A DNA stretch of 41,764 nt from Patescibacteria group bacterium (GTDB lineage Bacteria > Patescibacteriota > Patescibacteriia > UBA11705 > JABHMO01). Shown here piece by piece: positions 1 through 41,764 of the stretch. The notes beneath the pieces were generated by a model. It did not search any database. It saw only the letters and a list, made by a program, of their open reading frames with translations, and was not told where the DNA came from. The position numbers and the translations under genes are program-made. The stretch's first letter is position 1; each line of letters begins with the position of its first letter. The stretch covers positions 1 to 41,764 of the forward strand of contig JAHIRY010000027.1 in NCBI GenBank assembly GCA_018818405.1, in the 5' to 3' direction.

Positions 1-1
1 G

Positions 2-211
2 CAACCAATGCTATATTTATGTTTTCCAATTACAGAATTAAAAACAAAAAATAATTTAATCGGACGATGTGCCGAAGTAAAAGAAATTGCCCATTTTGAA
101 ATTTCAGAAAGCAATATCAAAGTATTTTTGGAAATGCTAAAAATGTTTGGCATTTTATCTAAAAATCACAAACACGATATTTTGCAAATTATCAATACGA
201 TCATAGAATAA
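2..211 (+). CDS. C-terminal part of a PabI-family (HALFPIPE) restriction DNA glycosylase; 5' end lies outside the window
   Basis: Frame is open from the window edge: QPMLYLCFPITEL..LIGRCAE..EMLKMFGILSKNHKHDILQII. This parallels the R.PabI C-terminus as I recall it (QSMVYVCIPLTNV..LAGRVA..ELLKAFIIASETHKNDIV). Confidence 0.65.
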   Translation, partial: QPMLYLCFPITELKTKNNLIGRCAEVKEIAHFEISESNIKVFLEMLKMFGILSKNHKHDILQIINTIIE

Positions 212-277
212 TCTCAATATTTTTATCTATTATTTGAAGAGAATAAGGAGTTTTGGATTTTGGGCATTCACCCCTCG

Positions 278-533
278 TATACTGAAGTCAAATAATCCCC
301 GTGGACAAATCCAATCAATTGATACAATACGGATGTTTTTTTAAATTATGATAAATTTCACATAAAAGTTTTCTGGCAATAGCTGATAGGCAGGTGTAAT
401 AATGTTTGTTTTCACCTCTTTTCTTTTGATAATACTGTTTATATTTTTCATTATGCATCATAACGCCCCAAGCTGACTGAAAGAGAAAATATCTCATGGT
501 TTTTGACCCTCGTTTTGAGAGCTTGCTTTTTCT
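278..533 (-). mobile_element. IS110-family transposase 3' remnant with probable right end
   Basis: RKSKLSKRGSKTMRYFLFQSAW..YYQKKRGENKHYY..AIARKL is typical of the IS110/IS116 C-terminal domain. There is an in-frame stop upstream at 543-545. A TTGACT hexamer (286-291, minus) lies after the stop codon, as in IS110 right ends. Confidence 0.75.
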
Positions 534-617
534 CGTGGCAGTTTAATTGAGCAGTTGAAATATGACGGATTCACGCAAGCACAGGCAGAGTATGGAGCTA
601 ATTCGGTTGGGCTATAA
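525..617 (+). pseudogene. 3' fragment of an Ltp-family surface lipoprotein gene
   Basis: Translates AFSRGSLIEQLKYDGFTQAQAEYGANSVGL*, matching the Ltp repeat pattern FSRxxLIxQLxxxGFTxxQAEY. No start; it abuts the IS110 remnant. Confidence 0.7.
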
Positions 618-758
618 TAGTCAACGAAATAAAAAGTGCCAAAATTGAATTAGATTTTTTTCACAAAAGAGAACTCAAGGGGTCGCTGCGCTTTCGCTCC
701 ACTCCGTTATGCTCACCCTCGCCTAACTAATTATATCGCCGTCAACACAAAACTGTGG

Positions 759-790
759 ACAAAACTAGGACGAAAAAATCCTAGTTTTGT
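759..790. terminator. Intrinsic terminator-like hairpin
   Basis: ACAAAACTAGGA-N8-TCCTAGTTTTGT followed by Ts. Confidence 0.55.
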
Positions 791-900
791 TTTTCTTCAA
801 ACAGCTTTCAACTTGTCAAAACCGAATAAATATCATGCGTCATCTTTACATTGCCCCCGATGGCGCCGTTTTGAACAAGTTTCCAATTTTAATTATTTGC

Positions 901-929
901 TTGTCTTAATTTAGCATATTTGCTATTAT
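901..929 (+). promoter_or_regulatory. sigma70-type promoter upstream of the ymdB leader
   Basis: TTGTCT-17-TATTAT with extended -10 TG. Confidence 0.55.
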
Positions 930-967
930 TTAATTGATAGGCGATTCAGAGATTGATCGATTTAGCC

Positions 968-1164
968 GTTCTCGTAATTGGCGGCTGCTCAAATAACTTG
1001 TAATAGAGTAATAAAGTAATAAAGGGATTACGCCGACATTTACCTTAATTACTCAATTCCTCTTAGTTGTTCTCATAATTACCGGCTGCTCAAATAACTT
1101 GTAATTGAGTAATAAAGTAATAAAGGGATTACGCCGTCATTTCCCTTAATTACTCAATTCCTCT
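968..1164 (+). repeat. Two near-identical 96-bp tandem units (968-1063, 1069-1164), each with an internal inverted repeat
   Basis: Period 101. Copy 2 has AATTGAGTAAT...ATTACTCAATT and AAGGG/CCCTT arms. Confidence 0.9.
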
Positions 1165-1186
1165 AACTTAACCAAATCACAAAACT

Positions 1187-1993
1187 ATGTCATCACTAAA
1201 ACTACTCTTCATCGGCGATATCATGGGAAAAAGCGGACGCGCGGCCATCAAAAAAGCTCTTCCCGAATTAAAGGAAAAATACAATCCGGATTTAATCATT
1301 GCCAACGCGGAAAATCTGGCGCACGGAAAAGGCGTGACAGAATCCACTCTGCAGGAAATGCTTGACATTGGAATTGATTTTTTCACTTCCGGCGATCATA
1401 TCTGGGACAACAAAAAAGAAATTGAAAAAATTTTTTCGGAAAACAAACTTCCGATTATCCGTCCGGCGAATTATCCTGAAGGAATTCCGGGATATGGATA
1501 CAAAGTAATTGAAATCGGCACAAACAAAATCCTGATCGTCAATCTGATCGGCCGAGTTTTCTTCCGCTCGAATTTCGAATGTCCGTTCAGAGAAATGGAA
1601 AAAATATTGGAACAATTCAAAGATGAAAATTTGTCCGCGATAATTGTCGATTTTCACGCGGAAGCGACTTCGGAAAAAAATACTTTGTCCAGATATTTCG
1701 ACGGAAAAGTCAGCGCCGTTCTCGGCACGCACACGCACATTCAAACAGCTGACGAACAAATCCTGCCGAACGGCACCGCTCACATCACTGATGTCGGCTT
1801 TGTGGGAATAAAAAACTCCAGCCTCGGACTGGATCTGAAAAATGTGACGGAAACATTTCTCTATCAAACACCGAGAGAACATGAGATTCCGGAACACGGA
1901 ATTTGCCAAGTCAATGCGGTTTTTGTTATAATTAAGCCAGAAACCAAATTGGCTGTGCAAATAGAAAGAATAAATATTGATGTAGAAATTTAA
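1187..1993 (+). CDS. ymdB: YmdB/TIGR00282-family metallophosphoesterase
   Basis: FIGDIMG, NAEN..HGKG, TSGDH, RPANYP, DFHAEATSEK, GTHTH motifs. Confidence 0.95.
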   Translation: MSSLKLLFIGDIMGKSGRAAIKKALPELKEKYNPDLIIANAENLAHGKGVTESTLQEMLDIGIDFFTSGDHIWDNKKEIEKIFSENKLPIIRPANYPEGIPGYGYKVIEIGTNKILIVNLIGRVFFRSNFECPFREMEKILEQFKDENLSAIIVDFHAEATSEKNTLSRYFDGKVSAVLGTHTHIQTADEQILPNGTAHITDVGFVGIKNSSLGLDLKNVTETFLYQTPREHEIPEHGICQVNAVFVIIKPETKLAVQIERINIDVEI

Positions 1994-2027
1994 ATATTGA
2001 TTTTAATAAAAAATTAATCAAAAAATT

Positions 2028-2444
2028 ATGAATAAAGCAGAACTCGCGGGCGTACTCGCCAACAAATGCGGCGTCACAAAAAAACAAGCTGAAGATGTGC
2101 TTGACTGTCTGACCTCAACAATTATTGATACCATCAAAACCGGCGGCGAAGTGACTCTGACCGGATTCGGCACTTTCTCCGCCAGAATCAGAAAAGGCAG
2201 AATCGGCGTCAATCCTCAGGATCCGAGCAAACCGCTGAATATCAAACCGACAAAAGTCGTAAAATTCAAAGCCGGAAAAACATTGAAAGACGCGCTGAAA
2301 GCCAGCCAAACAACGGAAGCGCCGGCGCCGGCGCCGGCGCCGCCGGTTGCAGTTCCCGCACCCGAACCGCCGGCTGAATACAAGCAACCTGAAGTTCCCA
2401 TGGAAATGCCGGAGGAAAAACCGGAAACAACGCCAACGGAATAA
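2028..2444 (+). CDS. hup: HU-family DNA-binding protein with Pro/Glu-rich C-terminal tail
   Basis: MNKAEL..GFGTF..R.G.NPQ..FKAGKTLKD. Confidence 0.95.
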   Translation: MNKAELAGVLANKCGVTKKQAEDVLDCLTSTIIDTIKTGGEVTLTGFGTFSARIRKGRIGVNPQDPSKPLNIKPTKVVKFKAGKTLKDALKASQTTEAPAPAPAPPVAVPAPEPPAEYKQPEVPMEMPEEKPETTPTE

Positions 2445-2454
2445 TAAAAATCCA

Positions 2455-2480
2455 AAAGCGGGCGAAAGCTCGCTTTTTTT
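2455..2480 (+). terminator. Intrinsic terminator after hup
   Basis: AAGCGGGC-GAAA-GCTCGCTT followed by a T tract. Confidence 0.85.
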
Positions 2481-2529
2481 GTACACTGAACTTTTTGAAA
2501 TATCACGGTCCGTTTCCTCGAAAAAACTA

Positions 2530-2558
2530 TTGCCAAAACGCCGGATTTCTTTTATAAT
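2530..2558 (+). promoter_or_regulatory. sigma70 promoter of hsp20
   Basis: TTGCCA-17-TATAAT. Confidence 0.7.
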
Positions 2559-2588
2559 ACAACTGTGAATAATAAATAAAATAAAAAA

Positions 2589-3092
2589 ATGGAATTTGAA
2601 ATTCCCGAATGGCAAAAACATCTGGATGATCTGGACAAACACTATGATCCGGAAACTTTTTTCATTGATCAGCTCTCGAGACCGACCAACGAACCTGATG
2701 TGCGCGAACATTTTTTCACGCCAACTCTGGCCGAAGCAACGGAAATTTCCGAGCAAGGCCAGCTCACGCTCGATGTTTTTCAGGACAATGAAAATATTTA
2801 TGTCATTGCGCCGGTCGCCGGAGTGAAGCAGGGCAACATTGACATTTCCATTGACGATGATATTCTGACGATCCAAGGACAAAGAGAAAACGAATTTTCG
2901 CGCGAAGAAAAAGATTATTTGTTTCGAGAATGCTACTGGGGGAAATTTTCACGAAGCATAATTCTGCCGGCAAATGTCAATGAAAACAAAATTCAAGCGA
3001 TCCTGCAAAACGGAATTCTGAAAATCACTTTGCCAAAAATCGAAAAAACAAAAAAACAAGGAATCAGCGTAAAAGAATTGCCCGATTATTAA
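2589..3092 (+). CDS. Hsp20/alpha-crystallin small heat shock protein
   Basis: LDVFQD..APVAGV..LTIQGQR..ECYWGKFSRSIILP..NGILKITLPK. Confidence 0.93.
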   Translation: MEFEIPEWQKHLDDLDKHYDPETFFIDQLSRPTNEPDVREHFFTPTLAEATEISEQGQLTLDVFQDNENIYVIAPVAGVKQGNIDISIDDDILTIQGQRENEFSREEKDYLFRECYWGKFSRSIILPANVNENKIQAILQNGILKITLPKIEKTKKQGISVKELPDY

Positions 3093-3244
3093 TTGCCGTT
3101 TTTTTACAAACCAATCAGGTAAACGAGTTTCTTCGCTGCGAGCGAGGAAATTTTTAGCAAATTAAACATTTCAACCATTGCCGGCAGATATTCTCTTGAA
3201 GCAACAACCTCGGCAAAATTTTCTGAGCATTAAAATCATAATCC

Positions 3245-3481
3245 ATGGAAAAAAATACAATTGTCAGAAAACTTGATGGCGCAAATATGGACATTGACCT
3301 TACGACCGATTCCTCGAATATTTCCTGGAAACAAGATGCGTGTCCATGGAATACTGCTGAAAAATCAAAAAAGCATAAATGCGCTATAAAAAATGTATCA
3401 ATTTGTAAATATTTTTGCGGGATAGAATATTTGGATAATGTTTTGTGCTGCTATCCGAACGCTAATCCCAACACTAATTGA
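3245..3481 (+). CDS. Small Cys-rich hypothetical protein
   Basis: 78-aa ORF with CPWN..HKC..SICKYFCG..CC; co-directional with neighbours. Confidence 0.7.
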   Translation: MEKNTIVRKLDGANMDIDLTTDSSNISWKQDACPWNTAEKSKKHKCAIKNVSICKYFCGIEYLDNVLCCYPNANPNTN

Positions 3482-3487
3482 AGAATT

Positions 3488-3754
3488 ATGGAAAAAATAT
3501 ATAAACAATGCCAATCGTGCGGAATGCCTCTGAACAAAGATAAAAAAGGAGGCGGATCGGAAAAAGACGGCACATTAAGTAAGAAGTATTGCAGTTCCTG
3601 CTATCAAAATGGTGAATTCAAAAATCCAAATATGTCCATAAAGGAAATGCAAAAACTCGTTGATGATATTTTAAAAAATGAAATTAAATTTCCGAAAATC
3701 CTCAGATGGCTGGCAGTAAAGCAAATACCAAAACTTGCGAGGTGGAAAAAATAA
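3488..3754 (+). CDS. Putative zinc-ribbon domain protein
   Basis: CQSCGMPL..GGSEKDG..YCSSCYQNGEF..IPKLARWK pattern. Confidence 0.88.
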   Translation: MEKIYKQCQSCGMPLNKDKKGGGSEKDGTLSKKYCSSCYQNGEFKNPNMSIKEMQKLVDDILKNEIKFPKILRWLAVKQIPKLARWKK

Positions 3755-3778
3755 TTTAATAACTTAACCGAAAATTCT

Positions 3779-3997
3779 ATGAAAAATTGTATGGAGGGTA
3801 CAATAGATAGAACAGAGGGCGACCACGCGGTGATTATTATGAAAAATCACCAGCTCATCTATTGGCCGAAAGAAAATTTGCCGAAAAAATGCATCGAAGG
3901 AATTACCGTCATCGTTTCGATTGAAATCGAGGAAACTAACACAAAAGACAAGGAAAATCTGGCAAAGGAATTTCTAAACAAAATCATTGATAATTAG
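3779..3997 (+). CDS. DUF3006-like protein
   Basis: IDRTEGDHAVI..P..LP..EG pattern. Confidence 0.75.
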   Translation: MKNCMEGTIDRTEGDHAVIIMKNHQLIYWPKENLPKKCIEGITVIVSIEIEETNTKDKENLAKEFLNKIIDN

Positions 3998-3998
3998 T

Positions 3999-5867
3999 AT
4001 GAAATTTTTTTCGCTTGAAAAAAAATCAAAAACCGTCAAATGGTTAATAATTGTATTTGCGATTATTTTTTTATTGATTGCCATTTTTGGAATTTCCTCG
4101 ATTGTGCTCGCCTACAAATATCAGAACAAAATATATCCGGGAGTAATGCTCGACGGACTCGACCTCAGCGGACTGACAAAAACGCAGGCAGGCAATGTCA
4201 TTGACGGAAAATTCAAACAACTCTATGGCAATGGCTTTGAATTTCACGCGGAAAATCAAATGAAGCTGATTCCCAATGAAGAAAACAAAATTCTGGCGCT
4301 TCATCTGGACAATATGGCGGACAGCGCCTTCAAAACGGGCAGACAAAATCATTGGCTGGTGAATTATCTGCAAATTCCTTTTCTGCCGATATTCAAAAAA
4401 AATATTTCCTTGGATTATCGCTTTGACAAAAATTCATTGAAAGAAAATCTGACTCAGGCATTTTCACTCCAGGAAACTCCGGTGAAAAATTCGGCTGTCA
4501 ATGTGAAAATCCTCGACTCGAAAACCAAACAAGTTGAAATTGATTTCACTGAATCAAATACCGGCGAAACATTCAATTATATTTCAGCCGTTGACACGCT
4601 CGAACGATCAATCAAAAATTTCCAAAACATTCCAATCACACTGATCAAAGAAAAATCTTATCCTGATATTACAATTACAACCGCGCTGGCGAAAAAAGAA
4701 AAAATCGAAAAATTATTGCAATTGCCTGAAGTAAAATTCAAATACGCGGAACAAGAATGGCCGATCAAATGGGAAGATTTCACTCATTGGATTTCTCTGG
4801 GCGAAGATGAATTCGGCAATATTGCGGTTCTTCTGGATGAACAAATCGTAAAAGGACAGCTGGAAGCCATCGCCCAATCGGTCGATCAACCGGTAATTGA
4901 TGCCAAATTTCAAATCAAAGACAATAAAGTGATTGAATTCGAGAGCCACAAAAACGGACAAGCGGCAGACATTGACGCGACTTACAAAAAAACGATTGAT
5001 GAAATTGTAAATAAATTCAATACGGAAATTGAACTGATTGTCAGTGAAACCGAGCCGGAAATAAAAACCGAAAAAGTGAATGATCTCGGAATAAAAGAAC
5101 AAATCGGAATCGGTATTTCTGATTTTTCCGGCAGTCCCGCGAACCGCAGACACAATATCGGAGTCGGCGCGGCATCGCTCAACGGACTGCTGATAAAACC
5201 GGATGAAGAATTTCGTCTTGTCGCATCGCTCGGCGACATAAATTCGCAAGGCGGATATTTGCCGGAATTGGTAATTAAAGGAACCAAAACGGTTCCGGAA
5301 TATGGCGGAGGATTGTGCCAGATCGCGACAACTTTGTTTCGAACAATTCTTGCCAGCGGATTGCCGGTGACCGCGAGAAGTCCGCACACATATCGAGTTT
5401 CATATTATGAACCTGCCGGAACGGACGCCACCATTTACGATCCCCTGCCTGATGTCAGATTCATTAATGATACGAACAACTATATTCTGATTCAAACGAA
5501 AATGCAGGGCAATTTGCTGACCTTTGAATTTTGGGGAACATCGGACGGCAGAAAAGTTAGATTCGAAGGGCAAAATAAAACCGATGATTTATCAAAATTA
5601 AAACCAATCATTTTCAACATTACCAGTCCGGGTCCGACGAAATTCATTGAAACCGAAGAATTAAAACCGGGCGAGAAAAAAATGATGGAACACGCCCACA
5701 ACGGAGCTGATGCTGTCTTCTATCAATACATAACAATGCCCGATGAAATTGAAAGCAAAGAAACCTGGAGCAGTCATTATTCTCCCTGGCAGGAAGTCAT
5801 TCTGATCGGAGCAAACAAAGAAGCTGAAGCAGTGCAACCGGAGCCGGAACCTCCGATAACTCAATAA
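3999..5867 (+). CDS. VanW-family protein with N-terminal TM helix and peptidoglycan-binding repeats
   Basis: IYPGV..LSGLT, NRRHNI, GGGLCQIATTLFR, GTDATIY..DVRFINDT. ATG at 3999 preferred as start. Confidence 0.92.
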   Translation: MKFFSLEKKSKTVKWLIIVFAIIFLLIAIFGISSIVLAYKYQNKIYPGVMLDGLDLSGLTKTQAGNVIDGKFKQLYGNGFEFHAENQMKLIPNEENKILALHLDNMADSAFKTGRQNHWLVNYLQIPFLPIFKKNISLDYRFDKNSLKENLTQAFSLQETPVKNSAVNVKILDSKTKQVEIDFTESNTGETFNYISAVDTLERSIKNFQNIPITLIKEKSYPDITITTALAKKEKIEKLLQLPEVKFKYAEQEWPIKWEDFTHWISLGEDEFGNIAVLLDEQIVKGQLEAIAQSVDQPVIDAKFQIKDNKVIEFESHKNGQAADIDATYKKTIDEIVNKFNTEIELIVSETEPEIKTEKVNDLGIKEQIGIGISDFSGSPANRRHNIGVGAASLNGLLIKPDEEFRLVASLGDINSQGGYLPELVIKGTKTVPEYGGGLCQIATTLFRTILASGLPVTARSPHTYRVSYYEPAGTDATIYDPLPDVRFINDTNNYILIQTKMQGNLLTFEFWGTSDGRKVRFEGQNKTDDLSKLKPIIFNITSPGPTKFIETEELKPGEKKMMEHAHNGADAVFYQYITMPDEIESKETWSSHYSPWQEVILIGANKEAEAVQPEPEPPITQ

Positions 5868-5875
5868 CAACAAAC

Positions 5876-5909
5876 AAAAAACGCGAGAATTAATTTCTCG
5901 CGTTTTTTT
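5876..5909. terminator. Bidirectional intrinsic terminator
   Basis: A6-CGCGAGAA-TTAAT-TTCTCGCG-T7. Confidence 0.88.
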
Positions 5910-6060
5910 ATCTTTGCATTTTAAAATAAAACTCCCCTCCAATGGACAGACAAAAAATTTTTACTCAGGCGAAATCGAGCAAAAAGCCTGATTTAACCTA
6001 AAGTAAAAATCCCATGCTTGTCGTGTCTGTCCGTTGGAGAGGACTTTGTTCTAATTTAAC
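5876..6060 (-). ncRNA. Candidate structured small RNA, ~185 nt, unknown class
   Basis: 19-bp outer stem 5934-5952/6024-6042 with two nested stems. Lies between the promoter at 6066-6094 and the terminator at 5876-5909. Confidence 0.5.
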
Positions 6061-6065
6061 TCTTA

Positions 6066-6094
6066 ATTTTAGCATTCTTTTCAGATGTTGTCAA
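6066..6094 (-). promoter_or_regulatory. sigma70 promoter with no downstream CDS
   Basis: TTGACA-17-TAAAAT with extended -10 TG on the minus strand. Confidence 0.7.
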
Positions 6095-6218
6095 TGGCTT
6101 ACACCAGCAAAATCGCTTTTTACTAAATTTAGACAAAATAATTTAGAAATCACAATCTAATTATATCATTAAACGCAAACAATTTCCAGCCGATTCGAAA
6201 AAATGCCTCAAATAATTC

Positions 6219-6794
6219 TTATTTAATGATCTTATCGATCAACCCATACTCCTTTGCTTCTTCCGCAGTCATATAATAATCCCGATCAGTGTCTTTTTCT
6301 ACCTTTTTCAATGGCTGTCCCGTATGTTTTGCCAAAATCTTGTCCAAAGTTTCTCTGACTTTTAAAATTTCTTCAGCTTGAATCTTGATATCACTGGCCT
6401 GTCCTTTGGCGCCTCCCATCACCTGATGAATCATAATTTTGGAATTTGGCAGAGAAAACCTTTTTCCGCCAGCTCCGGCTGCGAGCAGAAAAGCTCCCAT
6501 ACTGGCAGCCATTCCCAAGCAAATTGTGGCCACATCCGGCTTTATGTATTGCATTGTATCGTAAATCGCCATTCCGGCTGTCACAGATCCGCCGGGGGAA
6601 TTTATGTATAATTTAATGTCTTTTTTTGAATCCTCGCTCTCGAGAAATAACAGCTGGGCAATAATGGAATTCGCAACCTGATCATCCACTCCTGTTCCCA
6701 GAAAAATGATTCTATCCTTCAATAATCGAGAATAAATGTCATAAGCGCGCTCGCCGTAATGAGTTTTTTCTATAACCGTGGGAATGAGATTCAT
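6219..6794 (-). CDS. clpP: ATP-dependent Clp protease proteolytic subunit
   Basis: [28 protein letters not shown]. Confidence 0.98.
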
Positions 6795-6823
6795 AATTGA
6801 AATTGATAAATAGTTATTAAAAT

Positions 6824-6852
6824 ATTGTATTACAAATATAACACTCCGTCAA
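6824..6852 (-). promoter_or_regulatory. sigma70 promoter of clpP
   Basis: TTGACG-17-TACAAT on the minus strand. Confidence 0.65.
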
Positions 6853-6932
6853 TTCATCAAATTTGTCATCAATAGCTGACACCAATACTACTGTAAATTT
6901 AGACAATCCAACAATAACACACTGCGAAACCG

Positions 6933-6961
6933 TTGACAAAATATGAAAATCATGCTATACT
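6933..6961 (+). promoter_or_regulatory. Strong sigma70 promoter of the candidate large ncRNA
   Basis: TTGACA-17-TATACT with extended -10 TG. Confidence 0.8.
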
Positions 6962-6966
6962 AATAT

Positions 6967-7424
6967 GTTCCTTAAATAAAAAACTTTTATCGGAAAAATG
7001 ATGCAGAGGAGAGAGACCTTTGTCCGCCGCTCATTCACTTGCTTGTCATTTGAATCGGCTCGGACATTCAAATATACATTTTGGCATCTGGGGATTTAAT
7101 TATTTCATTATTGCTCCAACAGCCGAGATATTATTCCTCTCCATCATCTTTCCGATAACAAAAATTTCCGGAAAATGGTGAGGCGAGGCGAAGGCCACAA
7201 TTCATTTACTTTTTGGGCCTTCCCGCCCTCCCTCATCGTTTTTCGGAAATCTTTCCAAAAGAGTAGACAACCTCTTGGAGGGAATCTCTCTCCTCAATTC
7301 CGCAGTCCCAAACTTGATCTTTTCATTTTTTCTGCGGAATCTGTCTACTCCTTTGGGAAGTCCCTCCACTTCCCTACTTCAAAGGGGCGGTTCCTCGTGA
7401 ATCGTCCTTTTGTTTTTTTATTTT
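6967..7424 (+). ncRNA. Candidate large structured ncRNA, ~450 nt, unknown class
   Basis: Three consecutive long stem domains (6987-7158, 7164-7250, 7251-7360), long-range complementarities and a terminal terminator; no credible ORF. Confidence 0.75.
7382..7424 (+). terminator. Intrinsic terminator closing the candidate ncRNA
   Basis: AAGGGGCGGTTC-CTCGT-GAATCGTCCTTT (G-U pairs work on the + strand) followed by a T tract. Confidence 0.75.
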
Positions 7425-7647
7425 AAAAACGGTTTGAATCATAATCATCAATTATCGAAATTCCGTTCAACGAAAACGAACGCAATAAACAAAGATTTTT
7501 GTTCCCTGTGCTTGATATAAAATATCACTTTTCTTCCCTCTATTAATATGCTAAAATATGCAGTATACGAAGATTGCTCGCCAACCATTGTTTTTATTGG
7601 CGAATTGGTTTGCAATCAAACAAAAAACTAATAATTCAAAAAAAAAA

Positions 7648-9909
7648 ATGTCACGCAAAAAAAAACAAAAATATACGGAAGTGGAATATTACAGTCTCAG
7701 TCCTGAAACAAAAAAAGGCATAGTCATTGTCGCGCTCTTCGCCTTTGCCGTCATTTGCATTCTGAGTTTTCTGGGAATTGCCGGACGGGCGGGATTTTAC
7801 CTTGACATGGGAATGGGAATCGCATTTGGCTGGGGTCGATATCTTTTTCCGATTCTGCTAATGCTGATCGGCTATATGATGGCGCGACCCAGCCGCTACA
7901 AAATTTCAATATCAAATTATGTTGGAATTTTTATTTTTTTATTGAGCGTTCTCGGTCTGATGCATTTGAAAATGCCGATTTCCGGTTCGTTTGATTTGAA
8001 TTTCGACGGAATCGGCGGCGGAGTTGTCGGATATTTGGTATTATTCCCATTAAATCTTTATCTGGGATTTTGGGGCGCTCTCAGCATTCTAATCGCGCTT
8101 TTCATGGCAGCTCTCCTGCTGATGTTCAATACCGGATTCGAATTGCTCCTGGAAAAATTAAATATCATCAAACACATTTCGCCATTCAAAAAGCAAGGAG
8201 ACTCTGATGCAGCAGATGAAGAGGATGATGATGAGGAAGAAGAGGAAGAAGAAATTGAAGAAGATTCTGAAAATCAAGCGACAGAAGTGAAATTCTCCCG
8301 CCGAGGAGTTCTGACCGAAGAATCAGCGCCTGTCGGCAGAACGAAAATAAAAACTCCGAAAGTAAGAATCGATTTGCCGTTAACTCTGCTCGATTCAAAA
8401 ATTTCCAAGCCGACCAGCGGAGATATCAAAGTCGGACGGGAAAGAATTCAAAAAACATTGGAAAATTTCAATATTGACGTGGAAATGGATGATGTTCAGG
8501 TCGGACCGACTGTCACTCAATATACATTCAAACCGGCTGAAGGCATCAAATTGTCAAGAATTACAACTTTGAGCAATGATCTCGCTCTTTCTCTCGCAGC
8601 GCATCCCATCAGAATCGAAGCGCCGATCCCCGGGAAATCTCTCGTCGGCATTGAAGTTCCGAATAAAAAACCCGCAATCGTGCGCGTGCGCGAAATTCTG
8701 GAATCACCTGAATTCAAACAACGAAAAAACAACCTGACAATTGCATTGGGAAAAGATGTCAGCGGAAAATGCTGGGTCAGCGATATTGCCAGCATGCCTC
8801 ACCTGCTCGTCGCCGGAGCCACCGGATCAGGCAAGAGTGTTTGCTTAAATACCATTATCATAAGTTTGCTTTATCAAAACAATCCCGATACTTTGCGAAT
8901 GCTCCTGGTTGATCCGAAGAGAGTGGAATTTCCGATTTACAATGGAATACCGCATCTGCTGGCGCCGGTAATTACGGATGTGACAAAAACGGTTTACGCT
9001 CTGCGCTGGGCGATCACGGAAATGGATCAGCGCTTTGACATATTATCAAAAGCAAACAAGAGAAACATTGAAGCATACAATCAAACGGCAAAAGAAAAAA
9101 TGCCTTACATTGTCATAATTATCGACGAATTGGCTGATCTCATGGTGGCGGCCTCAGCTGAAGTGGAAGGCAGCATCATTCGTCTGACGCAAATGGCGCG
9201 CGCCGTGGGAATTCATCTGATCGTGGCAACGCAACGGCCTTCGGTGGATGTCATCACCGGACTGATCAAAGCCAATATTCCATGCAGAATCGCCTTCAGC
9301 GTCGCTTCTCTCATGGATTCCCGAACAATTCTCGATTCTTCCGGAGCGGAAAAACTGGTCGGCAAAGGCGACATGCTTTTCATGACTCCGCAAGCGTCAA
9401 CTCCGCGACGGCTCCAAGGAACTTATTTATCTGACGATGAAACGAAAAAAGTCGTCTCATTCCTAAAAGACGCATTCGGAGAAGAACCTGATTACAATGA
9501 TGAAATAGTAAACAAGCAATCAAGCGCCAGCAGTTTTGATTTTCAAGGCGGGAATAATGATAATGGCGATGATTTGTTCGAAGAAGCCAAGGATGTTGTT
9601 CTTCGTTCCGGAAAAGCGTCGGCTTCGCTCTTGCAAAGACGGCTGAGAGTCGGTTATGCGAGAGCGGCCAGATTGATCGATCTGCTCGAAGACGCGGGAA
9701 TCGTCGGACCGGCTGACGGAGCAAGGCCGAGAGAAATATTGATGGACAGAAATTCAATTCAAAATTCAAAACCGACAGCTCCGCCCCATTCATTTGAAGA
9801 AGATAATGATGAAGAAAACGAAGAAGACGATTCGGACGATTTTGAAGAAGAACCGCCGAAAAAAACCAATTCTTTTCCAAACGAATCCGATGATGATGAA
9901 ATTTATTAA
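7648..9909 (+). CDS. ftsK: DNA translocase FtsK/SpoIIIE
   Basis: 4TM N-domain, RIEAPIPGK, Walker A GATGSGKS, IDELADLM, gamma domain LQRRLRVGYARAAR. Start refined to ATG 7648. Confidence 0.97.
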   Translation: MSRKKKQKYTEVEYYSLSPETKKGIVIVALFAFAVICILSFLGIAGRAGFYLDMGMGIAFGWGRYLFPILLMLIGYMMARPSRYKISISNYVGIFIFLLSVLGLMHLKMPISGSFDLNFDGIGGGVVGYLVLFPLNLYLGFWGALSILIALFMAALLLMFNTGFELLLEKLNIIKHISPFKKQGDSDAADEEDDDEEEEEEEIEEDSENQATEVKFSRRGVLTEESAPVGRTKIKTPKVRIDLPLTLLDSKISKPTSGDIKVGRERIQKTLENFNIDVEMDDVQVGPTVTQYTFKPAEGIKLSRITTLSNDLALSLAAHPIRIEAPIPGKSLVGIEVPNKKPAIVRVREILESPEFKQRKNNLTIALGKDVSGKCWVSDIASMPHLLVAGATGSGKSVCLNTIIISLLYQNNPDTLRMLLVDPKRVEFPIYNGIPHLLAPVITDVTKTVYALRWAITEMDQRFDILSKANKRNIEAYNQTAKEKMPYIVIIIDELADLMVAASAEVEGSIIRLTQMARAVGIHLIVATQRPSVDVITGLIKANIPCRIAFSVASLMDSRTILDSSGAEKLVGKGDMLFMTPQASTPRRLQGTYLSDDETKKVVSFLKDAFGEEPDYNDEIVNKQSSASSFDFQGGNNDNGDDLFEEAKDVVLRSGKASASLLQRRLRVGYARAARLIDLLEDAGIVGPADGARPREILMDRNSIQNSKPTAPPHSFEEDNDEENEEDDSDDFEEEPPKKTNSFPNESDDDEIY

Positions 9910-9918
9910 ATTACCACT

Positions 9919-10620
9919 ATGACCAGTTTTGTCAGCAAAAAACTTTCATCAATAAACACTCTGGGAGAAAAACTCCAGTCATACAGAAATGAAAAAAATT
10001 GGACGCGGGAACAAGCCGCAAAAATACTGAATATCAATGTAAGATACATCAAAGAATTGGAAGCAGATGATTTCGAACATCTGCCGGCAGATGTTTACAC
10101 AATAAACATTTTGAAAAGCTACGCTGACATTCTGGAACTGAATCCCATCACAGCGGTGAATCTGTACAAACGGCAAAAAGCGCTTTATCTCGGAACCAGA
10201 AAAAAAAAGTACGACAGGAGCGGATCATTATTGAACAGAACACTGAATTTATTTCTGAATCCAAAACTGATTAAATACACAATAGGAAGCATTTTTTTGG
10301 TCAGCGTGTTATTATATATCGGCTGGCAGGTAAACAAAATAATCGAACCGCCGAAGCTGGTCATTGATTCGCCGGACGACAATATGATAATCAACAGCCG
10401 GGAAATAGAAATTTCCGGAACCACGGACAAGGAAGTCAATCTGACAATCAACAATCGGCTCTTGCTCAGCGACAAAAGCGGACATTTTTCACTGAAAATC
10501 GATTTGCAAAAAGGATTGAACATCATCAAAATTTCCTCGCAAAAAAAACACAGCAAAGAACAAGTCATATATCGCCGCATTATTGTGACGGAAGAAGAAA
10601 CCGATGATTCGGACAGTTAA
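9919..10620 (+). CDS. RodZ-like HTH protein with TM helix and Ig-like C-domain
   Basis: LGEKL..R..LEADDFEHLP..YADILEL, TM segment, ISGTT..L.KGLNII. Confidence 0.8.
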   Translation: MTSFVSKKLSSINTLGEKLQSYRNEKNWTREQAAKILNINVRYIKELEADDFEHLPADVYTINILKSYADILELNPITAVNLYKRQKALYLGTRKKKYDRSGSLLNRTLNLFLNPKLIKYTIGSIFLVSVLLYIGWQVNKIIEPPKLVIDSPDDNMIINSREIEISGTTDKEVNLTINNRLLLSDKSGHFSLKIDLQKGLNIIKISSQKKHSKEQVIYRRIIVTEEETDDSDS

Positions 10621-10679
10621 TAATTTTTCAAATAATTTACATCAGAAAAATTTCATGCTTATTTTTCTGAAAAACCAAT

Positions 10680-11714
10680 ATGGCAAAAAAGGAATCCGGT
10701 GATATTTCACAAGTAAAGTTGGACGCGGCGGAAGATGCTATCCATCAGATCAAAGAAAAATATGGTGAAGGCGCGATCATGCGGCTCGGCGAAGCTCATG
10801 CGATGAATGTGGAAGCGATCCCAACCGGAAGCATTTCACTGGATCTCGCTCTCGGAGTCGGCGGAGTTCCGCGCGGCAGAATAATTGAGATTTTCGGACC
10901 GGAATCTTCCGGCAAAACAACTCTGGCGCAACACATTGTAGCTGAAGTTCAAAAGCAAAAAGGAACAGCCGCTTTCATTGACGCGGAACACGCGCTTGAT
11001 CCTGATTATGCGAAAAAAATCGGAATCAATATCAATGAAATGTTTATTTCCCAGCCGGATACCGGAGAGCAAGCGCTGGAAATTGTGGAAACCCTTGTCC
11101 GCTCAAATGCGATTGACATTATAGTAATCGATTCTGTGGCCGCGCTGACGCCAAGAGCGGAAATTGAAGGAGACATGGGAGATCACCACATGGGACTGCA
11201 AGCCAGACTCATGAGTCAGGCGCTGAGAAAATTGGCCGGAATTATCGGAAAAACAAAGACAACCGTTATATTTATCAATCAGACCAGACAAAAAATCGGC
11301 GTGTTTTTCGGCAATCCGGAAACAACTACCGGAGGAATGGCATTGAAATTTTACAGCTCAGTGAGAATTGAAGTCAGACGCGCCGCGCAAATCAAAAAAG
11401 GAGAAAACACAATCGGCAATCGAGTAAAAGTGAAAGTAGTGAAAAACAAAGTCGCTCCGCCATTCCAATCCTGCGAATTTGATATCATGTACAATGAAGG
11501 CATTTCCGTTTCCGGAGATTTGATCGACACTACACTGACCTACAATATCATTTCAAAAAGCGGCAATTCCTATTCATACGGAGAAGAAAAGCTGGGCGTC
11601 GGCAGAGAAAACGCAAAACAATATCTCCGCAGCAATCCGAAATTAATGGAAAAAATGACAAAGCAAGTCTGGGAAATCGTCGATAAAAGAAGATTGGAGG
11701 AAAACGGTTCGTAA
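10680..11714 (+). CDS. recA: Recombinase A
   Basis: [36 protein letters not shown]. Confidence 0.99.
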
Positions 11715-11732
11715 AAAAACCTTAAACGCAAT

Positions 11733-11770
11733 AAAAAAAGAAAGGCAATTGATCTGCCCTTCTTTTTTTT
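11733..11770. terminator. Bidirectional terminator between recA and rpsR
   Basis: A-tract/GAAAGGCA...TGCCCTTTC/T-tract between convergent genes. Confidence 0.75.
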
Positions 11771-11772
11771 CT

Positions 11773-11994
11773 TTATCGATTGAGATATGGAAGAATTGCC
11801 ATGAATCGCGCGCGCTTGATCGCTGTCGCCAATTTCCGTTGATGCTTCGAGCACAATTTACTTCGTCTCGGAGGCATGATTTTCGCGTAAGATGAAATAA
11901 ATTTTCTGAGCAACTGTCCGTCAGTATAGTTGACTTCTTTTATTCCATTTATGCAAAAGTAACAGCCTTTATCCTTATTTAAACTTGGTTTCAT
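11773..11994 (-). CDS. rpsR: 30S ribosomal protein S18
   Basis: CYFC..KI.P.R..C.KHQRKLATAIKRARFMAILPY. Confidence 0.97.
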   Translation of the reverse strand: MKPSLNKDKGCYFCINGIKEVNYTDGQLLRKFISSYAKIMPPRRSKLCSKHQRKLATAIKRARFMAILPYLNR

Positions 11995-12008
11995 AAAATG
12001 TTTTGTTA

Positions 12009-12464
12009 TTAAAATGGTATGTCTTCAACCTTTATTTCTTCATCAGCTTGATTGTTTGCCGTGGGAATTTCAGTTGCGACAGCGCTCGTTGCCACTGGCT
12101 CAAAATTTGCAGAACCGCCGGAAGATGTTGACGCGCCCGCGCGATCCAGCATGATCATATTGTCAGCCACAATTTCCGTTTTATATTTTTTCACTCCATC
12201 CTGCCCCTCCCAATCTCTGGTCTGCAATCTTCCTTCAATGTAAACTTTACTGCCTTTTCTCAAATACTGATTGCAAATTTCCGCCAATTTGCGCCAGACT
12301 ACAATGCCGTGGTATTCGACTCTTTCCTGTCGCGCGCCATTCGCGTCTGTCCAGGTAAAATTCGTCGCCACGCGAAATGAAGAAACCGATGTTCCCTGAG
12401 GAGTTGTTCTTCCCTCGGGATCAGCCGTTAAACGTCCGATGATCATTGCTCGGTTGAGATCCAT
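12009..12464 (-). CDS. ssb: Single-stranded DNA-binding protein
   Basis: OB-fold motifs (GRLTADPE, VYIEGRLQTR) and C-terminal EDIPF. Confidence 0.98.
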   Translation of the reverse strand: MDLNRAMIIGRLTADPEGRTTPQGTSVSSFRVATNFTWTDANGARQERVEYHGIVVWRKLAEICNQYLRKGSKVYIEGRLQTRDWEGQDGVKKYKTEIVADNMIMLDRAGASTSSGGSANFEPVATSAVATEIPTANNQADEEIKVEDIPF

Positions 12465-12511
12465 ATTGATTTTTGTTAATTGAATTAAATGTGTTTTGGA
12501 ATTGTTAGAAT

Positions 12512-12850
12512 GATTAGCTTGTAGCTGATTAGCTTTTTAGCTAATTTTAAACCTTGCGACTAATTTATAATTTAGGTTGCTGCGAATGTTCGAATAATCG
12601 CGAATTCTCCACCGCAGCGTGCGGGGCGGGCGAATTATAATTTAGAATTTTATTGTGCTCCTTGCTTAGTGCTCCTTGCCGTAGGTTGCTGCCACCGCAT
12701 CGTGCGGGATCCCGCCCGCGGCGATGATTTAGGATTTCGTATTTCGGATTTATAATTTCATTTGATTGAATTCCAGGCGCAAGATTTTGCGCCGGATTAG
12801 GCGGGTGCAACCCGCCTCTACAAAAATTGTTATATGCTATATGCTACGTG
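12512..12850 (-). repeat. Modular intergenic element, copy A (rpsF-ssb)
   Basis: 34-bp exact match (12647-12680) to 25042-25075 in reverse complement; 18-bp exact match (12728-12745) to 39624-39641. Confidence 0.85.
12799..12821 (-). repeat. GTAG-type REP-like palindrome
   Basis: Minus strand reads GTAG-AGGCGGGT-TGC-ACCCGCCT. Confidence 0.55.
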
Positions 12851-13378
12851 CTAAAGCATATCATCCGTCAAAATATCATCCAACTTCTTGTCCAAATCCT
12901 CCAAACTCAATTTCTGTTTTTCCGCTTTCACCTTTTCCGTCGGCGCTTCAGGCGCTTTTGCCAAGGTTTCCGGTTCTTCCTTTATCGCGCCCGGCTTTGC
13001 GTCTTCATCTAGTTTTTTCAATTCATCTTCTTTTTCTTGTCTCAAATTTTCCTGAATCTTGTTTTCACGCTTGATCTCAGCTTCTGTTTTAATTCTCTTT
13101 TTCACGATCAAATGCCGAATAATCTCGGGCATCAATTTCAACAAAGAATCAAGCTTTTTCATTTGCTCTCCTTCCATGTTGAATTCAACCGCAACATAAG
13201 TTCCTTGAAACGCTTGTTTTATCGGATACGCCAACTTTTGTCTTCCGAAAATTTGATCAGCCGTCAATTCGCCTCCTTGCTCCTTGATCACTCCGGAAAT
13301 CTTTTCAATAACCTTTGTCAATTCATCATCCAGATATTTAATCGGAACAATGTACAACAATTCATAGTGTTGCATCAT
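12851..13378 (-). CDS. rpsF: 30S ribosomal protein S6 with long C-terminal extension
   Basis: YELLYI..GRQKLAYPIK..G.Y..IIRHLIV; rpsF-ssb-rpsR gene order. Confidence 0.96.
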   Translation of the reverse strand: MMQHYELLYIVPIKYLDDELTKVIEKISGVIKEQGGELTADQIFGRQKLAYPIKQAFQGTYVAVEFNMEGEQMKKLDSLLKLMPEIIRHLIVKKRIKTEAEIKRENKIQENLRQEKEDELKKLDEDAKPGAIKEEPETLAKAPEAPTEKVKAEKQKLSLEDLDKKLDDILTDDML

Positions 13379-13884
13379 AAACTCTAAAATTTTGACATTC
13401 TGTAATCTCCGAGACGGAAATTAATGGACTTAAAGCAGAACATCATTAATTTATTAAACTAAGGTCAATTTAACATAAAGAATAAAATTTGGCAAGATCT
13501 ACAATAAGTGCATTTAATAAGGTTCCACAACATGCTTTCTTTCAATTCCCTCAAAACTTATTCTCTATTAGCAAACTGCGATAATATTTTTGTCCCAGAC
13601 ATAAACTTTTGAGTTATATTTTTCACCTTTACTCTATAAATACCTGCACCCATTGCTTCATCACCTATGTACAAAAATTCACAATGACGACGGTTGGCTA
13701 AAGAGGGGGAAAATAGTGTTTAATCATTTCTGACATATAAAACTATTTTTTATAGATATTTGTAGGAGTTAAACTTTAATTTTAATACCCCCGATACAAT
13801 TTAATACAATTATTCGTACTAACTTGCACCATTCACTAACTTTCGTTATACTATAATTGTTAATAATCTAATAAAATAAACCGT

Positions 13885-15066
13885 ATGATAAGAAAAGTAA
13901 AATTTAGTAACTTCTATTCGTTCCACAAAGAACAAGAAATTAGCTTTTTGGCAAAAAAGAAAAAAACTTATGATTATTATCAATCAAAATCTGGCGACCA
14001 AATAACTAAAATTGCTGGTTTTATTGGTGGTAATGCGGCTGGTAAAACAAATATTATGAGGTTTTTCAGTTTCTTGAGTTATTTTGTATGCAGAAAGGTA
14101 TCCGATGAATCTCCGCTAATAGTAGACATTGCGTATAAAACATTTTTTAACAACAATGAGCCGTCAAAATTTTACATTGAATTTGAAAAGACAGATTCTA
14201 TATTTTTTTATGACTTTTCAATTCAAAACAATGAAATATTTAGTGAATCTCTTTTTGTAAAAAAAATACAAAAAGGATCTCGAAAAATTGAAATTTTTTC
14301 GCGCCGCTTGAATTCCATTAAAATATTAAATGCTGATTTTTTTAAAAATTTATCAGCGGATGCTTTTCCTGATATTAGAAAGGATGTTTCTTTTATTGCA
14401 TTCATAAAAAAATCCACTTACAACGTTGATATACTAAATGTTGTTTATGATTACTTTCTAGAATTTAAAACTAATATTAATGAAACAGGAGAAACAAATC
14501 ATCTTGGCCACCAACTTAAAACACTTAATAATTATCTTAATGATCCTAACCTAAAAAAAGAGATGGAAAAATTTATTAGCCATTTTGATGTGGGATTAAG
14601 TGGTTTTGAAATTATAAAAGAAACAAAAGATAAAAATTCTTTTATAACAGTTCATGGCGTTCATTCTACGAAAGGAAACAATAATAAGCTTGATTTTATT
14701 TACGAATCGAGAGGTACACAATCCTTATTTTTTACTATTGGGGATATTTTAAGCGCCTTAAAAAACAATAGCATTGTTATAATTGATGAAATCGAAACTG
14801 GATTTCATCCAGAAGCTTTAAATAAAATTATTAGCTTCTTTATAGATGAAGACAAAGATAAAAAATCTCAAATACTCTTTTCATCGCATTCCCTAGGATT
14901 CATGAACAAGCTAGACATACATCAAATTTTTCTAACAGAAAAGAACGAAAACGGCGAAAGTACTGTGTATCGCCTAAACGAGGTTGAAGGAATTCGGACA
15001 GATGAAAACTATTTAGCAAAATACATGACTGGAGCTTATGGGGCATTCCCTAAAATAAGAGTATAA
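13885..15066 (+). CDS. AAA_21/RloA-like ABC-type ATPase
   Basis: NFYSF, Walker A GGNAAGKT, ESRGT signature, IIDEIETGFHP, FSSH, C-terminal YMTGAYGAFP. Confidence 0.9.
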   Translation: MIRKVKFSNFYSFHKEQEISFLAKKKKTYDYYQSKSGDQITKIAGFIGGNAAGKTNIMRFFSFLSYFVCRKVSDESPLIVDIAYKTFFNNNEPSKFYIEFEKTDSIFFYDFSIQNNEIFSESLFVKKIQKGSRKIEIFSRRLNSIKILNADFFKNLSADAFPDIRKDVSFIAFIKKSTYNVDILNVVYDYFLEFKTNINETGETNHLGHQLKTLNNYLNDPNLKKEMEKFISHFDVGLSGFEIIKETKDKNSFITVHGVHSTKGNNNKLDFIYESRGTQSLFFTIGDILSALKNNSIVIIDEIETGFHPEALNKIISFFIDEDKDKKSQILFSSHSLGFMNKLDIHQIFLTEKNENGESTVYRLNEVEGIRTDENYLAKYMTGAYGAFPKIRV

Positions 15067-15070
15067 ATTT

Positions 15071-15550
15071 ATGACATCTCTTTATTCTTGCTTAATGTTT
15101 GGAGAAGGGAAAAAAGATAAAAAATTTTTGATAACCCTGATTGATTTACCTAAATTTAAATATCATACATCAAAATGGACTATCAAAATCGAGGGGGCAA
15201 GCGGGTCTTCTCCGGAGGTAATCCTCCGCCAATGTCAGGCAATTCCTTATTTCCAAAATTACAATTTAGTTATTTGCTTCATTGATTTAGATAAATTGAA
15301 AAATGATTACCCCCAAAAGTGGGAAACTAAAAAGAAACAGCTTGAAAAAAATTACTCAAATATTACAATTATATGGCAAATCGATAATGCAGAAGACGAA
15401 TACCGAAAAGTATTGGGGGCTCAATACGATAATAAACATAAATTAAATAAAATGGCGAAAAAACAGGTAGCCCTATTTATAAATTCCTCGCTTTGGAAAA
15501 GAATATTAAAACCTATACGAGATACGGAAAAAGAACTGAATAAATTATGA
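15071..15550 (+). CDS. RloB-like TOPRIM-fold protein
   Basis: FGEGKKD, GSSP and CFIDLD acidic motifs; starts 4 nt after the ATPase. Confidence 0.65.
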   Translation: MTSLYSCLMFGEGKKDKKFLITLIDLPKFKYHTSKWTIKIEGASGSSPEVILRQCQAIPYFQNYNLVICFIDLDKLKNDYPQKWETKKKQLEKNYSNITIIWQIDNAEDEYRKVLGAQYDNKHKLNKMAKKQVALFINSSLWKRILKPIRDTEKELNKL

Positions 15551-15675
15551 GTTCTAGTCATTAGGCTTTCACCGAATGCCCACTTTATTTTTCTTCCCCG
15601 CATTCCGAAAAACATCTCATATCCTAGTATGCCATGGAAAATAATTAAAAAATCTTTCTTATTTTTTACAAAAAT

Positions 15676-16143
15676 ATGACCGACAACAAAACACTATCGT
15701 ATTCAGAGATGATTAATTTAGGCAAACAAAACCTTGAGTCTTTACTGGATACTGGGACTACAGCATCTGGCAAAAAGATGATGTCTTATGAGGAAATGCT
15801 AAACTTAAGTAGCGAAGATGCATTTCAAGAAATATTAATCCTGAAAGCAGAATTTGACAGAAAGAATCTCCTCCAAGAAATGATTGAACACGAAGAAAAA
15901 ACCAACACTATCAAAGACGAATTATTAAACGATGTCAAAAGAGGAAAACAAATTTCGGCGGAAAGTATCGCGCTTCGAATGGTTTTTGACAAAAATGAAA
16001 GTGCCGAGATTGTTTCGATATTTGATAAAGTAAAAAAAAGATTAAAGCACTTAGAAAAAACAGATGACACGGATCTCGTACAAGACGCAATATACGCCAA
16101 GGCTGCATCTGATTTTGTTAATTCAAGTAAACACAAAAATTAA
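15676..16143 (+). CDS. Hypothetical protein
   Basis: 155-aa helical ORF with an internal duplication (LSYSEMINL / MSYEEMLNL). Confidence 0.7.
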   Translation: MTDNKTLSYSEMINLGKQNLESLLDTGTTASGKKMMSYEEMLNLSSEDAFQEILILKAEFDRKNLLQEMIEHEEKTNTIKDELLNDVKRGKQISAESIALRMVFDKNESAEIVSIFDKVKKRLKHLEKTDDTDLVQDAIYAKAASDFVNSSKHKN

Positions 16144-16275
16144 GACAATCTTTTATTACATCCGCCAACCGCTTATTTCACCGCCACCAATTACCTTTCA
16201 TCCGCTTTATTTACAAAAACAATCACTTTTTCCATACGACGCAGGTAATGCGCAGTCGCAATTTGTACGCGAAAT

Positions 16276-16308
16276 AAAAAAAGGCCCGCCGAACGCGTTC
16301 GACGGACC
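16276..16308 (-). terminator. Terminator of the 16374-16841 orphan
   Basis: Minus strand GGTCCGTCGAAC-GC-GTTCGGCGGGCC-T7. Confidence 0.75.
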
Positions 16309-16373
16309 AAATTTCCTCAATCCGTTGAAACCGGAACTTGCTCCGGCTGTTTTACTAAAAAAAACGACTTCAG

Positions 16374-16841
16374 TCATTCTTTCACCCGGCTCTTCCCTAC
16401 GGGCAGAGATTCACAACTGATAAAATAATAAAAACAAATAAAACTCACCGTAGCCATCAAATCCAGACTGCACAAGACTCTATCTTTATTCATCGCAAAA
16501 AATAAAATTACTCCAGGAAAAACACACAACACCCAAACCAATCTAAGCAGTTGATGCATCTCCGGATTTTTTCTCGCGGTTGAACTTCTCTCCCTTTTCG
16601 TGTCCTGCAATAAATACCAACATACAAAACCAGAAATTACGAACAGCAATACTGCTTTCGCGATGAACATATTTCCTTCCAACATGCCGTAACAAACCTC
16701 GGAAACCACAAAAATCATCGCATTGAGGTAGGCAATCTTATAATTTAATTTCCCGATTCCCGTTATCTTCGCGCCCCAGTCGGAAAATCGCTGAAATTTG
16801 TCCAGCACCCAGCGGTCGATGGAAGAGATAACTCTCCACAT
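16374..16841 (-). CDS. Orphan 4-TM membrane protein
   Basis: AAGGAGG SD before ATG 16841; promoter TTGACA-17-TAAACT at 16874-16902; four hydrophobic segments. Confidence 0.75.
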   Translation of the reverse strand: MWRVISSIDRWVLDKFQRFSDWGAKITGIGKLNYKIAYLNAMIFVVSEVCYGMLEGNMFIAKAVLLFVISGFVCWYLLQDTKRERSSTARKNPEMHQLLRLVWVLCVFPGVILFFAMNKDRVLCSLDLMATVSFICFYYFISCESLPVGKSRVKE

Positions 16842-16922
16842 GGCGTCCTCCTTGTCAATGTTCAAACCTTGTAAGTTTACAAAAAACCGCGAATTTTGTC
16901 AATCAATTACCGCAAACATTAA

Positions 16923-16990
16923 TTGACTGCCTATTTAATTCATGCTATACTTTCCACGAAAGCTAGTTTAGATAATAAACTAGCATTTTT
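16923..16990 (+). promoter_or_regulatory. nusA promoter and leader attenuator-like hairpin
   Basis: TTGACT-17-TATACT (extended TG), then GCTAGTTTA-GATAA-TAAACTAGC-ATTTTTT. Confidence 0.65.
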
Positions 16991-17030
16991 TATAAATAAA
17001 TTTAGTTTTTACCAACTATTTGCAAAAGTT

Positions 17031-18509
17031 ATGATAGACCCATCAATCAAAGCCGCGATCAAGCAAATTTGCGCGGAAAAAGGACTTTCCGAAGAATCTG
17101 TCCTCGAAACAATCAATTCCGCATTGGCAGCCGCTTACCGAAAAGATTTCGGCGACAAAATGCAAAATATTCAGGCTGAATTTGAATTGGACAAAGGAAC
17201 AATAAAAATTTTCGATGTAAAAGAAGTTGTGACAGACCTGTCTCCCGAAGAATTGGCCGCAATGGAAGAAATGCGATTGAAGCGTGAAGCGATCAAAGAA
17301 GCGCTGGAAAAAGGAGAAATTACGCCCGAAGAATTGAAAAAACAGCGGGATGAAGAAGAAATAAAATCAGCTGAAGCAAAGGAAGAAAAAGCCGAAGGCG
17401 AGGAAGCGGAAGAAGAACGGCATTTCAATCCGAAAACGGAAATTCAAATTTCAGACGCGAAAAAAATCGATGAAAAATATGAAATCGGAGATTTTGTAAA
17501 AACCGAATTGGCAATTCCCGGAGAATTCGGCCGAATGGCAGCGCAAACCGCGAAGCAAGTGATCATTCAGCGACTGCGCGAAGCGGAAAGAAATATCATT
17601 TATCAATCATTCAAAGACAAAGAAGGCGAAATTCTCAACGGCATGGTTCAAAAAATCGAAGGCCGCAACATTATAATTGATCTGGACAATGCGACCGCCA
17701 TCATGCCGCCGTTCGAACAAATCAGACGGGAAAATTACCGCATCGGCGACAGAATAAAAATTCTGCTCGTCAGCGTTTCTCTCACAACCCGCGGACCGGA
17801 ATTGATCGTTTCTCGCGCCAGCACGGACTTTGTAAAAAAACTTTTTACTTTGGAAATTCCGGAAATCTCCAATAATACGATTGAAATAAAAGAAATCGCC
17901 AGAGAAGCCGGCTCTCGAACAAAACTTGCCGTATTTACGGCTGACGAAAACATTGATCCCATCGGATCATGCATCGGACAGCGCGGCGCCCGCATTCAGA
18001 CTATCATCCAAGAATTGGGCGGAGAAAAAATCGACATTATCGAATATAGCGAAGATCCGAAAAAATTCATTACAAATTCATTGTTGCCCGCTAAAATCAC
18101 AAGCGTTGAACTCAATGAATCTGACAAAACTGCGGAAGTCTCGGTTCCGCAGGATCAATTATCATTAACGATCGGACGCGCCGGACAAAATGTCCGACTC
18201 GCCTCGAAAATCACCGGCTGGACAATCAAAATAAAAGAAGCCGCGGCTGAAGCTCAACCGGAAACTGAAACAACCGAGAAAACGGAAGAACAGCCGGCAG
18301 TTGAAGCGGAAAAACCAAAGGCTAAAAAGAAATCCAAGAAAAAAGAAACTTCAGACGAAGCGGAATCAACGAAAACCGAGCCGGTTGCCGAGAAGAAATC
18401 CGCCAAGAAAAAGAAATCTGAAAAAGTTGAAGCGGAAAAAAAAGAAGAAGAACCGATGAAAGAAGCGGAACAAGCCGCGGAAACTTCAGAAGAAAAAATC
18501 GCTGAATAA
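17031..18509 (+). CDS. nusA: Transcription factor NusA with internal insert and charged tail
   Basis: FGRMAAQTAKQVIIQRLREAER, S1 domain, AREAGSRTK, IGQRGARI, IGRAGQNVRLAS. Start refined to 17031. Confidence 0.97.
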   Translation: MIDPSIKAAIKQICAEKGLSEESVLETINSALAAAYRKDFGDKMQNIQAEFELDKGTIKIFDVKEVVTDLSPEELAAMEEMRLKREAIKEALEKGEITPEELKKQRDEEEIKSAEAKEEKAEGEEAEEERHFNPKTEIQISDAKKIDEKYEIGDFVKTELAIPGEFGRMAAQTAKQVIIQRLREAERNIIYQSFKDKEGEILNGMVQKIEGRNIIIDLDNATAIMPPFEQIRRENYRIGDRIKILLVSVSLTTRGPELIVSRASTDFVKKLFTLEIPEISNNTIEIKEIAREAGSRTKLAVFTADENIDPIGSCIGQRGARIQTIIQELGGEKIDIIEYSEDPKKFITNSLLPAKITSVELNESDKTAEVSVPQDQLSLTIGRAGQNVRLASKITGWTIKIKEAAAEAQPETETTEKTEEQPAVEAEKPKAKKKSKKKETSDEAESTKTEPVAEKKSAKKKKSEKVEAEKKEEEPMKEAEQAAETSEEKIAE

Positions 18510-18557
18510 ACTTTCATTCGAAAAAATTAATTTTATTTTTCCAATTACTTCACAATT

Positions 18558-19295
18558 ATGATTCAACTTTTTAACACGGTTCTATATCAGCCCATTTACA
18601 ATTTGCTGGTTTTTCTCTACAACATTGTGCCGGGCAATGACATCGGACTGGCGATCATCGCGCTCACAATTATAATAAAAGTAATCTTATATCCATTCGG
18701 AGTTCAGGCGATAAAAGCGCAAAAACAATTGCAAGACATTCAGCCTAAACTAGATGAATTGAAATCAAAACACAAAGACGACAAAGAAAAGTTGGCATCG
18801 GAAACAATGAAAATTTACAAGGAACAAAAAGTAAATCCGCTGTCTTCCTGTCTGCCCCTGCTAATTCAATTTCCATTTCTGATCGCGGTTTATCACGCTT
18901 TTCGCACCGGTCTGGCGTCCAGCGATTTGAACCTGCTCTATTCATTCGTGCCAAATCCCGGACACATCAATTCGATTTCAGCCGGAATTATCGATCTGGC
19001 CGTTCCCAGCATTCTCCTCGCCGTTCTGGCCGGAGCCGCGCAATTCGTTCAGACAAAAATGATGCCGATGGCTCAGCCGAAAATAAAAACGGACGCGTCA
19101 AAAGACGAAAGCATGATGGCGAGCATGAACAAAAGCATGTTGTATTTCATGCCGGTAATGACAATAATAATCGGAATAAATCTGCCGGCCGGACTGACTC
19201 TTTATTGGCTACTGACAACAGTATTAACAACGGTTCAGCAAAAAATTCTTTTCCGAAAAAAACAAAACATGACGACAATAGTCGAAGCAAAATAA
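18558..19295 (+). CDS. yidC: YidC/Oxa1 membrane insertase
   Basis: NPLSSCLPLLIQFP, PAGLTLYW. Confidence 0.95.
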   Translation: MIQLFNTVLYQPIYNLLVFLYNIVPGNDIGLAIIALTIIIKVILYPFGVQAIKAQKQLQDIQPKLDELKSKHKDDKEKLASETMKIYKEQKVNPLSSCLPLLIQFPFLIAVYHAFRTGLASSDLNLLYSFVPNPGHINSISAGIIDLAVPSILLAVLAGAAQFVQTKMMPMAQPKIKTDASKDESMMASMNKSMLYFMPVMTIIIGINLPAGLTLYWLLTTVLTTVQQKILFRKKQNMTTIVEAK

Positions 19296-19296
19296 A

Positions 19297-19608
19297 ATGA
19301 TTATCAACTTTCAAAAATTAAAAAACTTGCCGGTGGAAACGGAAAAAGGCATTCACCTCGGAGATCTTATCGACATTGAAATCAATGTCAACGACCATTC
19401 GATAACGAAATATCTGGCCAATGACAAAAAATATTTGATTACCGGAAATAAATTTCTCATTTCTCCGGAACAAATCATCAGCATTTCCGAAGAAAAAATC
19501 ATTGTGGCTGACAACACGGTTCTGAGCGAAGAACAAGAAAAAGCAACGCCAGCGCTCAATGTGGAAGAAGCGGGAATAATCAACGCAAAATTGGAAAACC
19601 GGTTATGA
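19297..19608 (+). CDS. PRC-barrel domain protein
   Basis: LPVETEKGIHLG.L.DIEI..I.SI.EEKIIV. Confidence 0.8.
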   Translation: MIINFQKLKNLPVETEKGIHLGDLIDIEINVNDHSITKYLANDKKYLITGNKFLISPEQIISISEEKIIVADNTVLSEEQEKATPALNVEEAGIINAKLENRL

Positions 19609-19609
19609 T

Positions 19610-20596
19610 ATGCGAAAAATTGAAAAAAACATTTCAGAAACTCTCGCGTATTTCAACCTTTTCCAAATGCCGCTGACATCATGGGAAATATACAAAAATC
19701 TTTTTAATCCCGAGAAAAATTATTTTTTTTCCGAAATTCTGGAAACATTGGAAAACATGAAAAATAAAAGTCTTCACGAACAAGAAGGCTTTTATTTTTT
19801 TGCCGGAGAAGAAAAAAATATCGCGATTCGAAAAGAGCGATATCTCATTGCAAATGAAAAAATAAAAAAAGCGCGCCAATATTTGCGACTCATCGGAATT
19901 CTGCCGTTCGTTCGCGCGATTTTCATCTGCAATGATCTCGGCTATCTTAATGCTCCGGAAGGAAGCGACATTGATCTGGCAATCATCGCGAAAAAGAATA
20001 GAATTTGGACGGCAAGATTTTTTTCAACTCTGCTCATGGCTATTCTCCGAAAAAGACCAACAGCAAAATCGCGCAAAAATAAAATTTGTCTGAGTTTTTA
20101 TATAACTGAAGACAATCTGAGTCTGGAAAAAATCGCATATGAAAATGACATTCATTTCGTTTATTGGATCAATCAATTCATGCCGATTTTCCAAATGGAA
20201 AATCTGGCTGAACGGTTCTCAACGGAAAATGAATGGACGCGCCGATTTCTGCCACATTCATATCCCCACAAAACAAATGATCGCTGGTCAATAAAAATAA
20301 ATTCTTTCGCAAAAAATACAATGGAATTTTTCATCAAAGGAAAACTCGGAGATTTGCTCGAAACAATCTTGAAAAAAATCCAACTGAAACTTTTTCCCCG
20401 AACACTGGAGCTTAAAAAACTTGAAGAAAATACGGATGTAATTATCAATGACAAAATTCTGAAATTCCATTGCAAAGATTGCCGGCTGGAAATCAAGAAA
20501 AATTGGAAAGAAAAAACCGGCCGAAATGTTATCCGGCCGGATTATTTTCCCCTTGATTCAAAAAGTTCGGCAGCGCGAGAAGTCAAAACTCTTTGA
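19610..20596 (+). CDS. Nucleotidyltransferase-fold hypothetical protein
   Basis: LPFVRAI..SDIDL..RIWTAR..KICLSF. Confidence 0.7.
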   Translation: MRKIEKNISETLAYFNLFQMPLTSWEIYKNLFNPEKNYFFSEILETLENMKNKSLHEQEGFYFFAGEEKNIAIRKERYLIANEKIKKARQYLRLIGILPFVRAIFICNDLGYLNAPEGSDIDLAIIAKKNRIWTARFFSTLLMAILRKRPTAKSRKNKICLSFYITEDNLSLEKIAYENDIHFVYWINQFMPIFQMENLAERFSTENEWTRRFLPHSYPHKTNDRWSIKINSFAKNTMEFFIKGKLGDLLETILKKIQLKLFPRTLELKKLEENTDVIINDKILKFHCKDCRLEIKKNWKEKTGRNVIRPDYFPLDSKSSAAREVKTL

Positions 20597-21001
20597 TTCG
20601 CCCTTGTATGAAATCGATCCTCCGATTCGATCATTGATGGGAGCGTGCGCAATGGAAACGGAAATATTCGGCTCCAGACGTTGGACAGATCCTTCGCATC
20701 CATTGATATCGTAGGAAATGTCGCTGATCGACGCGCGACTTTGATTGAAAATTTTTATCCCGTTTTTATCAGCTGAAATTTCCATTTCATCCCATGAATA
20801 TTGGCAGAGGAGCTGACGCTCGAAATTTGATTCTTCGGCTGCCTCATCGATAAAATAGATAAAAAAGAAAATCAAAACAAATACTAAAATAAACGGCCAT
20901 ATTCCAACAGCTGAAATTCCGCGAAAACCATGATTTTTCAGCGACAGCGCCAGCCCCGCTAACAACAAAACCAAACTCAAAGTTATAAGATAACTTGCCA
21001 T
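20558..21001 (-). CDS. Orphan 2-TM membrane protein
   Basis: GGAGGT SD before ATG 21001; two hydrophobic helices then a soluble domain. Confidence 0.7.
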   Translation of the reverse strand: MASYLITLSLVLLLAGLALSLKNHGFRGISAVGIWPFILVFVLIFFFIYFIDEAAEESNFERQLLCQYSWDEMEISADKNGIKIFNQSRASISDISYDINGCEGSVQRLEPNISVSIAHAPINDRIGGSISYKGESKSFDFSRCRTF

Positions 21002-21051
21002 GATAAACCTCCGTTGTTCATTCGTTAGTGGTTGCGGTGAAAGATTCCCTT

Positions 21052-21504
21052 TTATCGTTTTGCGATTTTCTCGCATTTCTTGAAATTCAACTCAAATTCA
21101 AGTTCTCCCGTTCTCAACGTTGCGGTTGGAAGCGATCGTATCCAGCTTTGATCGCTCACGAATATTCTGCCGCCTTCCGGCAAATTCGCGTCAATTTTCG
21201 CTGAACCGCGATCCAGAAACACCGGTTTTTCTTCCTTCCCGGTATTTTCCACCAGCAATACTTCTTGAACGGAAGTTATTTTCAACCCGTTTTCATGAAA
21301 AATACATTGTCCGCCCAGCATTTCCGGGGACAATTGCATTAAAACAACCAAATGCATCGCCAGAGACAAAAACTCCACGACCAATCCTGAGGTCAGAAAA
21401 CAATGGCGCAGTCCGTGCATTACTCTGCTTCTCTTGCAGAATAGAAACGTTGCGACAAGAAAAAAACCCAACATTTCGAAAATCACGATTCCCCAGCTGA
21501 TCAT
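21052..21504 (-). CDS. Orphan 2-TM membrane protein
   Basis: AAGGAGG SD before ATG 21504; TTGACA-17-TACATT upstream. Confidence 0.7.
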   Translation of the reverse strand: MISWGIVIFEMLGFFLVATFLFCKRSRVMHGLRHCFLTSGLVVEFLSLAMHLVVLMQLSPEMLGGQCIFHENGLKITSVQEVLLVENTGKEEKPVFLDRGSAKIDANLPEGGRIFVSDQSWIRSLPTATLRTGELEFELNFKKCEKIAKR

Positions 21505-21580
21505 GCGTCCTCCTTTTTCACGCAAATTGTCAAAAAACCATTGATTTAATGTATAATGAATATAATTAATTGTCAATCCT

Positions 21581-22876
21581 ATGCAAAAACTAAAACAAAT
21601 CATCGATTATCTTATTTATCTTCTGATTTTTCTCCTTCCTCTGCAAACGCGCTGGATTTATCATGAAGGAATATTGAACGGAGAACCGTGGGAATACGGC
21701 GCATTTTCCCTGTATGCCACGGAAATTCTGTTCGGCGTTATTTTGATTCTCTCCATAATTCATCTGATCGGAACATGGAAATCGAAATTTTCAAAGCCGG
21801 ATAAACGAAGAATTTTCCGCGTTTCCATTTTGATAATTTTTATCTTATTTTTCATTCTCAACGCTTTTTTCGCGATCAACTCTTCCATCGCTATTTACAA
21901 ATTCGTCCAGCTCATTCTCGCAACCGCTTTTTTCATAATAATTTTAATCAGCCGGCTTGATCTCAAAAAAATTTCCTGGGCGATCGCGCTGAGCGCCCTG
22001 TATCAAAGCATTGTCGCGATTCAGCAATTCATCGGACAGAAAGTTATTGCCAATAAATGGCTGGGAATGTCAGCGCAAGATCCGGCAACGCTCGGAGTTC
22101 CGGTGATCGAATCAGCTGGAATTCGCACGCTTCGCAGTTTCGGCACAATGCCGCATCCGAATATTTTGGCCGGATTTCTTCTCATCAGCTTAATAGTTAT
22201 CATCGGTTTGTACGCCATGACAAAAATTTCCAAACGAAAAAAACTATTGCAGCTTTTATTCACAATAAATTTCATCGGACTGCTCACCGCTTTTTCCCGC
22301 TCAGCCCTTCTGGCTTTTGCTGTCGTCACAATTTTCATGGCTTTTTATTTCAGCAAAGACAAAATCATGAGTCGCGCGACAACCAAATTCATCATCATCG
22401 CGATTTTCATTTTCATATTATTTTCCGTTTCTTTTCCAAATCTTATGGCAGCGCGCGCGTTCGGCGAAGGAAGACTCGAAGTTCAATCCAACGCTTCCCG
22501 GCTGGAGCAATACAATGAATTCGCAAAAATATTTTCAAACCGTTGGCTCATCGGCGTCGGTCTCGAAAATTATTCCTTGGCGGTGAATGAAATCAATCCG
22601 AATCAGCCGGCTTGGAATTATCAACCGATTCACAATGTTTATCTGCTGATAATTACTGAACTCGGTATTGCCGGAATCGCAATTCTCGGATTGCTCGGAT
22701 TTATGATTTTCAAATTGATAAAACTTCAGAAAAACAAAAATTATTATCTTCCCTGCCTGGTCGCGCTCGGATTTCTCGCTCTGTTCGACCATTATTTATG
22801 GAGCTTTTATTTCGGAATAATGTTCTGCGCGCTGATCCTCGGACTGGCGCTAACCGAGCAATCGGGAAAAAAATAA
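21581..22876 (+). CDS. O-antigen ligase (Wzy_C) family membrane protein
   Basis: Multi-TM; R..GTMPHPNILAG, FSRSA, GVGLENY, PIHNVYL..ELG. Confidence 0.9.
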   Translation: MQKLKQIIDYLIYLLIFLLPLQTRWIYHEGILNGEPWEYGAFSLYATEILFGVILILSIIHLIGTWKSKFSKPDKRRIFRVSILIIFILFFILNAFFAINSSIAIYKFVQLILATAFFIIILISRLDLKKISWAIALSALYQSIVAIQQFIGQKVIANKWLGMSAQDPATLGVPVIESAGIRTLRSFGTMPHPNILAGFLLISLIVIIGLYAMTKISKRKKLLQLLFTINFIGLLTAFSRSALLAFAVVTIFMAFYFSKDKIMSRATTKFIIIAIFIFILFSVSFPNLMAARAFGEGRLEVQSNASRLEQYNEFAKIFSNRWLIGVGLENYSLAVNEINPNQPAWNYQPIHNVYLLIITELGIAGIAILGLLGFMIFKLIKLQKNKNYYLPCLVALGFLALFDHYLWSFYFGIMFCALILGLALTEQSGKK

Positions 22877-22877
22877 T

Positions 22878-23879
22878 ATGAATAAAATTTCTGAAAAATA
22901 TTTCGGCAAGCACACTTTTCATCCTGATATAAAAAAAATCACTGCCCAAACAATCGATGAAACCGGATTCAAAATCAAAAAGGAAATCTGGCGCGGCATT
23001 ATTTATGACAAAAATAAAGTCGGCAGTTTGATTTATTCAGGCGAATATAATGCAAAACCGGCAATTCTAAAAATTCAAGGTTTGAAACCGGAGATTGACG
23101 AAATTGATATTTTCAATCTATTCAAAAAAAATAATCTCAGCGCAAAAATAAAACTTCCGGAATTATTCGCCAAGAAAAAATATTCACGAAAAACCGGATT
23201 CGGCTATTTGATCATGGAAAATATTCCGCAAAAGAAAATTTTTGCGCCTCCATTTGCTTCGGAAAAACAAATCAAGCTGTTTTGTGAATTTTACAATGAA
23301 TATCGCGAAAAAGTTTTTGCGGTTCCCTGGTGGAAAAATAGTATCAATACTGAAAAATTCATCTTGCAGAGACTGGCGGGCTGGATCAAAATCAGCAAAC
23401 ACAAAAAATTTTGGGATGAAAATCTCCAAGGAATCCGCGTAAAACAATTCAGAAAAATCATCAAAGCAAATTCCGATAAAATACCCATGGTCTTCTCCCG
23501 CGGACATCTGTCTTGCAATGATCTGTATCTTCAAAAAAACAAATTCGTTCTTCTCTCAAATTTATTCTGGAGCTGGCGGCCGAAATATTATGATCTGGCG
23601 TTCAATCTCTGGGCGTGTCTGTTAAAACTTCCGGCTGATTATTCATTTGAAAAAACGATTCTCTTTTTGGAAAAATGGATTACGGCTTATCGCTCCATTC
23701 CATGGATAAAAAAACAAAAAGATTTTGATGAAATTTTTTATATTTTATTGCTGGAAAGATTGCTCGGATCTCTTGTCATCGATGTTCGCGCGGGCAATCA
23801 ACCGAAAAGTGAACAAAAAAAACTTTTTGAACTTCATTTGAAACTTTTTGATTATTTTGCTAAATTAATTCAAGGGTAA
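22878..23879 (+). CDS. APH/kinase-like fold protein with atypical catalytic motifs
   Basis: AILKIQ, P.L, LIME, FSRGHLSCNDL, YDLA. Confidence 0.6.
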   Translation: MNKISEKYFGKHTFHPDIKKITAQTIDETGFKIKKEIWRGIIYDKNKVGSLIYSGEYNAKPAILKIQGLKPEIDEIDIFNLFKKNNLSAKIKLPELFAKKKYSRKTGFGYLIMENIPQKKIFAPPFASEKQIKLFCEFYNEYREKVFAVPWWKNSINTEKFILQRLAGWIKISKHKKFWDENLQGIRVKQFRKIIKANSDKIPMVFSRGHLSCNDLYLQKNKFVLLSNLFWSWRPKYYDLAFNLWACLLKLPADYSFEKTILFLEKWITAYRSIPWIKKQKDFDEIFYILLLERLLGSLVIDVRAGNQPKSEQKKLFELHLKLFDYFAKLIQG

Positions 23880-23907
23880 TTGTTCTCTCAAAACAAAGGA
23901 GCCGAAA

Positions 23908-24471
23908 ATGAAAGAAAAACATGGCGCCGCGATTCTCGGTTATGGAGTACCGCCGGACATTTTCAAGGATGGAAATTACAACCGCTACCTGGAGAATGCC
24001 TGGCTGGCGATCAATCTCAGCCAATGCGAGGAATTACTTCTGAGCGGCGGACATACAAATATTCATTATCCCGAAAAATCGGAAGCCGAAGAAATGCACA
24101 AGTATTTGATGACAATACCGGGATTCAGAGAATCCGGAATCATCGTTTTCAAAAATGAAGATTCCATCACCAGCTGGGAAAACATCAAATGGATTGATTG
24201 CATGATACGCGAAAATTCTCTCACTCACATCACTATTCATGGCGAGTTTTCACGCCGACGCAAAGTCAGGCTTCTCTGTCGCAGAATCCTTTCGCGCCAA
24301 GTCAAGGCAACTGTGAACGTCATTGATTTCGACCGCTCGCGAACGATTTTTTCCGATCTGAAGCAAATGATTGATTTTTTCGCCACTTTGTTGCAATTCA
24401 TGTTTCCAAAAATTCGCGACCTTCGCCATTGGCGGCAAATGCGCCATATCAAAAAAGTTTCACAACCGTAA
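23908..24471 (+). CDS. YdcF/DUF218-like protein
   Basis: ILGYG, LLSGGHT, SEAEEM, EDSITSWENI; AAGGAG SD; promoter TTGAAA-17-TAAATT at 23838-23866. Confidence 0.75.
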   Translation: MKEKHGAAILGYGVPPDIFKDGNYNRYLENAWLAINLSQCEELLLSGGHTNIHYPEKSEAEEMHKYLMTIPGFRESGIIVFKNEDSITSWENIKWIDCMIRENSLTHITIHGEFSRRRKVRLLCRRILSRQVKATVNVIDFDRSRTIFSDLKQMIDFFATLLQFMFPKIRDLRHWRQMRHIKKVSQP

Positions 24472-24483
24472 AAAACAATTTCC

Positions 24484-24511
24484 AAGGCTGTCTAACAGCC
24501 TTTCTTTTTTT
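24484..24511 (+). terminator. Intrinsic terminator
   Basis: AAGGCTGT-CTA-ACAGCCTT followed by a T tract. Confidence 0.75.
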
Positions 24512-24589
24512 CCGAAAAATGTCATAAAATAAATCGCCGGACCAAACTTGACGAACAGCGGTTTTTTATTATAAGATTGTGATTGCAAA

Positions 24590-24616
24590 ATAGCGCTCGA
24601 AATTATTAATTGCTAA
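24590..24616. promoter_or_regulatory. Degenerate CIRCE (HrcA operator) upstream of groES
   Basis: ATAGCGCTC-N9-AATTGCTAA versus consensus TTAGCACTC-N9-GAGTGCTAA, 7/9 in each arm; TTGACG at 24548. Confidence 0.6.
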
Positions 24617-24676
24617 AACGGATATGAAGAATATTTAATTTAACCGAAATATTTTCATGTCTGCAAAATCAAAAAT

Positions 24677-24964
24677 ATGATCAAACCATTGAATGACCAT
24701 GTGGTCGTAAAACCGATCGCCAAGGAAGAAAAAACTTCCGCCGGAATTATTCTTCCGGACACCGTTAACAAAGAAAAACCCGAGCAAGGCGAAGTGATTG
24801 CCGTGGGACCGGGAAAATTGCTGGAAAACGGAACGCGCGCAACAATGTCAATTCAGCCGGGAGACAAAGTCATATTTACAAAATATTCTCCTCATGAAGT
24901 CAAGATCGACAAAGAAGAATATTTGATTTTGAGCGAAGCTGATATTTTGGCGGTAATTGAATGA
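24677..24964 (+). CDS. groES: Co-chaperonin GroES
   Basis: IKPL.D.V, GIILPD, GEVIAVGPG, DILAV. Confidence 0.98.
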   Translation: MIKPLNDHVVVKPIAKEEKTSAGIILPDTVNKEKPEQGEVIAVGPGKLLENGTRATMSIQPGDKVIFTKYSPHEVKIDKEEYLILSEADILAVIE

Positions 24965-26851
<1,887 letters not shown>

Positions 26852-26861
26852 AGCGAGCGGG

Positions 26862-26940
26862 TGCCAGGAAACCAGTGACCCGGGAACCAGGAATCCGGAT
26901 AGCCTGGTCCCCTGGTTCCCGGATAGCCTGGTAGCCTGAA
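26862..26940 (+). repeat. Degenerate 8-mer array forming a hairpin after groEL
   Basis: CCGGGAACCAGG (26880-26891) / CCTGGTTCCCGG (26911-26922); GGATAGCC units. Confidence 0.75.
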
Positions 26941-26958
26941 ATCACAACTAGCAAATTA

Positions 26959-27000
26959 AAAAGCGGCGACCCATGCTGGAGTCGCCGCTTATGTTTTTTT
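26959..27000. terminator. Bidirectional terminator
   Basis: AAGCGGCGAC...GTCGCCGCTT with A and T tracts. Confidence 0.8.
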
Positions 27001-27002
27001 CG

Positions 27003-27527
27003 CTATTTCCCGCCACCCGCGCTGACCATGACGCGAAGTTGCTCTCGTGACATGAGACGCACTGACGCAGTTGAAAAATGTTCATTCCAAAGAAGAATTT
27101 CTTCGCTTCTGATCCGCCCCCGCGCGAGCAGTTCCTGAACGATTTCAAAAAACTTCAGTTCACAAGCCTTCTCGAACCCATGAAAATTGAAATCCATGCT
27201 GAACGAATAAATCGTCGAAACCTCGCTTTCTTTGAGGCAAATTCTTTGTGAGATTCGATATGCCGGCAACTTCACATGCAGCAATACCACCTGAATATGA
27301 ATGACTTGGATGCCGCTGGAATACGCGCAATCCACCACACTCCGGATCATTTCGGGAATAACCGTGCGAACTTTCTCCAGCTTTTCGCTGCGATCGTCCC
27401 TCCGAATTTGCAATGCTTTAATTTCGCGGTCACAATCGAGAATTTCCTTGAGATACAATGATTCAGTTTCGAGGCAAATCTCCAAGTCCCTGAGACTACT
27501 CTTGGTCGGAGAATACATCTCTGTCAT
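27003..27527 (-). CDS. Orphan protein with N-terminal coiled coil
   Basis: GGAGGT SD at 27533-27538; TTGACA-17-TAATTT upstream. Confidence 0.7.
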   Translation of the reverse strand: MTEMYSPTKSSLRDLEICLETESLYLKEILDCDREIKALQIRRDDRSEKLEKVRTVIPEMIRSVVDCAYSSGIQVIHIQVVLLHVKLPAYRISQRICLKESEVSTIYSFSMDFNFHGFEKACELKFFEIVQELLARGRIRSEEILLWNEHFSTASVRLMSREQLRVMVSAGGGK

Positions 27528-27621
27528 GGCCCACCTCCAGCCGTCAACTGTTAATCAGGCACTCCACTAAATTAACCCGACAAAACAATTTTGTCAATCC
27601 CGCAATTCTCAATAAATAACC

Positions 27622-27668
27622 AAAAAAAAATTGTCATACTTCGACTGGCTCAGTATGACAATTTTTTT
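27622..27668. terminator. Terminator/REP-like hairpin, copy 1
   Basis: TTGTCATACT-TCGACTGGCTC-AGTATGACAA with A and T tracts. Confidence 0.75.
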
Positions 27669-27669
27669 A

Positions 27670-27903
27670 TTATACGATTCCCTTGCGGATCTTTTCAATT
27701 TCCTCTTCATCTTGTTTGCTTTGCTCTTCCGCCGTTCTTTTCAACTTTACTTTTTTACTTCCTTCAATTTCATCTTCCAATTCATTGATTCTCATGTTTT
27801 TTCCTTTCGTATATTCATCCAGCCAGTCCAGATATTCATCCAGTTCTTCATTCGACAATTTTTTAATTTCCTCGGAAGACAATAATTCCCATTCTTTTGC
27901 CAT
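27670..27903 (-). CDS. Small acidic hypothetical protein
   Basis: MAKEWELL.. E/K-rich; last gene of a co-directional cluster. Confidence 0.7.
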   Translation of the reverse strand: MAKEWELLSSEEIKKLSNEELDEYLDWLDEYTKGKNMRINELEDEIEGSKKVKLKRTAEEQSKQDEEEIEKIRKGIV

Positions 27904-27910
27904 AAAATTT

Positions 27911-28327
27911 CTAAATGTTAATTCCCTTTTCACTCAACTCTTCTTTGCTTTTCTTTATAATTTCCTGCGCTATCAATGCATATCTTCTCGCCGTTTCTCC
28001 TTGAAGTTTTTCTTTTTTCAATGCAGGCAAAATTCCGACAAGATCTTTGATTTCTTTCTTTTTGTCCGGCAAATTTCTGGCAATCAAGATTAACTTCGCG
28101 GCCACACTTCCAAATCCCGCATCTTTTACCGCATTGCTAAACGCTTCAATCTCATCTTCCAGTTTCAAATCCGCCGCTTCTTGCTCCAAACCTTCTTCTT
28201 TCGCACTCAGAACACTCGCTTCCTCGGTTAATTCAAACGCTTTTGCCTGAGGAGTTTGTTCTTTTTTCAATTCCGGCGCTTCTGCCGCCGTAGTTTCCTG
28301 TTTTGCTTGTGAAGTTTCATCTTTCAT
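27911..28327 (-). CDS. Acidic hypothetical protein
   Basis: Contains EAPELKKE and FELTEE motifs. Confidence 0.8.
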   Translation of the reverse strand: MKDETSQAKQETTAAEAPELKKEQTPQAKAFELTEEASVLSAKEEGLEQEAADLKLEDEIEAFSNAVKDAGFGSVAAKLILIARNLPDKKKEIKDLVGILPALKKEKLQGETARRYALIAQEIIKKSKEELSEKGINI

Positions 28328-28368
28328 AATTTGCATGTTTATAAATAATTCTCCGGTAAAATAATATT

Positions 28369-30450
28369 TTATGCCGCCAATTTCACATCCAACGGCTGGC
28401 CGCTCGCATTTTCAATCGCAATTTTCAGATTTTGCGCGATTCCTTTGTAAAACTCTCCATCCACCGGTTGCATAACCATTCTGCTTTCTCCTCCGGCGCC
28501 CTTCTGTATTGTGGCGGATTTCTGAGATTCCAGATCTGTTGCGAATTTATTTATTGCCGTTTTTATCGCATCAACCTTGTCTCCCATTTCAATAATGAGC
28601 GTATTAAGCGGATTTTTTCGATCGCTTGACCGCCTTGCAATCAATATATCATCGAATGCATCAATCTTTGCCGCCAACGCTCTGACTTTTTTCACTTTAT
28701 TATCAATAATTGCCGTCGGATCCTGCTCATTCAATTCCGCGTCAGTCAAAAACAATGCATCAGCTCCTTTTGCCAATTCCTTGACTGAATTTTCCCATTC
28801 TTTTTCCAGAGCTTCCGCTGATTCGGCTTTTGATTCGGCTGTTGCCGATTCTTGCTTCAATTCCGGCGCTTCTTCCGCTTTTGAACCGACAGTCGTTTCC
28901 ATTGCCGCGGCCTCTGATGGCGGCGCAACGGTTTCCGCGATTTCCGGCGCAATGGTTTCTTTTTCCGGTTTTATTTCTTTTTTCAATTCCGGCGCTTTTT
29001 CAACCGGCTTTTCCACCGGTTTTTCAGCAATAACCGGTTCTTCAACTTTTTCCGCTTCCAATGGTTTTTCTTCAATTATTTGCTCTTCATCAATCGGCTC
29101 ATATCCCACCGCGTCTTCATACGCCTGCCGTTTTGTCCGCAAATCTTCCAATTGCGCGGTTGATTCCTTGATCAGTTTTTGCATTGTTGTCATAATTCCC
29201 TTTCTGGCAGATCCTTTTTCTTCATTGCGCAGAGCAATCTCGGCAAATTTCAATTCAGCTTCCGTATCTTTGATCGATTCATTTACTTTTTCCAATTCAA
29301 CATTCAAAGCTTTCTCATCTTCAGGCGAAAGCTTTTTCTCAGCCACTTCAATTATTTCCGGCTCAACTTCCAGATGACCTTCGCTTATTTCTTCTTTTCT
29401 TTTTGCCAGTTTTGCGATTTCTTCATCAGCTTCCTTTATTTCTTTTTGAAAAGCTTCAACTTCCGCGCCGTCACTTGTTCCCGCGGCTTTTAATTTAGCC
29501 AAGGATTCCTGCGCTTTTGTCTTCGCTTCAACTTCGAGTGACACATCATCATCGATTTCATTCAACTGCGCTCTTATTTCTTCTTCAGAATGTTTTGGCT
29601 CGATTTCTTCCAAATCAGCTTCAGTCAATTCAATTTCTTCTTCCGCCTGTTCCGGCGCTTCCGGCTTTTGCGATTCTATCGCGCCGATAATTTCCGGCTC
29701 AACTTCAAGATGACCCTGGCTTATTTCTTCTTTTCTTTTTGCCAGCTTTGCAATCTCCTCATCCGCTTCCTTTACTTCTTTTTGAAATGCTTCAACTTCC
29801 GCGCCTTCGCTTGTTCCTGCGGCTTTCAATGTATCCAATGATTCCTGCGCTTTTGTTTTCGCTTCAACCTCGAGAGATACATCATCATCGATTTCATTCA
29901 ACTGAGCCGCTATTTCCTGCGGAGAATGTTCAGCTGAAATATCCGGTTCATCCGGAACAATCGGCGCTTCGATTTTAATTTCTTCTTTTGGCAATGGCGG
30001 CGGTTTTATTTCTTCCATATCTTCAGTTGTCAATTCAATCACCTCTTCCTTCCCTCCCTCAATCACTTCCAATTTCGGTTTTGCTTGAACTTCTTTGTCA
30101 ACATTCGCCGGCTCGCCGAGCATTTCAGCCAATTTTATCTCAGCAGTCAATCTTTTCATTCTTTTTTCAATATCATCCATTGATTTTTCAATATTTTCAA
30201 TTTCAGCGGTTATTTCCGCTTGTTTGTCAGGATCAATGTCTCCGCCGGCTTTTGATTTTTCCAGATCAGCCTCAGCATCTTTCAAATAACCGTCCGCAAT
30301 ATCAAAATCCTCTTGAATCGCTTCAAGCTTTTTTTGCAAACGCCCTTTTTCTCCTTCAACTCCGGTTTCCTTTTTCGATTCCGGCGCTTCCGGCGTTTGA
30401 ACGGCTTCTTGCATCGCCGATTTTTCAACATCTTGCGGTTGTTGCACCAT
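28369..30450 (-). CDS. Large acidic coiled-coil/disordered protein with an internal duplication
   Basis: 693 aa, very E/A/K-rich, two ~81-aa repeats, ends KLAA. Confidence 0.85.
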   Translation of the reverse strand: MVQQPQDVEKSAMQEAVQTPEAPESKKETGVEGEKGRLQKKLEAIQEDFDIADGYLKDAEADLEKSKAGGDIDPDKQAEITAEIENIEKSMDDIEKRMKRLTAEIKLAEMLGEPANVDKEVQAKPKLEVIEGGKEEVIELTTEDMEEIKPPPLPKEEIKIEAPIVPDEPDISAEHSPQEIAAQLNEIDDDVSLEVEAKTKAQESLDTLKAAGTSEGAEVEAFQKEVKEADEEIAKLAKRKEEISQGHLEVEPEIIGAIESQKPEAPEQAEEEIELTEADLEEIEPKHSEEEIRAQLNEIDDDVSLEVEAKTKAQESLAKLKAAGTSDGAEVEAFQKEIKEADEEIAKLAKRKEEISEGHLEVEPEIIEVAEKKLSPEDEKALNVELEKVNESIKDTEAELKFAEIALRNEEKGSARKGIMTTMQKLIKESTAQLEDLRTKRQAYEDAVGYEPIDEEQIIEEKPLEAEKVEEPVIAEKPVEKPVEKAPELKKEIKPEKETIAPEIAETVAPPSEAAAMETTVGSKAEEAPELKQESATAESKAESAEALEKEWENSVKELAKGADALFLTDAELNEQDPTAIIDNKVKKVRALAAKIDAFDDILIARRSSDRKNPLNTLIIEMGDKVDAIKTAINKFATDLESQKSATIQKGAGGESRMVMQPVDGEFYKGIAQNLKIAIENASGQPLDVKLAA
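29350..29928 (-). repeat. Intragenic direct repeat, ~243 bp x2 (29350-29592, 29686-29928)
   Basis: Period 336 bp; encodes QLNEIDDDVSLEVEAKTKAQESL..GHLEVEPEII twice. Confidence 0.92.
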
Positions 30451-30515
30451 ATTTTTTCTTTTTATTTTTAATATTTGCTATAATTATATCAGAAAATTAA
30501 TAACAAACCAAAAAT

Positions 30516-30713
30516 ATGGCGGAAATCAAATCAGAAGCAATCGCTCCGGCGACAAAAGAACAAAAAATAGCATCGCTCGAAGCGGAAATGGCCGAGCTGG
30601 CCAAGGAAGCGGCTGAAGCGAAATCAGCGTCAGCCAAAGTAAAAATAAAAATCCGGCAAATGCGCGCGGAAAAAAAATTAAAGGAAATAAGAACGCAGAT
30701 TACCGCAATGTAA
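30516..30713 (+). CDS. Small coiled-coil protein
   Basis: 65 aa with heptad pattern; followed by a terminator. Confidence 0.7.
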   Translation: MAEIKSEAIAPATKEQKIASLEAEMAELAKEAAEAKSASAKVKIKIRQMRAEKKLKEIRTQITAM

Positions 30714-30714
30714 T

Positions 30715-30744
30715 AAAAAAAACGACCGAACGGTCGTTTTTTTT
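30715..30744. terminator. Bidirectional terminator
   Basis: A8-CGACC-GAAC-GGTCG-T tract. Confidence 0.85.
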
Positions 30745-30755
30745 GTATTGAAAAT

Positions 30756-32171
30756 CTACAACTTATAATATTCTTTAAATCTTCTCATTGCATCATTGTC
30801 AGCCCTATTGAAATTATCTGTTATTTGTCTTGCTTCCAAATCTGCATTTAGATTCATGCCATATTTATTTGATAAATCAGTAATTTCTTTGGTTAAGACA
30901 CTTTTATCAGGATAAACTGATCTGCGAATTTCGTTTATGGCTCCCCTCAATTGCTCCTTGCGGATCGGTAGGGAGGCCCTGAGACCTTCCGCGTTCTCTA
31001 TCATTGTTTGCACCTGCTCTTTTGTCAACTTAAAGCTTCCTTGTTGAATTTCACCTTTTTCATCAACAATTTTTTCAACCACTACCGTTTTTGTAAAAAA
31101 ACCGAATTTTTTTAACAATGGAGCTAAAGATGCTCTCACTTGAGACACCTGCTTTAACTTTTCATCAATTTCTATCATCTCATCCGCAGTATTGGACAGG
31201 GATTCTCCCAACGAGTTAACTTTTTCTGAAATGTTCTCCTGATATTCTTTCAGCTTCGCTTCTCCTTCTTCGAATTTCATTTTTTTAGCTTCATCTTCCT
31301 TCCGCATCTCTTCCAATTTCGCTTCGTGTTCTTTATCTATCCCCTGTTCCGCCGCCGCCTCCTTTAGCGCTTCAGCTGTAATTTCTTGATCTGCCGCCTC
31401 AGGACTTTCTTCTTTTTTCTCCATCCCCGCCTTTAATTCATCTCGTCTTTTCCCCAAAGCAACCATTTCCTGATATTCTGCGGAATTGAACAACTGCGAA
31501 ACATTATTCATCTGTTCCTCCGAAATTTTACCCGGTAAATTTTTTTGCGCATACCCAGCCAGTTGCTCCATGTTCATTTTTTCAATTTCTTTACGCTGCT
31601 CATCAGAAATTGGTTCCAGTTTATCCAATGCATCGCCAATATCATACTTTTGAAGTATCGCATTCATCCTACCACTCCAATGATCAACTATTTCTGAATA
31701 TTCCTCCGCTGGTGTTTTTTCCCCTGGCAATTCTTCAATTATATCGGCTTCGGATAATTCGATAGTATCTTTCGCCGCTTCAACCAGTTCTTCTTCCACT
31801 GCTTCCGCCGGAGCTTCCTCTTTCAATTCAGGCGCCTCTTCCACGACTTCCTCAGCCGAACCGGTCAAAGCCGCTTCCTGCTCTCTCAAAATAGCCAGTC
31901 TCTTCTCAATCTTGTCTTGCCTCGCCTCGACAAGTTCGATTCCTTTTTTAATCGCATCCATTTCTTTTTTATTCTCAGCTGTTTCTGGTCCGAGCGATTC
32001 CAGCTCTTCCTCCATCATTTCCAGATCAGCATCCATATTCTCAAAATCCTTTTCAATTTTTCCCCTCGACTTTTTCAAATCCTCCATTTTTTCCGCTGTT
32101 GATTTTTCCCGCGCTTCCGCTTTTACGGGCTGTTCTTTTGAATCTTGTCTTTTTTCCGCAGTAAATGCCAT
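30756..32171 (-). CDS. Acidic coiled-coil hypothetical protein
   Basis: 471 aa, E/K-rich; EEAPELKEE and IELSEAD motifs. Confidence 0.85.
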   Translation of the reverse strand: MAFTAEKRQDSKEQPVKAEAREKSTAEKMEDLKKSRGKIEKDFENMDADLEMMEEELESLGPETAENKKEMDAIKKGIELVEARQDKIEKRLAILREQEAALTGSAEEVVEEAPELKEEAPAEAVEEELVEAAKDTIELSEADIIEELPGEKTPAEEYSEIVDHWSGRMNAILQKYDIGDALDKLEPISDEQRKEIEKMNMEQLAGYAQKNLPGKISEEQMNNVSQLFNSAEYQEMVALGKRRDELKAGMEKKEESPEAADQEITAEALKEAAAEQGIDKEHEAKLEEMRKEDEAKKMKFEEGEAKLKEYQENISEKVNSLGESLSNTADEMIEIDEKLKQVSQVRASLAPLLKKFGFFTKTVVVEKIVDEKGEIQQGSFKLTKEQVQTMIENAEGLRASLPIRKEQLRGAINEIRRSVYPDKSVLTKEITDLSNKYGMNLNADLEARQITDNFNRADNDAMRRFKEYYKL

Positions 32172-32221
32172 AATGTTTAAATTATTTGTCTTGCTTTAAT
32201 TTTACCACATTATAAAAAAAC

Positions 32222-32263
32222 AAAAAAATGTCATGCTTCGACAGGCTCAGCATGACATTTTTT
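32222..32263. terminator. Terminator/REP-like hairpin, copy 2
   Basis: TGTCATGCT-TCGACAGGCTC-AGCATGACA with A and T tracts. Confidence 0.75.
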
Positions 32264-32265
32264 GT

Positions 32266-32301
32266 TTCGCATTAATTCGCATCAATTCGCACTTATTCGC
32301 A
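32266..32301. repeat. 10-bp tandem repeat x4 immediately after the ychF stop
   Basis: TTCGCA at 32266, 32276, 32286 and 32296. Confidence 0.8.
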
Positions 32302-32302
32302 T

Positions 32303-33391
32303 TTAAACACTAAACCGAAAAACGCAAACATCGCCATCTTTCACTTCATAAATCTTTCCTTCCAGCCGAATCAAACCTTTTTCCTTTGCCGCCGGCTCGC
32401 TCCCGCTGTCCAGCAAATCCTTCCAGTTGATCACCTCGGCCGCGATAAATCCGCGCTCAAAATCGCCGTGAATAACGCCGGCCGCTTGCGGCGCTTTTGT
32501 TCCTCTTTTTATTGTCCACGCTTTTGTTTCCATTTCTCCTGTTGTGATAAAACTGATCAAATCCAAAATTTTATAAGCTTCCACAATTATTCTGTCCAGT
32601 CCGGTCATGCTGATTCCCGCTGACTCCAAATATTCTATCACTTCATCGGAATTAAGTTCCGCCAGCTCGGATTCCAGCTGCGCGCAAATCGGGATTACCA
32701 CCTCTTTTTTCAAAATCTCGATTTCAACCGGCTTATTCAATTCGCTTTCATCCACATTCAAAACATAAATCATCGGCTTTATTGTCAGCAAATTCAATTG
32801 TTTTAAAATCTTCATTTCATCTTCATCCAAATCAAACGTTCTCAACAATATTCCATTTTCCAAAGCCGGAATTATTTTTGTTTCCAGAAATTCCGCGGCT
32901 TTTCGGTCATCTTTTTCCGTTTTCAAGGCAGCTGTTTTTAATTTACTTTTCAATTTCGACAAATGCTTGCTCGCTGTTTCCAGATCAGCGAAAGCCAATT
33001 CAATATTTATCACTTCAACATCGCTCGCCGGATCGACTTTTCCCGCGACATGAATAATGTCGCCCGATTTGAAATCGCGAACAACCTGACAAATCGCGTC
33101 AACTTCTCGAATATTGGCGAGAAATTTATTTCCCAGACCTTCGCCTTTGTGCGCGCCTTTTACAATTCCCGCAATATCGATAAACTCGATCGCGGTTGGC
33201 ACGATTTTTTTTGATTTGGAAAATTCCGCCAATTTTGACAGCCGCTCATCCGGCACAGCCACAACGCCTTTATTCGGCTCAATCGTGCAAAAAGGATAAT
33301 TGGCAATATCAATTTGTTTTTTCGTTAATGCTTTGAATAATGTAGACTTGCCCACATTCGGCAGGCCGACTATTCCGATTGAAAATGACAT
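32303..33391 (-). CDS. ychF: Redox-regulated ATPase YchF
   Basis: [36 protein letters not shown] domain. Confidence 0.98.
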
Positions 33392-33430
33392 AGATTTATT
33401 AGTATTAATCGTTACGACTATACGAAATTT

Positions 33431-33581
33431 CGGCTATCCGGCTATCCGGCTAGCAAAATATTGAAATTTATAATTTCCGGATCCACTGGTCTCCGGGTCT
33501 CCTGGTCCCCTGGTCCCCGGGTCTCCTGGTTCCCTGGTCTCCGGGTCTCCTGGTTCCCTGGTCTCCGGGTCTCCTGGTCCC
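33431..33581. repeat. 8-mer tandem arrays upstream of ychF
   Basis: CGGCTATC x~3 (33431-33452); 12 units of C(T/G)GGT(C/T)(T/C)C (33486-33581) with a 24-bp super-period. Confidence 0.9.
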
Positions 33582-33684
33582 CAGCTCCCCTCGTTCACCG
33601 AAACATCAACTCCACCAATCTACCAGAAATCCAGCAAAAAGAAAAGACCGGAAATCCGGCTTTTCATTGATGCACAGTCAAATC

Positions 33685-34575
33685 TTACTCGGTCAGCGCA
33701 AAAGTCGCGACAATTTCTTCAAATGTTTTCCTGGCGTCAAAATAACCGGTCAATTTTTTGTTTGCGATATTGAATGTCGCGCGATAAATTTTGTCTTCCG
33801 TTAAAATCATTATTGTCGGAATTTGATTGTTCGCTTCATCAACATTTATGTAATACAACATTTTTCCATCGTCAAAGTCATAAATGTCCAGCATTTCCAA
33901 TCCTGAAAACGCCGCATATTTCGCTCTGACCGTCATGTCTGACATTTCCGGATAATCCGACTCTATTATCACTGCGTTCAAAAAATCCGCTTGCCCTGTC
34001 GGCTGTAAATACACGATTTCCGAATCAATATTTTCTTTATCATTTGCTTTTATCAATGAACGAACCACTTCCCAATTTCTCGGATAATTAACAGTGAAAC
34101 TCAAATTTTCATCAGACAAAGCATTCCAATTCCCCGCATTCACCGAAGTGGGAATTTTCCTTGTTTTTTCGAATATATCAATCACCGCGGATTTGTTCGA
34201 AGCGCTCTCTTCTTCAAGGTTATTTGTTTTTTCTCGGAGATTGTTCAATTCCGCCTTCAAATCATTCACTTCCTGCTCCATGTTTTCCTTCACCAAATCT
34301 CCGCCCGCTTTTATTTCTCCGAATTTATCTTTTGTGTAGCCGACAAGAATTCCTATAATTCCCAGCGCGATTATGACAGCCACCGCTATGCTGAAAACTT
34401 TTGTTTCGCTTATCGATGTTTTTTTTCTCTCGGGAATTTCCCGCTTTTCCGGTTTTTCCATCTTGGCCGGTTTTGCCGGCTTCTCCGCTTTGCTCGCGGT
34501 TTTTCGGCTTCGTCTCTGTCGCGGCTTTTTCACTCCGCCGCTCTCCAATTCTTCTATTATATTTTCCAAAGCCAT
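33685..34575 (-). CDS. Membrane-anchored protein (TM, coiled coil, PsbP-like C-domain)
   Basis: Basic N-tail, TM helix, heptads, FTVNYPRNW..FEEIVATF. Confidence 0.75.
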   Translation of the reverse strand: MALENIIEELESGGVKKPRQRRSRKTASKAEKPAKPAKMEKPEKREIPERKKTSISETKVFSIAVAVIIALGIIGILVGYTKDKFGEIKAGGDLVKENMEQEVNDLKAELNNLREKTNNLEEESASNKSAVIDIFEKTRKIPTSVNAGNWNALSDENLSFTVNYPRNWEVVRSLIKANDKENIDSEIVYLQPTGQADFLNAVIIESDYPEMSDMTVRAKYAAFSGLEMLDIYDFDDGKMLYYINVDEANNQIPTIMILTEDKIYRATFNIANKKLTGYFDARKTFEEIVATFALTE

Positions 34576-34706
34576 ACGCGTTTTGATTACTTATTATCAA
34601 TAACATTTTAGCATCTTCAATTATTTTGGCAAATAAGTTTTTCCGCAATAAATTGTATAACCGCGATAAAAAATGTATAATGCAATTATTGAAATAACAA
34701 AATCTT

Positions 34707-36464
34707 ATGGCAGACAGTCACCTATCAATCGAAGAATTATTATCAAAAAAAGCAAAAACCCAATTAAAAGGCGGAGCCGCTCCTGCCGCCGGCGCCGCGC
34801 CAACTTCCGATGAAGATGAATCAACGGGCGGGAAATTGGAAAAAAAATTGGAAAACATTCAAATCTCAGGAGCGGAAGCAAAAGTAAAAAGCGATGCTGA
34901 CGCGCTCGGACTTCCATATCTTGATCTAACTGCATTTCCCATGAGCGAGGAAGCGCTGAAAACCATTCCGGAAAATGTTTGCCGGGAAAATAATTTGATT
35001 TGTTTTGTAAATACGGGCGAAGAATTTCGGCTGGCCTCAACCGATCCGAAAAATCCCAAAATTGAAGAAATCAAACACAGCCTCGAAGATTCTCTTCATT
35101 CAAAAGGCGCGCTGTACCTGATTTCAAAACGCAGTCTGGAAAAAGCGCTGAAACAATATGCAAGGCTGCCGAAACTAAAAGCCGCCCCAAAAGGAGTTGA
35201 AGTGAGCGCCGAAGAAATGGAAAAATTCAAATCAATTGTCACCAATTTCAAACAATTGGATGAATATATCAAAAAAGTTAATGTCACCGAATTGGTAACT
35301 CTTATTATCGCGGCCGCGGTTCAGGCGAATTCTTCCGACATTCATATTGAAGCCGAAGAAAATGATGTTAAAGTCAGATTTCGCGTTGACGGAATTTTGC
35401 ATGATGCCGCGTCAATCGACAAAGCTCTCTGGCCGAAAATAATTTCCAGAATAAAACTGCTTTCAGGTTTGAAACTTAATATCACGGAAAAACCGCAAGA
35501 CGGCAGATTCAGCATCAAAATGACTGAAGGAAAAATGGATGTCCGCGTATCCTGCACTCCGATCACTTGGGGCGAGAGCGTTGTTATGAGATTGCTAAAG
35601 GCTTCTTCAACTTCTCTGACATTTGAAGATCTGGGAATTATCGGCAAAGCTTATGCTGAACTGAAAACGCAAACGGAACGGCCGAACGGAATGATTATCA
35701 CCACCGGTCCGACCGGATCCGGAAAAACGACAACTCTTTACGCGATTTTAAATAAGTTGAATACGGAAGGAATAAAAATTTTCACGCTGGAAGATCCGGT
35801 GGAATACAAACTCGAAGGAATAAATCAAAGCCAGATCGATCACAGCAAAGGATATTCATTTGCCGACGGACTAAGATCGATCCTGCGCCAAGATCCTGAT
35901 ATTGTCATGGTCGGAGAAATGCGCGATCTCGAAACAGCGGAAACCGCAATAAACTCGGCGCTCACCGGACATCTGGTGCTTTCCACCATTCACACCAACA
36001 GCGCGGCCGGCGCAATTCCAAGATTTCTGGCGCTCGGAGTAAAACCGTTTCTTCTGGCACCCGCATTGAACATTGTCATGGGTCAGCGATTGGTGAGAAA
36101 AATTTGTCAGGAATGCAAACAAGAAGTTCAACTGGATCCGGAAAAATTAAAAAGAGCGACTGAACTTTTATCCGCCATTCCGGAAAAACATCCTGATCGG
36201 CCGGATCTGAGCAAACTTGTATTCTATGAATCAAAAGGCTGCAAAACCTGCAATGATATCGGATACAAAGGACGGCTGGGAATTTATGAAATTATGATTC
36301 TCTCTCCGGAAATAGAAAAACTAATCTCAGTGGAAAATGTTTCGGAAAATGATATTCAAAACGAAGCGATCAAAGGCGGAATGATTACAATGGCGCAAGA
36401 CGGATTGCTAAAAGCGCTCAAAGGAATAACTTCGGTGGATGAAATCTTCAGAGTCAGCGAATAA
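34707..36464 (+). CDS. GspE/PilB-family type IV pilus/T2SS assembly ATPase
   Basis: SDIHIE, RFRVDG, PQDGR, GPTGSGKTT, LRQDPD..GEMRD, STIHTN, CxxC..CxxC. Confidence 0.95.
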   Translation: MADSHLSIEELLSKKAKTQLKGGAAPAAGAAPTSDEDESTGGKLEKKLENIQISGAEAKVKSDADALGLPYLDLTAFPMSEEALKTIPENVCRENNLICFVNTGEEFRLASTDPKNPKIEEIKHSLEDSLHSKGALYLISKRSLEKALKQYARLPKLKAAPKGVEVSAEEMEKFKSIVTNFKQLDEYIKKVNVTELVTLIIAAAVQANSSDIHIEAEENDVKVRFRVDGILHDAASIDKALWPKIISRIKLLSGLKLNITEKPQDGRFSIKMTEGKMDVRVSCTPITWGESVVMRLLKASSTSLTFEDLGIIGKAYAELKTQTERPNGMIITTGPTGSGKTTTLYAILNKLNTEGIKIFTLEDPVEYKLEGINQSQIDHSKGYSFADGLRSILRQDPDIVMVGEMRDLETAETAINSALTGHLVLSTIHTNSAAGAIPRFLALGVKPFLLAPALNIVMGQRLVRKICQECKQEVQLDPEKLKRATELLSAIPEKHPDRPDLSKLVFYESKGCKTCNDIGYKGRLGIYEIMILSPEIEKLISVENVSENDIQNEAIKGGMITMAQDGLLKALKGITSVDEIFRVSE

Positions 36465-36475
36465 TCAGACAAAAC

Positions 36476-36503
36476 AAAAAAGAGCTTTTCAAAGCTCTTT
36501 TTT
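36476..36503 (+). terminator. Intrinsic terminator
   Basis: AAGAGCTT-TTCA-AAGCTCTT followed by a T tract. Confidence 0.8.
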
Positions 36504-36593
36504 ATTTTCATTCTTGACAACCCCGTAAATCGTGCTATTCTATATTATTGTTTGTTCATTACCCCACAACGAACAAAGGCGGAGGAGGCAATA

Positions 36594-36977
36594 ATGCGGA
36601 ATGACTTTCGGGAAAAAATCCAAGTGCTCAGCGACAAAGCAAATGATCTTCGTCGAAAACTTGATGATCCCTACCGCCATGAAACTCATAGACTGTTCAT
36701 GCTCAGTCAATTGAAACAAGTGTCAATCGCCCTGCTAAAAATTCGTATAACTCCTGCAGCTTACGGATCATGCGAGAAATGCGAGGAACTCATCGAGGAG
36801 GCTCGGCTCGCAATTATTCCGGAAGCTCAATTCTGCGTTGATTGCGCGGAAGAGCAAGAAAAACTTCAGCGAAAGACGGCGCCCGAACTGACCGATCTGG
36901 CGAAAGACTGCGAAACATTTTCTCCGGAAGATCCGCATGAAAACATCGTGGCTCGATTCAAAGCGGCGGAGGTGTAA
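36594..36977 (+). CDS. TraR/DksA C4-type zinc finger protein
   Basis: YGSCEKCEELIEEARLAIIPEAQFCVDC; GGAGGAGG SD; promoter TTGACA-16-TATTCT at 36514-36541. Confidence 0.85.
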   Translation: MRNDFREKIQVLSDKANDLRRKLDDPYRHETHRLFMLSQLKQVSIALLKIRITPAAYGSCEKCEELIEEARLAIIPEAQFCVDCAEEQEKLQRKTAPELTDLAKDCETFSPEDPHENIVARFKAAEV

Positions 36978-36978
36978 G

Positions 36979-37248
36979 ATGTCAAGGGGGGAAGAAATCA
37001 TTCAACTTGCGGTCCAATCGCTCGGACAAATGCAACCGGATATTCCCATTGATTTGGCGCTGGCAACATTGATTCCGCTGTGGCAAGACTATGTCCGGCA
37101 GATCATGCCCGGCAACCTGCGCGAACAGTTTGAAAGAATCGAATGTGTTAGAAAAAAAATTGAATTCTGCGATCAAGGCGATCCGCAATTCAGACTGACC
37201 GCATTCTGGCGGATTTCTCTCCAGCGCTACATTCAGACTTTCAACTAG
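36979..37248 (+). CDS. Orphan protein
   Basis: GGAGGT SD before ATG 36979; terminator-like hairpin at ~37265-37290. Confidence 0.65.
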   Translation: MSRGEEIIQLAVQSLGQMQPDIPIDLALATLIPLWQDYVRQIMPGNLREQFERIECVRKKIEFCDQGDPQFRLTAFWRISLQRYIQTFN

Positions 37249-37421
37249 AAAGTCAAAAAAAATTGACCGGGTTCACAATCCGGTCTTTTTCTTTTCATCA
37301 GATGAACTAAATGTTAAAATTAGTTCAAATTCCATGTAATTATTCAACAAACTGCAAATACTTGACATAATCAAATATTTATTATAATCTTAATTCTCCA
37401 CTCAAAAAAAGGAAGATCACC

Positions 37422-37595
37422 ATGAAAGCAACAGAATTAACCAAAACCCAAAAGGAGTATTTCGAACTGCTGACGGCAATCGCCGCTGAACGAGGATTGA
37501 CGATTCAGATCAGAAATCAAAAGATTCTGTGGAGGAGCCGTAAAACCGGAAGATTCGTCACGTGGTCTTCCATCAACATTTTGTCCAAAAAATAA
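37422..37595 (+). CDS. 57-aa small basic protein missed by the ORF track
   Basis: MKATELTK..WRSRKTGRFVTW..SKK*; TTGACA (37362) promoter, AAGGAAG, terminator at 37598-37628. Confidence 0.65.
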   Translation: MKATELTKTQKEYFELLTAIAAERGLTIQIRNQKILWRSRKTGRFVTWSSINILSKK

Positions 37596-37639
37596 AACAG
37601 AGCCCTTGCAACAAGAGCTCTGTATTATTTTAAAAAACT

Positions 37640-38995
37640 TTATTGAAACAACTTCAAAGAGAAAACTAATTTATTAATTGTTGATATTGGAATTTGTTCC
37701 TTTGTCACCACATTTGAAATGAAATTTTTTACCGAAGAAGTGGTGGCCGCTCCCAGATTTATTGACTTCAACAGAAAGATACTTATCAAATCCACTTTAA
37801 AATTTTCGCCTCCGGGAACATGCATTTGCATTATCTGATGAAAACCTTCTTTCAAAATATCAGTATCTTTTTCCGCACTTTCAAAAATTTTCTCCAAAAA
37901 GTTTTTCCAAATCAGATTGAATCTTTGATTTTTTCCGATCCTTTCTTCCAACTTTCTCAATTCTTGTTTTTTTCGCTCGACTTCCACATCAACCTTCTCA
38001 TTTTTTGTTATTGCAAACTGTCTCATAATGCGTATAACGGCTCGGTCATCAATAAATCTTTTTGTCGCACCCAAATAACATTCTTGCGGCGGCTCTGTAC
38101 CTTCGAAAACAGTGGATGATCCGAAATCAATAATATATCCTTGATAACTTTTTTCAGACGGACCTTCCTTTTCCTCAATCATAAAATTTCTTTGATGCGC
38201 ATCGCGCCAGCAAACTCCATTTTCATGCAGCGCATTGATTGCCGCGTTATACTGATCCAACAATTCCCGAGGAAAACGAAATTCTTTTCTTTCCAAATAT
38301 TGATAAAGCAATTCTTCATTTTTATTGTAAACTTTTTCCTCCTCAATACTTTTCGCTTCTCTCGTTTTGCCCTTTCCTCCCGGGTCGCTGAAACCGAGAG
38401 CCATTCCGACATTTTCATGCAATTCGGAAAAACTCAATTGATCCACAGCTGAAACAAGATGCCGCAATCGCGAATGCGTCTTTACCACCGCTCGATATAA
38501 ATAATTCGCCAGATCAACTCCGGGAATAAAATCCATCAAAATTATTTCCGCTCGACCCGGAGCGCTCTTTAATCCTCTGTTCATCAGGAAATCTTGAGTC
38601 GCTTTTGTCAACGAAATATCTCTGAACAAAATCGGATTCGCAACTTTCGCGATCGAACCGGAAGTTTTATTGATAATATCAAAAGCTCTTTTCTGCATTT
38701 CAAATTCATGTTTTCCCGCACCCGGCCGATAAACTTTCAAAACTTTAACAACGCCAGTACCTTCAATCGACAATCCGAATTCCCGCAGAACCTCACCGAA
38801 CTCAACACCCATATCATCACTTACTTTGTCAAAATCAACCAGAAAAACCACACCATTGTTGCCTTCATTTATTTTTTCCGCGTACTTCACCAAAATCAAT
38901 TCCATCTGAGCATCCAGGGCTTTTTCTTTTTCAGATGAAACCGCTTCTTCAACAGCCGGTATTACCGGCGCTCCGGTTATTTTTTTCTCTGCCAT
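37640..38995 (-). CDS. Protein kinase-like protein
   Basis: EGNNGVV Gly-loop, VVKVLK, LMDFIPG, HENGVCWRDAHQRNFMI, IIDFG. Confidence 0.85.
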   Translation of the reverse strand: MAEKKITGAPVIPAVEEAVSSEKEKALDAQMELILVKYAEKINEGNNGVVFLVDFDKVSDDMGVEFGEVLREFGLSIEGTGVVKVLKVYRPGAGKHEFEMQKRAFDIINKTSGSIAKVANPILFRDISLTKATQDFLMNRGLKSAPGRAEIILMDFIPGVDLANYLYRAVVKTHSRLRHLVSAVDQLSFSELHENVGMALGFSDPGGKGKTREAKSIEEEKVYNKNEELLYQYLERKEFRFPRELLDQYNAAINALHENGVCWRDAHQRNFMIEEKEGPSEKSYQGYIIDFGSSTVFEGTEPPQECYLGATKRFIDDRAVIRIMRQFAITKNEKVDVEVERKKQELRKLEERIGKNQRFNLIWKNFLEKIFESAEKDTDILKEGFHQIMQMHVPGGENFKVDLISIFLLKSINLGAATTSSVKNFISNVVTKEQIPISTINKLVFSLKLFQ

Positions 38996-39000
38996 AATTT

Positions 39001-39435
39001 TTAAGTAATAATTATTTCTCTGGTATTTTCATCCAGATCGTTAAATTTTATTTTTTTCATTCTAATTTTTCCTTTCCGCAAATAATCTTCCAGCCCGGCG
39101 CCCCATTCCACGAAACAAACACAATCATCGCGTCCGAAATATTCCAAAGCTCCGATATTTTCCAAATCATTAATATCCAATCCGCGATAAGTGTCAATGT
39201 GGATCAAATTTTTTATTTTCAAATGTTTGCTGATTTTATAAATCTTCATAATCACAAAAGTCGGACTGGTAATATTTTTCCTCAGATCAAATCCAACGGC
39301 AACGCCTTTCACAAAAGTGGTTTTTCCCGCACCCAAATCTCCGACCAACAAAATAACTTCGCCGCCTTTCAAACGCGCGGCGAATTTTTTCCCTTGCATT
39401 ATTGTTCCTTTTTCGCTTTTTGTAATTATTTTCAT
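39001..39435 (-). CDS. tsaE: tRNA t6A biosynthesis ATPase TsaE
   Basis: GDLGAGKTTF, TSPTF, HIDTYR, VEW. Confidence 0.96.
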   Translation of the reverse strand: MKIITKSEKGTIMQGKKFAARLKGGEVILLVGDLGAGKTTFVKGVAVGFDLRKNITSPTFVIMKIYKISKHLKIKNLIHIDTYRGLDINDLENIGALEYFGRDDCVCFVEWGAGLEDYLRKGKIRMKKIKFNDLDENTREIIIT

Positions 39436-39436
39436 T

Positions 39437-39714
39437 TTTAGCTGATTAGCTGATTAGCTTCTTCCCGCCGCGGGCGGGATAAATAGCTTTTTAGCTAGTT
39501 TAAAACTTTACGACTGATTTATATGTTAGGTGGCAACACCGCAGGTGCGAGGCAGGCGAATTATCTTTTCGTAATCATAATTTATCAGTTGCTTGGGATT
39601 TATAATTTGGAATTTAAAAATTGTTTAGGATTTCGTATTTCAAATTTCGGATTAAATATTTTGCTACATGCTACATGTTATGTGCTACATGATTAGTGCT
39701 CCTTGTTCCTTGCT
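39437..39714 (-). repeat. Modular intergenic element, copy C (tsaD-tsaE)
   Basis: TAGCTTTTTAGCTA, CACCGCA..GGCGAATTAT, TTTAGGATTTCGTATTTC, ATGCTAC repeats and TTAGTGCTCCTTG shared with copy A. Confidence 0.85.
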
Positions 39715-39726
39715 AATTACTCCCTG

Positions 39727-40788
39727 TCACTCAACCAACTCCCAATTCGGATCAGCTGTCAATTCTTCCGGAACAATAAAATCTTTTCCCTTCGCGTGAA
39801 AATATCCGGCGATCGCAATCATTGCCGCATTGTCTCCGGTCATTTCCATTAAAGGCGTTAACAATTTCGCTCGAGGCAATTCCTCGGCAACCGCGGATTC
39901 CAACGATTCCCGCAAAGCCTTGTTCGCGCTGACGCCTCCGCCCAAAACTATTGTTTTCGCTTTGTTCGCCTGTGCGGCGCGCATTGTCTTCGAAACAAGA
40001 CATTCGACAACAGCATTTTGAAATTCAACCGCCAACTCGCGGCGCGCTCTTTCCAATTGTTTCTTGTTTAAACTTAATTTCAAATCTCGCCACTTGTACA
40101 AAACAGCTGTCTTCAATCCGGAAAAACTGAAATTGAAATTATCGGAATTCAACATTGGCCGCGGCAGTTTAATATTAAATTCGCTTGTACGTCCGTCCAA
40201 CTTGTCCGCTTCATTTGAAATCGCCGGTCCGCCGGGATAACCCAGATCCATAATTTTCGCCGCTTTGTCAAAAGCTTCGCCTGCCGCGTCATCACGCGTT
40301 TCACCGATCAATTTGTATTTCAAAAAATCTTTCATCAAAATAATCTGCGAATGACCGCCGGAAACAACCAACGCAATGGCGGGAAATCGAATTTTTTGTT
40401 CTGCATCATTCTTGCCAGCGAACACGGAATACAAATGTCCCTCAATATGATTCGTTCTAATCAATGGTTTATGCAAAACCATTGCCAAAGTTTTCGCTGT
40501 TTCCACGCCAATCAAAAGAGAACTCATCAATCCGGGACCGGCGCAAACGGCAATGCAATCAACATTTTCTATTTTTACTTTTGCATTTTCCAATGCACTC
40601 TCGATAATCGGCAAAATTTTCTGAATATGCAACCGCGCCGCCACCTCGGGAACAACTCCGCCGTATTTCGCATGCGTTTTTACCTGAGATGCAACAACGT
40701 TTGATACAACCTGAAAACATCCATTGTCCGCTCGAACAATGGAAGCCGCTGTTTCATCGCAGGATGTTTCGATTCCCAGTATTATCAT
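39727..40788 (-). CDS. tsaD: tRNA t6A threonylcarbamoyltransferase TsaD
   Basis: LGIETSCDET, GGVVPEVAAR, HIEGH, VSGGH, DDAAGEAFDK, DNAAMIA. Confidence 0.98.
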   Translation of the reverse strand: MIILGIETSCDETAASIVRADNGCFQVVSNVVASQVKTHAKYGGVVPEVAARLHIQKILPIIESALENAKVKIENVDCIAVCAGPGLMSSLLIGVETAKTLAMVLHKPLIRTNHIEGHLYSVFAGKNDAEQKIRFPAIALVVSGGHSQIILMKDFLKYKLIGETRDDAAGEAFDKAAKIMDLGYPGGPAISNEADKLDGRTSEFNIKLPRPMLNSDNFNFSFSGLKTAVLYKWRDLKLSLNKKQLERARRELAVEFQNAVVECLVSKTMRAAQANKAKTIVLGGGVSANKALRESLESAVAEELPRAKLLTPLMEMTGDNAAMIAIAGYFHAKGKDFIVPEELTADPNWELVE

Positions 40789-40936
40789 AATTATTCAACA
40801 ATTCTAAAATCATTTTCTCATTTTTTTTGACAAAAGTAAACTCAAAAACATTTGACTTATCATATTTAATTTGTTATTATTTTTCTCGTTCAGTCATCTC
40901 GAAAAAAACGGTTTCTTAATTTCAAGATCAAATCAA

Positions 40937-41011
40937 GCCGCCATCGTCTAGGGGTTAGGACACCAGGTTTTCATCCTGGTAACCGGAGTTCGAGTCTCCG
41001 TGGCGGTACCA
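40937..41011 (+). tRNA. tRNA-Glu (TTC)
   Basis: Acceptor GCCGCCA/TGGCGGT, anticodon stem CCAGG/CCTGG with loop TTTTCAT, GTTCGAG T-loop, encoded CCA. Confidence 0.97.
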
Positions 41012-41047
41012 AAAAAGCATTATCGAAAGATAATGTTTTTTTGTTTT
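41012..41047 (+). terminator. Terminator after tRNA-Glu
   Basis: GCATTATC-GAAA-GATAATGT followed by a T tract. Confidence 0.8.
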
Positions 41048-41187
41048 ACTGAAAAAACATCTAATTGCTTTCAATATTCCAAAAATCGCCAACACATCAT
41101 TTAGCTGCTGCCATTGACAAAACCGCGGCTGTAATATAATATTCAAAGTAATCGCCAGGTCATTCTCAGCAGACACAAGGAGCAGAC

Positions 41188-41622
41188 ATGCGCACCAACC
41201 AACTGATCGAGTTCAGAAAAAAGCGAGAAAAAATTCTGAGAGAGTTGGACGCGGAAATTCGTTCAATGGCATCTGGCTTGTGGGATCGAATCCCCGCTGA
41301 ACTGCACAATTTCCGTTTCCAATTCTGGGGAAATGAAGTCGGATTTTTCAAATGGCTCAATGCCATCACAAAAGATCATACAGAATATCCTGCGCCAACG
41401 GGCTTGAAGTATGGACTTCCGGTTTTCTACTGCGCAAGAATTTTGAAAGATAACCTCGGAAATAACGGCTTCACCTCGCAGGAACAGGCAAAACAATGTT
41501 TTGAACAGCTCAGTCGTCACTGGAAAGGGGTTCTACAAACTGAAGTGAGAATTATGCCAAATAATTGCATCGAAATCTATTTCATGATCGATGATCCCGC
41601 GTTTACTCAGTCCGCGGACTGA
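41188..41622 (+). CDS. Orphan protein
   Basis: AAGGAG SD; TTGACA (41114)-17-TAATAT promoter. Confidence 0.7.
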   Translation: MRTNQLIEFRKKREKILRELDAEIRSMASGLWDRIPAELHNFRFQFWGNEVGFFKWLNAITKDHTEYPAPTGLKYGLPVFYCARILKDNLGNNGFTSQEQAKQCFEQLSRHWKGVLQTEVRIMPNNCIEIYFMIDDPAFTQSAD

Positions 41623-41673
41623 ATCAATCGGACAAAGTCCCCGCCTCTCAGCGTCATCGCCGAGGGGTTTTCA

Positions 41674-41705
41674 GTCAGAATACCCCCGCCAAAGGCGGTG
41701 GCTTG
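41674..41705 (+). mobile_element. IS200/IS605-superfamily-like terminal hairpin
   Basis: GTCAGAATACCCCCGCC-AAA-GGCGGTGGCTTG resembles GTCA..TACCCC..AAAGG..GCTTG ends; the rest would lie outside the window. Confidence 0.4.
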
Positions 41706-41764
41706 ATGAATGGGAGCGCCTCAAAGGCGCGCAACCCTCACCGCTAGTTTTCTTTAATTAATTA

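Follow-up and report, generated by a model that had tools for sequence, protein, structure and literature searches.

The interval between clpP and ftsK raises the question of whether it holds a gene of its own and, if so, what that gene encodes. In the 41,764-nt stretch of DNA analysed here (referred to as the window), the neighbouring genes are named by Pfam as ClpP (6219–6794, − strand) and FtsK (7648–9909, + strand), in agreement with the location given in the first-pass annotation. That annotation also proposed that a promoter and a terminator enclose the region, and both are present on the + strand. The promoter (6933–6961) consists of a −35 element TTGACA (6933–6938), a 17-nt spacer and the TG-extended −10 element TGCTATACT (TATACT; 6953–6961), matching at 11 of 12 positions. 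The intrinsic terminator is a hairpin of 14 pairs (7380–7412) followed by a T-run, the U-run of the transcript (7413–7419). From the promoter spacing, the 5′ end of the RNA is predicted at 6967–6977 (+), and it carries the boxA-like motif GUUCCUUAAAU. Positions 6933–7419 (+) constitute a self-contained gene for a structured non-coding RNA of ~450 nt, lying between promoter and terminator.

The region folds far more stably than expected from its composition. For 6965–7424 (+) a fold of −177 kcal/mol was obtained, versus −107.5 ± 5.6 for dinucleotide shuffles (z = −12.5), and none of 100 shuffles was as stable. The − strand of the same region gave z = −7.4, and the domains point to the + strand as well, with fold energies of −48.1 (+) versus −36.5 (−) for the domain D2 described below and −17.6 (+) versus −5.7 (−) for the terminator. 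A promoter of the same type is found upstream of the RNA in all 20 homologues (20/20). Across the window's genome, sites matching this promoter type at 11 or more of 12 positions number 129; with near-consensus promoters this common, that of the RNA is no proof of high expression. Three groundwater metatranscriptome runs from the same study were nearly devoid of words from this locus, and their contigs gave only short pieces of 90–95% on clpP and the far end of ftsK and none on 6602–8075, which carries no weight either way.

Two other identities for the locus were considered and rejected. A coding gene is not supported, as neither the position nor the strand of the longest stop-free stretch is constant across the 20 homologues and no open frame is conserved. 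A mobile or repeat element was discarded because the 1.06-Mb genome contains the stretch only once and the motif-pattern scan of viral contigs returned zero loci.

The window was compared with Rfam 15, whose 4227 models include RNase P, tmRNA, SRP, 6S, OLE, GOLLD, ROOL, HEARO, raiA, riboswitches and ribozymes. At the gathering threshold the sole match in the whole window was a tRNA at 40937–41008, leaving the RNA region without one, as had been predicted. With E-values up to 10, the region showed 12 chance-level matches, the best being mir-4847 at 29.6 bits versus a threshold of 100, and the 19 homologous loci, searched with E up to 0.1, gave one chance miRNA match. The absence of RNase P, tmRNA and SRP signatures noted earlier also holds. 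The genome's own RNase P RNA (G000:C12:1972–2389, 101 bits) and tmRNA (G000:C14:1837–2219, 135.5 bits) lie on different contigs, and neither the SRP models RF00169 and RF01854 nor the 6S model RF00013 matched the region (E up to 10) or the genome. Full-text literature searches returned no description of this RNA. The Rfam 15 and literature searches support the conclusion that it is a new large non-coding RNA matching no catalogued family, and the first-pass proposal of an undescribed large structured RNA is strengthened further by the covariation found in every domain.

The RNA is organised into three domains, all on the + strand, followed by an alternative hairpin (P4) and the terminator. D1 (6987–7158) is a three-way-junction module whose closing stem is formed by the arms 6987–7010 and 7135–7158, found where they had been annotated and complementary at 22 of 24 positions (92%). 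A purine tract, GAGGAGAGAGA (7006–7016), contributes its first 5 nt to the top of this stem and its last 6 nt to the junction. The interior contains hairpin a (7021–7066; UGUCCG...CGGACA), a local fold that is variable and G+C-rich in relatives, where reading of their sequences places a hairpin at the same position; a linker (7067–7078), which reads UUCAAAUAUACA in the window and, according to the alignment, CUAUCAUCAACA in most relatives; and hairpin b (7081–7127), with an A+U-rich apical loop flanked by GGGGA and GCUCC. The frame GGGA...UUGCCC of hairpin b is seen again in relatives and in a module from another family (G135). An inner D1 stem had also been proposed between ATTTGAAT and ATTCAAAT (7048–7055/7066–7073). 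Its arms are indeed present in the sequence, but they do not form the conserved structure, the ATTCAAAT arm falling in the linker between hairpins a and b, whose aligned stretch is unpaired in the predicted folds of relatives.

D2 (7164–7250) is a long hairpin representing a second, short type of module; the long stem expected here was recovered with its arms inside 7160–7254. D3 (7251–7360) has an outer stem, 7251–7269/7342–7360, enclosing an internal loop and an inner hairpin, and both the outer arms and the inner 9-bp stem of the first-pass annotation were found. The internal loop carries a pyrimidine tract, UCUCUCUCCUC (7285–7295). The inner hairpin (7297–7340) pairs at 9 of 9 positions (7297–7305/7332–7340) and its loop holds the boxA-like UUGAUCUUUUCAU at 7314–7326. 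Finally, P4 (7355–7374; GGGAAGU/ACUUCCC, loop UCCCUCCA) uses as its 5′ strand the same nucleotides that form the 3′ strand of the lower D3 stem.

The first-pass annotation had recommended a search for homologues followed by a covariation check; homologues were found, and covariation was seen in every domain. The D3 outer stem and terminator were evaluated together on 20 rows, comprising 19 members and one unrelated small RNA of G011. Both sides had changed in 28 of 34 pairs and 93.9% of cells were paired, a level reached by 0 of 500 shuffles, a count that is not a probability here or below since the sequences are related; slid controls, which retain this relatedness, were still far lower (43–54%). 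Taken alone, the D3 outer stem showed changes on both sides in 13 of 19 pairs with 95.3% of cells paired, and across homologues every pair of the terminator stem (15/15) had changed on both sides. By reading, a C-N-N-G-U sequence is kept in the terminator loop of many relatives. The D1 closing stem, evaluated on 25 modules, gave 14 of 20 pairs changed on both sides and 92.9% of cells paired (slid controls 37–61%; shuffles 0/500), and D2, evaluated on 17 homologues, gave 18 of 23 pairs and 92.7% (slid controls 43–51%; shuffles 0/500). In the D3 inner hairpin and P4, the stem sequence differs in nearly every genome and the pairing is always kept. The folds of D1, D2 and D3 are maintained by compensatory changes.

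Comparison of full-length homologues, which range from 256 to 801 nt with one metagenome form of 822 nt, revealed a modular construction. Each RNA contains one to three D1-type modules (~150–190 nt), most also contain one D2-type hairpin (~75–100 nt), and all members of the family end at the 3′ side with D3, P4 and the terminator. The D1-type module is defined by a closing stem of 20–24 bp capped by GAGGA/UCCUC, within which the junction strand GAGAGA is followed by hairpin a, then by the linker CUAUCAUCAACA and last by hairpin b, whose loop is A+U-rich. Mini forms of ~250 nt occur in family f3, in which the D3 outer stem and the U-run are themselves the terminator.

A DNA search of 61 related genomes returned partial matches, mostly to the 3′ third of the RNA, and in distant families the matches of this initial search were mostly to the shared promoter. 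Two covariance models were used, R1 for D3 plus terminator, built from ten loci, and R2 for the D1-type module. With R1, 15 of the 16 genomes in the family and 20 of the 26 in the order each yielded exactly one match on the forward strand, forward bit scores being 52–174 versus 28–43 on the reverse strand. Of the 151 genomes sampled from the class, R1 matched only three, all of them members of the same order. Mini forms upstream of ftsK in G020 and G023, also of this order, were missed by R1 and seen by inspection, that of G023 being confirmed with R2 at 35.9 bits; G008, G018, G021 and G025 of the same order gave no match. A motif scan of named genome records, with a pattern whose second gap was narrow, found at least 18 loci, 8 of them with an R1 match; three of the R1-matching records are named Candidatus Falkowbacteria or Parcubacteria group bacterium, in the Patescibacteria group. 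A scan of metagenomes found 27 loci, 19 of them with R1 scores of at least 65 bits. The RNA is kept in one order of Patescibacteria, a small group of ultra-small groundwater-type bacteria, once per genome.

The D1-type module reaches further than the complete RNA. Outside the order, R2 matched in four of 148 sampled genomes, one match being convincing (G135, 46.8 bits). This module has its own promoter and a different 3′ domain, with no ftsK close by. The others (G032, G100 and G079, at 27–32 bits) are unproven relatives, and Rfam and ARAGORN named nothing at these three loci. In G023, R2 further picked up another locus, at which the 5′ leader of a protein gene contains a D1-type module.

Two pairings between domains had been proposed. 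The first, between the purine tract GAGGAGAGAGA of D1 and the pyrimidine tract UCUCUCUCCUC of D3, is complementary at 11 of 11 positions in the window and is retained in the homologues, 19 of 20 showing 9–14 contiguous pairs. Neither the 11-mer nor its complement occurs elsewhere in the 1.06-Mb genome, and the purine tract is kept in every D1-type module. Most tract positions are invariant. Compensatory changes were found in G014 (G-C to A-U), in G004 and a metagenome relative (A-U to G-C) and in G005 (A-U to U-A), amounting to three or four events among related sequences. The complementarity is near-universal and the covariation limited, so that a helix between the 5′ and 3′ tracts is indicated in part. 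The variable positions fall in the GAGAGA half, outside the D1 closing stem, and hence a helix of 6–8 bp joining the D1 junction to the D3 internal loop could coexist with both stems as a pseudoknot. In multi-module RNAs, up to four purine tracts are present for one pyrimidine tract (e.g. three or four in G022, G024 and L095), and pairing in cis can therefore not be the whole story. The second proposed pairing, TGGAGGGA with TCCCTCCA (7276–7283/7361–7368), is complementary at 8 of 8 positions here but in only 2 of 20 homologues. Another alternation is found at the 3′ side. The lower D3 stem and P4 share 5–11 nt in 19 of 20 rows (G017 being doubtful, as its 'P4' is the U-run tail) and share none in G003, from which it follows that two mutually exclusive 3′ helices are both maintained.

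One functional suggestion of the first-pass annotation has to be abandoned, namely that a C-rich linker before the terminator is anti-Shine-Dalgarno-like. The linker is the loop of a hairpin with non-conserved sequence, most genes of this genome are without a Shine-Dalgarno motif, and the 16S tail reads ACUCC, not CCUCC. Upstream of 377 surveyed genes the sequence is A/T-rich, and the top 15 5-mers include none of the GGAGG type. A sponge for mRNAs bearing such motifs was rejected on the same grounds, the two further GAGGAGAGAG sites in the genome both lying within coding sequence. A genome search found no complements of the D1 linker and only scattered complements of the D3 loop.

The 5′ end and the D3 loop both resemble boxA. 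Measured against the consensus GYTCTTTAANA, as given in PMC5725501, the 5′-end motif GUUCCUUAAAU of the window matches at 9 of 11 positions and its D3 loop at only 7 of 11. Among the 20 homologues, which are related and hence give non-independent counts, 12 have a match of at least 9/11 to this consensus in their first ~25 nt and 10 have one in the D3 loop, the background being ~0.1% per position or ~2% per 20 positions. An equally good match lies downstream of 8 of the 129 promoter-like sites. Transcripts of the family start with GUU(C/A)UUUAA-like words, and 15 of 20 D3 inner hairpins contain the heptamer G[AU]UCUUU. The boxA of the E. coli rrn leader reads CAC-UGCUCUUUA-ACAAUUUA (PMC2724277). 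In four relatives and in the window's genome, the rRNA leader has CAC-N-GA(U/A)C(U/A)UU... directly after the promoter, like the CAC-UGCUCUUUA of E. coli (PMC2724277), and GAUCUUU is present in the leaders of relatives; the rRNA boxA in the window's genome, at G000:C30 immediately following the promoter at 19592, shows two to three differences. Beyond boxA, a short-word BLAST search of four genomes for likeness to the rRNA leader or spacer found chance 6–9-mers and one 13-mer in G019. NusB is encoded in the genome (129.8 bits), and a genome search for the Rho RNA-binding domain did not find it. With matches of only 9/11 at the 5′ end and 7/11 in the loop, boxA is a testable lead, not a finding, and handling of the RNA by NusB/S10 through these motifs is possible.

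What such an RNA might do can be approached from this architecture. The reading that we favour, and hold to be somewhat probable, is that of an independently transcribed and terminated modular RNA acting in trans, in which the 5′ and 3′ domains are held together by the tract helix, the D1-type modules do the work and NusB–S10 is a likely partner. Pairing of the purine tract in the D1 junction with the pyrimidine tract in the D3 loop would produce the clamping pseudoknot helix, and the mature, terminated RNA would then serve as scaffold or decoy, with the one to three D1-type modules as its binding units. The boxA-like motifs, one at the 5′ end and one within the D3 loop, may be bound by NusB–S10, as on rRNA leaders, and this could either help the long-range fold to form during transcription or sequester these proteins. 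Modular protein-sponge RNAs such as CsrB/RsmZ and CrcZ are made of repeated short hairpins with a purine-rich motif, the number of units depending on the species. The present RNA is like these in its purine-motif units of variable number and in having its own promoter and terminator; it differs in that its units are three-way junctions of 150–190 nt and the motif is partly base-paired. Several observations weigh against a stand-alone role in trans. The boxA likeness is moderate and is not shared exactly with the genome's own rRNA boxA, the tract helix relies on three or four compensatory events in related sequences, purine tracts can outnumber the pyrimidine tract by four to one, D1-type modules are found in other settings too, and a promoter of so common a type gives no sign of high expression. 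The constancy of ftsK downstream, moreover, fits a role in cis at least as well.

The latter consideration leads to the main competitor, a cis-acting ftsK leader in which the alternative helices, or a boxA-loaded and termination-resistant polymerase, would set the balance between stopping at the terminator and reading through. Its strongest argument is synteny: all 20 genomes, and all 9 metagenome loci that extend far enough, have ftsK downstream in the same orientation, versus 15 of 20 genomes with clpP upstream. The two mutually exclusive conserved helices directly before the terminator would suit such a switch, as would the boxA-like motifs, the f3 forms whose D3 outer stem doubles as the terminator, and the module in a protein-gene leader at the second G023 locus. 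However, a promoter for ftsK is predicted after the terminator. In the window this is the extended −10 element TGCTAAAAT (7549–7557, +), outside the RNA, and 18 of 20 homologues have the corresponding element TGNTAAAAT between terminator and ftsK. G008, a genome without the RNA at that place, has it upstream of ftsK as well. A riboswitch or attenuator should have no intervening promoter, should contain a pairing that competes with the terminator stem and should precede one constant class of gene. The predicted TGNTAAAAT promoter intervenes here. As to competing pairings, reading of the aligned homologues revealed no terminator/antiterminator pairing; the alternation of D3 stem and P4 does not touch the terminator, and, by reading, the polarity of the strand that it frees does not allow pairing with the terminator 5′ strand. 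The downstream gene class is indeed constant (ftsK), yet D1-type modules of other families precede other, unrelated genes. The spacer from terminator to ftsK (80–323 nt) is not conserved, and since no Rho RNA-binding domain was found, boxA would have no Rho to counter.

Known cis-acting antitermination RNAs such as put of phage HK022 and EAR of Bacillus measure 70–120 nt and lie inside operons. They share with the present locus a structured RNA in a fixed arrangement upstream of a terminator and a downstream gene; the separate promoter predicted here for that gene sets it apart. On balance, we regard the ftsK leader as possible but rather unlikely.

A bolder version of the trans reading takes the likeness to rRNA leaders literally. 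The RNA would be a lineage-specific mimic of such a leader, its boxA-like motifs loading NusB–S10, and its repeated purine-tract modules and single pyrimidine tract folding it, or joining it to further copies, into a large decoy particle that ties ribosome-biogenesis factors to the cell-division locus. Like an rRNA operon leader, it has a boxA-like motif in its first ~25 nt (12/20) and a second in the D3 loop, in a genome that encodes NusB, and it is a long, untranslated and highly structured transcript needing long-range pairing between 5′ and 3′ parts. Unlike the leader, it carries its internal motif in a hairpin loop, the match being imperfect and different from the genome's own rRNA boxA, and it terminates intrinsically after ~450 nt without any rRNA. 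Such a mimic strikes us as quite improbable; were it correct, the RNA would represent a new class of large bacterial RNA, and the first 'boxA RNA' to stand alone.

The surplus of purine tracts would also be accommodated if the tracts of one molecule paired with the pyrimidine tract of another, yielding dimers or larger assemblies. In favour of such a self-associating, ornate RNA is that each module retains its purine tract even at three or four tracts per pyrimidine tract, and homo-oligomers of large bacterial RNAs are reported in PMC12286853. Pairing in cis and in trans looks alike to computation, however, the mini forms hold one tract of each kind, and Rfam shows no relation to the RNA families that form homo-oligomers. 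We consider self-association very unlikely.

Under the name of large 'ornate' bacterial non-coding RNAs, PMC12286853 groups OLE, GOLLD and ROOL. Our RNA is similar in being several hundred nucleotides long, multi-domain, lineage-restricted and strongly covarying, without known function or protein product. It is unlike them in lacking any Rfam match and in being built of one to three repeated modules. The ornate RNAs sit in prophage or variable settings, whereas this one is fixed beside ftsK and the scan of viral contigs for its motif pattern found none.

That the RNA is a very divergent universal RNA, 6S or SRP, overlooked by Rfam is hardly credible: although RF00013, RF00169 and RF01854 are without a match anywhere in the genome, they leave the region unmatched even at E up to 10, RF00169 is equally blank in all 41 genomes of the class that were searched, some from families without this RNA, so that the SRP gap of the genome is unrelated to it, and three domains with one to three repeated modules resemble neither the 6S hairpin nor the SRP helix. 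6S RNA is one long hairpin with a central bubble. Its likeness to our RNA lies in a single-copy gene with its own promoter and terminator, together with the failure of Rfam to find 6S in this genome; the missing RF00013 match and the modular three-domain build distinguish the two.

To our knowledge, large structured bacterial RNAs of no known function are few, and the RNA biology of the candidate phyla radiation is almost unexplored. Solved examples of such large RNAs have revealed new biochemistry. The covariation support of the present RNA is unusually good, its repeatable module recurs in other families of the class, and the likeness to a Nus-factor site offers a concrete handle in the form of NusB–S10 binding. 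A covariance model would moreover let annotators mark the recurrent 'empty' gap of 0.5–0.8 kb between clpP and ftsK. At the equivalent position in G018, a diverged structured RNA was observed.

A second RNA gene, unannotated, lies downstream of clpP on the minus strand (window 5875–6094). Its promoter reads TTGACA-17-TGCTAAAAT; a closing stem of about 19 bp (…GGACAGACA / UGUCUGUCC…) surrounds a core that is conserved, and the gene has a terminator of its own. No match for this gene was returned by Rfam, and near-identical copies of the core were found in four related genomes (G011, G002, G023 and G020). The covariance model of domain D3 and the terminator of the main RNA, the structured RNA encoded between clpP and ftsK, matches the second RNA weakly because an AGACA…UGUCU helix is common to the second RNA and D3.

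The extended −10 element TGCTAAAAT is also present at window 7549–7557, where it precedes the start of ftsK by about 90 nt, and is kept before ftsK in 18 of the 20 relatives in which a homologue of the main RNA was detected upstream of this gene. It is likely to be the ftsK promoter. Across the whole source genome, 129 promoter-like sites were counted (TTGACA-16/18-TATAAT, matched at 11 or more of the 12 positions); the TG extension is present in many of them. Near-consensus promoters seem to be the rule in the source organism.

In genome G018 (family f4; locus L117), the region upstream of ftsK contains a promoter, then a structured RNA of high G+C content, then a terminator. This RNA occupies the same place as the main RNA in other families, and its sequence is too diverged for either covariance model, that of D3 and the terminator or that of the D1-type module, both of which failed on it. 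Modules related to D1 were also seen at other loci. In G023 (contig C5, approximately 41159–41321, minus strand; L132), a D1-type module scoring 42.5 bits occupies the 5′ leader of a very basic, G+C-rich open frame with a strong SD; the rest of this genome is A+T-rich. A weaker D1-like hairpin (27–32 bits) follows a promoter at two loci of family f11 (L122 in G032 and L124 in G100) and lies upstream of both an element resembling the T-arm and acceptor of a tRNA and a long structured stretch rich in G+C; ARAGORN and Rfam named none of these features.

Outside the window, the 16S rRNA 3′ tail of the source genome reads …AACAACUCCUUUCU (contig C47, position 411), and the anti-SD core is therefore ACUCC, not CCUCC. 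The ACUCC core is also found in G010, and CCUCC is retained in three genomes from other families of the same order. No SD-like 5-mer was among the top 15 upstream of 377 surveyed genes. RF00169, the model for the small SRP RNA of bacteria, gave no match in any of 41 genomes of the class, whose SRP RNA may be too divergent for this model or may have been lost in the pre-filter. Contig C30 of the source genome (19592–19719), likewise outside the window, carries the promoter for the rRNA together with its boxA leader.

Follow-up and report, generated by a model that had tools for sequence, protein, structure and literature searches.

Two sets of translation-initiation signals, a Shine-Dalgarno-less core and a mostly accessory Shine-Dalgarno-led minority, in a Patescibacteria genome

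Why should a few genes of a cell carry canonical Shine-Dalgarno (SD) sequences when the conserved genes around them start without any? The question arises from a contig of a Patescibacteria group bacterium (GCA_018818405.1 JAHIRY010000027.1:1-41764), analyzed here as one window of 41,764 nt. The initial annotation had described core genes with SD-less leaders, interrupted by short units of SD-bearing orphans. The core genes that it named (hup, clpP, ftsK, recA, ssb, nusA, yidC, groES/EL, ychF, pilB, and tsaD) indeed all score as lacking an SD, and their duplex energies with the cell's own 16S tail range from -4.6 to +2.8 kcal/mol, compared with -6.7 to -9.3 kcal/mol at the SD starts of the window. 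All nine starts that it singled out have an SD or SD-like motif, the one at 37422 being weak (Table 1). Our start model chose six of the eight strong SD sites; it kept a longer ORF at 16841 and 21504, and those two starts were accepted by eye. As proposed, the genes form units of one or two with signals of their own: six of the nine starts are preceded by a perfect TTGACA, and a strong terminator follows all four units scanned in the 16-28 kb region.

The term orphan fits most of the nine, but not the zinc-finger gene at 36594, and the gene at 23908 has a sub-threshold Pfam match to DUF218. Of 15 family genomes, 2 have homologues of the latter gene, each preceded by an SD. For three window orphans the family was searched, with presence in 0-2 of the 15 genomes; the gene at 41188 is in none of them. 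The product of the 16841 gene matches only itself among 5.8 billion proteins and has no Pfam or PHROGs match; the 21504 gene likewise has no Pfam or PHROGs match, and no homologue in the genome of a sister genus (G002). None of 40 relatives carries a homologue of the 27527 gene, for which the protein database returns the self match only.

Table 1. Features of the window (positions from the first nucleotide of the 41,764-nt stretch).
Feature	Position	Strand	Remarks
recA	10680..11714	+	SD-less; leader ...gaaaaaccaatATG, U at -1
Terminator of the 16841 gene	16308-16283	-	
SD-led orphan, 155 aa, hydrophobic	16374..16841	-	AAGGAGG-N5-ATG; AAGGAGG at 16847-16853
Promoter-like TTGACA-17-TAAACT of the 16841 gene	16902-16874	-	further TTGACA at 16853-16858 directly adjoins the SD
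SD-led orphan, 147 aa, second of the 21504 unit	20558..21001	-	GGAGG at 21008-21012; terminator 20540-20517
SD-led orphan, 150 aa, first of a two-gene unit	21052..21504	-	AAGGAGG-N4-ATG; AAGGAGG at 21509-21515
Promoter-like TTGACA-17-TACATT of the 21504 gene	21576-21548	-	inside a longer alternative ORF
SD-led gene, 187 aa	23908..24471	+	AAGGAG at 23896-23901; terminator 24484-24502
groEL	25211..26851	+	SD-less; leader ...ctaaataccctATG, U at -1
SD-led orphan, 174 aa	27003..27527	-	GGAGG at 27534-27538; TTGACA ~65 nt 5' of the start; terminator 26990-26961
Type IV pilus ATPase (PilB-like)	34707..36464	+	SD-less; leader ...aaataacaaaatcttATG
SD-led DksA/TraR-type zinc-finger protein gene, 127 aa	36594..36977	+	AGGAGG at 36583-36588; TTGACA upstream
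SD-led orphan, 89 aa, second of the 36594 unit	36979..37248	+	GGAGG at 36968-36972
Small ORF, 57 aa	37422..37598	+	weak SD-like AGGAAG at 37410-37415; TTGACA at 37362-37367
tRNA-Glu	40937-41011		just upstream of the 41188 unit
SD-led orphan, 144 aa	41188..41622	+	AAGGAG at 41177-41182; TTGACA-N17-TATAAT upstream

Genome-wide start scoring found a strong SD at 103 of 991 called gene starts, of which about 20 may be chance calls, and no SD at 869; genes and starts came from our own simple caller, in whose start model the SD is one term. At interior in-frame starts the background was 88 of 11,964 (0.74%), and it stayed at 0.5-1.0% whatever the GC3 class. There are 187 instances of GGAG followed by ATG at an offset of 10, but only about 90 at each of the other offsets. 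Among 110 genes, the first G of GGAG is 10 nt from the start in 48 and 11 nt away in 31. The minority motif has the placement and the enrichment over chance that are classical for SD-led initiation. A start model blind to the SD class still returned 77 strong SDs among 992 genes, and the 67 genes with a single possible start divide in the same manner, 6 with an SD and 59 without, with T at -1 in none of the former and 46 of the latter. Over all genes, T occupies -1 in 689 of the 870 non-SD genes, whereas the 103 SD genes have C (52), A (29), G (14), or T (8) there. The leaders of non-SD genes are A-rich (A = 42-52% at -11 to -4, with an AAAA peak at -8 to -5), and the region from -30 to +30 has a minimum free energy of -4.3 kcal/mol, compared with -9.1 kcal/mol in SD genes (p 1.5e-31). 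Judged by motifs, the SD-less genes do not resemble those of leaderless-dominated genomes (GeneMarkS-2 group C), in which the -10 box lies about 10 nt from the start of operon heads: a -10 box (at most one mismatch allowed) was recognized at 236 operon heads of the non-SD class, but it ends 5-14 nt from the start in only 34 of these, and the median leader is 34 nt.

The two kinds of genes differ in much more than the motif itself. SD genes are richer in G+C (45.8% vs 41.1%, p 1.6e-25; GC3 0.50 vs 0.435), so that the absence of an obvious compositional contrast, as first reported, fails genome-wide; in the window the contrast is modest (GC3 0.43-0.54). The SD fraction is 0-9% below a GC3 of 0.50 and 38-79% at or above it. 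The proteins are shifted in amino-acid content (Cys 2.2x, Arg 1.3x, Lys 0.72x), and only 27 of 103 match Pfam, compared with 68 of 103 length-matched controls (p 1.5e-8; without a match, 76 vs 35). Those with a match include MFS and ABC transporters, PRPP synthetase, and S1. A perfect TTGACA at -90 to -51 precedes 44 of 78 SD operon heads but 14 of 384 non-SD ones (OR 34), and this coupling of promoter type and SD recurs in three genomes. SD genes are seldom operon-internal (11% vs 33%); the excess of terminators at SD units is significant in G002 only. Together with the -1 base, the folding of the start region, and the orthologue content described below, these differences support the suggestion of the initial annotation that SD-bearing genes are a distinct class, which would use a separate initiation mode in the same cell. 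The class is not purely accessory, because a few core genes carry SD-like motifs: rpsA, with a TTGACA box in the source genome and the motif alone noted in G002, its spacers being long (8-10 nt after GGAG), and, weakly, tuf.

Inspection of the 16S 3' end, a check that had been proposed at the outset, revealed that the anti-SD core CUCCUU is kept. The tail, ...GGAACAACUCCUUUCU, is complementary to the six nucleotides of AAGGAG, whereas the final G of AAGGAGG is opposite an A; this ACUCCUU tail (C1535A) is family-wide. Most common in the sampled relatives is the canonical anti-SD (C1535), which a third genome analyzed, G017, has as well. Duplex energy with the cell's own tail is bimodal, with medians of -9.0 kcal/mol in the SD class and -0.9 kcal/mol in the rest; with a canonical tail the SD class would reach -11.8 kcal/mol. 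Despite the resident A1535, the facing base is still G in 78 of 110 genes (135 of 167 in G002), with no shift to U, and GGAGG is enriched but GGAGT is not. Such retention of G is not what plain complementarity to the resident anti-SD would lead one to expect. For Parcubacteria, the available part of Tsurumaki et al. 2022 (PMC9297842) reports the CCTCCT motif in only 48% of 16S genes, links its loss with that of uL1, and suggests that SD helices do not form where it is missing; an analysis of the genes that retain SDs is not part of that text. By the CCTCCT criterion the present family would count as lacking the motif; unlike that subgroup as described there, however, it keeps CUCCUU, has uL1, and carries well-placed SDs, conserved between genera, on about one-tenth of its genes.

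By RecA, MAGs of Falkowbacteria and Magasanikbacteria are the nearest named relatives. The comparison that had been set as a test of the original claim gives a strong difference in SD frequency between conserved genes and orphans: 30 of 103 SD genes have an orthologue in G002, compared with 559 of 870 non-SD genes (without one, about 72-73 of 103 vs 311 of 870), and median identity to these orthologues is 38% vs 60%. The same split is found in G002 itself (155 SD genes of 1186; GC 48.5% vs 40.9%) and in G017 (22 of 346; 52.7% vs 43.4%). Both members carry an SD in 15 of the 30 orthologue pairs, while the strict SD call is lost in G002 in 14; for non-SD genes the corresponding figure is 3 of 559. 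All 15 SD-SD pairs are syntenic, at 25-69% identity, with the SD and raised GC3 in both genomes. The split is therefore maintained rather than simply decaying, and the neutral decay that the initial annotation had named as a refutation is not borne out. The sites of these genes turn over: of 32 evaluable slots holding SD genes present only in the source genome, 14 are empty in G002 and 10 contain an unrelated SD-class gene, as compared with 20 of 385 control slots.

Two signal sets thus exist and persist across genera; which of them a gene carries is coupled to its composition, its conservation, and the type of its promoter. We consider it somewhat more probable than an even chance that they represent two initiation architectures working side by side, an SD-less one for the conserved core and an SD-led one for a fast-evolving accessory set. 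About 88% of the genes, including nearly all conserved ones, would start without SD pairing, from an A/U-rich, almost unstructured leader with U before AUG in some 78%. On such open leaders 30S subunits could load, and the start codon may be fixed in part by a fourth pair, formed by U(-1) with the initiator tRNA at A37; in both tRNA(CAU) genes the anticodon is followed by A on its 3' side. In Escherichia coli, the accessible text of PMC10018350 describes U directly 5' of AUG as boosting initiation via A37. In that species its influence is modest and concerns SD-led genes; in the present genome, by contrast, U(-1) is near-universal on SD-less genes, is avoided on SD-led ones (8 of 103), and would act through a predicted pairing. 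The remaining 10-13% of genes would use classical SD-led initiation, with AAGGAGG 5-6 nt before AUG pairing with the retained CUCCUU of the variant anti-SD. These genes appear to constitute a flexible, fast-evolving compartment, G+C-richer and mostly orphan, in inter-operon slots that turn over, usually with their own consensus sigma-70 promoter and often a terminator. We infer these mechanisms, and also that the start regions of SD genes, whose folding is stronger by about 5 kcal/mol, require anchoring by an SD, which A/U-rich genes could dispense with. Several points count against this reading: the orthologue pairs that lose the strict SD call in G002, the G kept opposite A1535, the SD-like motifs on core genes, the terminator excess confined to G002, and the raised GC3, which would require some further force if SD genes are long-term residents.

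The two-class organization seems to be a variant of an already known SD-poor lifestyle, although the same split between core and accessory genes was not found described in the literature searched. As in the Bacteroidia (Flavobacterium johnsoniae; GeneMarkS-2 'group B'), most genes are SD-less, the anti-SD sequence is kept, leaders are A-rich, and an SD minority exists. The available sections of studies on Bacteroidia report an anti-SD sequestered by bS21, bS18, and bS6, with a strong SD on rpsU (PMC7797042, PMC9976891, PMC13000453), and in B. ovatus about 3% of genes that keep an SD (PMC6028130). However, whereas translation of the Bacteroidia type would have ribosomes that ignore SDs and an SD confined essentially to rpsU, the SD-led genes here amount to 10-13% and form a compositional, promoter, and conservation class, about 10% of genes having positioned SDs conserved between genera; no other single signal is as strong as U at -1, and the change C1535A affects the anti-SD itself. 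A search of the source genome (completeness estimate 100%) for Ribosomal_S21 (PF01165) found none; its S6 has a long C-terminal tail.

A rather unlikely alternative is that the signals were carried over, the SD genes being imports from G+C-richer, SD-using bacteria, plasmids, or phages, which brought their own promoter, SD, and terminator and have been neither adapted nor lost yet. It would account for the raised G+C and the amino-acid shift, for the many genes without a sister-genus counterpart, for presence-absence and slot replacement between genomes, and for an SD consensus that fits the canonical C1535 rather than the resident A1535. In addition, one unit adjoins a tRNA gene, one SD gene encodes an integrase, and some non-syntenic 'orthologues' (e.g., a HAL lyase and a radical SAM protein) resemble replacements. 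Judged as genomic islands, the genes show atypical composition (GC +4.7 points) and patchy distribution, but no identifiable donors, two of two orphans searched giving self matches only. Moreover, the 15 syntenic SD-SD pairs link genera that share only 60% identity in their core proteins, and the persistence of both SD and raised GC3 in them argues against mere carry-over, whose traces would be expected to be erased over such a distance. Two further observations speak against import: upstream DNA (-100 to -21) is equal in G+C in the two classes, and in all three genomes the class G+C exceeds that of the respective genome instead of matching one fixed donor value. Phage morons and flexible genomic islets are self-contained units between conserved genes. 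The SD units resemble them in comprising a gene or a gene pair equipped with a promoter and a terminator, in lying between core operons, and in being variable among relatives while recurring in the same slots. Unlike morons, they are not inside prophages, and many are syntenic across genera. The reading of them as phage relics finds little in the proteins: 96 of 106 have no PHROGs match, and the 10 that match (E<=1e-5) belong to generic cellular families plus the one integrase among 103 SD genes, with no structural phage protein among them.

It is rather doubtful that the two architectures are deliberately separate expression codes, in which the core is defined by a weak -35, the lack of an SD, U(-1), and a leader that is open and A/U-rich, and the accessory set by a consensus -35, canonical AAGGAGG, and G+C-rich codons, read by a distinct machinery state such as S1-free 30S or a second sigma factor. 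If true, this would insulate fast-turning accessory genes from housekeeping expression and make them switchable as a block, and the family-wide C1535A without an answering SD change would be the tuning of a second channel rather than a step toward loss. We find it improbable, too, that the SD genes are a dedicated regulon, in which specialized machinery (a second sigma factor and/or S1-less ribosomes) reads the consensus -35 and the SD and switches the set as a block, for example on host contact; the motif on rpsA would then provide feedback, as the rpsU SD does in Flavobacteria. The promoter-SD coupling in three genomes, the two sigma-70 family genes, the rpsA motif in both genomes, and the precedent in Bacteroidia, where a single ribosomal-protein gene has the SD to itself (PMC9976891, as far as its accessible text goes), are consistent with it. 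However, both promoter classes have in common the TTG of the -35, 17-nt spacing, and a TG-extended -10, and resemble a stronger and a weaker form of a single sigma-70 type. In addition, rpsA has long spacers, and CsrA was looked for and not found.

That the orphan SDs are an artefact of start choice is highly improbable and was rejected: for five of the nine sites the initial annotation had preferred an internal start, and our start model has an SD term, but the SD-blind model, the single-start genes, and the low interior background all contradict it, and -1 base, TTGACA, G+C, and orthology separate the classes independently. Tuning of the SD genes to the ribosomes of a host cell, for which only the better fit of the consensus to the canonical anti-SD could be cited, is scarcely credible, as the resident 16S still pairs with AAGGAG (median, -9 kcal/mol), nothing observed indicates a route for mRNA or DNA export, the class includes ordinary cell-internal functions (transporters, PRPP synthetase, and S1), and G017, whose anti-SD is canonical, has the same class.

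A strong Shine-Dalgarno (SD) motif, defined as a piece of AAGGAGG of at least 5 nt with the first G of GGAG lying 8–14 nt before the start, precedes 103 of 991 starts in the source genome, and 869 of the 991 have no SD. Gene calls and starts were home-made, from a dicodon model (992 genes called) followed by a start model that was run both including and omitting an SD term. Motifs of this kind stand before 88 of 11,964 interior in-frame start codons, a background that stays at 0.5–1.0% regardless of gene GC3. Judging from this rate and the number of candidate starts, perhaps about 20 of the 103 SD genes may be chance calls. A start model blind to the SD class still returned 77 strong SDs, and of the 67 genes that allow just one start, 6 carry an SD and 59 lack one. 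The start model missed the SD starts at 16841 and 21504 in the window, and of two orphans compared with their public records, one has a protein that falls 23 residues short of the SD-led reading frame; misplaced SD-class starts are to be expected from any gene caller whose training rests on the majority signal. Genome-wide counts of GGAG followed by ATG peak twice, once at offset 10, which is the SD peak, and again at offset 19, with 147 occurrences over a background near 90.

The window is the whole of contig C3 (41.8 kb) of a 48-contig, 1.06-Mb genome (G+C about 41%). Long reading frames in this genome are closed by all three stop codons and the code is therefore the standard bacterial one; by RecA, the nearest named records come from Falkowbacteria, Magasanikbacteria, Uhrbacteria and Buchananbacteria MAGs, that is, from Patescibacteria/CPR. 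Pfam bore out the core-gene names of the initial annotation (HU, ClpP, FtsK, RecA, SSB, S6, NusA, YidC, GroES/EL, YchF, PilB-type ATPase, TsaE and TsaD), and each named core gene has the A/T-rich, SD-less leader attributed to it. The nine orphan starts to which SDs or a weaker SD-like motif had been assigned all read as claimed (see table). The view of these genes as cassettes with their own promoter and terminator also holds: a TTGACA box lies upstream of six of the nine starts, the others being 23908 (TTGAAA promoter) and both second genes of two-gene units, and a strong hairpin followed by a T-run ends all four units lying between 16 and 28 kb in the window. The label "orphan" does not strictly fit 36594, since its product is a DksA/TraR-type zinc finger by Pfam. 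Duplex energies with the genome's own 16S tail range from -6.7 to -9.3 kcal/mol at the six model-called SD starts of the window, and from -4.6 to +2.8 kcal/mol at its remaining called starts.

Positions of the features discussed, in the window or on named contigs of the source genome (locus coordinates in brackets)
Feature	Location	Strand	Remark
SD start	window 16841	-	AAGGAGG-N5-ATG
SD start	window 21504	-	AAGGAGG-N4-ATG
SD start	window 21001	-	GGAGG
SD start	window 27527	-	GGAGG
SD start	window 36979	+	GGAGG
SD start	window 36594	+	AGGAGG
SD start	window 23908	+	AAGGAG
SD start	window 41188	+	AAGGAG
Weak SD-like start	window 37422	+	AGGAAG ahead of 57-aa ORF
TTGACA directly abutting SD	window 16853-16858		SD at 16847-16853
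Further TTGACA-SD abutment	C1:11945
Further TTGACA-SD abutment	C1:12932
Further TTGACA-SD abutment	C9:20032
Further TTGACA-SD abutment	C8:17251
Further TTGACA-SD abutment	C36:849
AT-rich gene pair	window 13885-15550	+	AAA_21/AbiEii-like ATPase and 159-aa orphan; G+C 0.29-0.33
Ribosomal protein S6	window 12851-13378	-	175 aa; S6 domain at residues 4-93
tRNA-Glu(UUC)	window 40937-41011	+	directly upstream of the 41188 cassette
R.Pab1-type restriction endonuclease	window 8-211	+	PF09522, profile positions 55-119
16S 3' end	C47:374-430		outside window
tRNA(CAU)	C2:967-1042	-	anticodon loop CCCAUAA
rpsA (S1)	C1:5268-6503	-	AAGGAG, 8-10 nt spacer
tuf	C22 (L039:8845-10035)		SD-like GGAGAATAATA..ATG
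Six SD-led genes	C14 (L023:10468-18522)		PRPP-synthetase-like, Peptidase_C39-like/MopE protein, two orphans, two HAD hydrolases
Second sigma-70 family gene	C35:104-310	-	near contig end; 129-aa open frame

The base directly before the start codon (-1) is T in 689 of 870 SD-less genes, compared with 8 of the 103 SD genes (C 52, A 29, G 14); among start-unambiguous genes the counts are 46/59 and 0/6. Median folding energy from -30 to +30 is -4.3 kcal/mol for SD-less and -9.1 kcal/mol for SD genes, the medians for interior windows being -9.8 and -11.3 kcal/mol, respectively. SD genes are richer in G+C (45.8% vs 41.1%, p 1.6e-25; GC3 0.497 vs 0.435) and have lower dicodon scores, and their proteins contain more Cys, Arg and Trp and less Lys, Tyr, Ile and Asn. 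The fraction of SD genes is 0–9% below a GC3 of 0.50 and 38–79% at or above it. Upstream DNA (-100 to -21) has a G+C of 0.34 in both classes, so that only the leader and the coding part show the contrast, which rules out GC-rich islands reaching into the flanks. Atypical composition alone does not bring an SD either, since the AT-rich pair of the window, by appearance an acquired defence unit, has SD-less starts with T at -1. Fewer SD than SD-less genes are operon-internal (11% vs 33%), and more have a divergent upstream neighbour (48/101 vs 162/823). A perfect TTGACA stands 51–90 nt before 44/78 SD operon heads but only 14/384 SD-less ones (OR 34, p 6e-28). As a TTG -35 element, 17-nt spacing and a TG-extended -10 box are common to both promoter classes, these seem to be a strong and a weak form of a single sigma-70 type.

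SD frequency was not alike in core and orphan genes genome-wide. Pfam matches at E<=1e-5 were obtained for 27/103 SD genes and 68/103 length-matched SD-less controls (Fisher p 1.5e-8), one of these controls (window 21055-21603) being actually an SD gene. Reciprocal best matching against G002, a relative from another genus of the same family, gave an orthologue for 30/103 SD and 559/870 SD-less genes, with a median identity of 38% and 60%, respectively; 72 SD genes have no G002 match at all. The Pfam-matched SD genes include MFS and ABC transporters, a CHAP hydrolase, HAD hydrolases, PRPP synthetase, a phosphoribosyltransferase, a nucleoside phosphorylase, a deaminase, an aromatic amino-acid lyase, a radical SAM protein and an integrase. 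A few core genes occur among the SD calls (S1, RpoA and ATP synthase delta); for RpoA and ATP synthase delta, which lack an SD in G002, the call may be due to chance. The S1 gene, rpsA, has a TTGACA box in the source genome and an SD-like motif also in G002; its proteins were found in 37 relatives, and its SD rests on these two genomes. The SD-like motif before tuf likewise stands in both. A multi-copy or mobile family was ruled out (paralogues for 14/103 SD and 261/870 other genes; three tandem pairs), as were a link to retroelements (DGR), there being no RVT_1 match in the source genome, and CsrA-type binding of GGA motifs, no CsrA having been found.

The same pipeline was run on nearly all of G002 (1.30 Mb) and on 400 kb of G017, a genome from another family of the order; the relatives compared form a small set that is itself interrelated. 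In G002, 155/1186 genes are SD-led, with a GC of 48.5% vs 40.9% (p 7e-48), T at -1 in 15/155 SD vs 789/995 SD-less genes, and TTGACA at 55/116 vs 20/491 operon heads. The corresponding values for G017 are 22/346 genes, 52.7% vs 43.4%, 3/22 vs 275/312, and 10/17 vs 7/159. Counted across 41 genomes of the class, AGGAGG-N4-7-ATG was well above control in the order's families and no commoner than the control in four genomes from other families. Taken with the results for G002 and G017, this marks low but non-zero SD use as a trait of the clade.

Conservation of the SDs in orthologues, a check proposed in the initial annotation, was borne out for half: 15 of the 30 G002 orthologues of SD genes have an SD, one has a weak one and 14 have none (three of them carrying degenerate GGGG-type motifs). 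Only 3 of 559 G002 orthologues of SD-less genes have an SD, and the SD state is thus inherited between the two genomes. Each of the 15 SD–SD pairs has one or more syntenic neighbours, and 12 of them two or more; their identity is 25–69%, and GC3 is raised in most. The six clustered SD-led genes on C14 all have syntenic G002 orthologues, three of which are strictly called as SD, and GC3 in the cluster is elevated in the two genomes alike. The three window orphans searched for are patchily distributed. Two of 15 family genomes have a homologue of the 23908 gene, in both cases with an SD and in one with TTGACA; the 27527 gene was found in none of 40 relatives and the 41188 gene in none of 15 family genomes. 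The 27527 and 16841 proteins gave self matches only among 5.8 billion proteins in a word-seeded search, which can miss distant relatives. Among 32 evaluable slots holding SD genes found only in the source genome, 14 are empty in G002 and 10 hold an unrelated SD-class gene, compared with 20/385 control slots (p 2e-5). Synteny and slot data together thus indicate that some members of the class have been kept for long, and that slots used again and again see rapid gain, loss or divergence.

We lean towards the interpretation that the SD class is a maintained accessory compartment. That its members are recent imports not yet adapted to this genome would account for their high G+C, patchiness and canonical SDs, and we hold it possible though rather less probable, as it does not explain the syntenic conservation across 60%-identity divergence, the missing donors, or a class G+C that lies above each local genome; these points place maintenance above import, and both probably contribute. 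A dedicated regulon, which would be read by a second sigma factor or by S1-free ribosomes, seems improbable; what favors it is a second sigma-70 family gene (the primary one is on C48) and the SD-like motifs on rpsA in both genomes. Phage relics, the mundane alternative of the initial annotation, find little support, with PHROGs matches for 10/106 proteins and none structural, and nothing seen points to its suggestion that SD genes are tuned for host-cell ribosomes.

The 16S gene lies in two pieces, one at the end of C30 and the other at the start of C47, and its tail, ...GGAUGGAACAACUCCUUUCU, answers the proposed check of the 3' end: an anti-SD is present as ACUCCUU, with A where E. coli has C1535. 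A1535 occurs in 11/11 family genomes with a recovered tail; the neighbouring families f2 and f3 have CCUCC, and three other families (f4, f7 and f17) UCUCC. By the anti-SD criterion in the portion of Tsurumaki et al. available (CCTCCT; PMC9297842), the family would count as "lacking" the motif, yet uL1 is present here. The base after GGAG is G in 78/110 cases (71%) in the source genome, 135/167 (81%) in G002 and 16/23 (70%) in G017, whose tail is canonical. GGAGT before ATG (N4-7) numbers 76 vs 74 at control spacing, and GGAGA 157 vs 148. Adaptation to A1535 is ruled out by the lack of a GGAGT excess and by these frequencies of G: the SDs have not followed the C1535A change. By a count made by eye, this G is kept in 8/15 and 12/15 members of the syntenic SD–SD pairs. 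The median SD duplex is -9.0 with the own tail and -11.8 with the canonical one, a cost of about 2.8 kcal/mol per site, and why G is kept opposite A1535 is unexplained. Low SD use is not tied to C1535A, as AGGAGG-N4-7-ATG counts overlap between A1535 and C1535 families (f1 32–169, f2 55–142, f3 52–185). The family-wide C1535A with unadapted AAGGAGG offers a natural experiment on the part of position 1535 in SD recognition.

For majority genes, the data agree with loading independent of an SD on open A/U leaders, together with a fourth base pair, U(-1):A37, to the tRNA; this interaction is shown in E. coli (PMC10018350). A directly follows the anticodon in both tRNA(CAU) genes of the source genome. 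One of these has C at position 33 (ARAGORN numbering), where U is near-universal in tRNAs. For the minority, classical pairing through CUCCUU would be the simplest reading; their more structured mRNAs might depend on the SD, which would explain its conservation. The majority mode works like that of Bacteroidia (PMC7797042, PMC9976891 and PMC13000453; GeneMarkS-2 group B, PMC6028130), but a bS21 gene was not found in the source genome and SDs are clearly in use, so that it is not a member of the Bacteroidia system. S6 in the window has a C-terminal extension of about 80 residues, and this tail may be relevant because bS6 lines the anti-SD pocket in Bacteroidia.

The persisting SD minority of this genome forms a definable class in which promoter strength, SD, start-region structure, codon G+C and evolutionary turnover are coupled; SD-poor bacteria as such are known. 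The class recurs across genera; it makes "residual SDs" a testable feature of CPR genome organisation and allows the flexible genome of uncultured CPR bacteria to be marked from sequence alone. In the literature, papers' supplements aside, we found no account of SD-led accessory versus SD-less core genes in CPR; what we found, in the parts available, were the anti-SD loss paper (PMC9297842) and general frameworks. New here are the genome-wide and cross-genus statistics, promoter coupling, start-region energies, syntenic conservation, slot turnover, and the family-wide C1535A anti-SD with unadapted SDs.

TTGACA directly abuts the SD (TTGACAAGGAGG) in six genes of the source genome and in three or four of G002. 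Three of the copies in the source genome share a longer "tttgaacaTTGACAAGGAGG" leader, two of them being tandem paralogues, and the abutment may be either a leader element or the chance meeting of two common motifs. The 41188 cassette follows tRNA-Glu(UUC), a classic insertion-site context, with no integrase seen up to the contig end at 41764. At its other end, the contig starts inside the R.Pab1-type restriction endonuclease gene.
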